64,000 bases of DNA. It comes from an uncultured delta proteobacterium (GTDB taxonomy: Bacteria > Desulfobacterota > RBG-13-43-22). The DNA is taken from contig CAVQFQ010000017.1 in the NCBI GenBank assembly GCA_963711835.1, positions 608,001-672,000 on the forward strand, given 5' to 3'. The notes beneath the pieces were generated by a model that was not told the origin of the DNA, did not search any database, and saw only the letters and a list, made by a program, of their open reading frames with translations. Both the position numbers and the translations under genes were made by a program. Positions 1 to 64,000 of this stretch are shown here, piece after piece. Each line of letters begins with the position of its first letter. Position 1 is the first letter of the stretch.

Positions 1-714
1 GATATCCACCCCAAGCCCCTCCGTCCTCTTCAAGACCTCTTGGATCGGATCGATCCTGTCCACATTGATGGTAAAATCAGCCCCTAATTCTTGGGCCTTT
101 TTAAACCGCACTCCCTCGTCCGTATCCCTGCCGGTGATCCCAACCAGTCTTGCTCCCGCGGCCTTGGTCATGACAAGGGCAATAAGACCGATCGGCCCCG
201 GACCGGTAATGACCGCCGATTCCCCTGCCCGGAGAGAACAGCGCTCAATAATCGCCGTGAAGCAAACAGCGATAGGTTCCATGATGGCCCCTACCTCAAA
301 GGGAATATGGTCGGGAAGACGATGCAGCAGTTTTGCCGGACCGGCAACATACTTGGCAAAGGCCCCATTGATCCCGATCCCGAAAGCCCTCTTCTGTTCG
401 CAGACCTGGGGATAGCCGCTCTGGCAGGGATAACAGGTCCCGCAGGCCCCGGTCCTGGTTTCACTGACGATGCGGTCTCCGATCTTCCAGCCTTTTACCG
501 TACCCCCCACATCGGCAATGACACCGGCGAATTCGTGCCCCAGTGTCATGGGCGGCCAGTAGGGATGACTGTCATGGAAGATATGAAGGTCGCTGCCGCA
601 AACCGAGGCGGCCTTGACCTCCACCAGGACTTCGTCGTCCTTGATCTTCGGTTCAGGGACCTCCCTCATTTCCACCAGACCTTTTCCTTTTCCATATTTT
701 ACCAGAGCCTTCAT
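1..714 (-). CDS. Zn-dependent (MDR family) alcohol/sugar dehydrogenase, runs off the window edge
   Basis: Manual translation from ATG 714: MKALVKYGKGKGLVEMREVPEP...VCGSDLHI, GHEF, and Rossmann GPGPIGL. Not in the ORF track because no stop lies in the window. Confidence 0.9.
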   Translation of the reverse strand, partial: MKALVKYGKGKGLVEMREVPEPKIKDDEVLVEVKAASVCGSDLHIFHDSHPYWPPMTLGHEFAGVIADVGGTVKGWKIGDRIVSETRTGACGTCYPCQSGYPQVCEQKRAFGIGINGAFAKYVAGPAKLLHRLPDHIPFEVGAIMEPIAVCFTAIIERCSLRAGESAVITGPGPIGLIALVMTKAAGARLVGITGRDTDEGVRFKKAQELGADFTINVDRIDPIQEVLKRTEGLGVDI

Positions 715-728
715 CTCTTCTCCCTCAA

Positions 729-2009
729 CTATTGAACGTTTTCCACCACCGGCAGGATTTCTCCTCCCTTTTTGAGCACGGCAACCTGGGCCTCATTCCC
801 CAGCCGATCAAAGGCGATATCGAGGGCCTCCTGAGGTGTTGCCGCATAGGTTAGCCCAAGTTTTTCTGTTTCTTGTTTTGATATGCCTGCCGATACGAGG
901 ATCCCCTGGGCCCTTTCTTTGATCACCCTTCCCACATGAACGAGATGGGCCGCGGCGGTCAGTTTGGAAAATTTTCCTTCACGCACCATTTCTTCTACTA
1001 CCGAATAAGGATGGTAGCCTGTCTCAAGCACCTCAGGATGGCTGGTTGAGACCCCTTCCGGACAGGGTGAGACCAGGATGACGATGCCCCCTTGACGGAC
1101 GGCCAGTTCAGCAGCGTAAATCCCTTTGGAAGAAAGCCACAGCTCTGAATCGTAGGGGTGAGAGTCGGTGATGACAATATCCGCTTCCCGGGGTAAAACA
1201 GACCGGTAGATATTATAGGACAGGGAAGCACCGACCCGGTAGGCCTCAACCGGATCTCCTGCAACCACGCCTGCCAGCCTTCCGGAATCATCGAGGATGC
1301 AGTTCATGATCCAGGCCAGCCCGGCCTGGAGGGCGACCTTTTCGATTTCCTGCTTTACCGGATTATCGGCCTTTCCGAGGATATCCCTTCCGGAAAACCT
1401 GGCAGCCAGCCAATGGGTCTTGCCGGTTGTCTCCTCACCGCAGATCCCGGGCTGGACGATATTCCCACCACCGCTGAATCCTGAAACGCGGTGGGGAACA
1501 ATCTGACCGATCCCGATAATAAAATCGGCTTCACCGGCAAGTCTGTTGACATAAATCGGGATATGGCTATCGGTTTCCCCCAGGTAGGTGAGCTGGGCAG
1601 GGTCCCACCAGGCATGATTCAATACGGGATAGAGGGAAGCAATCTCCTGGCCGAGTTTACGGGCAATTTCTTCCTCATTCATGGGCTGGTGGGTTCCAAG
1701 GCCTATAAGAAAGTTGATCTCATGGGACCCGCTCCGGCCTTCGCCCAGCTCTTCAAGGAGGTAGGGAAGGATAGTCGCCACCGGTGTCATCCGGGTCTGG
1801 TCATCCACGACAATGAGGATCTTCTTTTTCCCCCGGATTTGATGCGACAGGCGGCTTGCCTGTATGGGTCGGATCAAGGCCTCTCTGATCAACTCTTCGG
1901 GGCTTTTCTCAATTTCTATTGCTGAAGGGGAGAAGATTCCCAGGAGATTTTTTTCGGGAATGATCACCGGGGTCACTTCATTATAAGGGAAAGGGATGGT
2001 AACCGCCAT
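729..2009 (-). CDS. LarA-superfamily nickel-pincer racemase/epimerase
   Basis: Motifs DDQTRMTP, GLGTH, PH..GFSGG and a C-terminal LarA_C-like region; 426 aa. Substrate not determinable. Confidence 0.85.
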   Translation of the reverse strand: MAVTIPFPYNEVTPVIIPEKNLLGIFSPSAIEIEKSPEELIREALIRPIQASRLSHQIRGKKKILIVVDDQTRMTPVATILPYLLEELGEGRSGSHEINFLIGLGTHQPMNEEEIARKLGQEIASLYPVLNHAWWDPAQLTYLGETDSHIPIYVNRLAGEADFIIGIGQIVPHRVSGFSGGGNIVQPGICGEETTGKTHWLAARFSGRDILGKADNPVKQEIEKVALQAGLAWIMNCILDDSGRLAGVVAGDPVEAYRVGASLSYNIYRSVLPREADIVITDSHPYDSELWLSSKGIYAAELAVRQGGIVILVSPCPEGVSTSHPEVLETGYHPYSVVEEMVREGKFSKLTAAAHLVHVGRVIKERAQGILVSAGISKQETEKLGLTYAATPQEALDIAFDRLGNEAQVAVLKKGGEILPVVENVQ

Positions 2010-2015
2010 CTTGTT

Positions 2016-2666
2016 CTACGCCTCCTTGGCTTCCCGGATGGCTTGGATGAAGGCCCTGGTGTTCTCAGTGATCAATGAGTATTTCTTGTCCTTGATGGCT
2101 TTTTTATCCGTCAGCTCTCCACCGACCGCAACTGCCGAGGCCCCTGCCCTGATAAAATCTCCGGCGTTTTTCAGATTAACCCCCCCCGAGGGCATAAGAA
2201 GGACCTGGGGTAACGGCCCTCGGATGGCCTTCACGTATCCGGCCCCTCCCACCAAGTCGGCGGGAAAGACCTTGACCATGTCGGAACCCGCCTCCCAGGC
2301 CGTAAGGATCTCGGTGGGTGTCATGGCCCCGGCAATGACAACGACACTGTAACGGTGAGCAAGCCGGATCAACTCAATGTTGACCGTCGGGCTGACAATG
2401 AACTGTGCCCCGGCCAAGAGGGCTATCCTGCAGGTCTCGGGATCAAGTACCGTGCCGGCACCAACAATCAGCTTATTTTTAAATGTTCCCTTGAGTTCTT
2501 TGATGACTTCGATTCCCCCGGGAACCGTCATGGTGATTTCCAAAAAACTTGCCCCGCCATCCTTGATAGCCTTGGCTACCTCGATCGCCTCCTTGGCAGA
2601 AGATGCCCTTATGAGGGGGATCAGTCCCTCTGCCAGCATTTTGTCGAAAATTTCCCTTTTCTCCAT
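2016..2666 (-). CDS. eda: KDPG/KHG aldolase
   Basis: EITMT, GAGTV, FIVSP, KVFPA and PSGGV motifs; ATG 2666 follows an AGGAG ribosome-binding site. Confidence 0.9.
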   Translation of the reverse strand: MEKREIFDKMLAEGLIPLIRASSAKEAIEVAKAIKDGGASFLEITMTVPGGIEVIKELKGTFKNKLIVGAGTVLDPETCRIALLAGAQFIVSPTVNIELIRLAHRYSVVVIAGAMTPTEILTAWEAGSDMVKVFPADLVGGAGYVKAIRGPLPQVLLMPSGGVNLKNAGDFIRAGASAVAVGGELTDKKAIKDKKYSLITENTRAFIQAIREAKEA

Positions 2667-2694
2667 GGTTCTCCTTTTTGCAGTTAAGTTCAAT

Positions 2695-3705
2695 TTATTT
2701 CATACCCCTTCTCAACAAGGGTCGCATCAAAAGGACGAATTCTTCCTTAGAAAATCCATAGGGCCCGGAGAGGTCTTTAAGCCTTTCCAGACTGACTTTC
2801 TTTCTCTCCCGGTTCCCTTCAAGGACCTTAAAAAATTCCTCGAAATGTTTCAGATGGGCAAATTCCGGGATATCTTTCATAGCCAATTCCATTTTCCTGC
2901 CTGCCAGACCCCAGAGATAGATAAGCTCCGAGACCGGTGAGACCACTACAGGATGACAACCGCCGGGGATAGCCATGAGGCACTTATCGGTTATCAGATA
3001 GGCTTTTCTAAGCCTCTGGCCATCCATCAGGATCTGAACCCCATAAGGATCATATTCATCCTTCCCCTTTTTCTCCCAACTGAAACGGTGGTAGTAGATT
3101 TCTTCGTGGTCCGATTCACCTGAGGGCAGGGCATCCCGGTCATGTCTGTGAAGGGGCGTTCCGGACCAGAATCCTGGCGGGCTGTAGGTTTCCCCTACGA
3201 TCAGGTTGGAGCTCCCGTCATTAGGGCTGACCAGGGAGACGACATCCCTTCTCCAGACCCAGTCTCCGCGGGAGACTACCGATGTCTCGGCTGAAGAACG
3301 GTAAAAGGGTATTTTTGGGCTGAGGGCCGGTGCTTCAAAAAAGGCCGTTTCACCTTCTCCCCGGATCTTCAGGCTTGAATTTGACGGGATATAGAGGGCT
3401 GAGGCGTTGGTCTTTCCCGGTCCTAAGGCGAAAGGTCCTCCCCTGCGCTCCCCATTGAAACGCTCTCCATTCACCTCGGCATCAAATGCACCCTCCTGGG
3501 GCACGAGGACCATCTCTCTTTCTCCAGTTTCCTTAAAGATATACTCCGAAGTCAGCCGAAGGATACCGAAACCAAGAATTTCCAAGGGGATTTCCTCTAA
3601 AAGGGGGTCCAGGAGGAGTCCGCTGGTAAGACCGTCATACTTGATGATGGGATCGACTTGGTTCTTTTCGATCCTCCCGGCATATTTTTCCATTGTGCTT
3701 TCCAT
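2695..3705 (-). CDS. IolB/KduI-family cupin isomerase (5-deoxy-glucuronate isomerase-like)
   Basis: GETYSPPGFWSGTPLHRHD...HEEIYY and GCHPVV correspond to the IolB signature. Confidence 0.75.
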   Translation of the reverse strand: MESTMEKYAGRIEKNQVDPIIKYDGLTSGLLLDPLLEEIPLEILGFGILRLTSEYIFKETGEREMVLVPQEGAFDAEVNGERFNGERRGGPFALGPGKTNASALYIPSNSSLKIRGEGETAFFEAPALSPKIPFYRSSAETSVVSRGDWVWRRDVVSLVSPNDGSSNLIVGETYSPPGFWSGTPLHRHDRDALPSGESDHEEIYYHRFSWEKKGKDEYDPYGVQILMDGQRLRKAYLITDKCLMAIPGGCHPVVVSPVSELIYLWGLAGRKMELAMKDIPEFAHLKHFEEFFKVLEGNRERKKVSLERLKDLSGPYGFSKEEFVLLMRPLLRRGMK

Positions 3706-3749
3706 TAGATTTTTTCTCCTTGGCGTTTATGACAGATTCGTAAAAAGTA

Positions 3750-3882
3750 GGGGCCGATGGGTCATCTTTTCAGGGTGGTCCACCTTAAGGTCAGAAGCTT
3801 CTTTCCCGGGCCAAAACTTGAATGGTGTTTCAGGAGCAGGCCTACACCAAAGCTGGAAATGAGCTTTGGTGTAGGCCCTGTT
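3750..3882 (-). repeat. Partial, reverse-oriented copy (F) of the nested inverted-repeat element
   Basis: Hairpin CAGGCCTACACCAAAGCT...AGCTTTGGTGTAGGCCCTG plus a degenerate arm (rc GGTGGACCACCCTGAAAAGATGACCCATCGGCCCC) like the right arm of copies A-E. Confidence 0.6.
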
Positions 3883-3896
3883 TCCGATTATCGATC

Positions 3897-5117
3897 TTAT
3901 TCCTTTTTCAATTCAACCCGCCGTCCCTCCTCGGCCGATTGATAGGCGGCATAAATGATTTCCACCACGTCCCTGGCCAGGAGAATGCCGGAGACCGGCT
4001 CCCGGTCCTCGATCAAGGCATCCACAAAGTCCTCCATTTCCTGGGGGTAACCCCGGACCCAGTCTTCATCAGGGCTGGGGAAGTTCCAGCCGGCCTTGGT
4101 CTCCAGTTTCTCGGCGAGGTACTCATCTCCGAAAATATGTCCTTCCGGGGCATAGACTTCCAGTGTATTATGGGGATTTATGTTCACATTGACCACGGCG
4201 TTGGAAAGATAAACGTTCATGGTATTACGCACTCCTCCAAGGACCCCGTCCGAGGAAAAGACCGTGGCGGCAGAGAGGTCTTCGAAGGTGATGACCATCA
4301 CACCCCAGTCTTCGACATCTTCCCAGGCCGAGGCCAGATATTTCTTTTTTTCTTTTACAAAGCTGTCCATCTTGGTGTGCTGCCCGATTTCAGCCATGAC
4401 CGATTTGGCCCGGATAGGCTGTCCGGATTTAATCAGACCTTCGTAATGCTTCAGGTGAAGAACCCCACCGACCGGATGGGCACCCAGGCGCATCAGCGAT
4501 CCGCCTCCCGAGGTTTTCCATTTTCTCGAGTAGGGGGCGACAGATCCCGAATGACTTTGTTCGGCCCGGATATCCATGATCGCACCTTCACTGGCTTTGA
4601 TCAGGTTCTTCAGTTTCGTCAGGGGAGGGGCATAGATCCAGTTTTCCGCATAGAGGAACTTGACCTTATTCTTCTCGACGGCCTTCATCACCCGATGACA
4701 GGACTTCCGGGTCTCCTCAAGCATTTCTGCCTTCTTGACGGAAAACCCGACATGTTCCTCCGGCCGGTCCTTACCGAAAAATCCGGTCAGCGGTTTTTCG
4801 CAAATGATATGTTTACCAGCCTCGGCCGCTTCCACACAGAAATCCTCGTGCAGGTCCGTGGGGATGCAGAGATCGACCAGGTCGATATCCTTCCTGTCGA
4901 GAATACGGCGGTAATCGTCATAGTAATCGGGGATCCCGTATTGTTCGGCGATGCTTTCCGCATGATTAATCTGGTTGGAGGCCACGGCGACCACCTCGGC
5001 CTTTATCCCCCTTAATTTTGATAGGTTGTTCAGGTGCAGTCGGGCGGCAAATTGAGAACCGACCATTCCTATTCTTACCCTGGTCCTGGTCATGACAAGC
5101 TGTTTCCTTTCACCCAT
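3897..5117 (-). CDS. Gfo/Idh/MocA family NAD(P)-dependent oxidoreductase
   Basis: N-terminal Rossmann fold, AGKHIICEKP motif, GGGSLMRLGAH. Confidence 0.9.
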   Translation of the reverse strand: MGERKQLVMTRTRVRIGMVGSQFAARLHLNNLSKLRGIKAEVVAVASNQINHAESIAEQYGIPDYYDDYRRILDRKDIDLVDLCIPTDLHEDFCVEAAEAGKHIICEKPLTGFFGKDRPEEHVGFSVKKAEMLEETRKSCHRVMKAVEKNKVKFLYAENWIYAPPLTKLKNLIKASEGAIMDIRAEQSHSGSVAPYSRKWKTSGGGSLMRLGAHPVGGVLHLKHYEGLIKSGQPIRAKSVMAEIGQHTKMDSFVKEKKKYLASAWEDVEDWGVMVITFEDLSAATVFSSDGVLGGVRNTMNVYLSNAVVNVNINPHNTLEVYAPEGHIFGDEYLAEKLETKAGWNFPSPDEDWVRGYPQEMEDFVDALIEDREPVSGILLARDVVEIIYAAYQSAEEGRRVELKKE

Positions 5118-5197
5118 CTCTCTCCGGCCTTCCCGGCCCCAATATTTTTTTTCAAAAATTTTAAGCCGGCATCAGCCCGTGGCAAGGGGTTTCTCTT

Positions 5198-6349
5198 TCA
5201 TTTTGAAGGATAGGATGCATTTCCCACAATTTTTGGTTGGTATCCATTTTTTTCCAAGATATCCGGTCTGATAAAACGTATCCCCTCGGCCTCCATGGTG
5301 AGTGTAGGATAAATCACCGGTTTAGTGATCGGCTCCGGTCCTTCCGATGTGGCCAGTATCGTATCCTCGGACTTGGTTCCGGTAATAGACGGATTCCAGG
5401 TGAAGGCCTGATTTTCCTGGATGATGTCCGGGGTTTCAAAATTGACCCGGTAATCCCTTCCCGTATATCCGATGGAACCGCCCTGGTGATGAAGCTTCCA
5501 CTCCACCGGAAAACCCATCTTCTTATAGGCTTTAATTCCTCGGTCAAGGACTTCCCCGGCCGGAATCCCCGGTTTAGTATGGGCCATGAAAGTGCAATCA
5601 ATGAAAACATTGGCCTCATATTTTTTCCGAAGTTCCTCCGAAACCTTTCCGAAATGGATAAAACGGGTCAGGGAAACAATGAGCCCCCATTTTCTGGCGT
5701 TCACCGAAACCATAAGCATTTGGTCAATCTTTTTCTCCGAGGGTATGGGATGGCGAAACAGGGTGACGCGATCGTCTGCCGCAGCCATAAGTGTAACCGG
5801 ATCAATCCTGTCCCTCCAGAGTTCATTACAGAGTCTTCCCACAACTCCTGATTCCTTTTCCCCTCTCTGGGTCTCCATAAGGGTCTTTTCCAAGGCGTAG
5901 GAGACCTTTTCCCCGAGCCAGCGATACCGTTCAATCTCTTCAAGAGTAAGGCTGTAGCGGAGGCGGGCGATCTCTTCGGTCATCACCTTCGCCTCCGGGA
6001 AAGGTACATCGGATCCCAGAGATCCCTTGTCCATCAACTCTTTGACGATCGCTTGTTCCTGTTCATCGTGCCAGGGGAAAATCTTGATAATAAAACCTTG
6101 CTTTTCCAGACCTTCCTCAAGGATCATTCGCGGGGCTTCAATGTTGTTGGAAAGCACAAACTTCTTTTGTTCTGTGATGAGCAGGGAGGCGGCCCCAAAC
6201 TCGGTCGTAATACCCACGAGATTGAGGCCGCCCCCGGTCAGCCATGAAAAATTGGCCTGCCGTTTAAGAAGGAGCCCTTTAAGACTATTACCCTGCAGAA
6301 AATCCCTTATTCTTCGTTCCTTTTCCTTGATCTCTTCAGGAAGCGCCAT
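5198..6349 (-). CDS. M24 (pita-bread fold) peptidase/amidohydrolase-like protein
   Basis: HHQGG, WNPSITGTKSEDT and SLTR motifs; creatinase-like N-terminal domain. Confidence 0.75.
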   Translation of the reverse strand: MALPEEIKEKERRIRDFLQGNSLKGLLLKRQANFSWLTGGGLNLVGITTEFGAASLLITEQKKFVLSNNIEAPRMILEEGLEKQGFIIKIFPWHDEQEQAIVKELMDKGSLGSDVPFPEAKVMTEEIARLRYSLTLEEIERYRWLGEKVSYALEKTLMETQRGEKESGVVGRLCNELWRDRIDPVTLMAAADDRVTLFRHPIPSEKKIDQMLMVSVNARKWGLIVSLTRFIHFGKVSEELRKKYEANVFIDCTFMAHTKPGIPAGEVLDRGIKAYKKMGFPVEWKLHHQGGSIGYTGRDYRVNFETPDIIQENQAFTWNPSITGTKSEDTILATSEGPEPITKPVIYPTLTMEAEGIRFIRPDILEKNGYQPKIVGNASYPSK

Positions 6350-6364
6350 ATTTCACCATTTTAT

Positions 6365-7351
6365 TTACTGGGCCAGTATTTCAGCCCAGGTGGTCACCGG
6401 CCATTCCGTCTTGAAGAGCCCTTCTACAGCAGGTTTTGCTTTTTCCCTAAACAAATCCGCATCAGGGATGATCACCTGCATCCCTTTGCGCTGCAGGTCG
6501 ATAAGCAATTTGAGCTCATCCTTCTTCATCTTTTCGTTGGCCCAATTGGCGGCTTCCTTGGCGGTCTTCAGGATCAGATCTTGATCCACTTTTGACAATC
6601 CATCGAAAAAGGTCTTGTTGATCATGATCCCTCCGGTCTGGACCAGATGATTGGTCATGGTGAGAAAAGTCTGAACCTCATCCAGTTTAAAAGAGGCCAC
6701 CTGTCCCAAGTCACCCTCTGAGGCATCCGCCTTGCCTTCCTTCAAAGATTTGTAGAGTTCGGGAAGGGGAATGGGTACGGGATCTGCTCCCATCTCTTTC
6801 CAAACGGCAATCCAGGTCTTTACGGTCGGCAGTCGAAGTTTCATTCCATAGACGTCGGCCGGGGTATAAAGGGGTTTTTTCGATGTTGTCTGACGGAGCC
6901 CTCGGGAGACCAGCTCCAGATACTTGACGTTTCCGGTCTTCTCCACTTGTTCCCGGGCCTTCTTCCCGATGTTTCCTTCCCAGACCCTCAGGACATGGCT
7001 GAGATCCTTAAAGACATAAGGAGCGTTCAGGAAGAAATACTGGGGGCCGAAGATCTCGAGGGCCCGGTGGCCGTTCGATTGCATTTCCATAGCCCCTTTG
7101 CTGCACAAATCGTTAATCTCTTCTTCGGATTTCACCCCGGCCTGCACTTCGACTGTAATCCGGCTGCCGCTCCCCTTTTCGATCAATTCTTTAAATTTCT
7201 CAGCAGCCTCAACCAGGATATGGCCGGACTTGAATGGACTGCCGATGCGAATGGCCGTCTTTTCTGCCGCGACGGCCCCATTTGCCCCGGCTATGAGTAA
7301 GCCCAACAGGGCAATCGATAAAAGAAAAAGATTTAACTTTGAGTTCTTCAT
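6365..7351 (-). CDS. TRAP transporter solute-binding protein (DctP family)
   Basis: Signal peptide; GMKLRLP and MGADPVPIPLPELY motifs. Confidence 0.85.
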   Translation of the reverse strand: MKNSKLNLFLLSIALLGLLIAGANGAVAAEKTAIRIGSPFKSGHILVEAAEKFKELIEKGSGSRITVEVQAGVKSEEEINDLCSKGAMEMQSNGHRALEIFGPQYFFLNAPYVFKDLSHVLRVWEGNIGKKAREQVEKTGNVKYLELVSRGLRQTTSKKPLYTPADVYGMKLRLPTVKTWIAVWKEMGADPVPIPLPELYKSLKEGKADASEGDLGQVASFKLDEVQTFLTMTNHLVQTGGIMINKTFFDGLSKVDQDLILKTAKEAANWANEKMKKDELKLLIDLQRKGMQVIIPDADLFREKAKPAVEGLFKTEWPVTTWAEILAQ

Positions 7352-7375
7352 GATCTTTCCCCCTTTTTTGTAAAA

Positions 7376-8326
7376 TTATTTTTTAATGTCAGCCACCAGC
7401 TTGCCAAAGAATTCATGGTCCTTGGCTAAAAGCTTCTCGAATTCCTCCGGACTCAGATAATGGAGTTCCACCGACATGTCCTTGGCATTTTTCTTGAATA
7501 CAGGATCATCCATCCCCTTTTTGAAAGCGTCATGAAGCTTTTTAATCACATCCGCAGGGGTTCCTTTGGGGGCAGCCAGTCCTCGCCACATCCCCATGGA
7601 GAAATTGATGCCCTGTTCCTTGACTGTCGGTACATTGGAAAAGAGCTCAAGTCTCTTATCCGCGAAGAGGGCGATGATCTTCAGCTTTCCGGCTTGAATC
7701 TGACTTATCCCTTCAGGGGGGGAAACCGACACGGCGTTGATATGTCCCCCGAGAAGGGCGGTGACCGAAGGTCCTCCGCCGGAGAAGGGAATATGGTTCA
7801 ATTTAATACCGGCGGCCTTTTCAAAGGCCAGGGCAACCAGATGGACTCCTCCGCCCGCCCCCGAGTTGCCCACGGTAATCATATTTGGATTCTTTTTTGC
7901 GTAGTCCACAAATTCCTTCAGGCTCTTCCAGGGGGCATCCGCCCTGACCAGGAACATCGAGGGATCATTGACCACATTAATGACCGGGTCAAAGTTTTTA
8001 TAGGTGAATGCGGTCTTTACCTGATGGGGGAGTATGGTTAGAGGAGTAATGGCAGAAGTGAGCGTATACCCATCGGGTTTGGCCTGGGCAGCCTCCGTAT
8101 AACCCACGGCCCCGCCGCCGCCCGGCCTGTTGACCACCACCACCGCTTTGCCCAGGTATTTTCCCGTGGTTGCCGCCAGGGCACGAAAAACAAGATCCGT
8201 TGCACCGCCGGCGGCCCAGGGAATAATGATCTGGACTTCCCTTGTTGGAAATTCGGTTGCCTGGACAGGCACCATTCCACTGAGGACGAAAATCATAAAA
8301 ACGACTAATAAGGTTCTTCGTTTCAT
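7376..8326 (-). CDS. tctC: Tripartite tricarboxylate transporter substrate-binding protein
   Basis: PWAAGGATD, VVVNRPGGGG and VPTVKEQG Bug/TctC motifs. Confidence 0.9.
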   Translation of the reverse strand: MKRRTLLVVFMIFVLSGMVPVQATEFPTREVQIIIPWAAGGATDLVFRALAATTGKYLGKAVVVVNRPGGGGAVGYTEAAQAKPDGYTLTSAITPLTILPHQVKTAFTYKNFDPVINVVNDPSMFLVRADAPWKSLKEFVDYAKKNPNMITVGNSGAGGGVHLVALAFEKAAGIKLNHIPFSGGGPSVTALLGGHINAVSVSPPEGISQIQAGKLKIIALFADKRLELFSNVPTVKEQGINFSMGMWRGLAAPKGTPADVIKKLHDAFKKGMDDPVFKKNAKDMSVELHYLSPEEFEKLLAKDHEFFGKLVADIKK

Positions 8327-8389
8327 TGCAATCCCTCCCTTTAACTTAAGAAATTAAATGTTTAAAATTTGAAACCATTAATGGCCGGA

Positions 8390-9895
8390 TTAAGCCCTTC
8401 TCCTTATTCGCCCGGCCAAGACACGGAAAAACGGCATGAAGAGAAAAATGAGGGTGGCCAGGAGAAAAACCAAGGATATGGGTCGTTGGACGAATACCGC
8501 AAAACTCCCGTGGGAAATCATCAGGGCTTGCCGAAAGGCCACCTCCAGCTTCGGGCCCAGGACCAAGGCCAATAAAAGCGGGGCGGCCTCATAGGCCCAT
8601 TTTCTCATCAAGAAGCCAATGGTTCCGAAAAGAATCATCATCCAGACATCAAACATCGAGTTATTTACAGTATACATGCCCGTCAAACAAAAGAGCATGA
8701 TAAGCGGCAGCAATATTTTTTTCGGTATCCTCAAAATATTGGCAAATAAAGGGACAAACGGCAGATTCAGCAAAAGAAGGATGAAATTGCCGATATACAT
8801 ACTGGCGATTACGCCCCAGAAAAGCATCGGATGTTCGCTGATCATCATGGGCCCTGGTGTCACACCGTGGATCAAGAGGGCCCCGAGGAGGATGGCCGTG
8901 GGGGGAGCGAAAGGAATCCCCAAGGCAAAAAGAGGGACGAAGGCCGCCTGGCAGGCCGAGTTATTGGCAGCTTCCGGCCCGGCCACACCTTCAATGGCTC
9001 CTTTCCCAAACTCTTCGGGGTGTTTGGAGATCTTTCTCTCCACCATATAAGAGGCGTAGGTGGCAATCACCGGTGCCGGTCCGGGAACAAGCCCTATCCC
9101 AAAACCGAGGCCGGTTCCCCTCAGAATGGCCCAAATGGATTTTTTAAGATCTTCAAGACTTGGAAAGAGTTCTTTCAGACGGGGGACGGTGACCTTCTGC
9201 TCCAGTAGATCTGCGGGTTGTCCCACATTCACCAGTACCTCTCCGATGCCGAACAGACCTATGGCTACGGCGACAAACTCGATACCTCCCAGAAGGGAAG
9301 TGGATCCAAAGACAAATCGCGCCTCGCCCCCAACAGGATCGAGTCCGATAGTACCGATGATAAGACCCACTACGGCCATCAGGAGTGACTTGAGTAGAGA
9401 ACCACCGGTGACGTTGCTCAATACGATAAACCCGAAGACCATCAAGGAGAAATATTCGGTCGGGCCAAAGGCCAGGGCCGCTTCAGCCAGGGGAGGTGCC
9501 AGAAAAACAAGGCCGAAGATCCCGATGGTTCCGGCAATGAAAGAGCCTATGGCACAAATGGCCAGAGCTTTTCCCGCTCTGCCCCTTTGGGCCATCTGGT
9601 AGCCGTCAATACAGGTGATACAGGAAGCGGTTTCTCCGGGCACATTGAGCAGTATAGAGGTGGTTGATCCGCCGTACATGGCCCCATAATAAATCCCGGC
9701 CAGCATGATGATGGCTGAGGTGGGGTTCAACCCGAAAGTGACGGGAATCAGGAGGGCGATCCCGGCGATCGGCCCAAGACCCGGGAGAATCCCGATCAGG
9801 GTACCGACGATGGCCCCCATTAAACAATAAAACAGGTTTTGGGCCGTCGTAGCGACTCCAAAACCGGTTGCCAGATACTGGAGGGATTCAAGCAT
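8390..9895 (-). CDS. tctA: Tripartite tricarboxylate transporter large permease
   Basis: GILPGLG, YGAMYGGS, PEAANN motifs; highly hydrophobic. Confidence 0.95.
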   Translation of the reverse strand: MLESLQYLATGFGVATTAQNLFYCLMGAIVGTLIGILPGLGPIAGIALLIPVTFGLNPTSAIIMLAGIYYGAMYGGSTTSILLNVPGETASCITCIDGYQMAQRGRAGKALAICAIGSFIAGTIGIFGLVFLAPPLAEAALAFGPTEYFSLMVFGFIVLSNVTGGSLLKSLLMAVVGLIIGTIGLDPVGGEARFVFGSTSLLGGIEFVAVAIGLFGIGEVLVNVGQPADLLEQKVTVPRLKELFPSLEDLKKSIWAILRGTGLGFGIGLVPGPAPVIATYASYMVERKISKHPEEFGKGAIEGVAGPEAANNSACQAAFVPLFALGIPFAPPTAILLGALLIHGVTPGPMMISEHPMLFWGVIASMYIGNFILLLLNLPFVPLFANILRIPKKILLPLIMLFCLTGMYTVNNSMFDVWMMILFGTIGFLMRKWAYEAAPLLLALVLGPKLEVAFRQALMISHGSFAVFVQRPISLVFLLATLIFLFMPFFRVLAGRIRRRA

Positions 9896-9907
9896 GGTTT
9901 TCCTTCT

Positions 9908-10373
9908 TTACATTCCGAGGAAACCTTTAGGAAGCGGGATCTTCAGCCAATGGACAAAGAGAAAATAGGAGCCTGCCGACGTCACCAAAGAAAGGAGCAA
10001 GTTAAGGGCCCAATGCCTTGCCCCCAGGATCCATAGAAGTCCTAACATGAGCAGAAAGGAAGCCAAGGGATAACCGAGGGTGTTGAAGAAAAAAGTAATT
10101 AAAACCAGGATCCCGAGGAAGAAGAACGATTCGCCAGGGTGATCCGGGCCTTTCTTCGGCACAACCCTCTTTCTCTACCGATTTTGTCCTTCCCCAAAAG
10201 GTGTTACCCATAAAAAGGACGGAGAGAACCATAAGAAGCAGGCCGAGACATAAGGGAAATAAGCCTGAACCCGCTGCCCTGAAATTTCCTACCGGCATCC
10301 TCAGGGACAAGGACGAGGTGAGTGCCCCGAAAAGAAATAAAACCAGACCCCCGAAAATATCGTCTCTTTTCAT
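9908..10373 (-). CDS. tctB: Tripartite tricarboxylate transporter small permease, frameshifted near 10165
   Basis: ORFs 10002..10373 (GSGLFP) and 9908..10162 (WLKIPLPKG) join into one TctB-sized membrane protein. Confidence 0.8.
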
Positions 10374-10384
10374 GATGATGCTCT

Positions 10385-11203
10385 TTACAACTTGGTCCTC
10401 CGGTAACCGAGCTGTTGAGAGATTTTCATGGCTGTTTTCAGAACCTCCTTTTTCAGAACCTCCTGGATGGTTTTTTTCGTTACTCGGAAGGCCGGGCCGG
10501 AGATGCTGATGGCCCCCACCGGTTTTCCCGACCCCCCTAAAACAGGTCCGGCCACACAGCGGATGCCTTTCTCATTTTCTTCATCATCAATCGCAACCCC
10601 CTGGGTCCTGACCATCATCAGATGTTCCCGAAAGGATTGGCGGTCACTGATGGTATTGGCCGTTCTCTTGGGAAGGCCTTTTCTGGTAATAAATTCATTC
10701 AGCTCCTGATCCGACAAATAGGATAGGAGAACCTTGCCTACTGCGCAGCTATGGGCCGGATTTCTCGCTCCCACCCTGGAGGTCATTCTCAACCCCCCCA
10801 AGTCACTTAGGGACTCGACTTTTTCAATGTACACCACCTCGTCCTGGTCCATGATCACCATATGTACGGTCTCTTTGCATCTTTCTGCCAGATCGCGAAG
10901 CAGTGTCTCTGAAATCTTTCGTAAATCGATCTGTGAGGCTGCCAGACTGCCGAGGTCGAGCAATTTCAAGCCCAAAGAGTAATTTCTCATTACCGGGTCC
11001 TGACGGATATAACCGAAGTAGGAAAGAGAAGAGAGCAGGCGATGAATCGTCCCTTTGGGAAGACCGAGTTCCAAGGAAAGATCCCGGATACTGATCCCCC
11101 GGGATTTCTGTCCGACCAAATCAAAAATGGAGGCCATACGCTCTATGGTCTGAACAAGATTCTTTGGTTTTGTGGGGTTGGATTGTTTCATAATGCGGAA
11201 CAT
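10385..11203 (-). CDS. IclR-family transcriptional regulator
   Basis: N-terminal HTH (LPKGTIHRLL), CAVGKVLL, DDEENEKGIRCVA. Confidence 0.95.
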   Translation of the reverse strand: MFRIMKQSNPTKPKNLVQTIERMASIFDLVGQKSRGISIRDLSLELGLPKGTIHRLLSSLSYFGYIRQDPVMRNYSLGLKLLDLGSLAASQIDLRKISETLLRDLAERCKETVHMVIMDQDEVVYIEKVESLSDLGGLRMTSRVGARNPAHSCAVGKVLLSYLSDQELNEFITRKGLPKRTANTISDRQSFREHLMMVRTQGVAIDDEENEKGIRCVAGPVLGGSGKPVGAISISGPAFRVTKKTIQEVLKKEVLKTAMKISQQLGYRRTKL

Positions 11204-11239
11204 GGTTTCATATTATATGACGACCAATCTATTTGTCAA
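11184..11239 (-). promoter_or_regulatory. Sigma70 promoter with an overlapping IclR/KdgR-like operator
   Basis: Minus strand TTGACA-N16-TATAAT (11239-11212), followed by ATGAAACCATGTTCCGCATTATGAAACA containing imperfect palindromes over the start codon. Confidence 0.65.
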
Positions 11240-11424
11240 TATTTTTTTACTCAATTTTTTAACTCAGAAGAAGTTAAACCCTTCTGCGCCGATGGTACTG
11301 CTATTAGCAAAAAAAAACTTTAGGAAAAGCCTGATTTCCTATACAGTCATACGGCATTAGGATTTTTCAGGAAAACGGAATCAAGGAAGAAGCCTTCCTG
11401 TAGACTGCAGGGGGAGGAAACCAG

Positions 11425-12066
11425 GTGTCTATTCTGATAAGAAATGCCCGAACCGAGGATGCGGACTTCCTGGCGGCTGTCATCCTCCTGGCCGGTAGGG
11501 CCCATGTCCAGAAAGGGATCTGGGATGTCATCCTCGGAGGGACCGACGACGAAAATCGATCCTTCCTCCGTCTTTTGACCGTGACCGGCAAACCCCATTT
11601 ATTCCACCATTCCTTTTACCAAATCGCCGAAGCGGATCGGAACCCGGCAGCGGCCCTGGGAGGTTATGACCCCAAGACCGCCGGATACCCCGCCTTGCGG
11701 GAAGCCATGCCGGAGGCCATCAGAGGAAGCGGCCGGAACGGCCTGGCCCCGGAATCCCAGGATCATATGGCCCGAGTGCTGCCCTGCGTCCCGGAAAGTC
11801 TGGAGGGGGCCTGGATCATCGACAGCGTGGCCACCCTCCCTGAATACCGCGGCCTGGGGCTGGCCGGCAAGCTGTTGGAGTCGATCATGAACCGAGGGCG
11901 GAAATTGGGCTTCCATCTGGCCCAGATCAATATTTATATCGGCAATACCCCGGCCCAGAGGCTATATGAAAAACATGGGTTTAAAATAATCGATGAAAAC
12001 CGCTGTGCCGATTTTGAGCAGGAAATCGGCTCTCCGGGCATGGCCCGGATGACCCGGGCACTTTAA
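11425..12066 (+). CDS. GNAT family N-acetyltransferase
   Basis: VATLPEYRGLGLAGKLL motif A; NTPAQRLYEKHGF. Confidence 0.9.
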   Translation: MSILIRNARTEDADFLAAVILLAGRAHVQKGIWDVILGGTDDENRSFLRLLTVTGKPHLFHHSFYQIAEADRNPAAALGGYDPKTAGYPALREAMPEAIRGSGRNGLAPESQDHMARVLPCVPESLEGAWIIDSVATLPEYRGLGLAGKLLESIMNRGRKLGFHLAQINIYIGNTPAQRLYEKHGFKIIDENRCADFEQEIGSPGMARMTRAL

Positions 12067-12355
12067 GACAGAGAAGTTGATGAAGTTGGAAACGAAATTC
12101 CGATTGGCTCGCGGCATCGGGGTTCCGCTTAGAAGCTTCTTTTTGGGGGTAAAAAGTGTGAGTCAAGGCCATTTTTTACCCCAGTTCTTTATCAAATTCC
12201 CTGAAAATTCATAGTGTTGGTCTGGTCCGACCCCCCCGTCACGCCCCCGTCACCCGGCTTCCGGTGAGCGTCGGGGAAGCCAGAAGCAACTTTTACTTAA
12301 GTCAGGTTGATTTCTCTTTGGGTTGAAGTTGCCGATAGGCCAGGGTATAAGATAA

Positions 12356-13189
12356 TCATAGCGAGGTGTTGCTGATCAACCTAAGGACGGCCTGTTCCAA
12401 TCGATCCTGGAAATTTAAAGGCAGTTCAATAACCGACCGGGCATAGGCCCTCAGGTCGGTTCTTTCCCGGTTGGTGAGCCAGGAATAGGCCTTCTCCCAT
12501 TGGTCGATCATAGGACGGGATTCCGGATCGTCCGATCCGGCTAACGTTTCAATCGGCAGAAGGGTTTTTAGAAAAACAGCCCAGGCTATTTTTCTCAGGG
12601 CCGCCAGATCCTTGATCAGTTCCCAGGCTTGCCGTTCCTCTCCGGTATCTTCCATCAAATATTCCAGTAGTCGATTTTGGTAACGTCCTAATCCCCGTTC
12701 ACTTAACAACCGGACCACTTCCGCGTCTTTCAGAGCCACGGAAAGCAAATAGACCAACTGCTGGAGCTGGGGCAGATCCAATCCCGCTGACCCGGCGGTT
12801 TCCTGAAGTCGTTCGGAAAAAAGAAATTGATAAAATTCCGGCTTGCCGTGGAGCAGGGCGTGGCCGATCTCATGTTCCACTACGCCCCGGACTACTTCTT
12901 CCGGAATGCCCCGGATCTTTTCAAGGGACAGGTGAATCCTGGGGTAACCCCTCCAGGCCTCGTGGGTGGCCAGAAATTCGGATTCACCGCCGGTGACTAC
13001 CCCCAACTCGGCTTTTTCCCGGGCGTCGAATTCCTGAAAATCCTTTTCTTTCTCCCAGAGGTAAAGGGAAATACGGTCCGGGGCCCCGGCCGCGGTTTTT
13101 CCAATAACCTCTCCTGTCCATTTTTGGACTTTCAGGAGAAAGGATTCATCTACCTTGCCCTTCAAGATGGGTTCTATCACGGTCGGCAT
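12356..13189 (-). CDS. Hypothetical protein with HEXXH zinc-metallopeptidase motif
   Basis: VEHEIGHALLH; 277-aa ORF. Confidence 0.65.
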   Translation of the reverse strand: MPTVIEPILKGKVDESFLLKVQKWTGEVIGKTAAGAPDRISLYLWEKEKDFQEFDAREKAELGVVTGGESEFLATHEAWRGYPRIHLSLEKIRGIPEEVVRGVVEHEIGHALLHGKPEFYQFLFSERLQETAGSAGLDLPQLQQLVYLLSVALKDAEVVRLLSERGLGRYQNRLLEYLMEDTGEERQAWELIKDLAALRKIAWAVFLKTLLPIETLAGSDDPESRPMIDQWEKAYSWLTNRERTDLRAYARSVIELPLNFQDRLEQAVLRLISNTSL

Positions 13190-13258
13190 TTCTTAAGCTC
13201 TCGGCAACAACCTCATAACGTGACAACAGTCAGGTTGGAAGTCAGAATGTCAGAACTA

Positions 13259-13965
13259 TTGGCGTGCCGGGGGCGTCCAATCGGCCCTGTCCGGGTATCA
13301 CATGCTTTCGAAAATTTCTTTGGTTGAAATCACCTTGGCGTATGGGGCAGACAGGGCCGCCATAAAGGAGGCGTGAACCTCTGACTGCCTTTATGGTTTT
13401 GCCCTTAAAATTCAGGTCTTTTGTGGCGCAGGCATCTTCGGCAACCATACAGTTGAAACCTAAATCGAAAGCGGCACGGGTGGTTGCGTCTATACACATG
13501 TGGCTCATTGCGCCACAGATAACCAGCTGGTTGATTTTTCCTTCTTTCAGAATTTCCAGCAGAGAGGTGCCGCGGAAGCTGTTTGGAAAGTTTTTTACGA
13601 CAACCGGTTCATCCCCTTGGGGAGTTACCTTTTGATTAATTTCTGCTCCATCCGTCCCGGGTAAGAAAAAGGTCGCGCCCGGGCGAGCTGAAAGGTGCTG
13701 GATATGGATGACCGGAGATCTTCTTTTTCTGAATTCGTTCAAGAGAATTCGGGCATTTGCCGCAGCTTCCTCGATACCGGCAAGTTCCATGGCGCCCCCG
13801 GGGAAATAATCATTTTGCAGGTCAACCAATACCAGGCAGTTGTTCATATCGTCTCCTTACCACTTCATTGGCAACAGAATTTTCTTAAGTTAAGGGCATT
13901 GGGGCCGATCCCCCGTTCGAACACGTTGGCCTGCCGGGCGTCCGATCGGGCCTGTCCGGGCATCA
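13259..13965. repeat. About 40-bp imperfect direct repeats flanking the isochorismatase gene
   Basis: 13259-13300 TTGGCGTGCCGGGGGCGTCCAATCGGCCCTGTCCGGGTATCA versus 13926-13965 TTGGCCTGCCGGGCGTCCGATCGGGCCTGTCCGGGCATCA. Confidence 0.75.
13298..13847 (-). CDS. Isochorismatase-family cysteine hydrolase, frameshift near 13385
   Basis: VDLQNDY, KNFPNSF, GAMSHMCID; the shifted frame gives the family-like tail EVHASFMAALSAPYAKV ending at TGA 13298. Confidence 0.85.
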
Positions 13966-14035
13966 TATTTTACCTCCCGAATTTATGAGGACTGGATTTC
14001 CTGCTTCTCCTTAGGAACTCAGTCAGCCGGATCCA

Positions 14036-14668
14036 TTATTCATGCATCATCATCATCGGCCCGGTTTTGATCATATCCGCTAACTTTTTGCGCTGTTCCG
14101 GGGTCAATTTGGTTTTAATATTTTCCAGAGCCTTCAGGTGAGAAAGGTGCATTTCGGTCCTCAACGAACCCAATTGCCTCACTTTGGCTTCAACGGCCTT
14201 CATATCCAGCGGGTCCTGGAGGATAAGGTCCCGGAGTTCTATCCGGGCGATGCTGATGTCCGCCATCCTCCTGATCGTATCTTTTTTAATGCCGCTCCTG
14301 ATTTCACCGATCACTTTCTTTTGCTGCTCGTCGAGGGCTAAACCCTCAAGAAACCGCGCCAGATGATGCTCGGCTTCCATCATCCGACCGCTGGGGCCAT
14401 GACCAGCCATCATGCCGGACCCCATGCCGTAGCCGCCCATCATACCCTGGGCGCACCTGCCGCATCCTTCCTTCATCCCATGCCTCAGGCCATGGCCGCC
14501 CATCTTGCCATCACCCGATCCGTGCCCGCCCGGCGCCATGGACTCCGATCCATGGCCGCCCGGCATGGCATGGCCCGGTCCATGTCCGCTTGTCTGCCCG
14601 TAAGTCAAGGCGGATAAGGCCACAATTGAAAATAAGGCGATGATCCCGGTTACGATTAATTTTTTCAT
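14036..14668 (-). CDS. Spy/CpxP/ZraP-like periplasmic protein with His/Met/Gly-rich N-terminus
   Basis: Signal peptide; LALDEQQK and KLTPEQRKK (LTxxQ) motifs. Confidence 0.8.
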   Translation of the reverse strand: MKKLIVTGIIALFSIVALSALTYGQTSGHGPGHAMPGGHGSESMAPGGHGSGDGKMGGHGLRHGMKEGCGRCAQGMMGGYGMGSGMMAGHGPSGRMMEAEHHLARFLEGLALDEQQKKVIGEIRSGIKKDTIRRMADISIARIELRDLILQDPLDMKAVEAKVRQLGSLRTEMHLSHLKALENIKTKLTPEQRKKLADMIKTGPMMMMHE

Positions 14669-14850
14669 ACAAAACCCTCCTGTTTGTTTTTAGTTTGTAT
14701 TATTGTATTCGAAACGGGAGAAAATGGAAATAAGGTCTATCCGGTATTTTTTGAATAAAAAAACTGTAGGAAGAATTGGCCCCTCCGACCCATCGGGTCT
14801 GCCTTTAGTATCTCGGCCGGGGCTTCGTCGTCGGTTCCTTTCCCGTTGGT

Positions 14851-15361
14851 TTAACCGGCCGACGGATCAACGGTATTTTTGGTGATTAAAGGGATAGGGC
14901 GGAAAGAAAATTTTTGCTCAAACCGTTTAATAACCAATTTGATGCGTGGGATGGAGAAGGGACGGTTTCCCGAATAATCGTCTTTTCCTGCTTTTCCTTC
15001 CAAATGAAGCCGGAGGGTTTTATCCATGCCTTTGCTTTGAATCAGGCCGGTTTCCCAGCGCTTGATGCTGGCCACGCCAACCTGTAAACAATCGGCCAGG
15101 GCCTGCTGGGACCAGCCCTTTTTTGCTCTCAGGGTCTTGATTTCATGACCGGTGAGAAGTTTGGCCCGCTTTCGATAACCCTCGGCCAGACGCCTTTGAA
15201 TGTCCCCGGCAGATTGAAGGGTACCCGCCTCCAGGCCGCATTCCGGACAAACCACGGCTTCAACTTCGCAGGGAATGTCCATGCCCCTAAAGGAGATGGT
15301 TTTCAGTGATCTTCCGTGACTTCATTTCGGCATGCCCTCTGGGGCATTTCAGGACCTTCAT
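14851..15361 (-). CDS. MqsA-like antitoxin (zinc ribbon plus XRE HTH), frameshifted near 15300 and probably C-terminally truncated
   Basis: ATG 15361 overlaps the toxin stop (ATGA); MKVLKCPRGH...CPECG; HTH WSQQALADCLQVGVASIKRWETG. Confidence 0.75.
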
Positions 15362-15732
15362 GACTTCTCCGGTAGGCCTCTGCTCTTGTGGAGAGAAACA
15401 AGCCACAAGGTTTCGGCCCTTAAAACAAATTTAAAATAGATCCAGCAATTAAAACGCGGACTTTCTACTTCAAAAGCAAACAGCTCCAAATCCTTAATCG
15501 CCTTTTCATAAGACCTCTGGGGCGGTTTGGTTCCTACATAGTGCTCCGAGGAAATTAAATTCAACAGGTCGGATAATACGGTTTCCAGTTCATCTTCGAT
15601 CAGGTAACTTAGTTCTATGGCATCCGAGACCAGGATTTCCTGATTTAGAATGGCGATACGGCCTTCGGCAAGGGCCCTTCGGGCCTTCCTAATTCGCCGA
15701 TTAATTTCATGGGCGGATGGTCTGATTATCAT
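15358..15732 (-). CDS. MqsR/RelE-like type II toxin
   Basis: 124 aa directly upstream of the antitoxin; C-terminal IYFKF...LVSLH pattern of MqsR-like RNases. Confidence 0.7.
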   Translation of the reverse strand: MIIRPSAHEINRRIRKARRALAEGRIAILNQEILVSDAIELSYLIEDELETVLSDLLNLISSEHYVGTKPPQRSYEKAIKDLELFAFEVESPRFNCWIYFKFVLRAETLWLVSLHKSRGLPEKS

Positions 15733-15737
15733 GGTAA

Positions 15738-15760
15738 GGTATCAATTGATACCATGTCAA
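15738..15760 (-). promoter_or_regulatory. Toxin-antitoxin promoter with palindromic operator
   Basis: Perfect 16-bp palindrome GGTATCAATTGATACC (15738-15753) just downstream of minus-strand TTGACA (15760-15755). Confidence 0.7.
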
Positions 15761-16173
15761 GGATATTTTTTAAACCAGGAGGTCGGTTTCTAAAGGGTAG
15801 TTGCTCAGCTATCACTTCAACCGGCTAAGGAGCCGGGGAACTTAATTTAAGAACCTGAAATGTTAACTTCACAAAAACGGGTGGAAGGAACTCAGGGAAA
15901 TACTCACGGGGATGTGTAACGATAGGTATATTCGGATAAAATGAGAGATGTCAAGGGGTTTTTAATAAAACGTCCGACGTTTAGAGTTCGGTGTTCGGTG
16001 ATAAAAAACAAGGGTAAGAGGCGAGATAAATGAGGGCCCAATTCAGGGGGTCACTTCAGCACTATTCGATCCGATATCAGATAGTTGCCGTGGCCCGACC
16101 CCATTAGACCATTAGCAAGACATTGAGAATTCAGTCCGTTCGCCTGGTCCGACCCCCATCCGTCAGAATGAAT

Positions 16174-17085
16174 TCATCCTTTGAATTTGATGAAAGTCCC
16201 CTGCTTATACTCCTCAAAAGCGATTCGTAATTCTTCATGGGTGTTCATAACTATGGGACCATACCAGGCGACGGGTTCACCAATGGGCTTGCCGGAAATC
16301 AGGAGGAATCTCACTTTATGCTCCTCGGTAAAGACCATTATCTCGTCACCGTCATCGAATAGAACGATCGTTCCGTTGCCGACAAATGGATCGCGCTGAA
16401 TGTCAAAGTAGTTTAATCCTTCCACTTCATACGTGAAAGGGTTTTTCTCCCTGCAGAAATATCCCTGTCCGTCGATTATGTAAGCGAAGACCGTATGGCC
16501 TTGTTTGGTGGGGTGTCTAAATTCTGCATTTGCAGGAACGGTAACGTCGATATACTCAGGATCAATAACAATATCCTGTACCGGACCTTTAATGCCGGAT
16601 ACTTCACCTGAAATGATCTTGATGGTCGACCCATCGGGAAGTTTGACTTCGGGTATTTGTTCGTTCGTTACGTCTCGATACCGCGGATCCATCATTTTCC
16701 CCCGGGACGGCAGATTGGCCCAGAGCTGAAATCCGTACATTTTTCCGTTTTCATCACCTTTCGGCATTTCCTGGTGGATGATCCCACTTCCGGCGGTCAT
16801 CCACTGTACATCCCCCGAGCTGATAACTCCTTTATTTCCAAGACTGTCACCGTGTTCTACGTCTCCCTCCAGAACATAGGTGATTGTTTCGATCCCGCGA
16901 TGAGGATGCCAAGGGAAACCTTTTAGGTAGTGTTCCGGATTATCGGAACGGAAATCATCAAGGAGCAGAAAAGGATCGAACACGGGCACTTCACTGAATC
17001 CAAAAGCCCTTTTCAGGTGAACGCCGGCACCTTCAATCGTCGGCTTGCTCTTTAGGACTTTACGGATTTGTCGGGTTGTAGGCAT
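16174..17085 (-). CDS. Pirin family protein
   Basis: DPFLLLDDF, HPHRGIETIT, QWMTAGSGIIHQE, YGPIVMN. Confidence 0.95.
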   Translation of the reverse strand: MPTTRQIRKVLKSKPTIEGAGVHLKRAFGFSEVPVFDPFLLLDDFRSDNPEHYLKGFPWHPHRGIETITYVLEGDVEHGDSLGNKGVISSGDVQWMTAGSGIIHQEMPKGDENGKMYGFQLWANLPSRGKMMDPRYRDVTNEQIPEVKLPDGSTIKIISGEVSGIKGPVQDIVIDPEYIDVTVPANAEFRHPTKQGHTVFAYIIDGQGYFCREKNPFTYEVEGLNYFDIQRDPFVGNGTIVLFDDGDEIMVFTEEHKVRFLLISGKPIGEPVAWYGPIVMNTHEELRIAFEEYKQGTFIKFKG

Positions 17086-17107
17086 CGGTGATCCCTCCTT
17101 TATGAAA

Positions 17108-17165
17108 TCCTAACGCCCAGCAGAAGGAGTGCGCCTTAGCGCGACTTCTCAATCCGTTTGATGGG
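17108..17165 (-). mobile_element. Degenerate attC-like site upstream of pirin
   Basis: Minus strand AAAC-GGATTGAGAAGTCGCGC-TAAG-GCGCACTCCTTCTGCTGGGC-GTTAGGA followed by RBS and ATG, as in integron cassettes. Confidence 0.45.
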
Positions 17166-17328
17166 GCTGGTAGTTTAAAATAAGTACCCTTTAATTCTCT
17201 ATCAATGCAATTTAGAATCAACGTCACCTATCACAGTTTGGTGCAAACCACCAGAAGACAAGGCGTCCCTCCGAGGGAATTCCCCAAACGCTCCTCACCG
17301 CGGACACAGCAACGGCTCAGGCTGCGCT

Positions 17329-17391
17329 GTATAACAATTCAAGCTGATCCCTCGATGATCGCCGGGTGAGATAGGGGCTAAACTGTTACGC
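17329..17391 (-). mobile_element. Degenerate attC-like hairpin downstream of the DUF1579 gene
   Basis: Minus strand GCGTAAC-AGTTTAGC...GCTTGAATT-GTTATAC, a 63-bp imperfect hairpin with AAC/GTT ends. Confidence 0.4.
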
Positions 17392-17459
17392 CGGCTTGTT
17401 TATGGTCTTCATCCCTTCTTCGCTTTTCTAATCCAGGATTGTACGGCAACCCTCACTGG

Positions 17460-17999
17460 TCATTTCTTCCGGGTTAAGGTCATCTCCATCATCTTCTCTT
17501 CCTTGCCCCTTTTGGCGGTGAGGTACATTGCATAGGCCATGGTATCGCCATCCACGATCTTGGACACACTGCGCCAGGTCATGGGACCCCGGGCGGGGTC
17601 GTCGTAGCGGCTTTCCTGGGTAATGGTTTTACCATCCCGGCTGGCAGTTCCCTCAAAATAGTAGATGCCGGTGCTCATGGAATCGATCCAGATCGACACA
17701 TACTTCTTGGTATGATTGTCGTACCCGATGAGGTTGATGCCTTTGAACGTACTACCCATCATGTCGCCGGTATACTCCTGCTGCAGGTAACGTCCGTCAA
17801 GAAGCATTTTCTGTTTGCAGGTGCCTTTGGATTCAAGGGGGGGCTTATCGGGCTCCATCCAGCCCTTGGTCCTGGTAATCCAGCTTCCCGCCAGGTTCGC
17901 CAGACGCTTGTGGGGCTGGCCCGGAGTTCCTACCTTCTGGTAGATTTTCATCATCGCCTGCATGTCCATCTTGCCTTTTTTCTTCTTCTCTTTGGCCAT
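17460..17999 (-). CDS. DUF1579 domain protein
   Basis: PGQPHKRLANLAGSW, GYDNHTKKYVSIWIDSMSTG; GGAGG RBS before ATG 17999. Confidence 0.8.
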   Translation of the reverse strand: MAKEKKKKGKMDMQAMMKIYQKVGTPGQPHKRLANLAGSWITRTKGWMEPDKPPLESKGTCKQKMLLDGRYLQQEYTGDMMGSTFKGINLIGYDNHTKKYVSIWIDSMSTGIYYFEGTASRDGKTITQESRYDDPARGPMTWRSVSKIVDGDTMAYAMYLTAKRGKEEKMMEMTLTRKK

Positions 18000-18429
18000 C
18001 ACAAACCTCCTTATGATATAGGCGGCCCTGGGCAATGGATTGAACGAATCCATGCAAGACAGTCGAACCGCCAGGATGTTCTAAGCCTATCAGCAGCCTT
18101 TGAACTGGTGAATAGGGTGAATGCCGTATTTTTGCAGGGACTCCACAGTATTTTTAAATAAAGACGTTTGGTTGCTATTTGGTTTGATCGTGTTGGGTGA
18201 GATTCAAGGATTACGACTTAGGAGGAAGTAACTAATGAGGGATTTTCGTTTATGGCAACGACGGGTGATGGGCCAGATGAACCCAGGAAGGTAATGTCGT
18301 TTCGCTCTTGCCATAGATTTTGGGGAAAAACAGCTTTTTTGATCTCGAAAAACTTATTATAGTCCCATTTTAGCGGGTGCGAGTGGCAATATTCCGTTCC
18401 AGATCAAATACTTCGCGTGGCCCGACCCG

Positions 18430-18570
18430 ATTCAACCGCTACGTAGGTTGGCGCTGTCGGGATTCTTTTTTGACGGATATAGCCCAAGGGCTGCGTCTGA
18501 ACTGGAAGACGGTCAAGTCTCTGGAAAAGCAATATATGCGAGAGCAGTTGAGGCGGGCAGGTATGCCGGC
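18430..18570 (+). pseudogene. ISL3-family transposase fragment
   Basis: FNRYVGWRCRDSFLTDIAQGLRLNWKTVKSLEKQYMREQLRRAG resembles the ISL3 HTH segment before the catalytic IGIDE motif, which is missing. Confidence 0.6.
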
Positions 18571-18808
18571 TTTATGGCTGATTGACTGCAAGGCCTTGTC
18601 CGCCGATCTATTCATAAATGCGTCCACATCCTGATCACCTTAACTCACGGGGTTCTTTTAAGGCTGATAATAACTTATGATGACGGAGCACTATGGATGT
18701 CCAGCCCCGTAAGCCCACCTATATCCTATCCGACTAAAATAATGATAAATGACAAATTGAAAATCTTTTGACAACCAAGCGGGAGTGTGATAATTTCGTC
18801 CCGACATG

Positions 18809-18903
18809 CTGAACATGAAGTTCAGGTCTTTTTCATTAAACCATTATTACAACCAAGAGCCATGAAGGCCGGCGCCAGGAAGGTGCCCTTTTATGGCTTT
18901 TTT
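18809..18903 (+). promoter_or_regulatory. 5' leader attenuator: two hairpins with identical ATGAA loops, the second overlapping an intrinsic terminator
   Basis: CTGAAC-ATGAA-GTTCAG (18809-18825); GCC-ATGAA-GGC (18859-18869); terminator AGCCATGAAGG...CTTTTATGGCT plus T-run to 18903; TTGACA and TGTGATAAT promoter elements just upstream. Confidence 0.6.
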
Positions 18904-18936
18904 ATTCTGGTGGTTAAAACAAACAGGAGGGCTGTT

Positions 18937-20972
18937 ATGGGCTATTTTAGGGGATTGGGTGTTCTGCTGATATTAATGCTGGCCTGCAATGGTTTTGCCC
19001 AGGAGACCGCCAAAGAGAAAAAAGATGAAAAGGTCTATGTCCTGGAAGAGGTGGTGGTGACCGAAGCCAAGATCGCTCAGTCAGCAAAAAGGATCACCCA
19101 GAAGATCGATGTCATTACCGCTGAAGAGGTCCAGACCCTGACCTACGGCAACCGGAACGTGGCCGAAATTTTTCGCTATCAGCCGGGCACCTTCGTGGAT
19201 GTCCTTTCCCGGAACGACGCCAACTGGGGTTCTTACGGAGGTCTGGGACCCAAATACAACAGCTTTTTGCTGGACGGCTTACCTATCGACTCCTTTGTAG
19301 ATACTATGAGTTTGGATGTCCTGCCCCTGGAAAAGGCCGAGGTCCATCGGGGTCCGGCAGCGGTAATGTATTCCAATTATCTCTCCATGGATTTTGCCGG
19401 CAATCAGTCGCCCCTGGCCGGCATCACCAATCTGGTTCTCAGGGATAAAATCGAAGAGACCCGGACCATGGTCGCCTTGGGGTACGGATCCTGGAACACC
19501 TATACCGGCAAGGTTTACCACCAGGGTCATCAGGGCAACTTTCATTACCTGCTGGGAGCCGGCTATGAAAAGTCGGACTATACCAATTACGGAACGGCCA
19601 ACTCCTGGTTGAACATGATCGACAATCCCGAGTACCAGAAGACCAAGCTCTACTTCAAGACGACTTATTTTTTTAATCGGGACGATCACAAGGTCTCCCT
19701 GTTTGCCCATCATACCCAGCATACCGGGGATGCCGGCCGGCCCAACCGGGACTATGACCACAACTACAATACTGTGAATGCCGCCTACAGCAATCAGATC
19801 ACCGATTTTCTCAATACGCAGTTCAAACTCGGCTACCGCAGTTATGACCGCCGCTGGGGTGAGGATAATTTTCCGGCTAGTCTGGATCTCAGATCCCACG
19901 ACGGCGTCAAACAGCAGATTGTTCCCACCGACTTGGCCGTTAACCTCTTTCATTGGAAGAACAGCTTGCTCACCTTCGGGGCCGACTACCAATGGGCCAC
20001 CTACGAAACCTATTCGGAGGCCGGGGGTTTGAAGACCAAGGGCAACGATGCCAGGGCCTATAACCTGGGTCTCTATGCCCAGGAGAAGCTGGTCTGGGAC
20101 CAATGGATTTTTCGTTTCGGCGGACGCTTCAACACCACCCAGAATTCCTATGACCTGATCAGCGGCACGGTTCCGGCGGAAAAAGAGAAGTCCTGGGATA
20201 AATTCCTTTACAGCGCCGGCATCAAATTCAATGCCTTCCAGGACATCTCCTTTTATGGCAACATCGGCAGCAGCTTCCAGGCCCCTTCGGCCAAGTCGGT
20301 GGGCGGGACCTTGATGGCCTCGAAGATCGGGGCGTGCCGGGCAGGAACGGCCAGTTGCCCAATGCGAACCTGAAGCCGGAAAGCGGAATCGGCTACGACC
20401 TGGGGATGGATTATCGGATCTTAAAGAATATGACCTTCGGGGTGCGCGGCTTTTTGAACCAGGTGGAGGATGCCATTGTGGAAAACCGGGTCAGCGAAAA
20501 TCCCTCCCAGAGCCAGTCGGTCAATGCCGGGAAAACCAGCTCCTATGGTTTTGAAGCCGAAATCAAGCATTCCTTCAGCAAGTACGCCGACTGGTTTGCC
20601 AATTTCACCTATACCAAAACCGATCTTAAAAACGATGTGGATCCAGACCAGGACGGCAGCAATGTCCCTTTTGTTCCGGAGTACGTGGGCAATTTAGGGG
20701 TAACGGGATATCTACCGTTGGATTTTACGGTTTCAGCTTATCTCCAGGCCGTGGGCAGCTATTACGACAGCACTTCGAAAAGCGGCCGCAAGTCCTTCGG
20801 CCCCTATGAGATCATCAATATGAAGATCCAGAAGGTGCTTTTTAAGACCAAGGACTTCAAGGGAAACTTCGTCCTGGATCTGATCAACCTGACCAACAGG
20901 AAGTACGAGATGCCCTGGCAGTTCCAGGATCCGGGCTTTTCCATGTTCGGGAGTCTGGAACTGTATTTTTAA
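18937..20972 (+). CDS. TonB-dependent receptor, frameshift near 20330
   Basis: Signal peptide, TonB box LEEVVVT, plug motif EVHRGPAAVMY, NANLKPE and C-terminal F; two ORFs join into one receptor. Confidence 0.9.
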
Positions 20973-21124
20973 GGAAAAAGATTTTTAGCCACGGACCCAC
21001 ACGGAAAAAAACGGACCAGAAATTTATTCCCGAGGTTGTTTGGTTTAAAATCGATTCCTGATTCCTCTTCCCCCATCCGGACTGCAAAGGTGGGGGAAGA
21101 TTTTTTTTGTCCTTTGTGGTATTG

Positions 21125-22141
21125 ATGAAAACCATGAAACGCTCCTTTTTACAACCGTTGCTGATCCCTATTCTGGTGTTAAGCTTATTGGTTCCCGCCC
21201 TTGCCCGGGAAGCGGACGGTCAGGGAATCGTGGTTGCCGATTTTCGAGGAAAAACGCTGAAACTGGCCAGGCCGGCCGAGCGGATCGTTTGCCTGATTGA
21301 AAGCGCCTTGAGCGGGATTTACATGCTGGGGGAGGAGAAGAGGGTGATCGGGATCTCCCGGAATATCTATAACGGCGATGTCTATCCCTACTACGCCGCC
21401 CTCGATCCAAGGATCAAGGATAAAAAGCTGCCGGCGCCGGGCAATTGGGACTTCGTCAATCTCGAGAGCCTCCTGGCTTTAAAGCCGGATCTGGTCATCA
21501 TCTGGTCCCAGCAGACCGAGGTCATTACCGCCCTGGAAGAGAAAGGCATCCCGGTTTTCGGCGTCTTTATCAACCGCAAAGAAGATGTCTATCAAGAGAT
21601 GCAGGCCCTGGGCCGGATAACCGGCAGCCTCAAAAGGGCCGAGGAGCTGGTTGCTTATAGCCAGCGGGAACTGGCCCGTTTTCAAAACCGGGTGGGGAAT
21701 ATTTCCTCGGAGAAACGTCCGGGGATCTATTATATGTGGGCCCAGGGGAACCTGGAGACATCCTGCGGCGAGAGCACGGTCAATGACCTGATTCATCTGG
21801 CCGGCGGCAGGAATGTCTGCGCCTCGATCCCCAATGAACACCTGATCGTGAACATGGAAAAGGTCCTCTCCTGGAATCCGGACCTGATTGTCATGTGGTA
21901 TAATGAACGAAAAAATCCCGGAGATATTATCCGGGACCCCCAGTGGAAGCGGATCAAGGCCGTTCGGAGCCAACGGGTCCATGAGTTCCCGGAGGTTTTT
22001 TTGTGCGATCTCTGGACCCTTAAATTCGTTTATGCCGTCAAGATGGTGGCCAAATGGGCCCATCCGGATTTGTTCCGAGACATTGATCTGAGCCAGGAAA
22101 GAAAGAAGATGCTGGACTTCCTGTATGGCAAAAAGCTCTAA
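21125..22141 (+). CDS. Metal-chelate (BtuF/FecB-like) ABC substrate-binding protein
   Basis: PAERIV, NLESLLALKPDLVI, WNPDLIV motifs. Confidence 0.9.
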   Translation: MKTMKRSFLQPLLIPILVLSLLVPALAREADGQGIVVADFRGKTLKLARPAERIVCLIESALSGIYMLGEEKRVIGISRNIYNGDVYPYYAALDPRIKDKKLPAPGNWDFVNLESLLALKPDLVIIWSQQTEVITALEEKGIPVFGVFINRKEDVYQEMQALGRITGSLKRAEELVAYSQRELARFQNRVGNISSEKRPGIYYMWAQGNLETSCGESTVNDLIHLAGGRNVCASIPNEHLIVNMEKVLSWNPDLIVMWYNERKNPGDIIRDPQWKRIKAVRSQRVHEFPEVFLCDLWTLKFVYAVKMVAKWAHPDLFRDIDLSQERKKMLDFLYGKKL

Positions 22142-23135
22142 GAAAGTTCTATTCTACCTTATCCCGGTTCCTTTGATTCTGGCCTCCCTCTTCGTCGGCC
22201 CTTCGGACCAGGTCAGGCCTGAACATGTCGCCCGATGGGTCCTGCAGCAGTTCTCACCGGCCTCCGGGTCAGCCTCTCCGGATCTTTTAGTAGAAGCCAT
22301 CCTCCTGGATGTGCGTCTTCCGAGGGTGATCCTGGCCTTCCTGGTGGGGGCGGCCCTGACCGTATCCGGCAATGCCCTCCAGGCCCTTTTCCGCAATCCC
22401 CTGGTTGCCCCGGAAATTCTGGGACTTTCCTCAGGGGCGGCCTTTGGGGCCGCCCTGGCCCTCAGCCTGGGCTTCCTCCCCCTTCAGGGCACGGCCTTTG
22501 TCTTCGGCCTGCTGGCCGTGGGCTTGAGCTACTTCCTGGCCCTGACCCGCAAAGGGGTGTCCATTGTTTCCCTGATCCTGGCCGGGATAATCATCTCGGG
22601 TATTTTCACGGCCCTGCTGACCATGGTCCAGTTTCTGACCGATCCTTTTAAGCTGCAGACCATTGTCCACTGGACCATGGGTAATCTCCATACCGCCAGT
22701 TGGACCAAGGTGCGTTCGGCCTCCCTGCCCATCCTCCTGGGCTGTGGGTGGCTTTTTGTTGTCCGCTGGCGCATGAATGTCATCGCCTTGGGTGATGAAG
22801 AAACCCGGGCTGTGGGTTTGAACCCTGAAAGGGAAAAACTCCTGATCCTGATTCCGGCCACTCTGGTGGCTTCGGCCTCGGTGGCTGTGGCCGGGATCAT
22901 TGGACTGGTGGGTCTGGCCTTCCCCCATATGGTGCGGATGATGGTCGGACCGGACAACCGGATAACCATGCCGGTTTCCTTTGCCTTCGGCGGCTCTTTT
23001 CTTTTGCTGGTGGATAACTTTTCGCGGACCATCGCTTCCTTTGAGATCCCTCTGGGTATCTTTACCACCTTGATCGGAGGGCCATTTTTTATTTACCTGT
23101 TAAAGAAAAACCGTATGCAATATCCGGATGCCTGA
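22125..23135 (+). CDS. FecCD/BtuC-family ABC permease
   Basis: RLPRV, QALFRNPLVAPEILGLSSGA, GIIGLVGL. Confidence 0.92.
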   Translation: MAKSSKKVLFYLIPVPLILASLFVGPSDQVRPEHVARWVLQQFSPASGSASPDLLVEAILLDVRLPRVILAFLVGAALTVSGNALQALFRNPLVAPEILGLSSGAAFGAALALSLGFLPLQGTAFVFGLLAVGLSYFLALTRKGVSIVSLILAGIIISGIFTALLTMVQFLTDPFKLQTIVHWTMGNLHTASWTKVRSASLPILLGCGWLFVVRWRMNVIALGDEETRAVGLNPEREKLLILIPATLVASASVAVAGIIGLVGLAFPHMVRMMVGPDNRITMPVSFAFGGSFLLLVDNFSRTIASFEIPLGIFTTLIGGPFFIYLLKKNRMQYPDA

Positions 23136-23137
23136 CT

Positions 23138-23932
23138 ATGGCTGTGACTATCGAAAAAGTAAGTTTTGAATACGATGGAAATCCCATACTTAAAGACATC
23201 CGATTCGAGGTCCCGGAAGGGAAATTCACCGTACTTTTAGGGAAAAACGGCAGTGGCAAATCCACCTTGCTGCGTCTGATCGCCGGATTGCTGCCTTTAA
23301 AGACCGGGAGGATCAAAATCCTGGGACAGGATCTGCATCGGCTGAGCCTTTCCCAGCGGGCCAAATTGATCGGCTACCTGCCGCAATTCCATACCCCGAT
23401 CTTCCCCTTTACCGTTGAAGAGGTGGTGCTCACCGGCCGGGCCTCCTATGTCTTTTCTACGCCGAGCAGGAGAGACCAAGAAAAAGCCGGCCAGGCCATC
23501 GCCGAGGTTGGTCTTGAAGGTCTCAGGAAGCGGCCTTATACGGAGTTGTCCGGCGGAGAGAGGCAATTGGTGATGATCGCCCGGGTCCTGGCCCAGGAGC
23601 CGAGAGTGATCCTGCTGGATGAGCCCCTGTCCCATCTGGATCTGGCCAACCAGGCCCGGTTCCTGGGCTTGATCAAAAACCTGACCGGGATCGGGATGAC
23701 CATCCTGGCCGTTCTGCACGACCCCAATGCGGCCTTCCTGTCGGGCGATCATTTCGTTTTTTTGAAGAACGGCCGGGTTCAGGAAGTGGAAGAAGGGCAG
23801 GTCCCCTGGAATGCGGAATTCTTGAGCGCAGTCTACGGCACCCCCCTGAAAGCCATCCCCTTATGGCGACCGCTCGCTTATTGTGGCTTTTTGACGGCCG
23901 GAATTGGCATCGTTCAAAAGTTGTGGCACTAG
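23138..23932 (+). CDS. Metal-chelate ABC transporter ATPase
   Basis: GKNGSGKST, LSGGERQ, LLDEP; the C-terminus runs into repeat copy A. Confidence 0.92.
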   Translation: MAVTIEKVSFEYDGNPILKDIRFEVPEGKFTVLLGKNGSGKSTLLRLIAGLLPLKTGRIKILGQDLHRLSLSQRAKLIGYLPQFHTPIFPFTVEEVVLTGRASYVFSTPSRRDQEKAGQAIAEVGLEGLRKRPYTELSGGERQLVMIARVLAQEPRVILLDEPLSHLDLANQARFLGLIKNLTGIGMTILAVLHDPNAAFLSGDHFVFLKNGRVQEVEEGQVPWNAEFLSAVYGTPLKAIPLWRPLAYCGFLTAGIGIVQKLWH

Positions 23933-24223
23933 CGCATTATTGCCTGATTGGGGGACAGGGGGTCTCGATTTCAAGGCTTGTCCAAAGGGGGATCCTTCCC
24001 GCAAATCCGGCCCAGATTTCTAAGGTTGGTTTAGAGCCGGGCATTCACCCAACCGAACAAACAGCTTTGGCGTAGGCCTGCTTAAGGCATTATCGTCAAC
24101 CTTCCAGTCCCGCTAAAAGCGGGATTTCAAAGTGAGGAGTTTATGGTGGACAACCTTGAAATCGAGACCCCCTGTCCCCTTCCATTGGGTATCAGAAATA
24201 TAAGGCCACAACTTTTGAACGAT
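23909..24223. mobile_element. Nested inverted-repeat non-coding element, copy A
   Basis: Perfect 19-bp outer IR ATCGTTCAAAAGTTGTGGC (23909-23927 / 24205-24223); 33-bp inner IR GGGGACAGGGGGTCTCGATTTCAAGG(C)TTGTCCA (23951-23984 / 24147-24179). Confidence 0.85.
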
Positions 24224-24233
24224 ACTCAGGAAT

Positions 24234-25232
24234 TCAAGGACGGGCCTGTCCGGAATTCGAGTCCATCATCAGAGAAGATTCATCCACCGCTTCAAAATCG
24301 GATCCCAGGATAACATCCAGTTCATGGAGGACGTCGTTGTCCCAGCGCTCATCCGGGGCACCCGAAATGTACCAGGCCGAGCCGTTATCGGCCAGGATCA
24401 GGCCGTATTTTTTCAAGGCCTGGGCGATGACCCGGGCCTGGGGTGAAAACCGTGAAAGGTCATAACCGGCCTTGAGTCGAAAGCGCTGGCCCATGGGAGG
24501 GTATTGGCTGCCGGTCAGGCTGGAGGCATAGTGGCGGGCCGGCCAGATAAAGGCCTTGCGGGTCTGGGGAACAGTGAAACGCAGGGCGTGCTTGATTTCA
24601 CCGGAGGCAACTTCCTCGTAGCGCACCAGACCCGGCAGCATGGGCAAGCCGGCGGCGTCGGCCGAGGTCCAGCCGGCCGGGCGAAGGGTATGAGAATTCA
24701 GCGGGAAGATCGCCCCGGAGCCGGCGGACCACTGGCCGTTCTGTTGATAAGCGGCATAGAGTTCATAGAGGATGCAGTTATCCCGGTCGACGATCAGGAT
24801 GTGGCGGTCGCCGTTGCCGTTCGGGTCGCCTTCGATCAACGGCCGGTCGGGGATAGGGTAGGGCCCGGGATCGCTTTCAGAGGGGTAATAGAAAATGACG
24901 GATGATTTGGGTTGATTGCCGGAAACGATGTTGAAGGGGATGCCGATGGGAAAACCTTCCCAGGTCCCGGCCCCGAAATCGGCATGAACATGGCGCCCGG
25001 GGCCGATGGTAGCGATATAGACATTGGAGTTAGGATCCAACGGCAGGTTGTCCACCGGTGTGTTCCAGATGTTATCGGCAGGCAAGAGGGGACAGCCGGC
25101 CAGGGTGGGCCCGGCCGGGGCGGCCAGGATGAGCGGCAGATAGATGAAGGAGCCGGCTTCGGCCGTTGAGCCGGTCCCGCCTATGAGGAGAATCAAGACC
25201 AGGATGGGGATAAAAGGCCTTAGAAATTTCAT
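24234..25232 (-). CDS. Secreted hypothetical protein
   Basis: Signal peptide then IYLPLIL; blocks DNIWN, GDRH, WTSADAAGLP, HALRFT, YGLILADNGS. Confidence 0.75.
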   Translation of the reverse strand: MKFLRPFIPILVLILLIGGTGSTAEAGSFIYLPLILAAPAGPTLAGCPLLPADNIWNTPVDNLPLDPNSNVYIATIGPGRHVHADFGAGTWEGFPIGIPFNIVSGNQPKSSVIFYYPSESDPGPYPIPDRPLIEGDPNGNGDRHILIVDRDNCILYELYAAYQQNGQWSAGSGAIFPLNSHTLRPAGWTSADAAGLPMLPGLVRYEEVASGEIKHALRFTVPQTRKAFIWPARHYASSLTGSQYPPMGQRFRLKAGYDLSRFSPQARVIAQALKKYGLILADNGSAWYISGAPDERWDNDVLHELDVILGSDFEAVDESSLMMDSNSGQARP

Positions 25233-25610
25233 GCAGGTCTGTCTTATTCAAAATAATTGCTATTCTACTTCAAGTTGTGGCATTCTTTTCCGATTAGTTG
25301 GCCAGGACTAAAGGTTCGACGGTTTTAATGAAGCGGACGAAGGCCGGTCGGCACTATAATGCTGCCTTTCCAAGGCAGCCACAATCTAATCAATGGATCG
25401 CATTAGTATCCTCTTTTAAACTTCATCTCACCCGAATTGGAACCTAAAAAAAAATATGCTACAATGGATTTACCATTTTATAAAGATCAAAACGAAGTGT
25501 GTTCAACCCTCTGATAATCATCCCTAACATCTGACCCGGATTATGTGTTATCCATCCTTTTCAAGAGTTACGGGAGATCCACCAGGCCGGAGCCCTAGGG
25601 ATTTAAAAAC

Positions 25611-28022
25611 ATGTCCTTTTTTGAAGTCATAGTTCCTCCGTTGGACCACCCTTTAACCTACGAAGTCCCCGAGGAAATTTCTCCGGATCCCCAAATCGGG
25701 CAGCGGGTCCTCGTCCCCCTTAAAAATAAGATAGTTACCGGCTACTTATGGGAGGAAGTTAAAAAAACACTTCAGGGTCCGGAAATCAAGCCGTTAATCC
25801 GTATCCTCGACTCCCAGCCCTTTTTCTCACCGGCTCTGCGCCCCTTTTTCACCTGGATCGCCCAATATTACCTCCATCCGATCGGGCAGGTTCTAAAGAC
25901 CGCCCTTCCCCCGGGATTGACGGTCAGGAGTGTCTTGAAACTCCAAATCACTGACTTAGGCCAGAAGGTGCTTCAGAACGAACTCCTGCCTCATGAGGAC
26001 CGGGCTTTGTTGAAAAAAATTACCCCAAAGGGTCTGCTATTTTCTCGGCTGGCCGCCGAAGAAAGGGAATCCGTTGTTAATTTTGAAGCCTTAGGCTGGG
26101 TCTGTCAGACCAGCCAACTCAATCAGGAACGGGCTAAGGTCAAAAAAGAAAAGTGGCTTCATCCGGGTCCTTGTTTTGAGGGGCGGCATTTTTCAGAAAA
26201 AGAGTTGCCCTTGTTTGAGCATTTGACCTCCTTCTCCTGCGGGTCGCTTCGGGACATCAAGGCCCTTTTCAACCTATCTTCCCAGCGGCTGAACACCTTG
26301 AGAAAAAGGGGCTTGATTGAAATCAGGGACCAGGTTTGCTACAGAGATCCTTTTGGTGAAATCCTGTCGGTCGAGGAGATCCCCTTGACCCTCTATCCGG
26401 AACAGAAAAAGGCTTTGGAAAAAATTAAGGAAGGGCTCCAGTCAGGGGAATATCAAACCTTTCTTCTGCACGGCATCACCGGATCAGGAAAGACCGAAAT
26501 CTATCTCCAAGCGGCGGTCGAGGCCTTGAAAGAGGGCAAACAGGCCTTGGTCCTGGTCCCGGAAATAGGCCTGGTACCCCAGATTGAGGGGCGATTTCGC
26601 CTCCGCTTTGACGACCGGATCGCCCTCCTCCATAGCGGCCTGAACCCCGGTGAACGACTGGACCAATGGCGGCGCATTCAACAAGGTGCAGCCCCGGTGG
26701 TGATCGGCACCCGTTCGGCTATTTTTGCTCCTTTTTCAAATTTGGGTCTGATTATTGTCGATGAAGAACATGACGCTTCCTACAAACAAACCGATTCCCT
26801 GCGTTACCATGCCCGCGACTTGGCCCTGGTGCGCGCCCGATTGCATTCGGCCCTGGTTATTCTGGGCTCGGCCACTCCCTCCATTTCCACTCTTTATCTC
26901 AGGCGGCAAAAAAAAATCACCTACTTGGGATTAACCAAACGGGTTCGGGATCAGGCCCTTCCTGAGGTCAAGGTCCTTGATATAAAAAAGTTCCGCCGTC
27001 GGGGCCAAATCCCCCTTCTGAGCGCTCCCCTGGAAGAAGCCCTCCGCCAAAACCTGGAAAAAAGTCGGCAAGCTCTCCTTTTTCTAAACCGCCGGGGCTT
27101 TGATACCCTGATTCTCTGTACCCTCTGCGGGGAGATACTCAAATGCCGGAATTGTTCGGTGGCCTTAACCCATCACGCCCGGCAAAACCAGCTCCTCTGC
27201 CACCTGTGTGGTTATCACATCCCCATCCCCCAGCGATGCCCTCAATGCCGACAGGAAGGAATCAAGCCTCTGGGCTTAGGGACCGAAAAAGTCGAGAAAG
27301 AACTGATCAGGCTTTTCCCGGAAGCGGCCCTGGACCGGATGGACCGGGACACGGTGGTTCGTAAAAGATCGCATTTTGAAATCCTGAAAAAAGTAAGGGA
27401 CAGGAAAACAGATATCCTGATCGGAACCCAGATGATCACCAAAGGCCATGATTTCCCTTATGTCACTCTGATCGGGGTTATCTGTGCCGATCTGTCTTTG
27501 AACTGGCCCGATTTTCGAGCCGGGGAAAGGACCTTCCAGCTTCTGGCTCAGGTAGCCGGCCGGGCCGGAAGGGGCGCCGATCCGGGAACGGTTTATATCC
27601 AGACCTATAATCCCCATCATTATGTCTTTAAGTATCTTCTGCTCCATGATTACCTGGGTTTTTTCGGACAGGAAATCCGGTTTCGCCGGGAACTCGGGTA
27701 TCCCCCTTTTTCCCGTCTGATAAATGTCCTCTTCCAGGGCAACCGGGAATCGGCGGTTAAAGAGGCGGCCGGGGTAACGGCCGGAATCCTCCGGCTGGAA
27801 AAAGAAAAAAGCCGCTGGGGAGATTCTCTGGAGATCTTAGGACCTGTGCCGGCCCCCATCGCCAGGATCAAAGGGAAATACCGCTATCAACTCCTGTTGA
27901 AAGGGGAGAACAGCCGGATGGTCCACAAGGCCGCCGGAATTATTCAACAGGCCGAGAAAGGTGTGATTCAGGGAAAAGGGGTTCAAATTGTCCTGGATGT
28001 CGATCCGGTAGATATGCTATAA
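25611..28022 (+). CDS. priA: Primosomal protein N'
   Basis: GITGSGKTE, DEEH, four CxxC zinc motifs, QVAGRAGR. Confidence 0.97.
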   Translation: MSFFEVIVPPLDHPLTYEVPEEISPDPQIGQRVLVPLKNKIVTGYLWEEVKKTLQGPEIKPLIRILDSQPFFSPALRPFFTWIAQYYLHPIGQVLKTALPPGLTVRSVLKLQITDLGQKVLQNELLPHEDRALLKKITPKGLLFSRLAAEERESVVNFEALGWVCQTSQLNQERAKVKKEKWLHPGPCFEGRHFSEKELPLFEHLTSFSCGSLRDIKALFNLSSQRLNTLRKRGLIEIRDQVCYRDPFGEILSVEEIPLTLYPEQKKALEKIKEGLQSGEYQTFLLHGITGSGKTEIYLQAAVEALKEGKQALVLVPEIGLVPQIEGRFRLRFDDRIALLHSGLNPGERLDQWRRIQQGAAPVVIGTRSAIFAPFSNLGLIIVDEEHDASYKQTDSLRYHARDLALVRARLHSALVILGSATPSISTLYLRRQKKITYLGLTKRVRDQALPEVKVLDIKKFRRRGQIPLLSAPLEEALRQNLEKSRQALLFLNRRGFDTLILCTLCGEILKCRNCSVALTHHARQNQLLCHLCGYHIPIPQRCPQCRQEGIKPLGLGTEKVEKELIRLFPEAALDRMDRDTVVRKRSHFEILKKVRDRKTDILIGTQMITKGHDFPYVTLIGVICADLSLNWPDFRAGERTFQLLAQVAGRAGRGADPGTVYIQTYNPHHYVFKYLLLHDYLGFFGQEIRFRRELGYPPFSRLINVLFQGNRESAVKEAAGVTAGILRLEKEKSRWGDSLEILGPVPAPIARIKGKYRYQLLLKGENSRMVHKAAGIIQQAEKGVIQGKGVQIVLDVDPVDML

Positions 28023-28093
28023 TTTTGCTCTGAGACATATAAAGCAAAAAGCAACAGGTCAGGCAATATGACAACTAAGATGATGAGCCGGTT

Positions 28094-28612
28094 ATGGCCC
28101 TCTTAGAAATCCGCAAATATCCGGATCCGGTTTTGGGGAAAAAAGCTAAACCGGTGGAAATTATCAATGACACCCTTAAAGCCCTGATTCAGGACATGGT
28201 CGAGACCATGTATCAGGCCCCGGGGATCGGTCTGGCGGCCAACCAGGTCGGAAGGCCTCTCAGACTGATCGTCTTTGATGTTACCCCCAAAGATCAAAGC
28301 CGCAATCCATCGGCCATTATCAATCCGGAAATTTTCGAGGCCGACGGCGATCAAACCGTTGAAGAGGGCTGCCTCAGCGTCCCGGATTATTATTCCGAGG
28401 TAAAACGAAGCGCCAGCGTAAAAGTGCGGGGACTGAACGACCAGGGTCATCCGGTCGAGGTCTGCGCCGAAGGGATGCTGGCCACGGTTTTACAACATGA
28501 AATTGATCACCTGGACGGTATCCTCTTTATTGACCGCATCAGTTCCCTGAAACGGACCCTTTATAAAAAAAGGATTCAAAAGAAGTTGAAGAAAGAAAGT
28601 GAACCGGTCTAA
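28094..28612 (+). CDS. def: Peptide deformylase
   Basis: GIGLAANQ, EGCLS, QHEIDHLDG. Confidence 0.97.
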   Translation: MALLEIRKYPDPVLGKKAKPVEIINDTLKALIQDMVETMYQAPGIGLAANQVGRPLRLIVFDVTPKDQSRNPSAIINPEIFEADGDQTVEEGCLSVPDYYSEVKRSASVKVRGLNDQGHPVEVCAEGMLATVLQHEIDHLDGILFIDRISSLKRTLYKKRIQKKLKKESEPV

Positions 28613-29558
28613 CTATTCCCGTCTAATCTTCATGGGCACCCCCGATTTTGCCCTGCCCTGCTTAAAGGCCCTCTTGCAGGCCAAAGAGGAGGTGGTTGCC
28701 GTTTATACGCAGCCGGATCGTCCCCGAGGACGGGGGCAGAGGATAAGCCTTTCTCCGGTCAAAGAGTTGGCCTTGGACAGCCGCCTCCCGATCTTTCAAC
28801 CCAAAACCCTCAGGGACTCGTCCCTTCTCAGGCAATTGGCGGAACATAAACCGGATCTCTTAATCGTGGTCGCCTATGGTTTGATCCTCCCCCAAGAGGT
28901 TCTGGACATCCCGACCTGGGGGGCCGTCAATGTCCATGCCTCCTTATTGCCCAAATATCGGGGGGCGGCCCCGATTCAGTGGGCCATTATTAAAGGTGAA
29001 AAAGAGACCGGCGTTACCACCATGCGCCTGGATGCCGGTATGGACACCGGAGATCTGCTCTTCCAGCAACCCCTGCCGATCCTGGAAACCGATACCACCC
29101 AGAGCCTGCAGGATCGGCTTTCCGAAGCCGGCGCGTCCTTATTGCTCCAGACTCTCACCGCCCTTCGCCAGGGCACCTTAGTCCCCTTTCCCCAGGACCC
29201 CCGCCTAGCCAGCTATTCCCCCCCCTTAAAAAAAGAACAGGGGGAAATCAATTGGGAACTGTCGGCCCGGGAAATAAACGGTTGGGTAAGAGGCTTAACC
29301 CCCTGGCCGGGTGCCTTTACTTTTTGCCGGGGAAAACGATTGCTCTTGCATCTGGCCTCACCCGAAACGGAAAACGATCGCGGGATCCTGGGAACCATTC
29401 ACTCTCTGCCTGAAGGATTGATTCGAGTCCAGACCGGCCAGGGGTTATTGGTCTTGAAAGAAGTTCAGTTGGAGGGCCATCGCCGGGTCTCGTCCCAAGA
29501 ATTTTTGAAAGGGTTCCCCCTCAAGGTCGGAGATCGCCTGGGCCGCCGATGGCCTTGA
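28599..29558 (+). CDS. fmt: Methionyl-tRNA formyltransferase
   Basis: FMGTPDFA, NVHASLLPKYRGAAPIQ. Confidence 0.97.
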   Translation: MNRSNYSRLIFMGTPDFALPCLKALLQAKEEVVAVYTQPDRPRGRGQRISLSPVKELALDSRLPIFQPKTLRDSSLLRQLAEHKPDLLIVVAYGLILPQEVLDIPTWGAVNVHASLLPKYRGAAPIQWAIIKGEKETGVTTMRLDAGMDTGDLLFQQPLPILETDTTQSLQDRLSEAGASLLLQTLTALRQGTLVPFPQDPRLASYSPPLKKEQGEINWELSAREINGWVRGLTPWPGAFTFCRGKRLLLHLASPETENDRGILGTIHSLPEGLIRVQTGQGLLVLKEVQLEGHRRVSSQEFLKGFPLKVGDRLGRRWP

Positions 29559-30901
29559 CCAGGGCCTTGGCTCTCCAGGTCTTGCTGAAGGGACACCGAA
29601 GCCAGGCCTATCCGGATCAGATCCTGCGGGAGATGCTGGACCGATATCCCGACCTTTCCCTTCGTGACCGGGCCCTGGTCTATCAATTGGTTTTAGGAGT
29701 GCTTCGCTGGCAGGGGAAGATCGACTGGATTATCCGGCAGGTTTCCCTGAGACCTCTGGAAAAGCTGTCCCTGAAGACCCTGACCATTTTGCGTTTGGGG
29801 GTATTTCAACTCTTTTTCCTATCCCGCATACCCCCTTCGGCTGCCGTTAATGAATCGGTCAACCTGGCCAAGAACGGGGAGGAATGGTCAACCGGATTCA
29901 TCAATGGGGTGCTTCGATCCATCCTTCGGAGGAAAGAGAGCTTTCCCTTTCCCACCCCGGAAGATCCTATCCCCTACTTGGCCGTTAATTATTCCCACCC
30001 GGTTTGGCTGGTGGAAGAGTGGCTCCGGATTTGGGGTTTTGAAAAAACCCGGGAATTCTGCCAGGCCAACCTGGAGATCCCGCCCGCAACCCTTCGGGTC
30101 AATACCTTGAAAATCGGCCGGGATGTGCTGCTTCCTAAATTGCGCAGGTTGGCTTCCCAGACGGAGGCTGCGGCCTACTCCCCGGAAGGGGTAAGGATGA
30201 TCTCACCCCTCAAACCTTTGCAACAGACCGAATTTTTCAAAGAAGGCCTTTTCCAGATCCAAGACGAGGCATCCCAACTTATCAGCTTTATCCTGGATCC
30301 CCAGCCCGGAGAAAGGATCTTAGACCTGTGCGCCGGTTTTGGGGGGAAAGCCTCGCATCTGGCCCAGTTGATGAAGAACCGGGGGATCATCCGGGCTGTT
30401 GACCATAATCCCAGGAAATTAAAAGATCTGATGAAAAATGTTCACCGTCTGGGGGTTTCCATCATTCAAGGCTGGGTCGGGGATGCCGCCGGAGAGGACA
30501 TTTTTCCGAAAGACAGCCCTCCCTTTGATCGTATCCTGCTCGATGCGCCCTGCACCGGCTGGGGGGTGATCAGGCGCAATCCCGACCTTAAATGGCGGCT
30601 CACAGCCGAAGACAGTCCCCGTTTAGCCGACCGGCAAAACAAGTTCTTGCAAAAAGCCGCCAACTGGCTTAAATCGAAAGGTGTTCTGGTTTATGCCACA
30701 TGTACCCTGAGCCCGACGGAAAATGAGGAAGTGGTGGCCCGGTTTTTAAAGGAACATCCGGATTTCTCGCTGGAGGATGTTTCTCCTTTTTTACCCAGGA
30801 AGGCCAAAGGACTGGTGGACGGCCAAGGGTTTTATCGGACCTGGCCTCCCCTTCATGGAACGGACGGCTTTTTTGCCGCCCGGATGATAAAAAGCGGTTA
30901 G
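29549..30901 (+). CDS. rsmB: 16S rRNA m5C967 methyltransferase
   Basis: NusB-like N-terminus, QDEASQ, DLCAGFGGK, DAPCTG, YATCT. Confidence 0.95.
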   Translation: MALTRALALQVLLKGHRSQAYPDQILREMLDRYPDLSLRDRALVYQLVLGVLRWQGKIDWIIRQVSLRPLEKLSLKTLTILRLGVFQLFFLSRIPPSAAVNESVNLAKNGEEWSTGFINGVLRSILRRKESFPFPTPEDPIPYLAVNYSHPVWLVEEWLRIWGFEKTREFCQANLEIPPATLRVNTLKIGRDVLLPKLRRLASQTEAAAYSPEGVRMISPLKPLQQTEFFKEGLFQIQDEASQLISFILDPQPGERILDLCAGFGGKASHLAQLMKNRGIIRAVDHNPRKLKDLMKNVHRLGVSIIQGWVGDAAGEDIFPKDSPPFDRILLDAPCTGWGVIRRNPDLKWRLTAEDSPRLADRQNKFLQKAANWLKSKGVLVYATCTLSPTENEEVVARFLKEHPDFSLEDVSPFLPRKAKGLVDGQGFYRTWPPLHGTDGFFAARMIKSG

Positions 30902-31005
30902 CCCCCGGCAATCACCATTCAGGAAAAAAATAAACCTCCTGTGTTTGGGTAGTTGCCGATCGCTGAAAGCTGATAGCTCAACGCCAAAAATATAGGAGTT
31001 GTAAC

Positions 31006-31668
31006 ATGAGACGCATTGCCCCCTCGATACTTTCTGCAGACTTTGTTCGGCTTAAAGAAGAAATTCAGGCCGTGGAGGCCGCCGGCGCGGATTATCTTCA
31101 TATTGATGTCATGGACGGCCATTTTGTCCCCAACATCACCATTGGGCCGCCGGTAGTAGCGGCCGTCCGGAAAGTCACCCGCCTCCCTCTGGATGTACAT
31201 CTGATGATCGAAAACCCGGATCAGTATATTCCGGAATTTGCCAAGGCCGGAGCCACTATCCTGTCCGTCCACCAGGAGACCTGCCCCCACCTTAACCGAA
31301 CCATCAATCTGATCAAGGAATACGGCCTGATCCCAGCGGTAGTTTTGAATCCTTCCACCCCGATCTCCACCTTGGAGGATATCTTGGAAGAGGTGGACAT
31401 GGTCATGATCATGAGCGTCAATCCCGGTTTCGGAGGTCAGAAATTCATTCCCGGAACAATCAAGAAGATCCGCAACCTCAAAAGGATGATAAGGGAAAGG
31501 GGTTTAAACATAGATATTGAAATCGATGGAGGGGTTACTCCAAAAAATGTAGGCCAAGTCTGTGAAGCCGGGGCGGATGTGGTGGTGGCCGGTTCGGCTA
31601 TTTTTCATACCCCCGACTACCGGAAGACGATGGCCTTATTCAGGGCCGAAATGGGGGAGGGTGCCTAA
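31006..31668 (+). CDS. rpe: Ribulose-phosphate 3-epimerase
   Basis: [32 protein letters not shown]. Confidence 0.97.
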
Positions 31669-31727
31669 CTTTTCGAACCCTTTTTTTAATTAATGCTGCT
31701 CCGAAAATAACCCTTTCCGGATCCCCA

Positions 31728-33708
<1,981 letters not shown>

Positions 33709-33723
33709 TCTCTCCCCATGCTT

Positions 33724-34101
33724 TCAACCCTGCTCCTCCCAATAGGAAGCGCAGGCGCTATCCGATTCCCAGACCGCGACCTTGCTGATCCGGGTTTGTG
33801 AATCGTCCAGAAGACGGCTCAATTCCCTGAAGAGATAGCGGGCGATATTTTCCGAAGATGGGTTTTCCTGTTGAAAATAGGCCTGGTCGTTCAAATAGGT
33901 ATGATCCAATCGCTGCAAAACTTCCCGGGTAATGGCCTTGATTTCTCCAAAGTCCTTAACCAGTCCGGTTTCATCCGGTTGAGAAGCCCGGACATAGACT
34001 TCCACCTTCCAGTTGTGCCCATGGAGTTGCTCGCATTTCCCTTTAAAGCCCCTCAAATGATGGGCCGCTGCAAACTGGGTGATTATTTTTAATTCATACA
34101 T
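33724..34101 (-). CDS. queD: 6-carboxytetrahydropterin synthase
   Basis: FAAAH...CEQLHGHNW, NPSSENIA. Confidence 0.93.
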   Translation of the reverse strand: MYELKIITQFAAAHHLRGFKGKCEQLHGHNWKVEVYVRASQPDETGLVKDFGEIKAITREVLQRLDHTYLNDQAYFQQENPSSENIARYLFRELSRLLDDSQTRISKVAVWESDSACASYWEEQG

Positions 34102-34103
34102 GA

Positions 34104-34316
34104 TCAGGCCATCCCGGCCGTTTTCAGGATTTTAAGACGATTTTGAAATTTCTGACCCAAGGCCCTCAAGTCCACCTGCAGGCTGGCCATATCCTGGTGC
34201 CTTTTGGCCAGAATCCGTTCCACTTCGGACATCCAATACTGGACCACTTCAATCTCTTTTTTTGAGAGCTCTTCCTGAAGCCGCTGATTGATCTGCTTGA
34301 TAAGGGCCTGATCCAT
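34104..34316 (-). CDS. Small helical hypothetical protein
   Basis: 70-aa ORF ending 2 bp before the queD start. Confidence 0.6.
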   Translation of the reverse strand: MDQALIKQINQRLQEELSKKEIEVVQYWMSEVERILAKRHQDMASLQVDLRALGQKFQNRLKILKTAGMA

Positions 34317-34476
34317 GGGGAATAGGTTCTCTTTCTACGGGTTGTAATGAATTTTTTAGGAAAAATGGCAATGGGTTTAATATTTCATAGGATTCAGGCG
34401 AAGTCAAGGCCTTGCTGATTTCTGAAAGCTACTTGAGGGTTGACATAGCGCGAGGGAAGTGCTACTTTCCAAGACT

Positions 34477-36192
34477 ATGAAAAATACAAGGAACTTAACC
34501 CTAACGAAGGCTCTGTTTGGAAGTCTTTTTTTGCTTTCTTTGATCCTGCCGGGGGCAGGGATTGAGACGGCCTGGTCTGCCGAAGCCAGCCGGGTGGCCA
34601 TACTGCCCTTTGCCATCAACGCCTCCGACAAGCTGGACTATCTGAAGGAAGGCCTTCAGGATATGCTGGCCTCCCGTCTGGCCTGGGAGAACAAGGTACT
34701 GGTCCTGGACCGTCTTCAGGTTCAGAAGGCTCAGGAAAAGTTTCCCGGACCGGTGGATGAGAAAAAAGCCCTCCTGATCGGCAAGGAGTTACATCTGGAT
34801 TACCTCCTCTGGGGGAGCGCCACCATCATCGGGACCGGCATCAGCCTTGACGTCAGCCTGGCCGACCTTTCCGACCAGCGGCCTCCCTTGAAATTTTTTT
34901 CTCAGGCCAAAGGGATGGATGAGGTAATTGTCAGGGTCAATGAGCTGTCCGATGATATCAACGAAAAGGTCTTTAAACGACCCCGGTCCTATGCGGCGGC
35001 CGCCTCACGGGGGGAATCCGTTTCTTCCGGAACCGGAGCGGCGCCCGCTTCCCCGGCTGCTTCCGAGAGATCTCCTCTGGCCTTGAAGGATTTTACCATC
35101 AATACCCTTTCCCCGCAGATTATTCTGAATGCCGGAGGTTTTGATGTGGCCGGTCTCTGGCGCAGCGCCATCCTGCCCTATGCCCTCCGGGACCTGGCCT
35201 TTGGAGACCTGGACGGCGATGGGAAGATTGAAACCGTTATTATCAGTCAAAACAAGGTCTATATTTACCGCTATGTTCAGGACAAGTTTGAACTGGTCAA
35301 GGAGATAGCCGGACAGCGGTTCGATAATTATATCGCCGTGGATGCGGGCGATATCCATGGGACCGGCCGGGCCCAGATTTTTGTTACCAATTACCATTCC
35401 GGAACTCCAAAATCCCTGACCCTGGCCTGGGATAATGGGGACTATAAGGTGCTGGCCAGGGATATCCCCTACCATTTGCGTATTCACCAGCTGCCCGGTC
35501 GGGGGGCGGTTCTTTTGGGTCAAAAAAAAGTTCGGGATATCCCCTTCTATCCCGAAGTTCACATCCTGACCTGGAAAGGCCGGGAATATGTCTCGGTTGA
35601 AAAATTGGAGGTGGCCGAAGGGGCAACTGTTTTTAATTTTGTTTTTGCCGACCTGAACAACGACGGCTCCACCGAGATCGCTCATCTCAGCCGCAATGAC
35701 CGGCTGATGGTCCTGAGTCCGAAATGGAAAACGGAATATATCAGCAGCGACCTTTACGGGGGCACCGTTAATTTTGTACTAGGGACCGAGGAATCAAACA
35801 CGTTCACCTCTACGATCATGTCGGAACAGGCCAACCGCCACTATGTCCCGGCCCGCCTGGTGGTCACCCCGGTTTTGGATCCGGGGAAAAACGAGCTGAT
35901 TGTCAATAAGAATAAGGGGTCTTTTCAGAACAGTATCCTGGACCGCTTTCGCTCCTATTCCAGCGGGGAGATATATTCCTTAAGCTGGGACGGGGCCGGC
36001 TTCAAAGAAAACTGGCGGACCCAGGTGATTCCCGATTATGTGGCCAATTACGGAGTGGCCCAATTCAAGAACAATGGGCGGCGTCAACTGGTGGTCGGGG
36101 TGGTTCAATCCCGAGGATTTCCTTTTGTCTCCGACGCCCGGAGTGTGCTATACTGCTATGAGTTGGGCCTGGTGAAACCCAGTCAACGTTAG
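34477..36192 (+). CDS. Secreted FG-GAP/VCBS-repeat protein
   Basis: Signal peptide, RVAILPF N-terminal domain, GDLDGDG and ADLNNDG repeats. Confidence 0.8.
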   Translation: MKNTRNLTLTKALFGSLFLLSLILPGAGIETAWSAEASRVAILPFAINASDKLDYLKEGLQDMLASRLAWENKVLVLDRLQVQKAQEKFPGPVDEKKALLIGKELHLDYLLWGSATIIGTGISLDVSLADLSDQRPPLKFFSQAKGMDEVIVRVNELSDDINEKVFKRPRSYAAAASRGESVSSGTGAAPASPAASERSPLALKDFTINTLSPQIILNAGGFDVAGLWRSAILPYALRDLAFGDLDGDGKIETVIISQNKVYIYRYVQDKFELVKEIAGQRFDNYIAVDAGDIHGTGRAQIFVTNYHSGTPKSLTLAWDNGDYKVLARDIPYHLRIHQLPGRGAVLLGQKKVRDIPFYPEVHILTWKGREYVSVEKLEVAEGATVFNFVFADLNNDGSTEIAHLSRNDRLMVLSPKWKTEYISSDLYGGTVNFVLGTEESNTFTSTIMSEQANRHYVPARLVVTPVLDPGKNELIVNKNKGSFQNSILDRFRSYSSGEIYSLSWDGAGFKENWRTQVIPDYVANYGVAQFKNNGRRQLVVGVVQSRGFPFVSDARSVLYCYELGLVKPSQR

Positions 36193-36201
36193 CCTATCCG
36201 T

Positions 36202-36278
36202 GGCGGTGTAGCTCAGGTGGTCAGAGCATGCGGCTCATATCCGCAGTGTCCGGGGTTCAAATCCCTGCACCGCCACCA
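36202..36278 (+). tRNA. tRNA-Met(CAT), elongator type
   Basis: Acceptor stem GGCGGTG/CACCGCC with encoded CCA; anticodon arm TGCGG-CTCATAT-CCGCA; T-loop GGTTCAAATCC. Confidence 0.95.
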
Positions 36279-36447
36279 TCTTTTAACCCCTTTTAGCCAG
36301 GCATTCTTAACCCTATCGGCCATGGAACGCATCTTCTTTACCTTTTATTTTTGCTTTTCTGAAGGCGGATGCCCGAGGAAGGAAACCCTCCTGCCTTCCT
36401 GAGCGGATGAAACGGGCGGTCGCCGAAAGCGCTGCCCTGGGTTTTTT

Positions 36448-36484
36448 AAAGGCCTTGGGCGATCGCCCCAAGGCCTTTTTTTTT
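36448..36484 (+). terminator. Intrinsic terminator
   Basis: AAAGGCCTTGGG-CGATCGC-CCCAAGGCCTTT followed by a long T-run. Confidence 0.8.
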
Positions 36485-36570
36485 GATGAAACCTGATCCG
36501 TTCGTATCACCCCGACCCCCTTATTGGGAAGTCAGAGATAAATTTTTGAAACAGGCTGATTGAACAACAC

Positions 36571-38169
36571 ATGACACAAAAAAACAGCCTCTATCTGCCG
36601 GCCAAGCAGGTGGAAAAAAAATTCCAGGAAGCCGGTTTGGGCTTAAAAGAAACCCTGGCTTTGATAGAAATGACCTGGCAGGATTCAGGGCAGGGATCCG
36701 CCCCGGGGCCTTTTAGCGATCTTTTCAGCGGACTGGATCATTTGACCCGGCATACCGTCCAGGGCAGCCGGATCAAGCGTTATAAACCGGGCGGACCAGG
36801 CCGGCCGTTTCAGACCTTCGAAGTCTATACCGCCGAGGGGGAGGTCCTGGCCTACCTGAATATGCTTTACCTGAGAAAGCCTCTACCCTGCTATTATCTG
36901 GTTTACGTTGAGGTGACGCCCGCTTTTCGAGGGAAAGGATTGGGCAATCGCATTCTGGCGGCCTTCCGGGATTTTGTAGAAGATAAGGGGGCCCTCGGCC
37001 TTTTGGATAATATCATTCCGCCAGAGGATCCCACCTTCGACCTGTATGCCAAACTGGGCTGGCTTCCTATTGAAACCTGGCTGAGCTCCCAGGAGGACAT
37101 GACCCAGGGACACTATATGATCACTATCCCTTCGACCCTCAAGACCGACCAGTTTAGGCTAAAACTTCCCAAGCTGCTCTTCAATCTCAAGAAGAAAAGA
37201 CCGGTTATCGACATGCAGGACAACGAGTTGATGGTCCAAAGGACCATCCAGGAATTCCATCAGATTTACCAGGCCCTGGAAAAACTGTTTCAGGCGGAAC
37301 TCACGGCCGGCCGCTCCAGCCCTTTGATGCGCTTTATGTTTACCAAATTTACGACCCGGCTGTTGGGTTTTCGGCGCCGCATCCAGGAACTGTTAGGCTA
37401 TACCGGTGGCGAGTCTCTGGAGCAGATCGTTCTCTCTCCGACGGTCTGTGCTTTACCGATTCAATCCCATACCTTTGAGCCCAACCCGGCCGGCCGGCTG
37501 CAGCTTTTCGGAAAGGCCGCTTTCTGGCAATCCCTGCCGGACTTTTTACGGGAAAACCCTACCTCTTCCATCGAGGGTCTACCCCTTTACCAACGCCCTT
37601 TTTTAATCCAATGGATGAAAGCCCACCAGCGGACCGAGCCCCTGAAATTAACCATTGCCGACCTCCTGGACCTCGGATTCGATCCCACCCGGCTCCGGGA
37701 ATTCCGGCACCAAGGACAGGCCATTATCTTTGAACGGGTCTCTCCTGCTCTCCTAACCGGAGTAAAAGTGAGAGGAGCCCTCCTGGAAAAAATTGGCCGA
37801 AAAACCTCCGGTCTTCGTCTGAACGGGACCCAAATGCGGATCAATCCCATACTGGTCTGGATTCTGGACCGGGGCAATGGGTATATTCTGCGCCAGAAGA
37901 TAGCCGGGATTCACTGGGAAGAGGCAGCGGCTCAATGCCGGGAGAATCCCCAGTTGGCTTCTCTTAACCGGCAGCTCTCTCTGGATCAGAAAATCAGCCG
38001 GACCGTTCGTGATCTCAGGGATTGGATTCAAGATCATATCCGTTTTCCGAAAAAAACCTCCCTGGCGGATCTGGCTTTTTTTATTCCCTGGAACATAGAA
38101 AGCAATCGCCCCCTGTTTTCCATTGACGATGCCAACCAGCCCTATCTGGAAATGGTCTGGATTGCCTAA
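36571..38169 (+). CDS. GNAT-domain protein with a large uncharacterised C-terminal region
   Basis: VEVTPAFRGKGLGNRIL motif A and LYAKLGW; about 330 further residues unassigned. Confidence 0.7.
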   Translation: MTQKNSLYLPAKQVEKKFQEAGLGLKETLALIEMTWQDSGQGSAPGPFSDLFSGLDHLTRHTVQGSRIKRYKPGGPGRPFQTFEVYTAEGEVLAYLNMLYLRKPLPCYYLVYVEVTPAFRGKGLGNRILAAFRDFVEDKGALGLLDNIIPPEDPTFDLYAKLGWLPIETWLSSQEDMTQGHYMITIPSTLKTDQFRLKLPKLLFNLKKKRPVIDMQDNELMVQRTIQEFHQIYQALEKLFQAELTAGRSSPLMRFMFTKFTTRLLGFRRRIQELLGYTGGESLEQIVLSPTVCALPIQSHTFEPNPAGRLQLFGKAAFWQSLPDFLRENPTSSIEGLPLYQRPFLIQWMKAHQRTEPLKLTIADLLDLGFDPTRLREFRHQGQAIIFERVSPALLTGVKVRGALLEKIGRKTSGLRLNGTQMRINPILVWILDRGNGYILRQKIAGIHWEEAAAQCRENPQLASLNRQLSLDQKISRTVRDLRDWIQDHIRFPKKTSLADLAFFIPWNIESNRPLFSIDDANQPYLEMVWIA

Positions 38170-38180
38170 CCTTTTTGGAC

Positions 38181-38468
38181 TCGTTCAAAAGGTCTGGCCT
38201 TATTCCCGATTCACGACGGCAGGGGACCGGGGGTCTCGAATTTAAGGCTTGTCCAAAGGGGGACCCTTCCCACCAATCCGGCCCAGATTTCTAAGTTGGT
38301 TTAGAGCCGGGCCTTCACCCACCCGGACAAACAGCTTTGGTGGAGGCCTGCTTAAAGCATTATCGTCACCTTTCCAGTCCCGCTAAAAGCGGGATTTCAA
38401 AGTGAGGAGTTTATGGTGGACAACCTTAAAATCGAGACCCCCGGTCCCCTGCTCTATCTTTTGAACGA
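38181..38468. mobile_element. Nested inverted-repeat element, copy B
   Basis: Outer IR TCGTTCAAAAG/CTTTTGAACGA; inner IR 38219-38452; core nearly identical to copy A. Confidence 0.85.
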
Positions 38469-38571
38469 TAGGGACCCCCTTCTTCCTTGTCCCCCTCTTG
38501 AATTTTACTTGACAGAAGGACCCCGACAGGAATAATTTTAATGAAATTTTATTGTGTTAGAGGATCGGCGG

Positions 38572-39252
38572 ATGAATTGCGGATTAAAAAAGATGACGGC
38601 TGTTTTCGGGATAATTTTTCTTTGGGCTGCTTTCGGAATTGCCGGGACGCCCTCGCTTCAACTCAAGGAAACGAACTACGATTTCGGGGAGGTCGAGGAA
38701 GGGGCGGTTGTCAGCCATGACTTTGAACTCCGGAATACCGGTTCCGATCCCCTGGAGATTATCGAAGTCCGTCCGGGCTGAGGCTGTGCCGTGGCCCATT
38801 TCGATCGGGTCATCCCTCCTGGTGGGGAGGGTAAAATTACCTTAAAGGTTGATCTGAAAGGATACCAGGGTAAAGTCTGGAAATCGGCTACCGTCACCAG
38901 TAATGACCCTCAAAAGCCATCTCTTCATTTGAATCTTCAGGGAAAGGTCAAGCCCTGGATTGAAATCCGGCCTTCCCGAGTAATTCACTTCCGAAAAGCG
39001 TTAGGGGGTGAAGATGAAAAATCGATTGATTTGATCGGTTCTGGCCAACCTTTTTCGGTCCTCAGGGTGGAAACCACGCTGACTGAGAAAATACGCTTTC
39101 AAGTAGAAACGGTTGTTGAGAAAAAACATTACCGCCTCAAAGTCGCTCCCTTGGTAAAACAGGGAAGCTATGCCGGCACCCTCAAATGTGTTACGGATCA
39201 CCCGAAAAAACCCGAAATCCTCCTTCAAGTTATAGGTCAATTCGATAGTTAA
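38572..39252 (+). CDS. DUF1573 (Ig-like) exported protein with in-frame UGA, probable selenoprotein
   Basis: ORFs 38554..38781 and 38791..39252 are in frame: YDFGEV...NTGSDPLEIIEVRPG-UGA-GCAVA...IPPGGEGKI; UGA sits at the first Cys of the CGC motif. Confidence 0.75.
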
Positions 39253-39262
39253 AAATGGTTAC

Positions 39263-40486
39263 ATGCACCTACTCGCACTGACCCATCTCTTTTATCCGGC
39301 CCGGGGAGGAACTGAAATCGCCCTCCTGGAGCTTTCCAAGAAATTGGTGGAGAAAGGGCATCGGGTTACGGTTCTGACCTCCAACCAGCTCTCCCTGGAG
39401 GCTTTTAGAAATCCTCAAACCAATACTCATCTGGCTCAAAAGGAATCGGCCAAGGGAATCCAAATTTGCCGTCTGCCCCTCTCCAATAGGCAGCGGCTGT
39501 TTTGGGCCAAATTGGGGGCCCTGTTCCTGCGCAGCCGGGTGCCCGGAGGGGATTACCTCTGGTTCATGGCGCATCTGCCCTACTTGCCTCAGATGATTTC
39601 CCGGGCCAGGACCCTTAAACCGGATATCCTGTATGCAGTGCCATTTCCTACGGCCACTCCGTTTTACGCCCGTATGGCCGCCAAGACCCTCAGGTGCCCC
39701 TGGGTGATCCAGCCCCATCTGCACCCCTCCGATATCAATGGCTCTCTGCGCAAAATCATCCGTTGGTTGTTTCCCCAGGCCAGCGCCGTGGTTGTCAATA
39801 CCAGGGCCGAACAGGATTTTTTAATCAATTTGGGCCTGTCAAAAGATAAGCTGCCCGTCATAGGCCAGGGGATTGACCTCTCGCCTCTCCAAACCGGCGG
39901 CCAGACCAACATCAGGACTCGCCTGGGATTAAACCAGGAACCGCTGATCCTTTTCATGGGACGCAAAGTAGAAAAAAAGGGCCTCGATACCCTTCTGAAA
40001 TCCATGCCTTTTGTCTGGAAGGATCACCCTGAAGCCCGGCTGATCCTGGCGGGTCAAAGCAGCCCCTATTTCCAAGCCCTTTGGCACAGCCAACCGGAAA
40101 CTTCGGATCGGCGGATCATTTCCCTGGACGATTTTGCGGAAGATGAAAAGGCCGCCCTGTTGGCCGCCTGTGATCTGTTGGTATTACCCTCCCAGGCGGA
40201 AAGTTTTGGAATCGTTTATTTAGAAGCCTGGGCCCTGGGGAAACCGGTCATCGGGGCCAGGGTCCCGGCTGTGGAGGCCTTGATTGATGAAGAGGCGGAC
40301 GGTTTACTGGTCCCCTTTGATGATCCCTCCCAATTGGCAGCTCAGATACTGAGACTCATAAATGATCCTGACCTTAGAAAAAGCCTGGGGGAAAAGGGGC
40401 GCCATAAAGTGGAAACCCATTATGAAATCCACCAGGTGGCTGATCGGTTCGAGGCCTTTCTGAACCAGTTGGGGGGTGCTAGATGA
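39263..40486 (+). CDS. Glycosyltransferase family 4
   Basis: GGTE, GRKVEKKG, PSQAESFGIVYLEAW. Confidence 0.92.
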   Translation: MHLLALTHLFYPARGGTEIALLELSKKLVEKGHRVTVLTSNQLSLEAFRNPQTNTHLAQKESAKGIQICRLPLSNRQRLFWAKLGALFLRSRVPGGDYLWFMAHLPYLPQMISRARTLKPDILYAVPFPTATPFYARMAAKTLRCPWVIQPHLHPSDINGSLRKIIRWLFPQASAVVVNTRAEQDFLINLGLSKDKLPVIGQGIDLSPLQTGGQTNIRTRLGLNQEPLILFMGRKVEKKGLDTLLKSMPFVWKDHPEARLILAGQSSPYFQALWHSQPETSDRRIISLDDFAEDEKAALLAACDLLVLPSQAESFGIVYLEAWALGKPVIGARVPAVEALIDEEADGLLVPFDDPSQLAAQILRLINDPDLRKSLGEKGRHKVETHYEIHQVADRFEAFLNQLGGAR

Positions 40487-41361
40487 ATCCGGCCGGCAAC
40501 ATTTCCGTGGTAATCTGCACCCTGAATCGGGAAGATTCCCTGGTTCATGTCCTGGAACTGCTTAAAACACAGGAGACCCAACCCAAAGAGATACTGGTGA
40601 TCGATCAAAGCCGGGAACACCGACCCGAGACCTGGAAATACTTACATGACAACCAATACCGGATTCGCCGACTGACGCTGCCCCATCCCTCCACCACCGC
40701 CGCCCGAAACCTGGCCCGCAAAGAGGTCCAGGGGGATATCGTGCTCTTCCTCGATGACGACGTTCTTTTCCAGCCCGGCCTGGTCGGTTTTCACCTCGAA
40801 AATTATCAGGATCCGGCTGTCGGGGCCGTTAGCGGCAAGGTCCTCTATGACGGTTCCCGGGAAAATGATGAACCCTGGGCCGCCCGTTTGACGCCCAGCG
40901 GAAAATACCTCCGGAACTTTACCACCAACCGGCGCTGCTTCGTCCCCACCCTCTACGGCTGCAACATGTCCCTGCGGAGAAAGGTCTTGCAGGAGGTGGG
41001 GGAGTTCGATCTGAACTACTGGGGGAATTTTTTATGGGAGGAGGTGGATTATGCTTTGGAGGTTCGCCGGCACGGCTTTCAGATTGTCTATGATCCCCGG
41101 GCGGCGGTCTTTCATGTCATGGTTAAACAGGGCGGCAGCAGAAACCCTCCTCCGGGACCTTATCTGGAGAGTACGATCTTTAATGACTGGTATTTTTTCT
41201 TTAAACATTTCCCCGGCAAATATTGGCCTTTTCTCCTTTACCGGCAGAAGAGGACCTGGCTTCGCTATGGACAGCAACGATTTGGAAATGTGCTGCCGTT
41301 GATCAGACAGATCTATCGGGCCTTTCAAAAGGCCGGACATAAAATAGCAACAATTTCCTGA
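40483..41361 (+). CDS. Glycosyltransferase family 2
   Basis: ISVVICTLNR, FLDDD, EEVDY. Confidence 0.9.
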   Translation: MNPAGNISVVICTLNREDSLVHVLELLKTQETQPKEILVIDQSREHRPETWKYLHDNQYRIRRLTLPHPSTTAARNLARKEVQGDIVLFLDDDVLFQPGLVGFHLENYQDPAVGAVSGKVLYDGSRENDEPWAARLTPSGKYLRNFTTNRRCFVPTLYGCNMSLRRKVLQEVGEFDLNYWGNFLWEEVDYALEVRRHGFQIVYDPRAAVFHVMVKQGGSRNPPPGPYLESTIFNDWYFFFKHFPGKYWPFLLYRQKRTWLRYGQQRFGNVLPLIRQIYRAFQKAGHKIATIS

Positions 41362-41375
41362 CAGCCGGGATTGCC

Positions 41376-42392
41376 TCAGACCGTAAAATAGTCCCGGTAC
41401 CAGGCAACGAATTTCTTTATCCCTTCCTCCAAAGACGTGGACGGCTTAAACCCCACGGCCTGCATGAGATCATCCACATCGGCGTACGTGGCGGGTACAT
41501 CCCCCGGCTGCATCGGCAGGAAGTTCTTCTCCGCCTTCCGACCCAGGCAGTCCTCCAGGACTTCGATAAAGCGAAGCAGCTCCACCGGGTTATTATTGCC
41601 GATATTGTACAGGCGGTAGGGAGCAAAACTGCGGCTCGGATCCGGCCGATCTCCATTCCACTCCGCATGGGGTTCGGGGGCCTGCTCAAGGATGCGTACC
41701 ACCCCTTCGATAATATCATCGATGTAAGTAAAATCCCTCTGCATCTTTCCGTAATTAAAAACCGGGATCGATTTCCCTTCCAAAATGGCCTTGGTAAAAA
41801 GGAACAAGGCCATATCCGGTCTGCCCCAGGGGCCGTAAACCGTAAAAAACCGGAGTCCGGTGGAGGGGACTTTATACAAACTGGCATAGGTGTGGGCCAT
41901 GAGTTCGTTGGCTTTTTTGGTGGCCGCATATAAGGAAATCGGGTGATCCACATTATCGTGGACCGAAAAGGGCATCTTGGTATTGGCTCCATAAACCGAG
42001 CTGGAAGAAGCAAAGACCAGATGTTGAATCCGATGATGCCGGCAGCCTTCCAGGATATTTAAAAAGCCGACGATATTGCTTTCCACGTAGGCCTGGGGAT
42101 TTTCAAGGGAATAGCGCACCCCGGCCTGAGCAGCCAGGTTTACCACCCGATCAAAACCCTGCTCTGAGAAGAGGCCGGCCATCCGCTCCTGATCGGCCAG
42201 GTCTATCTTCCGAAAATCAAAATTTTTCCATCCCTCCAGTTTGCGCAGCCGGTTTTCCTTGAGACGGACATCATAATACGGGTTCAGATTGTCGAGGCCG
42301 ACTACCTGATCGCCCTTCTCCAGTAGGCGCCGGCAGAGATGAAATCCGATGAAGCCGGCTGCCCCAGTAACCAGGATTTTCTTGTTGCTCAT
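41376..42392 (-). CDS. UDP-glucuronate 4-epimerase (NAD-dependent)
   Basis: [36 protein letters not shown]. Confidence 0.92.
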
Positions 42393-42508
42393 AAGCGGTC
42401 CTTTCCCCTTTTTCCCTTTCTCCATACCATTTTTTGCTTCAACAAATCAACCCCTTCCTGGCCTTGCCCTGATCCCCGGTTTATGGTAAAGTAAGCCCCG
42501 GATTTTTT

Positions 42509-42815
42509 GGTAACGTTCAGAAGTTGATGCATTATATTTCTGATACTCGATGGAAAGGGATCGGGGGTATCGATTTCAAGGATTGTCCGAAAGGTAATCC
42601 GCAGCCCCAACCCGGCCCGAATTTCTAAGTTGGTTGGGAGCCGGGCCTTCACCCCAGACGATAAATCGCCTTGGTGTTGGCCTGCTTCTAAACCCACTTA
42701 TAACTTCCTGCCCGGGGTCAGGCTGCCGGCGTTTCGGCGGACAACCTTGAAATCGAAACCCCCGGTCCCCAAGTCAGGCAATAATACGCCAGTGCCATAA
42801 CTTTTGAACGTTACC
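42509..42815. mobile_element. Nested inverted-repeat element, copy C
   Basis: Outer IR GGTAACGTTCAGAAGTT/AACTTTTGAACGTTACC; inner IR 42557-42770. Confidence 0.85.
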
Positions 42816-42922
42816 GATTTTTTGAATACCGATTACAGCTCCGGGCCTGAACCCAACAGAGCTGGAAATCACGCCCCAGGCCTCCGGAGGAGAACCAATC
42901 TCAAAAGGACACAAAACGGGTC

Positions 42923-43495
42923 GTGGATTTTAAATTCATAAAGCTCCTTTATCTATTCCAACAATACGGCTACCTGATTATCTTTACCGGGACCTTTTTT
43001 GAAGGGGAAACCACCCTGGTTCTCGGGGGTCTCTTGTCCCATCAGGGTTTTTTAAATTTTTGGCTGGTAGTGGGTACGGCCTGCTTTGCCTCGTACTTGG
43101 GCCATGTGGTCTTCTATTTCCTGGGTAAAACCTCCTCGGCCTGGATCCTGGTCAAGTTTCCCAAACTGCAGGTCAAAATTTATCAGGCCGAATATATCAT
43201 CCGCCGTTATGAAACCCTGAGTCTGTTTATCACCCAGTATATCTTTGGAATACGCCTGGCCAGCGCCCTGGCTTTTGGTATTCTCGGGATGAGGATGACC
43301 AAGTTCCTGTCGCTCCAATTGATCAGTTGCCTGGTTTGGGCCCTCTTTTTTGGGGCCCTCGGGTATACCGTAGGGGAGTCCTGCCCGGATATCGTTCGAC
43401 ATATCGAGCTGGTGATTTTAATCATCCTGATCTCGGGTTTTGTTCTGGCCCTTTTTGGACGGAGGTTGATCGACTACTGGTTCCGCTCCCGTTAG
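42923..43495 (+). CDS. DedA family membrane protein
   Basis: YGYLIIFTGTFFEGET, QYIFGIR; hydrophobic. Confidence 0.85.
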   Translation: MDFKFIKLLYLFQQYGYLIIFTGTFFEGETTLVLGGLLSHQGFLNFWLVVGTACFASYLGHVVFYFLGKTSSAWILVKFPKLQVKIYQAEYIIRRYETLSLFITQYIFGIRLASALAFGILGMRMTKFLSLQLISCLVWALFFGALGYTVGESCPDIVRHIELVILIILISGFVLALFGRRLIDYWFRSR

Positions 43496-43577
43496 AAAGC
43501 CTCCCTGGTTTTTCCGGCCGGCCTGTGATATTATTAACCGTATTGGAAATAAATTATTCGAAGTAAGGAATGACGCC

Positions 43578-45422
43578 ATGGCCTTAGAAAAAAAGACCCA
43601 CTTCTCCATCTGGTATTTCCTCGGCGCCATGATCATATTGATGGCTTTTCAAAGTTACTTCCTCAGCGAGCAGGTCGGCCAAATCCCCTATAACGAGTTT
43701 AAGAAACTGGTCAAGGCCAATAAGTTATCAGATATCACCCTGCATGAGGATATCATCTCCGGAAAGGTCAAGGTAGACGATATCGAGGGGCTGGTTTCCG
43801 CGGAAACCATCAAACAGTTGGGAAAGGATAAAGGGGAAAGGACCTTTATTACCGCTCGGGTTCAAGATCCTGATCTGGTCAAGGATCTGGAAGCAGGCGG
43901 GGTCAAATTTACCGGAAAATTTGAAAACAAGGTTGTTAAGTTTTTTACCAACTGGATCCTGCCCATGCTCTTTTTCATCCTGGTTTGGGGTTTCCTGATG
44001 CGCCGGATGGGAGGCGCCAGCGGCGGGCTGATGTCCATCGGCAAAAGCAAAGCCAAGGTTTACATGGAAAAGGACATCTCCATTAAATTTGACGACGTGG
44101 CCGGTATTGACGAGGCCAAAGAAGAATTACAAGAGGTCATTGAATTCTTGCGAAACCCCCAGAAGTTTCAACGCCTGGGGGGAAAAATTCCCAAAGGCGT
44201 CCTCCTGGTGGGCGCTCCCGGAACCGGCAAGACCCTGCTGGCCAAGGCCGTGGCCGGGGAAGCGGCCGTTCCCTTTTTCAGTATGAGCGGTTCTGATTTC
44301 GTAGAAATGTTTGTGGGGGTCGGTGCGGCCCGGGTTCGGGATCTCTTCACCCAGGCCCAGCAGAAGGCCCCCTGCATCATTTTTATCGATGAGCTGGATG
44401 CCCTGGGCAAGGCCCGGGGCATCAACCCGATGGGGGGACACGATGAACGGGAACAGACCCTTAACCAGCTCCTGGTCGAAATGGACGGCTTCAATACCGA
44501 CAAGGGAGTCATCATCATGGCGGCCACCAATCGTCCCGAGATACTCGATCCGGCCTTGCTCCGCCCCGGCCGCTTTGATCGCCACGTTATGATCGACAAG
44601 CCCGACGTCAAAGGCCGGGAGGAAATCCTCCGGGTCCATACCAAAGGGGTTATCCTAGCCCCCGCTGTGGAGTTGAAAGTCATTGCCGCCCGCACCCCCG
44701 GTTTTGCAGGAGCCGATCTGGCCAATATCGTCAATGAAGCGGCCCTGCTGGCGGCCCGGAAGGACAAAAAGGCAGTGGAGATGCAGGATTTTGAGGAGGC
44801 TATTGATCGGGTGGTGGCCGGGCTTGAAAAGAAGAACCGGCGGATGAATGAGAAGGAAAAAGAGATCGTGGCCTATCACGAAGCAGGACATGCCATTGTG
44901 GCCGAGGTACTTCCGAATGCCGACCCGGTCCATAAGGTTTCCATCATCCCCCGGGGGATCGGCGCCCTGGGCTATACCCAGCAGCTTCCCACGGAGGATC
45001 GCTACCTGATGACCAAACAGGAGTTGTTGGATCGGATGAGCGTCCTTCTGGGGGGGAGAATCGCCGAAGCCCTTGTTTTTCAGGAAGTCTCCACCGGCGC
45101 CCAGAATGATCTCCTGCGCTCGACCGATATTGCCGAACGCATGGTTCGGGAGTACGGGATGAGTGATCTGGGTCTGGTCACCTTCGAAAGGGAACGGCGC
45201 CCCCTGTTTCTGGAAACCGGCTTGGGTTATGATACCGGACGAGCCGTCAGCCAGGAAACCTCCCGGGCCATTGATCAGGAGGTAAAAAAGATCGTGGAAC
45301 AGGCCCAGGAACGAGCCACCCAGATCCTAACAACCCACCGGGACCAACTGCAGATCCTGGCCCAGCGCCTTCTTGAAAAAGAGGTAGTGGAAGGCGATGA
45401 ACTGAGAGAGCTCCTTAAGTAA
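43578..45422 (+). CDS. ftsH: ATP-dependent zinc metalloprotease FtsH
   Basis: Two TM segments, [23 protein letters not shown]. Confidence 0.96.
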
Positions 45423-45448
45423 AGCACCCCGGCGGGCACCCTCTAACC

Positions 45449-46540
45449 ATGAAGCTCTCAAAAGATCACCCTCTTTATGCACTTTGGACCCAGTACAAAT
45501 TTGTGCCCCTGTACTGGAAGATCCTGCCGATCTTCCTTTTGCTGGCGGGCCTCTTTGTCGCCGATCAAGGCTGGCTCCCCTGGCCTCTCCCCTCGGACAT
45601 CCTCCACCGACTCTATTTCCTCCCCATTATCCTGAGTGGCCTTCTTTTCGGCTTTCAAGGCGGGTTGACTTCGGCCGTGATTGTCACCCTCCTGTTTGTC
45701 CCTCACTGGATAGGGCTGTTTAGTGCGGCCCCCAGCCATCGCGGCTTTTTTGAAGAGATCATTCTTTTCTATGCCTTTGGTATCCTGATTGGCCTGCTGG
45801 TGGATCGGGAGCGCATGGAAAGCCGGCTCAGGCAGGACCAGGAACATCTGGCCATCATCGGGGAGGCCGCCGCCACCGTGGCCCACGAATTAAAAAACCC
45901 GGTAATTACCATAGGGGCTTACATCCGGAAGATGCAGCAAAAGATCCGTTTTGATGATCCGAACCGGGAACGCCTGGAAGTCATCTATCAGGAGTGCCGG
46001 CGCCTCGAGCTTCTGCTCAGGGACATGATGCATTTTTCACGGCCCATCAATCTTCATTTTATCCCCCTGGATGTAAATCACCTGGTCAAAGAAGTGATTG
46101 ATGTTATCCAGCCCCAGGCGGAAACGAATCAGATCCTCCTGAGTTCCAACCTGGATGGAAATCTTCCTCCGGTTTTGGCCGACCAGTCCCGCTTGACCCA
46201 GGTATTGCACAACCTTATTTTAAACGCCATCCAGGCCTCGCCGCCCGAACAAATGGTCCTGGTGCAAACTTCAAAGCAAAGGAGTCAGGTGCTGATCGAG
46301 GTTACGGATGAAGGGTGCGGCATCCAGCCCGATTTCCAGGAAAAGGTTTTCGCTCCTTTTTTCTCCACCAAGCGCGAGGGTACGGGAATGGGGCTGGCCG
46401 TCTCCAAGAGAATTGTAGAATTGCATCAGGGAAAACTGGTCTTCCGGCCCAATCAACCCATCGGGACGACCTTCCTGGTTTATCTGCCGATCGGCAAAAA
46501 GACCGCTGCACCTTCCCCAACGAAAGAAAAGGAAAGTTGA
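45449..46540 (+). CDS. Membrane sensor histidine kinase
   Basis: AHELKNP H-box, NLILNA, DEGCG, GTGMGL; no response regulator adjacent. Confidence 0.92.
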   Translation: MKLSKDHPLYALWTQYKFVPLYWKILPIFLLLAGLFVADQGWLPWPLPSDILHRLYFLPIILSGLLFGFQGGLTSAVIVTLLFVPHWIGLFSAAPSHRGFFEEIILFYAFGILIGLLVDRERMESRLRQDQEHLAIIGEAAATVAHELKNPVITIGAYIRKMQQKIRFDDPNRERLEVIYQECRRLELLLRDMMHFSRPINLHFIPLDVNHLVKEVIDVIQPQAETNQILLSSNLDGNLPPVLADQSRLTQVLHNLILNAIQASPPEQMVLVQTSKQRSQVLIEVTDEGCGIQPDFQEKVFAPFFSTKREGTGMGLAVSKRIVELHQGKLVFRPNQPIGTTFLVYLPIGKKTAAPSPTKEKES

Positions 46541-47746
46541 TGAAACGAATAGTGATAGTCATTGGCGTGATTATTTTATTAGGCGGAGTGGCCGCCGGGG
46601 GCTATTGGTACATAGGCAGCCGGAACCCGAAGGTTCAGTATAAGACGGAACCGGTACAGCGGGGGGCGATTACCGCCCAGGTGATTGCCACCGGGACCGT
46701 CAATCCGGTGACCCTGGTCCAGGTCGGGAGCCAGGTTTCGGGGACTATTATAAAGCTGACGGCCGATTTTAACTCTCTGGTGCGCCAGGGACAGCCGATC
46801 GCCCGGATCGACCCGGCCCTTTTCCAGGCCAAGGTGGATCAGACCGAAGCCGATCTGAAAGAATGCCCGGACCGGTCTGGAGCGGGAGAAGACCAGCTTG
46901 CAGGACAACCTGCGCACCTTGAACCGCTATCGGAGCCTTTATCAGGACCAACTGGTTTCCCAGTTTGATCTGGATCAGGCCCAGACCAAATATGAGTTAT
47001 CCCAGGCGGCCGTGAAGGCCGCCCAGGCCCAGATTGAGACCGCCCAGGCCAACCTGGCTTCGGCCCGGACCAATTTAAATTACGCCACCATCCGCTCCCC
47101 GGTCACCGGCATTGTGGTGGCCCGGAACGTGGACGTGGGCCAGACCGTGGCCGCCAGCCTGCAGGCCCCGACCCTGTTTGTCATAGCCCAGGACCTGAAG
47201 GATATGGAAGTGCACACCAATCTGGATGAAGCCGATATCGGGCGGGTGAAAACAGGGCAGGAGGCCTCTTTTACCGTGGACGCCTTCCCGGCAGAACCCT
47301 TTAAGGCCCAGGTGGTCCAGATCCGGAATGCCGCCACCACCCTCCAGAATGTAGTCACCTATGATGTGGTTTTGCGGGTCAAGAACCCGGAACTGAAGCT
47401 GAAACCGGGCATGACGGCCAATGTGGCCATCATTATCGAAGAGAAGGAAGACGTGCTGAAGGTCTCCAATGCCGCCCTGCGTTTCAAGCCGGCCCGCCGG
47501 GAGACCGGGGCGGCCGAGCCCAAGAAACAGAAGAAGGGTCCCCTGGTCTGGATGGTAGGTCCGGAGAACAAACCGGTCCCGATTTCGGTAAGGCCGGGCC
47601 TGACCGACGGGCAATTCACCGAGATCCTCGGCAGCCGGTTGAAGGAAGGCGATCTGGTCATCAGTGAACTCCGGCAAAAGAAAGAGGATAAAAACAAAAA
47701 TTCTCAAGGCCAATCGTCGGGAGCCTCGAGGGGCATGCGTTTTTAA
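46540..47746 (+). CDS. MacA-like periplasmic adaptor, frameshift near 46860
   Basis: ATGTVNPV...VGSQVSG, then IRSPVTG...GQTVAASLQAPTLF and LKPGMTA in the second frame. Confidence 0.88.
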
Positions 47747-47774
47747 GGGCCGGGAAGAGGTGGAAGAAAAACCG

Positions 47775-48518
47775 ATGGCCCCTTTAATCGAAGTTAGAGA
47801 TCTGACCAAGATTTATCAGGTCGGTGATATTGAGATCCCGGCCTTAAGCCAGGTGACTCTTTCCATTGCGGCCGGGGAGTTTGTGTCGATCATGGGCTCC
47901 TCCGGATCCGGGAAATCGACCTTTATGAACATCCTGGGCTGTCTGGATGTACCCAGCGGGGGTTCCTATTACTTAGACGGGATCGAGATCGGGTCTTTGA
48001 GCCAGGATCAATTGGCCCATCTCCGGAATCGGAAGATCGGCTTTGTCTTCCAGGGTTTCAATCTTCTGTCCCGGACCTCGGCCCTGGAGAATGTGGAGCT
48101 TCCCTTGATCTACGGCGCCCTGCCTTTTCGGGAACGCCACCAGAGGGCCCGGGAAGCCCTGGCCTCGGTGGGTCTGGCCGGGCGTGAGGAGCATCATTCC
48201 AACCAGCTCTCCGGAGGGCAGCAGCAGCGGGTGGCTATTGCCCGGGCCCTGGTCAACAAGCCCTCGATTATCCTGGCCGACGAACCCACCGGGAATCTGG
48301 ACACGAAAACCAGCCTGGAGATCATGCAGCTCCTGACCCAGCTCAATGAAGAACAGCAGATGACCATCATCCTGGTGACCCATGAAGCGGATATCTCCCG
48401 TTTTACCCGGAGGGTCATCTTATTTAAGGACGGCCAGGTTATCCAAGACGGCCTTTCGGAACCAGCCCGGATCAGCGAACCCGCCTGCCTTTCGCAGATG
48501 GAGGAAGGGCCGAGATGA
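47775..48518 (+). CDS. MacB/LolD-like ABC ATPase
   Basis: [26 protein letters not shown]. Confidence 0.93.
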   Translation: MAPLIEVRDLTKIYQVGDIEIPALSQVTLSIAAGEFVSIMGSSGSGKSTFMNILGCLDVPSGGSYYLDGIEIGSLSQDQLAHLRNRKIGFVFQGFNLLSRTSALENVELPLIYGALPFRERHQRAREALASVGLAGREEHHSNQLSGGQQQRVAIARALVNKPSIILADEPTGNLDTKTSLEIMQLLTQLNEEQQMTIILVTHEADISRFTRRVILFKDGQVIQDGLSEPARISEPACLSQMEEGPR

Positions 48519-49741
48519 GACCTCTTTCCAGTTTAAAGGTTGCCTTAAGGGCCTTACGAATCAACAAGATGCGCTCTTTCCTGACCATGCTGGGGATCAT
48601 TATCGGGGTCGGGGCGGTGATCGTCATGGTGGCCATCGGTTCGGGGGCCCGGGAGATGATCTCCCAGCAGATTGCCAGCATGGGCTCCAACCTGATCATG
48701 GTGGTTCCGGGGGCCACCACGGCCGGGGGTGCCCGGATGGGCCTGGGCAGTGTTTCCACCTTGACCTCGGACGACGCCAAGGCCATCAAGGATGAATGTC
48801 CGGCGGTGAAGGAGGTGGCCCCCACCTGGGGAGGAGTGACCCAGGTGGTCTACGGAAATCAGAATTGGAATACCAGCGTCACCGGCACCACCCCCTCATT
48901 CTTTGACATCCGGGATTGGCCCCTGGGCTCGGGCCGCAATTTTATTGAGCCGGAGATCAGCGGAGCGGTTAAGGTGGCCGTCCTGGGCCAATCGGTGGTG
49001 GACAACTTGTTCGGTACGGAAAATCCCCTGGGCCAGATCATCCGCATCAAGAAGGTGCCCTTCAGCGTGGTCGGGGTGCTGGCTAAGAAAGGGCCTTCGC
49101 CCCGGGGCGATGATCAGGATGATGTGGTCTACATCCCCCTGACTACTTCCCAAAAAAAGGTCTTCGGCAGCAGCCTGCCGAAAACGGTCCGGATTATCCT
49201 GGTCCAGGCCCAGGCCTTAGAACTCATGGCCGAGGCCGAAAGCCAGGTCAACGATTTGCTGAAGCAACGGCATCGGACCCAAGGGGGGCAATTGCCGGAT
49301 TTTACGGTTCGGAATTTGACCGAGCTCATGGCCGCGGCCGAAGAGTCGGCCCGGATCATGTCCCTGCTGCTGGGCTCCATCGCCCTGGTCTCCCTGCTGG
49401 TGGGCGGGATCGGCATCATGAATATCATGCTGGTCTCGGTTACGGAACGGACCCGGGAGATCGGCATCCGCATGGCCGTGGGGGCCCGGGGGACCGATAT
49501 CCTTTTTCAGTTTCTGACCGAATCGATAGTCCTGAGCATGGTGGGCGGGCTGATCGGAGTGGTCCTGGGGGTTATCGGAGCCAAAGTGATGGCCTCCTTC
49601 TCCGGCTGGAATGTCCTGATCTCGTACGGGGCCCTGCTGCTGTCCTTTTCCTTCGCCGCCGCCGTGGGCATCTTCTTCGGCTTCTATCCGGCCCATAAGG
49701 CCTCCCGCCTTAACCCCATCGATGCCCTGCATTATGAATAA
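48515..49741 (+). CDS. MacB/FtsX-like ABC permease
   Basis: RSFLTMLGIIIG, VTERTREIGIRMAVGA. Confidence 0.93.
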   Translation: MRPLSSLKVALRALRINKMRSFLTMLGIIIGVGAVIVMVAIGSGAREMISQQIASMGSNLIMVVPGATTAGGARMGLGSVSTLTSDDAKAIKDECPAVKEVAPTWGGVTQVVYGNQNWNTSVTGTTPSFFDIRDWPLGSGRNFIEPEISGAVKVAVLGQSVVDNLFGTENPLGQIIRIKKVPFSVVGVLAKKGPSPRGDDQDDVVYIPLTTSQKKVFGSSLPKTVRIILVQAQALELMAEAESQVNDLLKQRHRTQGGQLPDFTVRNLTELMAAAEESARIMSLLLGSIALVSLLVGGIGIMNIMLVSVTERTREIGIRMAVGARGTDILFQFLTESIVLSMVGGLIGVVLGVIGAKVMASFSGWNVLISYGALLLSFSFAAAVGIFFGFYPAHKASRLNPIDALHYE

Positions 49742-49834
49742 ACCTCATTTGCGCTAAGAAAGCCAAGGGGACAAACGAGAATTTATAACCCGGCCTCCTT
49801 TGCGCCATTGCGCTGAATCTATTTTTGGTTCAGA

Positions 49835-50002
49835 TCAGCCGCGCTTCCGGATATATTCCGACAGGTAACTCATGCCCACAAAAAAGACGGCCAAGCCGAT
49901 AATCCAGGAGTAAGAGGTTCGTTGAAAAAATAGGCGACTCATAATAATGGCCAAGCCCAGACTTAAAGCGGCCCGGATCAAAAATTTTATCGCAGGGGAC
50001 AT
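49835..50002 (-). CDS. 55-aa two-TM membrane protein
   Basis: Manual translation MSPAIKFLIRAALSLGLAIIMSRLFFQRTSYSWIIGLAVFFVGMSYLSEYIRKRG with AAGGAG RBS; below the ORF-track cutoff. Confidence 0.65.
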   Translation of the reverse strand: MSPAIKFLIRAALSLGLAIIMSRLFFQRTSYSWIIGLAVFFVGMSYLSEYIRKRG

Positions 50003-50082
50003 GGGTTAACTCCTTCTATCCGTAACAGAACAGATTCTTGAAAAATACCTTCCGAGAATTTACCTCTAACTTTCCAATATCA

Positions 50083-50265
50083 GGTGTTGGGGGTCTTATT
50101 TTTTTCACGTTGTCCAAAGGGTGACTAAGAGCCCCGAATAGATAAATTCATTTGAGAGCAGGGCCTTCACCCCAGCCTATTCCCAGGTTGGGTGTAGGCC
50201 TGTCCCGCCTGGCGGGACTTATGGCTTGGTGGTGGACAACTCAAAAAAATAAGACCCCCAACACC
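50083..50265. mobile_element. Nested inverted-repeat element, divergent copy E
   Basis: IR GGTGTTGGGGGTCTTATTTTTTT..GTTGTCCA / TGGACAAC.CAAAAAAATAAGACCCCCAACACC around the shared GGCCTTCACC...GGTGTAGGCC hairpin. Confidence 0.75.
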
Positions 50266-50291
50266 ATTTATTCAAGACTTGGGAAAAAAAT

Positions 50292-51494
50292 TCAAATCTC
50301 TTTGGTCAGTTTCTTCCGCAGCCAGTCCAGGGCCATGACCGCCACCCGATCGGGCAGGGTATCGGAGAAGCCGCCAATTTTATGAGAATAGCTTTCTTCC
50401 TTTGTTCCGGTCAGGCCCAGGTAAAGCACCTGACGGCCTTCCACTTCTTCCACCAAAACAGCCAATCCCCAGTCGCTTCCGAGAAAAGAGAGGATCTCCC
50501 GGGCCTGATTTAAGGCCTTTTCCTCCCCTGACAACCGGGAGGAATCAAGAGGCCGGTCTCCTTCCTGAGGAATCACCCAGCCTCCTTTAAAAAAACGGGT
50601 CCGCCTGTTCTGAAGGCGCTGGCTGATCCGGCCGGCCGTGAAGGTTTCCACTAATCCCAGATGGATCCCTTTTTGTTCCAACAGTCCGGCTACCACCCCT
50701 TCCAGGGTTTCTTCTCCCTCTCCGAAGATCAATGAACCCAAACGCTGCCGGATCTGTGCTTCCATCCCGGCAATCAGAGACGATGTTTCCTGGGGGTCCT
50801 TCCCCTGGGCCGTCAAGGAGATCCGGATTTCTCCCGGGGATGACAACAGCCCGATAGCCGGGTTTTGGCTGCTCCGAATCAGATCCCCGATCTGCTCATC
50901 GACCCGGCTTTCGCCCAGGCCGCAGAGTTTTAATACCTTGGTTTCAATCAGACCCCTCTTCCGGCCCAGGGCCTTGATCAAAAAGGGTTGAACCGTGTCC
51001 ACAAACATGCGTTTCAATTCCCGGGGGACTCCGGGCAGGGCGGCCATGATAGGCCCCGGTTCGGTTTTCAAAATAAAGCCGGGGGCCGTTCCCTGAAGGT
51101 TGGGAATCGTTCGCGCACCGGCCGGAATGAGGGCCTGTTTCCGATTATTGGGGGCCATCATAAAACCGGCCTGGTCGAAAAAGCTTTTGATGAGGGCAAA
51201 CAATCTGGGGTGAAAGATCAGTTTTTTCCCGGTTACCTCGGAAATCACCTCCCGCGTCAAATCGTCTTCGGTGGGACCGATGCCTCCGCTGGTGATAATA
51301 ATGCCCGAGCGTTTCAGGGCTTGGCGGAAAACGGAGCGCATGCGCTTTCGATCGTCTCCGACCATGGTTTGGAAGATGACCTCGATTCCGATTTCATTCA
51401 ATTTGGAAGCCAAATAGGAGGTGTTGGTATCCACGATCCGGCCCAGCAATAGTTCCGACCCGATGGCGATGATTTCTGCCTGGTTCTCTTTCAT
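50292..51494 (-). CDS. cinA: CinA competence/damage-inducible protein with a divergent PncC domain
   Basis: IGSELLLG, GGIGPTEDD, LPGVPRE; C-domain has VETFTAG instead of AESCTGG. Confidence 0.85.
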   Translation of the reverse strand: MKENQAEIIAIGSELLLGRIVDTNTSYLASKLNEIGIEVIFQTMVGDDRKRMRSVFRQALKRSGIIITSGGIGPTEDDLTREVISEVTGKKLIFHPRLFALIKSFFDQAGFMMAPNNRKQALIPAGARTIPNLQGTAPGFILKTEPGPIMAALPGVPRELKRMFVDTVQPFLIKALGRKRGLIETKVLKLCGLGESRVDEQIGDLIRSSQNPAIGLLSSPGEIRISLTAQGKDPQETSSLIAGMEAQIRQRLGSLIFGEGEETLEGVVAGLLEQKGIHLGLVETFTAGRISQRLQNRRTRFFKGGWVIPQEGDRPLDSSRLSGEEKALNQAREILSFLGSDWGLAVLVEEVEGRQVLYLGLTGTKEESYSHKIGGFSDTLPDRVAVMALDWLRKKLTKEI

Positions 51495-51586
51495 TCTTTT
51501 CTTTCCCTTCCGGTCATTTTCTAACAAACCAAACCGCCATCCTCCAAGATGGGAGAGAGTTTCTCATAAAAACATTTCCCCAACTG

Positions 51587-51623
51587 AAAAAGCCCGGACT
51601 ATGAACCCCTGGCCCGGGCTTTT
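51587..51623. terminator. Intrinsic terminator after gcdA
   Basis: AAAAGCCCGG...CCGGGCTTTT. Confidence 0.65.
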
Positions 51624-51658
51624 CCTTGTTAATCGCTCTTTAAATTGATGACCAACCC

Positions 51659-53435
51659 CTAACCCTCTTTCTTGGGCCGGTCCAAGCCCTTGACGACCTG
51701 GGAGCGGATCAAGCGGGGCAGCATCAAGTGGTGATGAGGACAGATGGATTTGGGATTCTGATAAACGCTGTTGGTAAAAGCCACCAGATACCTACGCAGT
51801 TCTTCGTAGCGCACCACCTCATCCACAAAGCCCCGCTTGGCGCAGTAAATCGGTCGGGACTGGTCATAATACTGCTGAGCCAGGGCATTCATCTTGTCGA
51901 TCACCGGCTGCAAAGGGTTTCCGGAATCTTTCTCTTTCACCAGTCTGCGGGAGAAAGAAGCCGCCGCAGCCGTCTCCCCGTGCATGACATAGATCTCGGT
52001 CGTGGCCGTGCCCAGAGTAAAGGCATTATGGTTGTTGGCCGTGGGGCCCCCCATGACGTAATGGGCTGCAGCCGTACCTTTTCGCAAGACCACCAGCATC
52101 ATGGGCACATCCGTTTGCTCGATGGAGTAGATCAGGGACTGCCCCAGACCGAGCAGTTCCGCTTTCTCGGCAATATCGCCCACATCAATCCCGGAGGTAT
52201 CCTGAAACCAGATGATCGGCACCCGGTCGCGCCCGCACTGGGTGACGAATTCGTTCATTTTGATCAGGCCCTGGCGATAAAGCTTGCCGCCGATCCCGAT
52301 ATATTCGTTGGTATATTCCGGATAATTGGCCCCCAAAAATCCCTGACGGTTGCCGATGACCCCCATCAGGAATCCGTCCACCTTGACCAGGCCGGTATAG
52401 ACCTCGGGCCCATAACCAGGCCGAAACTCCAGGTGCTCGCTGCTATCCACCAGGCGGGCCAGGAAATTGTCGAAGTCGTAAACGGCCTTCTGGTTGAAGG
52501 CCATGATGGAAGGCAGATCGGCCAGGGGATATTTGGGCTCCGCCGGATGGGACACCCGAAAAAAGCGGGGATGGTAAGCCGGCATCTCGGCCATATATTC
52601 CTTTAGGGCCTCCAGGACCTGGGTCTCTTCTTCAAACACAGCCCGGAAAAATCCCGTGGAATCATAATGAATTTTGACGCTTCCCGGAGGGACCTGCTTA
52701 AAGTGGCGCGTGGCCTCAATGATCTGCTCGGCCCCGGCTTCGTCAAAAAAACCTTTGGGGCTCATGCCGCTGACGATCCCCCCTCCGCCCACGGCGATGT
52801 TGCAGTTTTTGTGAGCCAAAAGGATGGTCGGGCTGATGCCCTGATAACCTCCGCCGGCCGGATTGGTTCCATAGATGCCGGCCAAAACCGGGATGCCTAA
52901 TTTCTCCAATTCGGCATGACGGAAAAAGGTGGTGCCGTTGCCCCGGCGGTCGGCATAGACTTCCTGCTGCTCGGTCAGTTTGACGCCGGAACAATTGACC
53001 AGCCAGACCAGAGGTACATGAAGCCGCTTGGCCAGGTCCGTCACCCGGAGTTGATTCTCCGACTGGCCGGCGATCCAGGCCCCGGCTATGACCTTGTTGT
53101 CAAATCCGATCAGGACGCACCACTTGCCGCTGATCCTGGCCAGTCCGTCAATGACACCGGTAGTGCCCTCTTCATTATCCCTGGGGTTGTATAAGGTATG
53201 CAGGGGACAAAAAGTGCCCGGGATCCACCAGATACTCGATTCGATCCCAAATGGTCATCTCGCCCCGTTGGCGAATTTTATCAGCCGGCAGTCCGGCCTT
53301 TTTGACACGCTCCACCTCGGCCTCGACTTCCTTCATAACCGCTTCGATCTGGGCCCGGTTTTCGGCCATCTTTTCCATTTGGGCCGGTTTGAGCGGTTTA
53401 CCCAGATCATCCATCTTTTCAAAATAAGATCGCAT
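51659..53435 (-). CDS. gcdA: Glutaconyl-CoA decarboxylase alpha (carboxyltransferase) subunit, frameshift near 53218
   Basis: MRSYFEKM..., GTNPAGGGY, GGKLYRQGLIKM, HGETAAAA; removing one G at DPG/TFCPL restores a single ORF. Confidence 0.88.
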
Positions 53436-53454
53436 GCCTTCTCCTTCCTGAATT

Positions 53455-53546
53455 ATGAGCTCATAGCTCAAAGCTGTTAGCTGATAGTAAAATAAATTCT
53501 CATTTCGCTGTTTGCTATAGGCGTTGCGCTATCAGCTATCAGCTTC
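53455..53546. repeat. Heptamer (GCTGATA-type) tandem repeats arranged as an imperfect palindrome
   Basis: GCTCATA GCTCAAA GCTGTTA GCTGATA ... GCTATCA GCTATCA GCT; similar run at about 30962-30980. Confidence 0.6.
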
Positions 53547-53550
53547 TGGG

Positions 53551-54714
53551 TTATTTATTGGCCTTGCGGATGCCCAGTTGATCCTGGGCGATGATCCATT
53601 TACAGATATTAGCCGATCCTTCCACCATAAAATAGGTCGGGGCATCGCGGTAATACCGGGCCACCGGATATTCCGTGGAATAGCCGTAGGCACCCAGGAT
53701 GCGCATGGCATAATTAGCGGCTTTGGAGGCAACTTCGCCGGCCAGGTATTTGGCCATGGCCACTTCCAGGTTGTTGTTCAGGTTGCCTTTGTCCTTCTGC
53801 CAGGCCGCCTTATAGACCAGCAAACGGGCGGCCTCGATTTCAACCACCAGTTGGCCCACCAGGTCCTGATTCATCTGAAAGGTGCCGATCGGCTTGCCGA
53901 ACTGTTCCCGTTCGTTGCAGTATTTGGTAATCGAATCCAGACAGGCCTGGGCCAACCCGACTCCTCCGGCAGCAGCCGACAGGCGGGTCTGGTTCAGGGA
54001 CCCGAAGACGATCTTGGCCCCGTCACCCGGCTTTCCCAGGATATTGCCCTTGGGTACCCGGGTGTCTTCCAGATAGAGTTCACCGGTCGGGGAAGAACGG
54101 GAGCCCATCTTATCCAGGTCCGTGGTGGAAATGCCGTTAAAGTTCCTGGGCTCGATTACAAAAGCGGAGAGGCCTTTGCCGCCGGCCGAACGATCGGTGA
54201 AGGCATAGTAAATCAGGACCTGGGCGATGCTGGCATTGGAGATCCAGGTCTTGGACCCGTTCAGAAGCCAATGATCCCCTTTGTCCTCGGCCTGGGATTT
54301 CAGGGCCATGACATCCGATCCGGCATTGGGTTCGGTAATGCCGAAACCGCCCAAATAGTCCCCGTTGACCAGCTTGGGAATATATTTCCTTTTTAATTCT
54401 TCGCTGCCGTAGCGGAAGATGGTGAAGGCGCAGCCCAGGGCCTCCATATTAATCTGAACTCTCAAAGAACTGGAGGCCCGGGCGATCTCTTCGGTAATGA
54501 TCATGGCCGCCGTCCAGCCCATGTTGTTGCCGCCGTATTCTTCCGGGATGACGGTGCCGAAAAAGCCCAACTCGGCCATGGGTTTGATGACCTCCTGGTA
54601 GGGGAAGTAATGTTCCTCATCCCACTTGTCGGCAAAGGGGGCGATTTTTTCGGCCGCAAAATCCCGGACCATGTCCCGAACGGCCTGCAGTTCTTCCGAT
54701 AATTCAAAGTCCAT
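53551..54714 (-). CDS. acd: Glutaryl-CoA dehydrogenase (non-decarboxylating type)
   Basis: ACAD fold with ASSSLRVQINM, GFGITEPNAGSD, MVEGSANICK; directly upstream of gcdA. Confidence 0.85.
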   Translation of the reverse strand: MDFELSEELQAVRDMVRDFAAEKIAPFADKWDEEHYFPYQEVIKPMAELGFFGTVIPEEYGGNNMGWTAAMIITEEIARASSSLRVQINMEALGCAFTIFRYGSEELKRKYIPKLVNGDYLGGFGITEPNAGSDVMALKSQAEDKGDHWLLNGSKTWISNASIAQVLIYYAFTDRSAGGKGLSAFVIEPRNFNGISTTDLDKMGSRSSPTGELYLEDTRVPKGNILGKPGDGAKIVFGSLNQTRLSAAAGGVGLAQACLDSITKYCNEREQFGKPIGTFQMNQDLVGQLVVEIEAARLLVYKAAWQKDKGNLNNNLEVAMAKYLAGEVASKAANYAMRILGAYGYSTEYPVARYYRDAPTYFMVEGSANICKWIIAQDQLGIRKANK

Positions 54715-54770
54715 GAAATAACCTCCTATTTACTCATTAACAATTATTTTTGATTTTCTTATAAAAAAAC

Positions 54771-54842
54771 CGTCATTCCCGCGCAAGCGGGAATCCAGAT
54801 CATTCTATCAAATGCCTTGATTCCCATCTTCATGGGAATGAC
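54771..54842. repeat. Empty inverted doublet of ATTCCC-N8-GGGAAT (dRS3/CGTC-type REP) palindromes
   Basis: CGTCATTCCCGCGCAAGCGGGAATCCAGA (54771-54799) and inverted ATTCCCATCTTCATGGGAATGAC (54820-54842). Confidence 0.85.
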
Positions 54843-54886
54843 TTATATGCTGGCCGGGTAACAAGTAGTGAGATTTTCAAGTAACC

Positions 54887-55242
54887 CGTCATTCCCGCGA
54901 AGGCGGGAATCCAGAGATTTATGTACAGACTTTATCATACAAGTCGATCCACTCCGGATTACTTTTTTCTATTAATTTCAATTTCCATCCCCGGTTCCAT
55001 TTCTTTAATTGTTTTTCCCTGATAATGGCTGTTTCCGGCGACGGATGCTCTTCAAACCAGACTAATTGGTGAACCTTATATTTCTTGGTAAATCCTTCAA
55101 CTAAGTCGTTTTTATGTTCATATATTCTTTTAACCAAGTCGGAAGTCACTCCAATATATAATGTTCCATTTCGCTTACTGCAAAGAATATATACATAAAA
55201 TGGTTTCATTTTTTCTGGATTCCCGCTTGCGCGGGAATGACG
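54887..55242. mobile_element. GIY-YIG nuclease cassette bounded by inverted REP palindromes
   Basis: CGTCATTCCCGCGAAGGCGGGAATCCAGA (54887-54915) and TCTGGATTCCCGCTTGCGCGGGAATGACG (55214-55242) tightly flank an AT-rich gene. Confidence 0.75.
54919..55209 (-). CDS. Stand-alone GIY-YIG nuclease
   Basis: YVYIL...LYIGVT.DL.KR.YEH, REKQLKKW.R.WK, NPEW.DL. Confidence 0.92.
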   Translation of the reverse strand: MKPFYVYILCSKRNGTLYIGVTSDLVKRIYEHKNDLVEGFTKKYKVHQLVWFEEHPSPETAIIREKQLKKWNRGWKLKLIEKSNPEWIDLYDKVCT

Positions 55243-55277
55243 TTTTTATATGAATCCCTATTCTCAATTTGGGCCTG

Positions 55278-56432
55278 TCAATCCAAAATGATATTCTTTG
55301 AGACGATCATCCGCTGGATCTGGTTGCTCCCGTCAAAGATCTGGACCGCCTTGGCATCGCGCATCATCCGCTCCACCGGCGACCCCTTCAGATAGCCGGC
55401 CCCGCCGAAGATTTGAACGGCATCGACGGTGACCTGCATGGCCACATCCGAGGCCTGACACTTGCACATGGAGACCAGGGTCTCGAGGTCATGGAAGGTC
55501 CCTTCCCTGGAATCGATCAGGGCCGCCGTCCGGAAAATCAGGGACTTGACGGCCTCGATGGCCATCTTCATGTCGGCCAGCATGAAACGGATCGCCTGGA
55601 ACGAGGCGATCCGCCGTTTAAACTGGGTTCGGGTCCTGGCAAAATTCAAGGCCGCCTCATAGGCCCCTTCGGCGATACCCAGGGCCAGTGAGGCCGCGCC
55701 CCAGACCCGCATGACATTGGCATGCCGGGAAAGAACCTTCCAGCCTTCCCCTTCTTTCAGGAGGAGATTCTCCCGGGGGATGCGGGCATTCTGGAAAAAC
55801 ATTTCGGAAGTCACCGATCCGCCCAGGCCCATTTTCCTTTCCTTTTTCCCGAAGGACAAGCCGGGTGTCTCCCGGGGAACGATCAAAGCGCTGACCCCGG
55901 CGGTCCGCTTGCCAGGACCGGTTCGGACAAAGACCAGATAAAAATGGGCATGGGGGCCCAGAGTAATATAGCTCTTGGTGCCGTTTACAATATAGGTCCC
56001 TTCTTCCAGGACGGCCCTGGTCTGCAGGGAACCGGCATCAGACCCATAATTGGGTTCCGTCAGACAGAAGCCGCAGAGTTTATCGCCGGCGGCCATAGCC
56101 GAAAAAAATCGTTTTTTCTGCTCCTCGGTCCCTACCTCCCGGATGGTCCGGATAACGGCCTGGGTCGGGAAGACCAGCAGGGCCGAGGCCGCCGAGGCCT
56201 TGGAGATCTCTTCGATAACCAGGCAGAGGGTGGTGGCATCGGCTTCCTTTCCTCCGAATTCCATCGGCAGGGAAAGCTTCAGCAGTCCGGCCTCCTTAAA
56301 GGCCTGGTAACTGCTTTCGGGGAACTCATCCCGGGCATCAATCTCCACCGCCCGGGGGGTGATGGCTGAAGCCACCAGGCTCCGGACCTTCTCCCGGACT
56401 TCCCGTTGAGAGGCCGTCAAATGGAGAAACAT
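55278..56432 (-). CDS. Acyl-CoA dehydrogenase
   Basis: CLTEPNYGSD, GTKSYIT, QIFGGAGY, QIFDGSNQIQ. Confidence 0.93.
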   Translation of the reverse strand: MFLHLTASQREVREKVRSLVASAITPRAVEIDARDEFPESSYQAFKEAGLLKLSLPMEFGGKEADATTLCLVIEEISKASAASALLVFPTQAVIRTIREVGTEEQKKRFFSAMAAGDKLCGFCLTEPNYGSDAGSLQTRAVLEEGTYIVNGTKSYITLGPHAHFYLVFVRTGPGKRTAGVSALIVPRETPGLSFGKKERKMGLGGSVTSEMFFQNARIPRENLLLKEGEGWKVLSRHANVMRVWGAASLALGIAEGAYEAALNFARTRTQFKRRIASFQAIRFMLADMKMAIEAVKSLIFRTAALIDSREGTFHDLETLVSMCKCQASDVAMQVTVDAVQIFGGAGYLKGSPVERMMRDAKAVQIFDGSNQIQRMIVSKNIILD

Positions 56433-56437
56433 GGGTC

Positions 56438-57619
56438 CTACTCCGGTTTACGCCCCACAATCAGGGCGATACCCTGCCCGCCGCCGATGCACATCGTGGC
56501 TAATCCATATTTTGAATCCCGGCGCCCCATTTCATAAAGCAACTTAACCAGCAGGCAGCCTCCGGAAGCCGATATGGGATGGCCCAGGGCAATGGCCCCG
56601 CCGTTGACATTCACTTTTGCCGGATCCATGCCCAATTCTTTTAGACAGACCCAGGCCTGGGAGGCGAAGGCCTCATTCAGTTCAATCAGGTCCATATCCT
56701 TAATGGACAGGCCGGCATTTTGTAAGGCCTTCCGGGTGGCCGGGATCGGCCCGATCCCCATCAGGGAAGGTTCCACCCCGACTGAGGCATAGCTTACGAT
56801 ATGGGCCAGCGGTTTCAAACCCAGGGCTTGGGCTTTTTCCAGGGACATGATCATCAAGGCCGAAGCCCCGTCATTCATGCCGCTGGAATTACCGGCGGTC
56901 ACCGTCCCTTCCTTTTTAAAAGAAGGCGGGAGTTTGGCCAGGGCTTCCCGGGTGGTCCCGAACCGGGGGTGCTCATCGGTATCAAAAATCAGGGGGTCCT
57001 TCTTTTTTTGGGGTATCTTCACCGGTACGATTTCGTCCTTGAATTTTCCGGCTTTGATCGCCGCTTCGGCTTTTTGTTGACTGAGAAGGGCCAGTTCATC
57101 CTGCTCCTCGCGGGAGACCTTATATTTTACGGCCACATTCTCCGCCGTTTCACCCATGGTGTTGCCCGAGAGGGGATCAAACAGGATCAATTGATCCATG
57201 AGCTGCCCGTGGCCCAGGCGGTATCCCCAGCGGGCATTTTTAAGGAGATAGGCAGCCCGGCTCATGGATTCCATGCCCCCGGCCAGGATACTATCGGCTT
57301 CTCCGGATCGAATGATCTGGCAGGCCAGCGAAACGGCCCTGAGGCTTCCGCCGCAGGCCTTGGTGATGGTGAATTGCGGCGTTTCTATAGGTACCCCTCC
57401 TTTTACAGCCACTACCCGAGCCGAATTGATTGGCAACTCTCCGGTCCGATACCCTGAAGCAAAAATGACCTCCTCCACCTGGTCTCCGGTCAGACCGGCC
57501 CTTTGGATGGCCTCCCGGATGACCAAGGCCCCCAGGTCCATATCACTGACCTCTTTCAGGCTTCCGCCAAAACGGCCGATAGCCGTCCGAACTCCGCTGA
57601 CAATAACCACTTCTCGCAT
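56438..57619 (-). CDS. Acetyl-CoA acetyltransferase (thiolase)
   Basis: KACGGS, NEAF, GHPISASG, CIGGGQG. Confidence 0.95.
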   Translation of the reverse strand: MREVVIVSGVRTAIGRFGGSLKEVSDMDLGALVIREAIQRAGLTGDQVEEVIFASGYRTGELPINSARVVAVKGGVPIETPQFTITKACGGSLRAVSLACQIIRSGEADSILAGGMESMSRAAYLLKNARWGYRLGHGQLMDQLILFDPLSGNTMGETAENVAVKYKVSREEQDELALLSQQKAEAAIKAGKFKDEIVPVKIPQKKKDPLIFDTDEHPRFGTTREALAKLPPSFKKEGTVTAGNSSGMNDGASALMIMSLEKAQALGLKPLAHIVSYASVGVEPSLMGIGPIPATRKALQNAGLSIKDMDLIELNEAFASQAWVCLKELGMDPAKVNVNGGAIALGHPISASGGCLLVKLLYEMGRRDSKYGLATMCIGGGQGIALIVGRKPE

Positions 57620-57797
57620 TGGATCCTCCTTTTCCCTTTCTCAGCCCCTTCCCCGGCCCGGAAAAGACCTGAGAGAAGGACCTGAACGGTAGCTAAAACA
57701 GGGTAACTATCCTAATAAATTAACCCTTTTGTCAATATCTTTTTACCCCTTTGTCTCTCTCCGGCACCCGGGAAACCGATGATCGGTCTCTTTCGGA

Positions 57798-58532
57798 TCA
57801 AGGCCTGTCTTCCGGAGAATCAGTCGGGCTTAAAACCCCTTTATCCAAAAAAATGAGTTTATGGGCCGTCCGGGCCGCCCGGGGATCGTGGGTGACCATG
57901 ATGATGGTTTTCTTGAAGTCCTGATTCAGGCCTTCCATCAATTGCAGGATATCTCGGGCCGAATCCTTATCCAGGTCCCCGGTGGGCTCATCGGCTACAA
58001 TAATGGTCGGATCGGTGATAATGGCCCGGGCTATGGCGACCCGTTGCTGTTGTCCGCCGGAAAGCTCTTTGGGATAATGCTCCCGGCGATCCTCCAGGCC
58101 TACGATCCGAAGGGCGGTTTCCACATGCCGGCGACGTTCCCGGCCGGAAAGGGAGGTCAAGAGCAACGGCAGTTCCACATTTTCAAAAGCCGTTAAGACC
58201 GGGATCAGGTTATAGAACTGAAAAATGAAGCCGATGTGGCGGGAACGCCACTCGGCCAGCTCCATCTCTTCCAAGGTCGTGATGTCCGTTCCGGCCACCC
58301 GGATCGTCCCTTGATCGGCCTGATCGATCCCGGCAATCAAGTTAAGCAGGGTGGTTTTGCCGGATCCGGAGGGGCCCATCAGGGCGATAAATTCCCCTTC
58401 GGGGATGGTCAGGGAAATATCCTGCAGGACCGGGATCTCCTGGTTTCCCCGGTAATAAGATTTAGAGAGGTGTTTGATTTCTACCAGGGTCTTGATTTCC
58501 TGAGGGGGATTCGGGATCACTCTTAGCGACAT
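57798..58532 (-). CDS. LolD/MacB-like ABC ATPase with no adjacent permease
   Basis: [26 protein letters not shown]. Confidence 0.9.
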
Positions 58533-58539
58533 AATCTTT

Positions 58540-58673
58540 AAATCCGAAATTCGAAGCACGAAATCCGAAACAAACACGAAGGTTCAAAATTTAAATGATC
58601 AAAAAAACTTTTTGAAATTTGAGATTTGGTCATTTGAATTTGTTTCGGGTTTCGAAATTTGGATTTCGAATTT
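58540..58673. repeat. Long imperfect palindrome built of AAATCCG/AAATTCG heptamers
   Basis: AAATCCG AAATTCG AAGCACG AAATCCG AAACAAA ... TTTGTTT CGGGTTT CGAAATT TGGATTT CGAATTT. Confidence 0.75.
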
Positions 58674-58698
58674 CCAACCAAAATTTTGATATACCTCC

Positions 58699-59349
58699 CT
58701 AACCTTTTCTTCCTTTTTGAGCCTGGGCCCCAAAATCGCAATAGGGAAGGAGAAAACAGATCCCACATTGAGGGGATCGGGCCTGGCAAAGGCTGCGGCC
58801 ATGGTCGATGACCTGGTGGGAAAAGTCAATCCATTTCTCCCGGGGGATCATAGGCATCAGGGCCGATTCGATCTTGACCGGATCCTTTTCCCGGGTCAGC
58901 CCCAGGCGCTGGGAAATCCGGGCCACATGGGTGTCAACCACAATCCCTGGGATGCCGAAGGCATTCCCCAGGACTACGTTGGCTGTTTTTCGGCCAATAC
59001 CCGGCAGGGCCACCAGCTCCTCCATGGTCCGGGGCACTTCACCCTGGTGTCTCTGTAACAATTCCCGGCAGCAGGCCTGAATATGTCTGGCCTTATTATG
59101 ATAAAAGCCGGTGGAGCGGATGTCCGCTTCCAGGTTCGGGGGGGCGGCTTGAGCATAGTCTCGGGCCGTCCGATACTTCTTAAACAGGACCTTGGTGACT
59201 TCGTTGACCCGCTGGTCGGTGCATTGGGCTGAAAGAATGGTGGCGATCAGTATTTCCAGCGGGCTCCGGAAATGGAGGGCGGTCCGGGACAGGGGGTAAT
59301 GCCGCTTCAGTTCTTTTAAGATATTGGCGATCTTTATTTTATCGCTCAT
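58699..59349 (-). CDS. nth: Endonuclease III
   Basis: LSAQCTD, HhH LPGIGRKTA, VDTHV, C-terminal C-x6-C-x2-C-x5-C. Confidence 0.95.
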   Translation of the reverse strand: MSDKIKIANILKELKRHYPLSRTALHFRSPLEILIATILSAQCTDQRVNEVTKVLFKKYRTARDYAQAAPPNLEADIRSTGFYHNKARHIQACCRELLQRHQGEVPRTMEELVALPGIGRKTANVVLGNAFGIPGIVVDTHVARISQRLGLTREKDPVKIESALMPMIPREKWIDFSHQVIDHGRSLCQARSPQCGICFLLPYCDFGAQAQKGRKG

Positions 59350-61073
59350 GCCCTTTTCCTCTTCCTTTGCCCAAGAAAGGCCGCCACGTCATCCTGGCCT
59401 TGGGTATTAAAGATATCCTCCCGGGTCAACCAGCCTTTCCGGGCGATCCCCACCCCCAGGGAGAGGTCCTGCAGACCTTCCAGGTGATGGGCATCGGTAT
59501 TGATAACGATTTTAAGGCCCAATTGTTTGGCTTGTTTCATTAGGCGCCAGTCCAGATCCAGACGATGGGGGTTGGCATTCAATTCGATTAATACCCCGTT
59601 TCGAGCAGCAGCCTTAAGGACCAGCTCCATAGTAACCGGGTAAGGGTCCCGGGCCAACAGCAATCGTCCGGTAGGATGCCCTAAGATCGTGGTAAAGGGA
59701 TTCTCAATGGCCCGGATGATACGCTTAGTCATTTCAGTCTCGGTCATAGTAAAGCGGGAATGGACCGAAGCAATCACGAAATCAAAAGCCGCCAATTCCG
59801 CCTGGCTATAGTCCAGCGAACCATCGGGAAGGATATCGGATTCGATCCCCCAGAAGAGACGAACCTGGTCCTGTTTCCGGTTCCAAAGGGCGATTTCAGC
59901 CCTCTGTTCTTTCAACTGTTCCGGTTTCAGCCCCCCGGCATAGGCAGCCGTTTGGCTGTGATCGGATATACCGAGGTAATGCAGGCCCTGCTTCTGGGCC
60001 GCCTGAATCCATTGAGACAGGCTGGGGGTGCCGTCGCTTAAAAGGGTATGGAGATGAAACGTCCCTTGAATATCCCGGTCCTCGACCAGGACCGGCAGGG
60101 TCCCTGCTTCGGCGGCCTCGATTTCACCCCAATCCTCCCGGAGTTCCGGGGCAATGTAGGAAAGTCCCAGGCCTTGATAGATTTCGAACTCGCCCCGGCA
60201 GGGAATCAGACGGTTTCCCTGGAACAGTCCGTACTCATTGAGCTTGAAACCCAAACCCTTGGCCCGGGTGCGCAGCCGGGTATGGTGTTCTTTGCTCCCG
60301 GTAAAGTGATGCAGGGCAAAGGGAAAGAGGTTCGGACCCACCACCCTCAGATCGGCCTGAATGCCTGACTTGAGCAGGACCGAGGATTTGGTAGGCCCCT
60401 GGGCAATGACCTGTTCCACCAAGGGCAAGGTGCTGAAATAGGCTGTTAAAGCCTCGGGACGGCTGCTTTCGGCCACCAGATCGATATCCTTGACCGTTTC
60501 TTTTTTACGCCGCAGGCTGCCGGCCACAGAGGCTTGGAGGGTTTCCGGGTGGTTGCGGATCTCCTCCAACAGGGCCTGGGCCAGAGGATAAATCTCCCCG
60601 TAGAGAAACCGGCTCTTGAAGCGTTTGACTTGCTCGATCGCCCGGAGGATATTATCCTGGGACTTCTTCCCAAAGCCGGGCAGGGTCAGGAGACGATTTT
60701 CATGGCAGGCATATTCCAGCTCCCCCAGGTTCCTGATCCCCAGCCGGGCCACCAGTTCCTTTACTTTTTTGGGGCCCAGCCCGGGGACCCGAAGCATCTC
60801 CCGGAGTTCCAGGGGGAAGCGGCTTTTAAGGTCCTCCCATAAGGGGGTGGATCCTTCCCGGACCAACTGGGTGATCTGTTCGGATAAGGTCGCTCCGATC
60901 CCTTTCAGCTTGGGAAGGGCGCCGTTGCGGATTAGTTCCGCCGCTTCCAGGTCCTGGGATTCAATGATCCGGGCCCCTTGGGCATAAGCCCGGATCTTAA
61001 AAGGGTTCTCCCCGGCCAGTTCCAACAGCTCGGCCATCTCGGACAGGATCTGGGCCACTTCTTTATTGTTCAT
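59346..61073 (-). CDS. polX: DNA polymerase X with PHP domain
   Basis: AGSLRR...KDIDL, FTGSKEH, PHP motifs HLHT, SDHS, GHPTGR, NTDAH. Confidence 0.95.
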   Translation of the reverse strand: MNNKEVAQILSEMAELLELAGENPFKIRAYAQGARIIESQDLEAAELIRNGALPKLKGIGATLSEQITQLVREGSTPLWEDLKSRFPLELREMLRVPGLGPKKVKELVARLGIRNLGELEYACHENRLLTLPGFGKKSQDNILRAIEQVKRFKSRFLYGEIYPLAQALLEEIRNHPETLQASVAGSLRRKKETVKDIDLVAESSRPEALTAYFSTLPLVEQVIAQGPTKSSVLLKSGIQADLRVVGPNLFPFALHHFTGSKEHHTRLRTRAKGLGFKLNEYGLFQGNRLIPCRGEFEIYQGLGLSYIAPELREDWGEIEAAEAGTLPVLVEDRDIQGTFHLHTLLSDGTPSLSQWIQAAQKQGLHYLGISDHSQTAAYAGGLKPEQLKEQRAEIALWNRKQDQVRLFWGIESDILPDGSLDYSQAELAAFDFVIASVHSRFTMTETEMTKRIIRAIENPFTTILGHPTGRLLLARDPYPVTMELVLKAAARNGVLIELNANPHRLDLDWRLMKQAKQLGLKIVINTDAHHLEGLQDLSLGVGIARKGWLTREDIFNTQGQDDVAAFLGQRKRKRA

Positions 61074-61083
61074 AAAATAGATT

Positions 61084-61755
61084 CTAAAGGATGATAATTT
61101 TTTTGATGGCCTTTATCACTTCCTCCGGTTCATCAATGACCTGGATCAGGTCCATGTCCTCCGGAGAAATCATGCATTCCGGGCAGACCACCTTGCGCAT
61201 CCAGTCCAGCAGTCCTTTCCAGTAAGCCCGGTTCACCAGTATGACGGGGAACGGTTTAATGCGCCGGGTCTGGATCAGGGTAATGGCCTCGGTTAATTCA
61301 TCGAGGGTCCCGAATCCGCCGGGCAGGATCACGTAGGCCACGGCATATTTCACGAACATCACTTTGCGGATGAAGAAATAGCGAAAATTCAGGCGCACGT
61401 TGGCATAGGGATTGGGCTTCTGCTCGTAGGGGAGCTGGATGTTCAGGCCCACGGACTTGCCACCGGCTTCGGCCGCCCCTTTGTTGGCGGCTTCCATAAC
61501 GCCCGGCCCTCCCCCCGAAATGACGTTAAATCCATTTTCGACCAAAAGGCGGGCAATGGTAAGCGCCTGTTCGTAGGAAGGATCACCGGGGCGTACCCGG
61601 GCCGATCCGAACATGGAGACGGCCGGATATATCTTGGACAGGTCTTCAAAACCATCCACAAATTCGGCCAGGATGCGGAACAAACGCCAGGTATCCTTGA
61701 TGGTCAGCTCATCAATGACATATTGATGATCATGGGAATCGCTTTTAAAATCCAT
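61084..61755 (-). CDS. LOG family nucleotide monophosphate nucleosidase
   Basis: FGSAR, GGGPGVMEA, PGGFGTLDE. Confidence 0.92.
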   Translation of the reverse strand: MDFKSDSHDHQYVIDELTIKDTWRLFRILAEFVDGFEDLSKIYPAVSMFGSARVRPGDPSYEQALTIARLLVENGFNVISGGGPGVMEAANKGAAEAGGKSVGLNIQLPYEQKPNPYANVRLNFRYFFIRKVMFVKYAVAYVILPGGFGTLDELTEAITLIQTRRIKPFPVILVNRAYWKGLLDWMRKVVCPECMISPEDMDLIQVIDEPEEVIKAIKKIIIL

Positions 61756-61926
61756 GGATCAATCCTTCCCGGTCAAGCGCTGCCTACTTTTTCATTGTAA
61801 TCTTAACCCCCTGCTTATATTATTTGACCACCTCTGTCAAGATGTAGGTTGGTTTGGAACCCCTGAACGCTCTCTCGGGCTGGGGCCGAGCCGGATGGGA
61901 AGAAGGAGAAGAAAGGAAATTATCTT

Positions 61927-63513
61927 ATGCAAGTGACCTGTTTAGGGGCTGCCCGGACGGTAACCGGGTCCTGTTTTTTAATTGAAAACGAAAGCCTCCG
62001 CTTTTTGGTTGATTGCGGGATGTTTCAGGGCGGCAAAGAAATCGAAAAAAGAAATCACTCTTTAGGACGCTACCGGCCCCAGGAACTGAAATATATCCTT
62101 TTGACCCATGCCCATATCGATCACTCCGGTCTCATCCCCAAGGCGGTCAAGGAGGGCTTTAGAGGCAAGATCCTCTGCACCCAGGCCACCTTTGAGCTCT
62201 GCCGCATCATGCTGCTCGACAGCGCCCATATCCAGGAAAACGAGGCCGAATGGCAGAGCCGGAAGAACGTCCGTTCCGGGCAGAAGCCGGTCGAACCGTT
62301 ATATACCAGGGAGGATGCCGAGCGGAGTCTGACCTTGTTTCAGCCCGTGGATCAGGGGGATTGCGTCAATCTGAGCCCGGATATCCGGGTCTGTTTTCGC
62401 AACGCCGGCCATATCCTCGGTTCGGCCTTCCTGGAGATTATTTTTCAGGAAAAGGGCTTGGCCGGCAAATGTGTTTTTTCGGGTGATATCGGACGCCAGG
62501 AGGCCATGATCGTTCCTGATCCGGATATCATCGAGGAAGCCGATTTTTTGTTCGTGGAATCCACCTATGGGGATCGGCAGCACAAGTCATTGGAAGAAAG
62601 CAAAGCCGAATTGCTGGCCGCCATTCAGGAGGGGATCAAGTACGGCGAAAAGATTATCATCCCGGCCTTTGCCGTTGAACGGACTCAGGAAGTCTTATAC
62701 GTCATAAATGAATTTCAGCATCAGGGTCTGATTCCTTCTCTTCCGGTCTTCGTGGACAGCCCTTTGGCCATATCGGCCACGGAGATTTTCAGAAAGTTCC
62801 CGGAATACCTGGACGGCGAAACCTCCCGGCTTACCGCCCAGGGAATCAACCCCCTGGATCTCCCCAATTTGATTTTTTCCCGGACCGCCGAAGAGTCGAT
62901 GGCCATCAACCGCCAGGAAGGGTCGGCGATCATCATAGCCGCCAGCGGCATGTGTGATGCCGGAAGGATCAAACACCATCTCAAGCACAACCTCTGGAGG
63001 CCGGGAGCTCAGATCGTCATCATCGGCTTCCAGGCCCAAGGGACCTTAGGCCGCTCCATCGTCGATGGGGCCAGGAAAGTGCGGCTCTTCCGGGAGGAAG
63101 TGGCTGTGCGGGCCAAGGTGCATACCATCGGCGGTTTTTCGGCCCATGCCGATCAAAAGGAATTGCTAACCTGGATCGGCCACTTTAAGAATCCGAAACT
63201 CAAGGTCTTTGTCATCCACGGGGAAGAAACGGCCAGCCTGGCCCTGGCCCAGACCCTTCAAAAAGCCTTCCCCTTCCAGGTGGCTGTGCCCCGCTGGCTG
63301 GAAACCATCGCTTTGACTCCTCCGGCCGTAAGACCGGCAGAGCTGACCTCGGAAGCCGAAGATATCCCGGCCCTCTTGGCTACCTTGGAAGAACGCCTGC
63401 ATTCCTTCAAGGGCTATCTGGCAGGGATCACCGGTCTCAAAAAAGGAAAATTCCCGGAGATCAGGAACCTCCTGAAGAAGACCGACAAGGCATTTGAAGG
63501 AATGATGAAGTGA
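61927..63513 (+). CDS. Metallo-beta-lactamase / beta-CASP RNA-metabolising hydrolase
   Basis: THAHIDHSG, AGHILGS, ESTYG, FSAHAD, HGE. Confidence 0.92.
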   Translation: MQVTCLGAARTVTGSCFLIENESLRFLVDCGMFQGGKEIEKRNHSLGRYRPQELKYILLTHAHIDHSGLIPKAVKEGFRGKILCTQATFELCRIMLLDSAHIQENEAEWQSRKNVRSGQKPVEPLYTREDAERSLTLFQPVDQGDCVNLSPDIRVCFRNAGHILGSAFLEIIFQEKGLAGKCVFSGDIGRQEAMIVPDPDIIEEADFLFVESTYGDRQHKSLEESKAELLAAIQEGIKYGEKIIIPAFAVERTQEVLYVINEFQHQGLIPSLPVFVDSPLAISATEIFRKFPEYLDGETSRLTAQGINPLDLPNLIFSRTAEESMAINRQEGSAIIIAASGMCDAGRIKHHLKHNLWRPGAQIVIIGFQAQGTLGRSIVDGARKVRLFREEVAVRAKVHTIGGFSAHADQKELLTWIGHFKNPKLKVFVIHGEETASLALAQTLQKAFPFQVAVPRWLETIALTPPAVRPAELTSEAEDIPALLATLEERLHSFKGYLAGITGLKKGKFPEIRNLLKKTDKAFEGMMK

Positions 63514-63632
63514 GATAACCATCGAGCCCCTCCTTGAGGCTTTAAGAACGCATTGAAGCCGTGATAAAACCTCCGCTGCGGCCTTTAAGAGTCAGGCGTC
63601 ATTAATTCACCTTAAATATTAAATCACCGCAA

Positions 63633-63850
63633 AGGGTTTCAGGGGTCTTGATTTCAAGGTTGTCCGAAAGGTAATCCATAGCCCCAACCCGGCCCGAATT
63701 TCTAAGTGGGTTGGGAGCCGGGCATTCACCCAAGCCGATAAATCGCTTTGGTGTTGGCCTGTTTCTAAACCCACTTATAGACTTCCTGCCCGGGTTCAGG
63801 CTGCCGGCGTTTTGGCGGACAATCCTTGAAATCAAGACCCCTGAAACCCT
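63633..63850. mobile_element. Inverted-repeat element, copy D (no recognisable outer shell)
   Basis: AGGGTTTCAGGGGTCTTGATTTCAAGGTTGTCCG / CGGACAATCCTTGAAATCAAGACCCCTGAAACCCT; core closely matches copy C. Confidence 0.85.
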
Positions 63851-63905
63851 CTACGAATGGAGTGCTTAAAAATCAAGTAACTTTGGGACAAACTCTAATT
63901 TTATA

Positions 63906-64000
63906 ATGGAAATCACCTTGCCATCCAGACACCCTTTGGAAAAATTTCTTTTGCAGGTCCGCCGTCCCAGCCGCTATCTGGGCCGGGAACTTTTTTCAGT
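63906..64000 (+). CDS. N-terminus of a probable TIGR03960-type radical SAM protein (partial)
   Basis: MEITLPSRHPLEKFLLQVRRPSRYLGRELFS resembles the V.kP.RY.GgE.n start of that family; only 31 codons visible. Confidence 0.55.
   Translation, partial: MEITLPSRHPLEKFLLQVRRPSRYLGRELFS

Follow-up and report, generated by a model that had tools for sequence, protein, structure and literature searches.

MITE families are defined by their ends, and the interiors of MITEs are commonly regarded as decayed filler. Type II bacterial MITEs (e.g. RUP, Correia/NEMIS, ERIC and QMITE) are shorter than 500 bp, carry no ORF, have IS-type terminal repeats and are flanked by target duplications; as far as the accessible text of PMC10969869 goes, they occur at AT-rich intergenic sites and adopt a stable stem-loop fold. 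The repeated element described here is similar in all of these respects. It differs, however, in that at least six end pairs have one interior in common, which can be inverted within a pair and passes from one pair to another, a situation not described in the accessible portions of PMC10969869 or PMC3184786. A literature search for bacterial MITEs with a shared core found no paper describing them, most subscription papers being outside our reach.

REPINs and TIR repeats, which are associated with RAYT or TIRYT (accessible parts of PMC6006769 and PMC3733652), are the other comparable systems. Like them, our element is a high-copy hairpin with arms that vary together, and Y1 genes are present in the genome. 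In contrast to them, it has DDE-type ends and target duplications, and it flanks none of the 11 Y1 ORFs examined. In this it departs from REPINs, REPtrons and TIRtrons, whose repeats flank a Y1 gene. The preliminary description had proposed either a REPIN/MITE-like element or a structured RNA. The MITE part of this proposal stands, based on IS-family terminal repeats, target duplications and an empty site, while the REPIN and RNA parts find no support. We consider the elements to be, probably, non-autonomous DNA transposons (type II MITEs), which consist of IS ends and a separable, shared hairpin cassette of ~220 bp and are likely moved in trans.

Copies of the element in the window

The window is a stretch of 64,000 nucleotides. 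All six copies that had been reported from it (A to F) are present at their places, but A, D and E extend further than had been described. Copy A (23906..24226, forward strand) is a complete MITE with ISH6-type ends (shell A) and an A/B-type core. Its arms are located at 23951-23984 and 24147-24179, box 2 at 24007-24012, and box 3, which is the inner hairpin, has its halves at 24036-24049 and 24069-24081, all on the forward strand. The left shell contains the stop codon of an upstream ABC-transporter ORF (23138-23932). Copy C (42509..42815, forward strand; arms at 42557-42589 and 42738-42769) is also a complete MITE with shell A, and carries a C/D-type core in the minority orientation. Target-site duplications, which had not been noticed before, exist for both: 8 bp with 7 of 8 bases matching at copy A (23898-23905 and 24227-24234), and a perfect 8 bp at copy C (42501-42508 and 42816-42823).

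Copy B (38177..38472, forward strand; arms at 38219-38255 and 38417-38452) has an A/B-type core in a divergent A-like shell, and a target duplication is no longer present in its flanks (2 of 8 bases match). Copy D (63610..63895, forward strand; arms approximately at 63628-63666 and 63816-63855) has shell D with a C/D-type core in the minority orientation; its outer left end is missing and its right end is intact. Copy E (approximately 50033..50310, forward strand; arms approximately at 50076-50116 and 50233-50272) has a shortened core in shell E, a type with unequal ends which is flanked by TA. Copy F (approximately 3735..3890), previously considered a partial copy, is a half copy on the reverse strand with one H-like end, one arm and the inner hairpin. 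A seventh fragment had been overlooked, namely a single G-type (IS630-like) end on the reverse strand (32338..32378) with the start of an arm attached and no core. Among the four sequencing runs compared, no empty site was seen for copies B, C and E.

The arms, as had been noted, are complementary within each complete copy (33-41 bp), and the inner hairpin is common to all six copies. The proposed division into two subfamilies holds for the cores, which split into A/B and C/D (93% identity within, 74-75% between), but copy C combines an A-type shell with a D-type core, so that the subfamilies of ends and cores do not coincide. The density of about one copy per 10 kb is not peculiar to the window, as the genome has 145 loci in 3.9 Mb.

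Shells, insertion sites and parent insertion sequences

The full core of ~220 bp is found in 121 of the 145 loci, and in this genome every core is enclosed by one of six end pairs, which we call shells. Median lengths are 296-332 bp for shells A, D and G. Only one of the 121 full copies lies within a called gene. Among two-ended copies, 7-8 of the 8 bases of the target duplication match in 22 of 28 cases for shell A and in 28 of 41 cases for shell D, compared to 3.9% (shell A) and 2.6% (shell D) when ends from different copies were paired. For shell G, 9 of 16 copies are bordered by TA at either end. The comparison of empty sites that had been suggested was successful for one D-type copy, which is cleanly absent from two related strains (runs X2 and X4, 345-base skip, 8 shared bases, flank of 236-255 bases). 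The elements are thus short, non-coding, multicopy and intergenic, with target duplications and an empty site, as is characteristic of type II bacterial MITEs.

The ends of shell A match those of ISH6-family loci from the same phylum in 12 cases, one of which is identical over 23 bases. Two of the matching loci have whole ORFs above the NCBIfam cut-off; neither of these two has clean 8-bp duplications. The ISH6 family (p-MULT 2, e.g. ISDesp5) resembles shell A by near-identical terminal repeats, an 8-bp duplication and an AT-rich target, and the target profile of shell A agrees with the AT-rich ISH6 consensus in the accessible part of PMC3942029. Shell A differs from this family in having no transposase; apart from 42-45 bases retained at each end, the unit consists of the cassette. 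Judged by its terminal repeats and AT-rich 8-bp duplication, shell A is an ISH6-family derivative.

TA duplication is a trait of the IS630 family (NCBIfam NF033545). Shell G, with its TA flanks, corresponds to IS630 elements at both ends, down to the -35-like hexamer on the left. It differs from them in that the cassette replaces approximately the region from transcription start to stop codon. By its terminal repeats and TA duplication, it is an IS630-family derivative. For shell D, the best parent match is weak (20 of 25 bases to the broken ISH6-like locus L318, E 0.04-0.1), while its 8-bp duplication fits an IS256/ISH6-type (p-MULT) element. Terminal repeats shared with an autonomous IS around an unrelated interior were found for shells A and G, with a weak match for D.

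No firm parent for shells E, H, J and K was found among PF01609, PF00872, PF06782, PF13358 and ISH6 loci, nor were the parents of shells E, H, I, J and K found otherwise. The ends of K resemble those of locus L148 (E 0.001). The core is absent from 93 parent-type IS loci (ISH6 and IS630, with 80 from the latter), and no IS was found that carries it inside its own ends. Transposases of the ISH6, IS256, IS6, IS1595 and IS630 families were not found in this assembly, which is 89% complete. The IS110 and IS5-like genes of the genome have unrelated ends. On contig C10, an A copy is split in two by a separate IS that has inserted into the core; the 451-aa DDE-type ORF located there is part of this IS, which has its own ends. 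Short end-like matches spaced by 1-2 kb in the genome enclose ordinary genes and not transposases. A plasmid collection, searched with one G copy, gave no match. Viral contigs matched neither the core pattern nor the D-end pattern; 16 A-end and 19 G-end single matches, none of them with a second end, were taken as chance.

Because shell A has ISH6-family ends and 8-bp duplications, shell G has IS630-family ends, and a D copy is cleanly absent from two related strains, we consider the combination of shell and core to be a MITE. Mobilization would occur in trans by matching DDE transposases, putatively of the ISH6 family for shell A and of the IS630 family for shell G.

Covarying arms and the structured-RNA reading

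In the preliminary description, the covarying arms had been attributed to selection on a folded single strand. The fold is very stable and rod-like (z = -11.9 for copy A and -10.5 for copy C against dinucleotide shuffles), length and boxes of the core are conserved, G-U occurs at some inner pairs across lineages, and one of the strands gives a slightly better consensus fold (-133 vs -128; 40 of 64 rows). Together with the location of 120 of the 121 copies outside called genes, this would fit a core that serves the host as a structured non-coding RNA, or as an RNA element within transcripts, and is merely dispersed by the MITE ends. However, the arm mismatches in the 121 copies show no wobble bias (63 G-T vs 62 A-C), nor do the recent inner changes (10 G-T vs 12 A-C). 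In the two inner box helices, none of the 12 pairs has changed on both sides. With respect to its shell as well as to neighbouring genes, the core can lie either way round: its orientation relative to tandem genes is 37:38, and inner segments occur in mixed orientation in distant genera. There is no excess between convergent genes (16 of 120 copies vs 296 of 2473), and a preference for the leading or lagging strand, scored by local GC skew, was not seen (38 vs 44 of 82 scorable copies). At the gathering threshold, only tRNA was detected by Rfam in the window, and a search with 12 copies (E up to 5) resulted in a single chance match of 21 bits against a cut-off of 85, so that the suggested Rfam check yielded no family. 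At copy A, a promoter or terminator pattern was looked for and none was seen. The depth of RNA-run contigs cannot show expression and was discarded.

The structured-RNA reading is not supported, and we consider it very improbable. The covarying 33-bp arms are DNA-level repeats, as shown by equal numbers of G-T and A-C mismatches, a lack of inner compensatory changes and indifference of the core to gene direction. It is likely that the cassette promotes the spread of the elements at the DNA level and does not function as an RNA gene. This is a warning for RNA discovery, as homogenization of repeats at the DNA level can yield strong covariation of arms.

The core cassette and its transfer between shells

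Of 21 genomes of the host's class, 20 contain this core, within at least eight end pairs, at least six of which are found in this genome. On a tree of 64 inner cores, the shell label changes 16 times, the minimum possible being 6. The ends are younger and more variable than the interior, which has been carried by unrelated transposase families. Being shared across the class, always shelled, repeatedly re-shelled and absent from parent-type IS loci, and having constrained boxes, this core is unusual. It may pass between shells by recombination or template switching through the arms, and new IS end pairs may thus capture the cassette.

The arms begin at a fixed point in every shell, and this might indicate that the core itself is mobile, with 33-bp terminal repeats and a single-strand (Y1/TIRYT-type) transposase, and targets the interiors of small transposons as in REPIN/TIR-repeat systems. 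At its start, arm A agrees with a G-rich motif that the accessible part of PMC3733652 reports for TIRYT repeats, and the genome has 12 Y1-family matches. The unpaired extra bases in the core boxes are reminiscent of single-strand recognition sites. However, besides the missing association with Y1 ORFs, a free core outside a shell was not found among the 121 copies from this genome or 81 from other genomes. In coreless shells, remnants of the arms are left that differ in length, so that these shells represent internal deletions, not clean empty sites. A core that is mobile by itself is therefore highly unlikely.

The core keeps three mirror-image boxes, which are about threefold more constant than the spacers. 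Private changes affect 24 of 2974 G/C sites in boxes and 80 of 3370 in spacers, and the depletion is about threefold for private and shared variants alike, also when only G/C columns are considered. Nevertheless, the core is not required for mobility, as a second MITE family (~18 full copies) has no core and, in other families of the phylum, the hairpin repeats found between E-type ends are unrelated to it. These observations, the coreless shells and the high abundance of the core are in accordance with neutral cargo, where an abundant old hairpin repeat is most likely to become the filler whenever repair turns an IS into a MITE, and where the boxes seem constant because copies convert one another or because paired G/C stretches mutate more slowly. 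We regard this as unlikely: the box depletion holds in the G/C-only comparison, spacing and the unpaired extra base of boxes 2 and 3 persist across four genera, and arm-to-arm repair predicts mirrored box changes, which are found for only 1 of 44 variant types.

The boxes may have been kept because a copy is duplicated or retained more often if they are intact. Their most likely role at the DNA level would be a stable single-strand hairpin, or a site for a host protein, which brings two close ends together. As a tentative extension, the cassette could be a transposase-independent, cis-acting adaptor, its three spaced mirror-image boxes improving any short IS end pair as a substrate, and could survive the turnover of IS families by moving between end pairs. 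If so, it would constitute a heritable unit ranking one step below the MITE, possibly reflecting a general principle of bacterial MITE evolution. If the boxes raise transposition for more than one transposase, they would be a testable general enhancer of DDE transposition and would explain why some repeats outlive their parent IS.

Every large shell holds the core in both orientations (33/11 for D, 26/3 for A, 10/14 for E and 14/3 for G, with 5 undecided). Template switching homogenizes arms and inverts spacers, as described for short repeats in yeast in the accessible part of PMC8604942. Polymerase template switching between the 33-bp arms may likewise keep the arms matched while the middle flips. 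Homogenization is partial, since of 80 outer-arm variant types no more than 26 have a mirrored counterpart, counted in a separate alignment; that of the RNAalifold run had the outer arms misaligned. At copy C, a reversed core is found beside the right flank in contigs of two public runs.

Shell and core as a mobile unit

The positions of the six copies noticed in the window (A-F) were confirmed, and they fold strongly, with z-scores against shuffled sequences of -11.9 for copy A and -10.5 for copy C. The repeat unit described from them exists, but its extent had been set too small. Two 33-35-bp arms with about 150 bases between them form a core of about 220 bp, and this core is enclosed by an outer pair of transposon-type ends, the shell. 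An iterated profile search of the assembly holding the window (3.9 Mb, 28 contigs, 89% complete) found 145 loci. Three of these, located on contig C27, have counterparts on C17 and could be duplicates from the assembly. A full core is present at 121 loci. Sorting these by flank, with 16 corrections by hand, gave shell types D (46 copies), A (31), E (25), G (17), H (1) and I (1).

Small hairpin modules of 15-60 bp occur in many cores (L023-L101; in the window at 24109-24125 and 50204-50218), where they have been added to the sequence or stand in for segments of it, always at one of a few fixed positions; they are also present outside the elements. In one A copy (L103, contig C10:53478-55977) such a module is interrupted by a 2.1-kb IS carrying a helix-turn-helix-like ORF and a second ORF of 451 aa, which matches DDE_Tnp_1 weakly and has no match in NCBIfam. 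A CinA-like ORF (window 50292-51527, minus strand) terminates within the right shell of copy E.

Each shell is a pair of transposon ends. Among copies with both ends identified, 22 of 28 with shell A and 28 of 41 with shell D have flanking 8-mers that agree at 7-8 bases, compared to 3.9% (A) and 2.6% (D) when the ends are taken from different copies. For shell G, TA is found at both sides in 9 of 16 such copies. The preliminary description had seen no target-site duplication; this has to be corrected, as 8 of 8 bases agree for copy C and 7 of 8 for copy A. It had also proposed to look for empty sites in related genomes. When four public sequencing runs were compared to a 12-kb stretch of contig C18, a D copy was found to be precisely absent in two of them. 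The contig skips the entire copy (345 bases; 8 shared bases, flanks of 236-255 bases), and thus shell and core move as one.

A search for ISH6 elements covered 401 genomes of the phylum and found 13 ISH6-family loci, with three genomes exceeding the cut-off. End profiles of shell A gave 12 matches on ISH6-family loci, one end being identical over 23 bases, and two ISH6 loci with whole ORFs have shell-A-type ends at both sides, without clean duplications. The target profile of shell A agrees with the AT-rich target consensus in PMC3942029. An IS630 element present in two copies in another genome (G007) matches shell G at both ends, as do its relatives from metagenomes, for which 80 of 501 loci were retained. 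The ends of shell D weakly resemble ISH6/IS256-type ends; parents of shells E, H, I, J and K (the latter two from other genomes) were not found. Transposases of the ISH6, IS256, IS6, IS1595 and IS630 types were not found in the 89% complete source assembly, and none of 93 ISH6 and IS630 loci contains the core. By the definition in PMC10969869, the system of shell and core is a type II MITE. No bacterial MITE interior common to unrelated end families was found in the literature searched, within the limits of that search.

Distribution and exchange of cores

A pattern scan found at least 79 loci in eight species-genome records, which are titled as Deltaproteobacteria, Thermodesulfobacteriota or Pseudomonadota MAG. 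With a sequence-only model, the core was detected in 20 of the 21 genomes of the class, covering all four genera, with up to at least 113 matches per genome (108 candidates scored per genome); it was found in none of 146 other genomes of the phylum, which were searched with stricter filters. From 131 loci of other genomes, 32 partial or short-flanked ones and 18 duplicates were excluded. All 81 remaining loci lie within a shell (66 with both sides recognised, 13 with one, 2 by eye), and such loci added shells J and K.

Ends also occur without this core. A second MITE family of about 18 full copies (234-260 bp) lacks it; the core is dispensable for some MITEs. One copy of this family (L149 1854-2087; C18:40353-40586) is missing in runs X2 and X4. 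E-type ends from other taxonomic families of the phylum surround different, unrelated hairpin repeats (L446, L450, L451, L453, L456, L459, L464). Thus, ends and cargo pair many-to-many. About two dozen coreless shells, which retain arm remnants of varying length, are internal deletions.

Each large shell contains the core in both orientations (D 33/11, A 26/3, E 10/14, G 14/3; 5 undecided). In contigs from runs X4 and X7, the unique sequence to the right of copy C continues into a reversed core. This suggests that the core flips in place, although the contigs stop before the left flank and their short side measures 39 bases. At two loci of another genome (L054, L055), the same shell half occurs at both sides, which would be the outcome of one arm serving as template for its partner. 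Template switching is described in PMC8604942 as homogenising arms and inverting spacers; between 33-bp arms 150 bases apart, it would match the arms and invert the core.

A tree built from 64 inner cores without their arms has 16 switches of the shell label, where the minimum is 6 and shuffling gives a mean of 33. The cores fall into the proposed subfamilies A/B and C/D, but the ends follow another division, copy C being an A shell around a D-type core. D-type insertions interrupt A-, E- and G-type copies within their AT-rich ends or arms (L149 10947-11140; C17:14270-14780; C25:45040-45240), and D is thus the younger family.

Arm covariation and conserved boxes

The covariation of the arms had been read as selection on the folded single strand. 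It is a DNA-level effect. Across the arms of 121 copies there are 63 mismatches that allow G-U pairing on the core strand, compared to 62 of the mirror class, A-C; the 61 copies taken from other genomes have 21 and 36. The strongest covarying column pairs among 64 non-redundant cores all lie within the arms. In a 48-row alignment, both sides have changed in 9 of 15 arm pairs versus 0 of 12 pairs of two inner box helices; a 4-pair helix above these has two such pairs, from three cells. Recent inner changes (86 rows, 11 clusters) comprise 10 G-T, 12 A-C, 21 other and 1 compensatory. Contrary to the DNA-level reading, one strand gives a slightly better consensus fold, and G-U occurs at some inner pairs across lineages, in counts that are non-independent.

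The alternative of a structured RNA is unlikely, the element having failed the tests for a non-coding RNA. No Rfam family matches the element. According to home-made gene calls, 75 of the gaps holding 120 copies are tandem, 29 divergent and 16 convergent (background: 1825, 352 and 296). Where the neighbouring genes are in tandem, the core runs along them in 37 cases and opposed in 38.

Each core half carries three boxes at a spacing of about 30 bases, and the two sets are mirror images. Pairing of boxes 2 and 3 leaves one extra base, a feature kept in distant genera, where the inner segments occur in mixed orientation. Private changes at G/C sites number 24 in 2974 for boxes and 80 in 3370 for spacers, and shared variants 16 in 4306 and 89 in 7338 sites (83 copies of five subfamilies; as copies are related, the test overstates the difference). 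This constraint without compensation points to recognition of the boxes by sequence or shape at the DNA level.

Y1-family genes and other repeats

From the initial choice between a REPIN/MITE-like element and an RNA, only the MITE part holds. A REPIN or TIRtron has a Y1 gene flanked by the repeat, according to PMC6006769 and PMC3733652; here the element flanks none of 11 Y1 ORFs, and this reading is unlikely. The genome has 12 Y1-family matches (L001-L012). Most are long, TIRYT-like ORFs whose short flanks are G-rich and inverted.

A different hairpin repeat of 29-34 bp (window 54767-54799, 54883-54915, 55214-55247) flanks a gene for a GIY-YIG nuclease of 96 aa (window 54919-55209 on the minus strand; 69 bits to Pfam PF01541), and the layout of this region (window 54766-55247) is REPtron-like. 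A further repeat type, a 57-bp imperfect inverted repeat of short AT-rich units, is located at window 58540-58673.

What the first reader, a model, noticed from the sequence alone, without database searches (positions are those of the whole stretch)
23909..42815. The element's core is flipped relative to its outer shell between copies
Seen: A, B and C have a second, outer IR (CGTTCAAAAG...CTTTTGAACG) joined to the inner IR by two different spacers. The core reads in the same direction in all three. In A the left spacer is GGCACTAGCGCATTATTGCCTGA and the right is TCCATTGGGTATCAGAAATATAAGGCC. In C the left spacer is the reverse complement of A's right (TTATATTTCTGATACTCGATGGA) and the right spacer is the reverse complement of A's left (TCAGGCAATAATACGCCAGTGCC). 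B has a core almost identical to A but a C-type left spacer. Inference: the core has inverted between the 33-bp inner repeats, by recombinase action or template switching on the hairpin, or it inserts site-specifically into the shell in either orientation. It could act as an invertible regulatory switch.
Basis: partly seen in the sequence, partly recalled or inferred. Interest (0 to 1): 0.72.

Follow-up and report, generated by a model that had tools for sequence, protein, structure and literature searches.

The report
Flipping core in nested jumping-DNA repeats
In a large family of small gene-less jumping-DNA repeats, the middle ~160 bases face backwards inside their outer shell in about one copy in five, likely through rare DNA-copying or repair accidents between two 33-base inverted repeats rather than through a controlled genetic switch.

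Summary
A, B and C are copies of a ~310-bp non-coding MITE: a transposon-like shell (8-bp target duplication, ISH6-like ends) around a ~215-bp hairpin core with 33-bp inner inverted repeats. The genome holds 137 core loci in at least five shell families. Of 113 orientable copies, 88 face one way and 25 the other, in four families. Reversed copies do not form a clade (rejected in 3 of 4 families) and keep their target duplications. One orthologous site in two related genomes has the same core in opposite orientations, and related strains show copy C's core reversed at C's own site, so flips happen in place. Break points vary along the inner repeat, and its two arms are copied onto each other, which fits template switching or homology-driven recombination. 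A switch is unlikely: the ratio is far from 50:50, 9 of 9 other orthologous pairs agree, orientation ignores gene direction, and no invertase or core promoter was found. Empty shells look like deletions, not insertion targets. The scan earlier reported this family, and similar passive flips in other genomes. The core's origin remains unexplained.

The parts
23906..24226 (+). Copy A: whole MITE, A-type (ISH6-like) shell, majority arrangement; 8-bp target duplication at 23898-23905 and 24227-24234
23906..23950 (+). A: shell half 1 (terminal repeat plus spacer 1); contains the TAG stop of the upstream ABC ATPase ORF 23138-23932
23951..23983 (+). A: left inner inverted repeat (33 bp, ending TTGTCC, with one extra base used as a marker)
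   Evidence: (I22)
23984..24147 (+). A: invertible core interior (imperfect palindrome, no ORF)
24148..24179 (-). A: right inner inverted repeat
24180..24226 (-). A: shell half 2 (spacer 2 plus terminal repeat)
38177..38472 (+). Copy B: A-type core, diverged half-2 spacer on the left, right shell mostly deleted, no target duplication; probably a damaged reversed copy. Inner repeats 38219-38254 and 38418-38452
   Evidence: (I12)
42509..42815 (+). Copy C: A-type shell with D-type core in the reversed arrangement; perfect 8-bp target duplication at 42501-42508 and 42816-42823
42557..42589 (+). C: left inner repeat; its extra base stayed with shell half 2, so the break point lies in the innermost ~7 bp
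42590..42737 (+). C: core interior, reversed relative to related strains at this same site
42738..42770 (-). C: right inner repeat
63590..63895 (+). Copy D: D-type shell in the reversed arrangement (left boundary approximate, left half damaged); same arrangement in an independent contig (L151)
50031..50309 (+). Copy E: E-type shell (ends approximate) with a shortened core, majority arrangement
   Evidence: (I13)
3760..3890 (-). Truncated core (right half) with a perfected inner hairpin
   Evidence: (D2, I7)

Best explanation
These repeats are nested MITEs whose ~150-175-base core has turned round in place, independently in many copies, likely by rare homology-driven accidents between the two 33-bp inner repeats (most likely a replication template switch, possibly RecA-type recombination) and likely without any regulatory role. 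Shown: both orientations in four shell families; scattered reversed copies with intact target duplications; opposite orientations at orthologous sites; variable break points; arm-to-arm sequence copying. Inferred: shell and core move as one unit through a transposase supplied in trans. After insertion the two arms occasionally exchange strands. An exchange within one arm makes the arms alike, an exchange across the fork reverses the core, and slips at short direct repeats delete it, giving the empty shells. The rate is roughly 3-8 times the per-base substitution rate.
For: Orientation table: A 24:3, D 25:7, E 13:9, F 14:3, G 3:0, plus 9:3 among 12 long-core D copies. On core trees the number of changes equals the number of reversed copies in every family, and one reversed clade is rejected for A, D and E (p-AU 2e-94, 4e-5, 2e-86). 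Reversed A and D copies keep 8-bp target duplications (6 of 9 scored have 7-8 of 8 matches). In place: G010 and G014 share one site and shell; the cores match 143 of 150 only when one is reversed, with flanks 128 and 133 of 150. At C's site, contigs of runs X3 and X9 join C's right flank to the core in the opposite sense, and the X9 junction carries a variant found in only 3 of 30 D-type cores, C among them. Break points: a marker base next to TTGTCC went with the core in 7 reversed copies and with the shell in 5. Arm copying: 46 variants are shared by both arms of one copy, against 5.8 expected from shuffles. In a young G015 family one arm mismatch is kept in 4 of 9 full copies and resolved one way in 3 and the other way in 2. 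The reversed fraction rises with family divergence over 7 groups (rho 0.95). Template switching is described as causing both arm homogenisation and spacer inversion (PMC8604942, passages).
Against: The spacer inversions in the yeast paper are only 2-5 bp; these are ~150 bp, so the mechanism is extrapolated. Family F monophyly of reversed copies is not rejected (p 0.26), and its arm sharing does not exceed the shuffle maximum. A G015 A-like family stands at 5:4 with only ~6% pairwise divergence, more than a simple clock predicts; it was not among the 7 groups of the correlation. A recent insertion (L124, site empty in G000, flanks 97-99% alike) is already reversed, so some flips may occur at transposition or be inherited. 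One-arm variants (131) outnumber both-arm ones (46). No leading/lagging-strand bias was found, although the skew signal is weak. The evidence at C's site comes from separate short contigs of other strains, in which the element is also partly deleted.
Confidence: 0.75

Rival explanations
1. The core is a cassette that is replaced between copies by gene conversion, using the shared inner repeats as homology. A donor core can be copied in either orientation, so some 'flips' are replacements.
For: D-type cores occur in both A and D shells and interleave on the tree (8 changes for 8 copies; one clade rejected, p-AU 0.003), while the A shells that hold them cluster (2 changes). At 2 of 9 orthologous sites the orthologous core ranks only 5th and 16th among G000 cores.
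Against: At 7 of 9 orthologous sites the orthologue is the best or tied-best match. The two in-place flips involve the same core: 143 of 150 identical in G010/G014, and a rare variant shared at C's site. The core trees are short and poorly resolved.
Confidence: 0.12
2. A dedicated trans-acting recombinase or the transposase itself inverts the core at the conserved TTGTCC/GGACAA motif, possibly as a slow or conditional switch.
For: TTGTCC is nearly invariant across genera. In 5 reversed copies, including all 3 informative E copies and C, the break lies within the innermost ~7 bp. The genome has 7 tyrosine-recombinase matches. Correia elements are reported to invert (review PMC10969869, passage).
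Against: In 7 other reversed copies, and in the G015 A-like family (marker on the core's left arm in 9 of 9 copies, both orientations), the break lies outside that motif. No PF00239 resolvase/invertase in G000. The overall ratio is 88:25, and 9 of 9 other orthologous pairs agree, 4 of them both reversed. No link to gene direction (core sense in 32 of 57). No sigma-70-like promoter in C's core (only C scanned). Neighbouring genes are varied housekeeping or unassigned genes.
Confidence: 0.07
3. The core is an independent element that inserts site-specifically into the middle of empty shells in either orientation.
For: The same core sits in at least five unrelated shells, so it entered each lineage at least once. 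Ten empty shells exist.
Against: The empty shells have several different junctions at short direct repeats and keep inner-repeat remnants. Two match a variant arm of a filled copy (C4:454946). None of the 5 full cores with poorly matching shells is clearly free of shell-like flanks. Orthologous flips keep the same core. ISL3 elements in 9 of 21 family genomes do not share the core's ends.
Confidence: 0.04
4. Reversed copies are assembly errors caused by the inner repeats.
For: No reads of the window's own sample were available. Related strains show the other orientation at C's site. One G015 locus (L048) looks like a palindromic assembly artefact.
Against: Four other reversed G000 copies have the same reversed arrangement in independent contigs (L116, L118, L127, L151). 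Reversed forms occur in unrelated assemblies (5 of 24 metagenome loci with both A or D halves assigned). C's arms differ at several positions.
Confidence: 0.02

Closest known systems
Template-switch arm homogenisation and spacer inversion between inverted repeats (PMC8604942, yeast; cites Schofield 1992 for E. coli, title only seen)
   Same: The same two products from one process: arms made identical and spacer reversed, repeatedly and in parallel.
   Different: Published spacers in that paper are 2-5 bp within genes. Here ~150-175 bp flip between 33-bp arms, in about 110 dispersed copies.
Correia repeat enclosed elements of Neisseria (MITE reported to invert; review PMC10969869, passage)
   Same: A multi-copy bacterial MITE whose sequence between inverted repeats can reverse at a locus.
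   Different: Correia elements carry strong promoters and are proposed to phase-vary. Here only an inner module flips inside a fixed shell, and no promoter or orientation effect was found. The primary inversion paper was not held.
ISH6 family (p-MULT 2) insertion sequences, e.g. ISDesp5 (PMC3942029, passages and Table S1)
   Same: A-type shell ends GGTA(A/T)CGT versus ISDesp5 GGTAGCGT; 8-bp target duplication; AA....TT target preference.
   Different: No transposase; similarity is limited to the terminal bases; target positions 4-5 do not match AANATNTT well; shells D, E and F have other ends.
Invertons / phase-variable switches such as hin, fim and invertible promoters (search listing only; mechanism recalled)
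   Same: A segment between inverted repeats occurs in two orientations.
   Different: No invertase found, variable break points, skewed ratio, orientation mostly stable between strains, no cargo promoter or gene.

Membership tests
MITE | Short, non-coding, terminal inverted repeats | tested here: met
   307-321 bp, no internal gene, 17-20-bp terminal repeats in A and C
MITE | Target-site duplication and empty sites in relatives | tested here: met
   8-bp duplications with 7-8 matches in 19 of 25 scored oriented A copies and 21 of 30 D copies; sites empty in G000 but filled in relatives, e.g. L124, L150, L158
MITE | Many dispersed copies | tested here: met
   137 core loci in 3.9 Mb
ISH6 family (A shell) | GGT-type ends and 8-bp AT-rich duplication AANATNTT | tested here: inconclusive
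   Ends and length match. Positions 1, 2, 7, 8 are A15, A16, T19, T15 of 19, but positions 4-5 are mixed
ISH6 family (A shell) | Cognate p-MULT 2 transposase between the same ends | tested here: inconclusive
   The exact 17-nt end occurs in 2 of 21 genomes; the G015 ends inspected bracket cores or lie beside ordinary genes. PF00872 absent from G000; the PF06782 search was uninformative. No ISH6-specific profile was run
Inverton (recombinase-driven switch) | Fixed crossover site in the inverted repeat | tested here: not met
   Marker base goes with the core in 7 reversed copies and with the shell in 5
Inverton (recombinase-driven switch) | Cognate invertase, often nearby | tested here: inconclusive
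   No PF00239 in G000 (89% complete); 7 PF00589 matches elsewhere; none among the 11 neighbouring window genes scanned
Inverton (recombinase-driven switch) | Both orientations at one locus within a population, high rate | tested here: inconclusive
   Only contigs were available, which drop rare variants. Indirect evidence is against: 88:25 and 9 of 10 orthologous comparisons with close strains agree
Inverton (recombinase-driven switch) | Promoter or coding sequence whose effect depends on orientation | tested here: not met
   No promoter-like site in C's core (other copies not scanned); no link to gene direction
ISL3-derived MITE (core) | Ends shared with ISL3 elements | tested here: not met
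   No ISL3 in G000; a core profile finds nothing in the ISL3 loci from the family
Known structured RNA families (Rfam) | Match at gathering score | tested here: not met
   Only a tRNA in the window; chance-level hits for C and four other copies

The most novel reading that the evidence does not exclude
The ~215-bp core is a conserved cassette in its own right, shared by at least five unrelated transposon shells across a bacterial family. A dedicated trans-acting system acting near its invariant TTGTCC motif both flips it and swaps it between shells, making it a new kind of hitch-hiking mobile module.
Probability: 0.1. Interest if true: 0.7.

Novelty: new variant of a known kind. Interest (0 to 1): 0.3.

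Why it matters
As it stands it is a clean natural data set for a mutation process usually studied on short reporters: about 110 copies, several age classes and orthologous sites give a rough rate and break-point spread for ~150-bp inversions between 33-bp repeats. It also warns that sequence-only inverton predictors could mistake such repeats for switches. It would matter much more if the core proved to be actively flipped or exchanged, because a module shared by unrelated transposon families has no explanation yet.

Tried and rejected
Rfam searches of the window, C and four other copies gave nothing relevant; recalled resemblances to group I introns and c-di-GMP riboswitches were dropped. The recalled idea that the core has ISL3-type ends failed. 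Searches for an autonomous parent found none: PF00872, PF01610, PF06782 in G000, the shell-end pattern in 21 genomes, the core pattern in genome contigs (51 loci) and viral contigs (0 loci). A phylum-wide profile search with the core was not run, so distant relatives remain open. Orientation versus transcription and versus replication strand showed no bias. The second laying of contigs (C10 region) was uninformative on flips because the related strains lack those E copies. L109 was not counted as a flip: a distant shell, and the whole element faces the other way. L119 and L146 share only one flank with G000's empty shells, so they are weak evidence. L048 was dropped as a probable assembly palindrome. 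Outer terminal repeats share variants between arms in A (6 vs 1.4 expected) but not in D or F (0 and 0). Literature searches listed no paper on an inner module flipping inside MITE shells; the four-term search returned 0. The library lacks most subscription papers.
Full report
Observation. A (23906-24226) reads shell half 1 - inner repeat - core - inner repeat - half 2. C (42509-42815) reads half 2 - core - half 1, with the core in the same direction. Four spacer pairings beat all 5000 shuffles and the other six are at chance. A and C have 8-bp target duplications. B has a half-2-like left spacer, a mostly deleted right shell and no duplication. C folds as one long DNA hairpin (-76 kcal/mol, z -7.8).

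The family. A profile search of the 3.9-Mb genome gave 137 core loci. Of these, 103 could be assigned to five shell families, here A, D, E, F and G. Majority versus reversed: A 24:3, D 25:7, E 13:9, F 14:3, G 3:0, with 2 ambiguous (B is one). Twelve further D copies with a longer core add 9:3, giving 88:25; three majority copies have identical twins on other contigs and may be duplicates. The other 22 loci are truncated or have poorly matching shells. The core also occurs in relatives: 5 of 20 family genomes matched copy C, and a core pattern found 51 loci, all in uncultured genomes, mostly labelled deltaproteobacterial or Thermodesulfobacteriota, and 60 metagenome loci. A-shell ends and target preference resemble ISH6/ISDesp5 (PMC3942029: passages and one supplementary table row seen, one supplement file not searched). 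No parent transposase was found, so membership is not shown. The ISH6 lead came from earlier scan notes and was checked only this far.

Flips are many and independent. On core trees the fewest changes of orientation equal the number of reversed copies in each family (3, 7, 9, 3). One reversed clade is rejected for A, D and E but not F. Trees are short and weakly supported. Reversed copies keep shell and target duplication, so only the inside has turned.

Flips happen in place. G010 and G014 hold the same E-type shell between the same two genes. Their cores match 143 of 150 only when one is reversed. At C's own site, contigs from related strains carry the same left flank and shell half 2 (X2, X3), while contigs of X3 and X9 join C's right flank to the core's right end in reverse, followed by a deletion. 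The X9 junction has a variant seen in 3 of 30 D-type cores, one being C. These are separate short contigs of other strains, not reads of the source. Nine other orthologous sites in metagenome contigs agree with G000, four of them in the reversed state, and seven of the nine have the orthologous core as best or tied-best match.

Mechanism. A marker base beside the innermost TTGTCC differs between the two arms in majority copies. In reversed copies it travelled with the core 7 times (5 D, 1 A, 1 F) and with the shell 5 times (C, 1 D, 3 E); the other 10 of 22 are homogenised or uninformative. A single-site recombinase would be expected to give one pattern (established knowledge). The arms of one copy share 46 variants against 5.8 expected, 21 of them private to that copy; 131 variants are on one arm only. 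A young G015 family shows one arm mismatch resolved in both directions, and two copies have the repeat extended inward by 2 and 6 bases. Arm homogenisation with spacer inversion is the described signature of template switching (PMC8604942, passages), although on far shorter spacers. RecA-type exchange with conversion would look similar and is not excluded. The choice of template switching is inference.

Rate and function. The reversed fraction rises with divergence: 0 of 3, 0 of 15 (G015 young family; divergence from its 9 full copies), 2 of 19, 3 of 17, 1 of 8, 7 of 32, 9 of 22. A two-state estimate gives 3-8 flips per copy for each substitution per site. This is rough, because divergence from a family majority is a poor clock, and one G015 family at 5:4 breaks the trend. 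It is still orders of magnitude below recalled phase-variation rates. Core direction is unrelated to flanking gene direction (32 of 57) or to the inferred leading strand (53 of 101). C's core has no promoter-like site, G000 has no serine recombinase match, and neighbours are ordinary genes.

Empty shells. Five A, two D and three F shells lack a core. Their junctions differ and fall mostly at short direct repeats such as GACC. They retain parts of the inner repeat, and two carry the variant arm of a filled copy. They read as deletions. No clearly shell-free core was seen among five candidates. The insertion model is therefore weak for the orientation pattern, although the core must once have entered each shell family.

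Open points. D-type cores interleave between A and D shells, which hints at core exchange between copies. What the core is remains unknown: no Rfam family, no ISL3 link, no viral match.

Comparison and verdict. It works like template-switch spacer inversion and resembles reported Correia-element inversion (review passage; primary paper not held). It fails or leaves open the tests for an inverton. Eight literature searches listed no description of an inner module flipping within several MITE shells. Earlier scan notes describe this family in the same genome and similar passive flips in three other genomes; they are unchecked leads, not support. Verdict: real, well documented, most likely passive; a new variant of a known kind; interest 0.3.

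Noticed in passing
G000 genome-wide: D-type cores occur in both A and D shells and interleave on the tree while their A shells cluster; possible core exchange between shell families.
   Followed up: partly
L222 (G000:C17:14380-14760), L223 and 10 similar copies: A long-core subfamily has a ~54-nt two-hairpin insert, and several cores have loops replaced by a small GC-rich palindrome. Insertions at fixed loop positions and some G-U pairs in the alignment fold hint at strand-specific structure.
   Followed up: partly
L103, L112, L116, L118, L127, L151, L153 versus G000: At 7 of 9 orthologous sites the core differs by 0.7-3.3%, mostly less than the flanks (2.5-14%); possible constraint on the core.
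   Followed up: no
G000:C22:75441 vs L126/L154; G000:C26:27960 vs L113: Different shell families inserted at or next to the same site in different strains; some insertions lie shortly upstream of TTGACA.
   Followed up: no
L047 (G015:C282): A copy with shell half E2 on both sides of the core, suggesting a long template switch or recombination between opposite copies.
   Followed up: partly
window 23138-23932: The ABC ATPase gene ends at a TAG inside copy A's left shell.
   Followed up: no
window 54756-55254: Cluster of short REP-like palindromes in direct and inverted order.
   Followed up: no
window 58540-58673: A 134-bp AT-rich imperfect palindrome unrelated to the family.
   Followed up: no
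window 38791-39252: ORF with a partial match to the OS_HP2 (seleno)protein family, below cut-off and starting at model position 45; an upstream TGA read-through is possible.
   Followed up: no
window 47863-48301 and 57970-58408: Two inverted similar stretches (75% over 114 bp) inside ORFs, probably paralogous ABC ATPase motifs.
   Followed up: no

What the first reader, a model, noticed from the sequence alone, without database searches (positions are those of the whole stretch)
38572..39252. Probable exported selenoprotein: DUF1573 with a U-G-C motif
Seen: two track ORFs are one reading frame broken by TGA at 38779-38781 (VRPG-UGA-GCAV). A hairpin GTGGCCC-ATTTCGATC-GGGTCAT starts 9 nt after the UGA. 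Known: DUF1573 domains carry a conserved (S)CGC(T) motif here, and bacterial SECIS elements lie immediately 3' of the UGA. Inference: selenocysteine readthrough gives an approximately 226-aa signal-peptide Ig-like protein with a redox- or metal-active UxC site, placed 10 bp upstream of GT4 and GT2 genes. This is a clean in-frame stop, unlike the indel-type breaks elsewhere in the window.
Basis: partly seen in the sequence, partly recalled or inferred. Interest (0 to 1): 0.7.

Follow-up and report, generated by a model that had tools for sequence, protein, structure and literature searches.

The report
Known-family exported selenoprotein gene (DUF1573)
The stop codon in the middle of this gene is very likely read as selenocysteine, giving a protein predicted to be exported and likely redox-active, but its family is already listed among bacterial selenoproteins, so this is an annotation fix and not a discovery.

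Summary
Observation confirmed: 38572-39252 is one 226-codon frame with a single TGA (38779-81, U70 of U-G-C), a 7-bp hairpin 9 nt later and GT4 10 nt after the stop. The genome has selA, selB, selD and tRNA-Sec. The read-through scores 115 bits on NCBIfam NF041425 OS_HP2 (seleno)protein (cut-off 100); neither half passes. At this column 29 of 40 loci have TGA, 11 have TGC/TGT, none TAA/TAG. Synonymous change collapses over the hairpin (4% versus 34-61% elsewhere), though the hairpin alone is not above chance and lacks the consensus loop G. 'DUF1573, UGC' is in the 2022 and 2026 selenoprotein lists, and this scan already holds 75 similar notes in at least 68 genomes. Sec decoding about 0.95; function untested, most likely thiol/selenol-disulfide exchange outside the cytoplasm (CxC kept in 55 of 66 homologues; 12 of 42 long homologues fused to thioredoxin folds). 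The GT4-GT2 link holds in 16 of 16 family loci and 0 of 10 outside. Side find: a Cys-less Sec paralogue, often behind qrcD. New member of a known kind; low interest.

The parts
38509..38536 (+). sigma-70-like promoter match (TTGACA-16-AATAAT)
   Evidence: 11 of 12; the only match in 38100-41500, where shuffles give 2.1, so the count is no evidence; only its place fits
38560..38564 (+). ribosome-binding site GAGGA, 7 nt before the ATG
   Evidence: anti-SD duplex -5.8 kcal/mol
38572..39252 (+). read-through CDS, 226 aa, OS_HP2/DUF1573 selenoprotein
38572..38643 (+). predicted signal peptide (about residues 1-24; basic start, hydrophobic core)
   Evidence: hydropathy peak 2.43 at residues 10-20, no other 11-mer above 1.2 outside 7-26; pLDDT 52-61 for residues 1-20; no signal-peptide predictor was available
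38650..38952 (+). domain 1, DUF1573 / ASH-PapD-like beta-sandwich (residues about 27-127), split by the TGA
   Evidence: PF07610 30-126; NF041425 32-127; model
38779..38787 (+). TGA (Sec70) and U-G-C motif, in the loop between strands 61-68 and 73-77 of the model
38791..38813 (+). SECIS-like hairpin, 7-bp stem, 9-nt loop, loop 16 nt from the UGA
38815..38830 (+). second hairpin (PPGG codons), loop 38-39 nt from the UGA; probably a by-product of the peptide
   Evidence: no synonymous constraint at codons 81-88 (61%)
38956..39246 (+). domain 2, second Ig-like beta-sandwich (residues about 129-225), no Pfam match
39263..40486 (+). GT4-type glycosyltransferase, 10 nt after the stop, no clear Shine-Dalgarno
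40483..41361 (+). GT2-type glycosyltransferase, overlapping GT4 by 4 nt

Best explanation
The gene is one reading frame of the OS_HP2/DUF1573 family whose TGA at codon 70 is very likely decoded as selenocysteine, giving a protein predicted to be exported, with two Ig-like domains and a U-G-C loop that likely exchanges thiol/selenol-disulfide bonds with envelope proteins. Shown: one frame, conserved TGA at a Cys column, Sec machinery, family membership by score, synonymous constraint on the hairpin. Inferred: SelB binds the hairpin and inserts Sec (about 0.95); the N-terminus exports the chain; Sec70 is the attacking residue and Cys72 resolves it as a selenenylsulfide (about 0.55); a separate thioredoxin-fold partner recycles it, as in homologues where the two are fused. 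The gene is likely co-transcribed with GT4 and GT2; whether they work together is not shown.
For: Machinery: tRNA-Sec, selA 639 bits, selB 385 bits, selD 389 bits with its own TGA, all over cut-off; two FdhA and two MvhD frames with TGA at their motif. Column: 29 of 40 loci TGA, 11 TGC/TGT, 0 TAA/TAG (the 29 include this gene, 4 paralogue loci and one duplicate pair). All 16 near-full-length family orthologues keep both halves open with pN below pS (0.29/0.64 before, 0.22/0.65 and 0.31/0.68 after). NF041425: 115.3 read through, 36.1 and 50.7 for the halves. Hairpin codons 74-80: 14 of 387 four-fold third-position pairs differ (4%), against 610/1334, 60/176, 345/565 and 1004/1809 elsewhere; lowest of 77 windows. 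102 of 120 listed database hits start just after the codon, the mark of cut selenoproteins; of the 18 that span it 14 have Cys and 4 Trp. Model pLDDT 92, motif in a loop between strands. CxC in 55 of 66 near-full-length homologues, W-x-C in 7 more. 12 of 42 long homologues carry a thioredoxin/redoxin domain, 1 a cytochrome c. Precedent for redox CxC in a periplasmic Ig fold: CsgC, -139 mV (PMC3173608); CGC active site in MauE. Paralogues keep the TGA but lose the second Cys in 19 of 19 loci, which points to Sec as the working residue.
Against: No protein-level proof of Sec, export or activity. The hairpin alone is not above chance, its covariation is not above shuffles (202 of 500 as high), and it lacks G in the first two loop positions, as do 14 of 23 aligned genes, whereas SelD, both FdhA and both MvhD sites of this genome can form loops with that G. 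The 42 long homologues were hand-picked from the top 150 hits, the 12 fusions may be one lineage, and 28 of 42 showed only Ig repeats. The closest folds are non-redox ASH/PapD-like scaffolds. No redox gene is a conserved neighbour of this gene. The solved relative 2QSV has no Cys pair in the aligned stretch.
Confidence: 0.55

Rival explanations
1. Sec is inserted, but the U-G-C loop binds a soft metal ion such as Cu(I) outside the cytoplasm and the protein works as a metal carrier or sink.
For: A Sec/Cys pair two residues apart on a loop can chelate soft metals (general knowledge); earlier scan notes tie Cys-Sec DUF1573 subfamilies to copper clusters (unchecked AI notes).
Against: No shared neighbour cluster among 26 loci looked like a metal-handling gene (single neighbours were not annotated). 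Paralogues lack the second ligand. Fusions seen are thioredoxin-type.
Confidence: 0.18
2. Sec is inserted, but U70-C72 is a structural bond in a surface or envelope scaffold protein that is made, and perhaps glycosylated, together with the GT4 and GT2 enzymes.
For: Tandem ASH/PapD-like folds match scaffolds, S-layer domains and chaperones; many homologues are only Ig repeats; GT4+GT2 follow in 16 of 16 family loci, within 0-15 nt in 13 of 15.
Against: The cost of keeping Sec and a constrained hairpin for a structural bond is hard to explain (inference); the GT link is absent in 10 of 10 loci outside the family, so it may be inherited gene order; paralogues keep Sec without Cys.
Confidence: 0.2
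3. The TGA is a true stop; ribosomes restart at the GTG at 38791, making two short proteins.
For: GTG at codon 74 is invariant in 16 of 16 family genes and UGAGG gives a Shine-Dalgarno-like duplex of -5.6 kcal/mol, like the gene's own start; gene callers make this 153-aa product.
Against: The break cuts one domain in two; the second piece would have no signal peptide; the stop is never TAA or TAG in 40 loci; the GTG is not kept in L033, L035, L036 and is part of the paired stem; close homologues are continuous with Cys.
Confidence: 0.04
4. The TGA is a sequencing error or a recent nonsense mutation in a dying gene.
For: The assembly is 89% complete with 6% contamination; the window holds at least one apparent frameshift.
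Against: Same TGA in all 18 same-family genomes with an orthologue match and in 3 other families; contigs of three studies bridge it unchanged; both halves are under purifying selection.
Confidence: 0.01

Closest known systems
OS_HP2 / 'DUF1573 domain-containing protein' selenoprotein family (NCBIfam NF041425; Pfam PF07610; Zhang and Gladyshev 2007, PMC1976440; listed with motif UGC in PMC9312934 and PMC13188914)
   Same: DUF1573 domain, UGC motif, in-frame TGA at the Cys column, score above the curated cut-off. That OS_HP2 and the reviews' DUF1573 entry are the same family is read from the NCBIfam model and the tables; the 2007 alignment figure was not visible.
   Different: Two-domain form (many close homologues have a third domain); fixed in front of GT4-GT2 in this family only; hairpin without the consensus loop G. 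No function is given in the passages read.
CsgC and nDsbD, redox-active periplasmic Ig folds (PMC3173608)
   Same: Exported Ig-like beta-sandwich with a Cys pair on a loop; CsgC has CxC.
   Different: No sequence match and neither is among the rows shown by the two fold searches; an analogy, not membership. They have no Sec.
ASH / PapD-like domains (HYDIN, VesB C-terminal domain, CEP192; PDB 2QSV as the only sequence match)
   Same: Fold of both domains: Z 11.4, rmsd 2.0, 96 aligned to VesB 4LK4; Z 11.0, rmsd 2.0, 99 aligned to HYDIN 2E6J; 2QSV E 0.0007.
   Different: These are scaffold or chaperone domains; a shared fold shows no function, and 2QSV lacks the Cys pair in the aligned stretch.

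Membership tests
OS_HP2/DUF1573 selenoprotein (NF041425) | score above the curated cut-off | tested here: met
   115.3 bits against 100, model 2-98 of 98 (U read as C)
OS_HP2/DUF1573 selenoprotein (NF041425) | PF07610 domain with UGC motif | tested here: met
   PF07610 E 1e-22; U70-G71-C72; motif as listed
OS_HP2/DUF1573 selenoprotein (NF041425) | in-frame TGA aligned with Cys of homologues, conserved on both sides | tested here: met
   29 TGA, 11 TGC/TGT, 0 other of 40 loci; pN below pS on both sides
bacterial selenoproteins | selA, selB, selC, selD in the genome | tested here: met
   the two TGA-bearing relatives without a selA hit (G007, G018; 90% and 76% complete) have selB and tRNA-Sec
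bacterial selenoproteins | Sec found in the protein | not testable with these tools
   needs mass spectrometry or 75Se
consensus bacterial SECIS (as given in PMC13188914) | 3-9 nt loop, 4-16 bp stem, 16-37 nt from UGA, MFE at most -7.5 kcal/mol | tested here: met
   9-nt loop, 7 bp, spacing 16; -9.3 kcal/mol; rules; bSECISearch itself was not available
consensus bacterial SECIS (as given in PMC13188914) | G in the first two loop positions | tested here: not met
   loop AUUUCGAUC; 9 of 23 aligned genes have that G, 14 do not. So it is filed as a non-consensus SECIS-like hairpin
functional RNA hairpin | covariation of stem pairs | tested here: inconclusive
   91% of cells paired against 30-50% for slid partners, but no measure above column shuffles; synonymous constraint is strong
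CsgC/nDsbD redox Ig folds | structural or sequence relationship | tested here: inconclusive
   not among the rows shown
CsgC/nDsbD redox Ig folds | measured thiol-disulfide redox activity | not testable with these tools
   bench assay needed
thioredoxin-fold selenoproteins | thioredoxin fold with UxxC | tested here: not met
   all-beta model, UxC; no such Pfam hit

The most novel reading that the evidence does not exclude
The UGA works as a selenium gate on cell-surface glycosylation: the GT4 gene starts 0-15 nt after this gene's stop in 13 of 15 family loci and has no real Shine-Dalgarno in 5 of them, this one included, so GT4 and GT2 would be made only when ribosomes read through the Sec codon (or restart at the invariant GTG in the hairpin).
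Probability: 0.1. Interest if true: 0.6.

Novelty: new member of a known kind. Interest (0 to 1): 0.17.

Why it matters
As it stands it corrects an annotation: gene callers cut this family at the UGA (102 of 120 listed hits). The family has no tested function, so a 22 kDa two-domain member with a confident model is a usable test protein for Sec chemistry in an Ig fold outside the cytoplasm. The constrained hairpin without the consensus loop G, shared with a Cys-less paralogue, is a clean example of a non-consensus SECIS. None of this would surprise a selenoprotein specialist; only the selenium-gated glycosylation reading would.

Tried and rejected
Hairpin significance from the single sequence: not above chance. 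Covariation in the 23-gene alignment: not above shuffles. The second hairpin as the true SECIS (it has the loop G, 38-39 nt away): rejected, no synonymous constraint there. Rfam on 36000-41500: only a tRNA and one chance match. Fold searches: neither CsgC nor nDsbD among the rows shown. Tree of 41 rows (21 Sec, 20 Cys; 15 loci left out as duplicate, partial, paralogous or distant, and P0129 for lacking CxC): the 16 family genes form a starred clade (99/99), deeper forks are open, so the direction of Sec/Cys change is not known. VKOR/glutaredoxin-like gene upstream of the C4 paralogue as a conserved partner: found in 1 of 19 paralogue loci, rejected. A loose motif scan of the genome for other Sec sites gave 484 mostly chance candidates and was used only for SelD, FdhA and MvhD. 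No result from the protein atlas. BSepDB supplement: no 'DUF1573' or 'OS_HP2' in the one file held. No complex prediction was run, as no partner could be named.

Full report
Observation. The window holds one frame from ATG 38572 to TAA 39252 with a single internal stop, TGA at 38779-38781, in VRPG*GCAV. Read as Sec it gives 226 aa with U70-G71-C72. Standard calling yields two ORFs. A GAGGA site lies 7 nt before the ATG and a TTGACA-16-AATAAT match at 38509-38536 (the promoter count, 1 against 2.1 in shuffles, is no evidence). GT4 begins 10 nt after the stop and GT2 overlaps it.

Is the TGA real and decoded? The genome has tRNA-Sec and selA, selB, selD over their cut-offs, selD with its own TGA; two FdhA and two MvhD frames also carry TGA at their motifs. 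Among 40 loci from the genome searches, the column holds TGA in 29, TGC or TGT in 11 and TAA or TAG in none. The 29 include this gene, four paralogue loci and one duplicate pair (L006, L021). 18 of 20 same-family genomes have a match. selA was found in 37 of 41 genomes; the two TGA-bearing ones without it have selB and tRNA-Sec. In 16 near-full-length family genes both halves stay open and pN is well under pS. Contigs from three DNA runs of three studies bridge the codon unchanged (4 of 22 listed runs laid; contigs, not raw reads). The TGA cuts one domain: the halves score 36.1 and 50.7 on NF041425, the read-through 115.3. Of 120 listed database hits (186 found), 102 start just after the codon; of the 18 spanning it, 14 have Cys and 4 Trp.

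The hairpin. Alone it is unremarkable: z about -0.6, and 8-18% of synonymous recodings do as well. Across 23 Sec genes 91% of stem cells pair against 30-50% for slid partners, but covariation is not above column shuffles. The strong sign is synonymous constraint: pS 0.31 at codons 71-82 against 0.64-0.68 elsewhere, and 14 of 387 four-fold sites differing at codons 74-80, the lowest of 77 windows (pairs among kin are not independent). It meets three of four rules of the consensus model given in PMC13188914 and fails the loop-G rule, as do 14 of 23 genes. A second hairpin has that G but shows no constraint.

The protein. A hydrophobic stretch at residues 7-26 suggests a signal peptide (prediction by inspection). 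The model from an 87-sequence alignment has pLDDT 92 and two beta-sandwiches, with U-G-C between strands 61-68 and 73-77. Fold matches are ASH/PapD-like domains; the only sequence match in the PDB is 2QSV. CxC is kept in 55 of 66 near-full-length homologues. Of 42 long homologues that I picked from the top 150 representatives, 12 carry thioredoxin/redoxin domains, 1 a cytochrome c, 1 a peptidase, 28 only Ig repeats.

Neighbourhood. GT4 and GT2 follow the gene in 16 of 16 family loci and in 0 of 10 loci outside the family (20 of the relatives' loci were widened). The GT4 start lies 0-15 nt after the stop in 13 of 15 loci, 50 and 253 nt in the other two; its Shine-Dalgarno is weaker than -2 kcal/mol in 5 of 15, but clear (about -7) in 3. 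This suggests an operon, but kinship alone can explain it.

Mechanism. Most likely SelB reads the hairpin, Sec enters at codon 70, the chain is exported, and the loop forms a reversible selenenylsulfide for thiol-disulfide exchange with envelope proteins. Sec decoding is about 0.95; the redox role about 0.55, resting on motif conservation, fusions, the Cys-less paralogues and precedent (CsgC, PMC3173608; MauE CGC, bioRxiv 10.64898/2026.03.05.709764). Rivals: structural scaffold linked to the glycosyltransferases (0.2), metal binding (0.18), stop with restart at the invariant GTG (0.04), artefact (0.01).

What is known. The protein passes NCBIfam NF041425 'OS_HP2 family (seleno)protein'. OS_HP2 was reported in PMC1976440 (passages and section 12 read; figures not visible; the SECIS figure legend does not list OS_HP2). 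'DUF1573 domain-containing protein, UGC' stands in the tables of PMC9312934 and PMC13188914 (passages read). PMC13326102 (passages and one supplement file searched) notes that 87.4% of entries have a canonical SECIS. PMC3173608 and the MauE preprint were read as passages only. I saw no function, glycosyltransferase link or Cys-less form for the family in five searches; two of the four DUF1573 papers were seen only as listings, subscription journals are not covered, and preprint supplements were not visible. This scan already holds 75 notes with these words in at least 68 genomes (unchecked).

Side result. A one-domain paralogue at G000 C4:100287-99862 has TGA at the same column in Y-T-U-S-M and scores 52 on NF041425, under the cut-off. 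All 19 paralogue loci examined have TGA and none a Cys at +2 (one further weak locus, L094, did not align and was dropped). Their 6-bp hairpin has one A-U/G-C double change (0 of 500 shuffles as high; related sequences). 10 of 19 lie right behind a qrcD-like gene (3 tested, all over the QrcD cut-off).

Verdict. Real, very likely a selenoprotein, new member of a known kind; interest 0.17.

Noticed in passing
G000:C4:99862-100287 (-), locus L043/L069; relatives L070-L083, L095-L097: One-domain DUF1573 paralogue with a conserved TGA at the same column but no second Cys (U-S-M, U-G-T, U-S-T), 19 of 19 loci, below the NF041425 cut-off; its 6-bp hairpin shows a compensatory pair; 10 of 19 loci sit behind qrcD. 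Not matched by the published 'UGC' motif.
   Followed up: partly
G000:C8:58101-58349 (-), locus L048: Third copy in this genome, between qrcD and a HAD hydrolase gene; it keeps the TGA and hairpin but the N-terminal half is missing in frame, so it looks broken.
   Followed up: partly
window 38222-38450: About 230-bp element with about 33-bp terminal inverted repeats that folds into a long rod; 19 other near-full-length copies at 80% identity or more in the genome; no Rfam match; looks like a MITE.
   Followed up: partly
G000:C4:100775-101692 (-), L043:2417-3337: Membrane protein with weak VKOR and glutaredoxin-like matches upstream of the C4 paralogue; not seen next to the 18 other paralogue loci.
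   Followed up: partly
window 46315-47746: An efflux adaptor-like gene appears split into two overlapping frames near 46900, an apparent frameshift.
   Followed up: no
window 36571-38169: 532-aa protein with an N-terminal GNAT domain and a long unassigned C-terminal part; it is the upstream neighbour in 8 of 16 family loci.
   Followed up: no
P0072, P0073, P0099, P0107: Database proteins with W at the Sec column, apparently gene calls that read TGA as Trp.
   Followed up: no
G000:C19:27640 (-), C21:118353 (+), C17:736951 (+), C21:116609 (+): TGA at the Sec motifs of two FdhA-like and two MvhD-like frames.
   Followed up: partly

Follow-up and report, generated by a model that had tools for sequence, protein, structure and literature searches.

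A gene of the Ssn nuclease family (ssn), with its own NTS hairpins on both sides, lies in the window (the whole 64-kb stretch of DNA analysed here) at an ACAD-acd junction where relatives have no such gene; it was probably inserted there horizontally, and its product is predicted to cut hairpin ssDNA as SsnA does. Both the pairing of hairpin and nuclease and the idea of a mobile element are already in print, and the locus is a further example of the Ssn/NTS system, homologues of whose nuclease have been catalogued in the thousands, sulfate reducers among them (PMC11893778). With so many known, a single locus matters little; this one serves as a test case for the spread of CGTC/dRS3 repeats, in that it combines an intact low-copy cassette, an empty junction in relatives, and a genome in which no transformation channel was found. 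Neither the empty junction nor the duplicated cassette pair described below (L019/L020) was found in Chenal et al. 2025 (PMC11893778), from whose main text the terms “empty” and “target site” are absent. A literature search, with most subscription journals outside its reach, found no follow-up on Ssn mobility. The features of the locus are as follows.

53551-54714, minus strand: acd, glutaryl-CoA dehydrogenase gene, downstream neighbour outside the element (NF045552, 761.7 bits against a cut-off of 470)
54771-54798, plus strand: first arm of a gene-less dimer, identical as a 28-mer to the NTS hairpin that precedes ssn (0 mismatches to NTS; 34-nt inverted match to 55214-55247)
54816-54843, minus strand: second, divergent arm of the dimer, with stem ATTCCCAT/ATGGGAAT (6 mismatches to NTS; perfect 8-bp stem)
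54887-54914, plus strand (28-mer; the 29-mer is 54887-54915): NTS hairpin downstream of ssn, inverted relative to the upstream one (0 mismatches to NTS; z -3.7)
54919-55209, minus strand: ssn, GIY-YIG nuclease gene assigned to the Ssn (SsnA) family (96 aa, single domain; PF01541 E 3.6e-19)
55215-55242, minus strand (28-mer; the 29-mer is 55214-55242): NTS hairpin upstream of ssn (0 mismatches to NTS; CGTC tag outward)
55278-56432, minus strand: ACAD, acyl-CoA dehydrogenase gene, upstream neighbour outside the element (Pfam Acyl-CoA_dh domains; adjoins acd in 12 of 12 relatives)

The NTS is defined as CGTCATTCCCGCGMAVGCGGGAATCYRG (Chenal et al. 2025, PMC11893778), and three of the four hairpins at the locus are exact copies of it, the fourth (54816-54843) having six mismatches, while the core ATTCCC-N8-GGGAAT is present in all four. 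Its looser form, ATTCCC-N6-12-GGGAAT, occurs four times in the 64-kb window, each time at this locus (shuffled sequences average 0.16 copies, with 0 of 100 reaching four). The three near-identical hairpins have 8-bp stems, 4-nt loops and z scores of -3.7 to -4.6 (the one upstream of ssn folds at -9.0 kcal/mol, z -4.3), and the fourth is weaker (z -2.0). An exact NTS with the tag G and the post-stem C intact thus stands on both sides of the gene. The hairpins equally have the makeup of CGTC-1 REPs, or dRS3 (PMC3733652), namely, a CGTC or TGTC tag, an 8-bp stem with outer AT pairs, a 4-nt loop, and a CCA tail; the fourth copy has the tag AGTC and the tail CAA. Counted as 29-mers, they leave 3 nt between hairpin and stop codon and 4 nt between hairpin and ATG (the upstream 28-mer is 5 nt from the ATG), and an earlier note on this DNA, which had described a 96-aa AT-rich GIY-YIG gene inside inverted 29-bp palindromes with gaps of 3 to 4 bp, was accurate on this point, including its coordinates. 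Genome-wide, a loose SRM pattern yields 48 matches, many of them nonpalindromic, and a structural rule yields 67 against about 27 expected, for which reason single hairpins were not tallied as copies.

PF01541 spans residues 4 to 76 of the 96-aa window protein and is its sole Pfam match. As a proxy for the Neisseria meningitidis SsnA, we took an N. gonorrhoeae orthologue (L143), picked because both ssnA qPCR primers match it with 0 mismatches; the window protein is identical to it at 58 of 86 positions (67%; pairwise E of 2e-44, database E of 7e-33), which, by way of this proxy, lies within the bounds for Ssn homology (E<1e-10, >75% coverage, and at least 60% identity to Neisseria SsnA). SsnA is a 94-aa GIY-YIG protein that binds and cuts the NTS solely as forward-strand ssDNA and in which Y6, Y17, and E64 are essential (PMC11893778). 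From the context of the published mutagenesis primers and the L143 alignment, these residues correspond to Y7, Y18, and E65 of the window protein, positions that are 99 to 100% conserved across the 98 other rows of a homologue alignment in which 99 of 104 translations were retained by length. The locus therefore resembles SsnA/NTS (Ssn family, cd10448; PMC11893778) in its single GIY-YIG domain of about 95 aa, its Y/Y/E residues, its 67% identity to the Neisseria orthologue, its exact NTS hairpins on both sides, and its NTS-ssnA-NTS layout, and, judged by sequence, it almost certainly belongs to the Ssn family. Binding and cleavage of ssDNA hairpins have been demonstrated for four homologues (PMC11893778), so the proposal that a GIY-YIG enzyme rather than a RAYT is tied to dRS3/CGTC hairpins was correct and already has published biochemistry behind it; by analogy, the window protein is very likely to cut the hairpins that flank its own gene.

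The nearest homologues, among the matches listed, are 70 to 74% identical and come from several phyla; a quick homologue tree, in which 5 of 95 forks are well supported, names no donor. A search of solved structures matched only 1zg2 (UPF0213; E of 7e-4). Phage carriage found no support, with 0 matches to the window protein in 50,697 phage records; viral contigs held one ssn locus and no match to the ssnA primer sequence. In the N. gonorrhoeae strain used as the proxy, the ssnA frame (L143, 574-873) has no in-frame start codon, and its record of 2.17 Mb, though of chromosome size, carries a plasmid label.

The association of gene and hairpin extends across the family. In the published survey, the motif occurs in the flanks of 71% of Ssn homologues and on both sides in 42% (PMC11893778). 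We surveyed the best 80 of at least 563 confirmed relatives (at least 599 candidates), of which 77 loci had at least 100 nt on each side, calling hairpins by the SRM pattern together with our own stem rule. Within this set, a hairpin lies within 100 nt of the gene at 69 of the 77 loci (background, 39 of 2,147 windows), in line with the flank check proposed in the earlier note, and hairpins occupy both sides at 43 of 77, facing inward as in the window at 36 of those 43.

The unit lies in a gene run for fatty-acid and glutarate breakdown, and its neighbours include, beyond ACAD and acd, a thiolase and a gcdA-like carboxyl transferase, a gene content that suggests an anaerobe; the sequencing runs that hold the locus are mostly labelled sediment metagenome. 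(The carboxyl transferase gene, at 51659-53471 on the minus strand, is split into open reading frames of 98 and 461 aa; relatives match it in two frames offset by a single base, which suggests that a frameshift or an assembly error lies near 53200.) An acd orthologue of 87 to 90% identity is present in 12 of 20 genomes of the same family, and in all 12, ACAD lies directly upstream of it, across 14 to 295 nt of intergenic sequence versus 566 nt in the window. Neither an ssn match nor a hairpin occurs at the ACAD-acd junction of any of these 12 genomes, all of which are of other genera, such that the insertion point is not fixed to the base. The view that the unit interrupts an ACAD-acd-gcdA run is thereby borne out, the junction being contiguous without it in 12 of 12 relatives. 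The gene is also AT rich (GC of 0.34 and GC3 of 0.36, compared with 0.56 to 0.59 and 0.71 to 0.74 for acd and ACAD), and on the strength of this composition, the empty junctions, and the spread of the nearest homologues listed over several phyla, the unit likely arrived by horizontal insertion. Elsewhere in the family, ssn is patchy and occupies other sites: Ssn matches occur in 11 of the 20 genomes, and across 110 ssn loci, close matches to the neighbours of the window gene were seen at the window locus only, with distant ones at two others.

Once there, the unit appears stable. Contigs of two runs (X1 and X2) cover the locus from end to end with even depth and come from strains whose flanking genes differ by about 3%, the link from gene to ACAD being a 30-nt overlap within the hairpin rather than a formal bridge. 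Differences between strains are fewer in ssn than in the flanks (3/339 versus 76/2370, p = 0.014; 2/357 versus 74/2491, p = 0.004; gap positions in the X2 contig number 23, and the two runs are possibly nonindependent), which fits selection or a recent sweep. No flank-to-flank joint of the kind that an empty allele would give was present among the joints listed (15 of 43 and 15 of 36; 8 of 23 runs). The listed joints that skip ssn connect one hairpin with another; their sides are short and their spacers unrelated, so that they look like dimers belonging to other organisms. Three further runs (X6, X7, and X13) cover acd, and two of them (X6 and X13) ACAD as well, but not the body of ssn, with no contig bridging the site in the 58 to 73% of these runs' sequence that was read; one X7 contig diverges 13 nt upstream of acd.

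How such a unit might move can be considered from the chemistry published for SsnA. The 20-nt product of a labelled oligonucleotide (PMC11893778) places the cut, we infer, 4 nt to the 5' side of the CGTC tag. The window protein would bind the NTS hairpin in ssDNA and cut at about the same distance, that is, at approximately 54882/54883 on the plus strand and 55246/55247 on the minus strand. Because the tags face outward on opposite strands, these predicted cuts bracket ssn, one per strand. The cassette would then most likely behave as a selfish unit, its nicks setting off repair or recombination by the host, through which DNA bounded by hairpins, whether it carries the gene or is a gene-less dimer, would be copied into new AT-rich intergenic sites, with no strand transfer by Ssn itself. 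GIY-YIG nucleases are hydrolytic and are not known to have a strand-joining step or a covalent intermediate. The arrangement recalls RAYT (TnpA-REP) with its REP/REPIN/BIME repeats and the IS200/IS605 elements, in which a small enzyme gene likewise sits between the ssDNA hairpins that its product recognises and gene-less doublets occur elsewhere. It departs from them in that the window enzyme is a GIY-YIG protein (only PF01541) whereas theirs is an HUH tyrosine transposase, in that its tag is CGTC and not GTAG, and in that its two recognition hairpins are on opposite strands; only one of the two hairpins is cleavable on any single strand, in contrast to the ends of IS200/IS605, making IS200/IS605-type excision a poor fit. 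This one-hairpin-per-strand geometry, together with the hydrolytic chemistry, leads us to favour nick-initiated host copying over transposase activity.

Nuclease-driven spread of the unit is plausible, at somewhat less than an even chance. Somewhat less likely again, the hairpin-ssn-hairpin unit, about 350 to 400 bp long, may be mobile and autonomous, driven by a GIY-YIG enzyme that also spreads gene-less CGTC dimers, with ends that coincide with the tags or fall 4 nt beyond them, where SsnA cuts. Were this the case, CGTC REPs would have in Ssn the mobiliser that has been missing, and if mobility does depend on the nuclease, the unit would rank as an autonomous element of very small size whose enzyme is not of the HUH type. 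Published work has compared NTS-ssnA-NTS to an insertion sequence, as a hypothetical mobile element (PMC11893778).

The best sign of a defined unit comes from another genome, in which two 406-nt cassettes (L019/L020; 2411-2816) differ by one mismatch, lie 4.4 kb apart on one contig, and have unrelated flanks. On the right, their identity runs up to the tag and no further, and on the left it continues for 4 nt past the tag; this 4-nt extension equals the inferred SsnA cut distance, and four shared pyrimidines can be chance. Among 37 homologue pairs of at least 85% identity, this is the one pair with clean borders at both tags. No target-site duplication was seen at the window locus or at L019/L020. 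The source genome itself contains a second cassette (L112, C17:344764-345120), about 70% identical, with a GTG start and its own hairpin variant ATTCCGGC/GCCGGAAT on both sides. As the two cassettes are only about 70% identical and are not grouped together in the poorly resolved quick tree, we see no recent copying within this genome. Around the second cassette, a further inverted motif forms a wider frame, CTAACTTA...TAAGTTAG, and related outer motifs are found at four loci in relatives (L122, L125, L133, and L136).

Beside the gene-bearing pair, at a distance of 43 nt, is the gene-less inward pair (54771-54843), whose arms are separated by a 17-nt spacer. The earlier note had seen here the same inverted pair about 45 bp away with a spacer of roughly 20 bp: a pair is indeed present at about that distance and spacing, but it is not the same one, as its second arm has the six NTS mismatches, with compensatory changes in the stem, while its GTC tag and post-stem C are retained. 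Gene-less inward dimers number 11 in the genome, with spacers of 9 to 39 nt and unequal arms in every case, and the window dimer is a member of this class. Dimers with short spacers are also frequent in CGTC-1 families, although in those families homodimers predominate, with exceptions (PMC3733652). The 17-nt spacer contains no remnant of the ssn gene ends. The proposed autonomous/nonautonomous pair, with the neighbour as its empty copy, is not supported, given a spacer unrelated to the gene ends, a differing second arm, and 10 other dimers in the genome; the dimer as a deletion derivative of the cassette, or as its target site, is ruled out likewise, being 1 of 11 dimers with unrelated spacers and having a divergent second arm. 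Five of the dimers (C15:49344, C17:363990, C17:370430, C21:303457, and C5:270593) are nested in a larger inverted frame, GATGGATTCGTAAAAAGTC...GACTTTTTACGA. A large genome-wide family of outer CTAACTT...AAGTTAG motifs was also considered, and counts gave it no support.

The alternative that fares best, unlikely as we judge it, is that cassette and dimers are passive passengers, moved by a RAYT/HUH or IS transposase, by a phage recombinase, or when hairpins recombine with one another, while Ssn only cuts. The genome does contain 11 Y1_Tnp matches over the cut-off, some relatives are rich in repeats with no Ssn match, and GIY-YIG chemistry is not known to include a joining step. Yet none of the 11 Y1_Tnp open reading frames is flanked on both sides by such hairpins (the nearest hairpin is 720 nt away and the rest at least 2 kb), no HUH Y1 transposase lies between the hairpins at the locus, and the 96-aa window protein has no Y1_Tnp match. 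Among the best 80 of at least 563 relatives, moreover, the hairpins lie a few bases from the ssn start and stop codons across phyla. For dRS3, a role as phage recombinase target is mentioned by Chenal et al. (PMC11893778); for CGTC REPs, Di Nocera et al. 2013 (PMC3733652), in whose main text “GIY” is absent, found no dedicated transposase. Repeat numbers bear on both readings. Among 40 relatives, the median number of dRS3-core repeats is 12 in those with a core Ssn match (n = 11) and 1 in those without (n = 29), kin not being independent. In two of the relatives that lack an Ssn match at an E of 1e-10, the repeats number 46 and 55. Three genomes of one genus in the same family (G011, G013, and G017; genus g4) have 160 to 251 dRS3-core repeats, against 0 to 55 in other family members, which is a lineage-specific expansion.

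It is less probable again that the gene has been domesticated for a host function as in N. meningitidis, where SsnA restricts incoming NTS-bearing ssDNA and modulates transformation, a demonstrated role (PMC11893778) that might here extend to defence against foreign DNA. Other organisms in the same samples are rich in NTS-type hairpins, and the lower divergence of ssn than of its flanks, described above, is in keeping with such a role. Against this, the genome, which is 89% complete, yields no match to ComEC and none over the cut-off to DprA (controls were positive in 10 of 14), and the lack of a ComEC match weakens a Neisseria-like transformation role; the patchy occurrence of ssn in the family, at other sites, counts against it as well. 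The genome has only 9 dRS3-core copies, unlike the hundreds in pathogenic Neisseria (PMC11893778), and it further differs from the Neisseria SsnA/NTS system in harbouring two divergent cassettes and in that the window unit sits in a metabolic gene run with its empty state seen in relatives.

That the hairpins are RNA elements regulating the ACAD-acd-gcdA transcript, as terminator or stabiliser, with the nuclease incidental, is highly improbable: a terminator-like hairpin with a T-rich tail does lie on the minus strand (54794-54775), ahead of the acd start by about 60 nt, but that tail begins 4 to 5 nt past the stem, terminator-like sites number two where shuffled sequences give 0.8 ± 1.0, the hairpins are absent in 12 of 12 relatives, and SsnA has no action on RNA (PMC11893778).

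Under the preferred reading, a selfish cassette with its own nuclease, expression of ssn is likely low and would come by read-through of the thiolase-ACAD transcript. No sigma-70-like promoter was found in 54650-55400, and in an RNA run (X4), coverage extends over parts of both host genes, acd and ACAD, but over little of ssn (contigs only, half of the run read). The upstream hairpin contains GGGA in the 3' arm of its stem, 11 nt before the ssn ATG. A Shine-Dalgarno sequence is absent between hairpin and ATG, as the earlier note had observed, taking it to suggest tightly limited expression, but a reading of this lack as a special control is rejected, as it is usual: among the best 80 of at least 563 relatives, 49 homologues have an inward upstream hairpin, of which 17 have no more than 6 nt between it and the start codon and only 6 have a Shine-Dalgarno-like 4-mer there.

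Two features of the downstream flanks of homologues may be added. At two loci (L167 and L173), the cassette stops, by eye, about 12 nt before a sequence resembling the start of a tRNA gene, and at six others (L149, L003, L193, L204, L217, and L223), tandem arrays of a half hairpin (…GCGGGAATGACA repeated, with short spacers) lie just outside the downstream hairpin.
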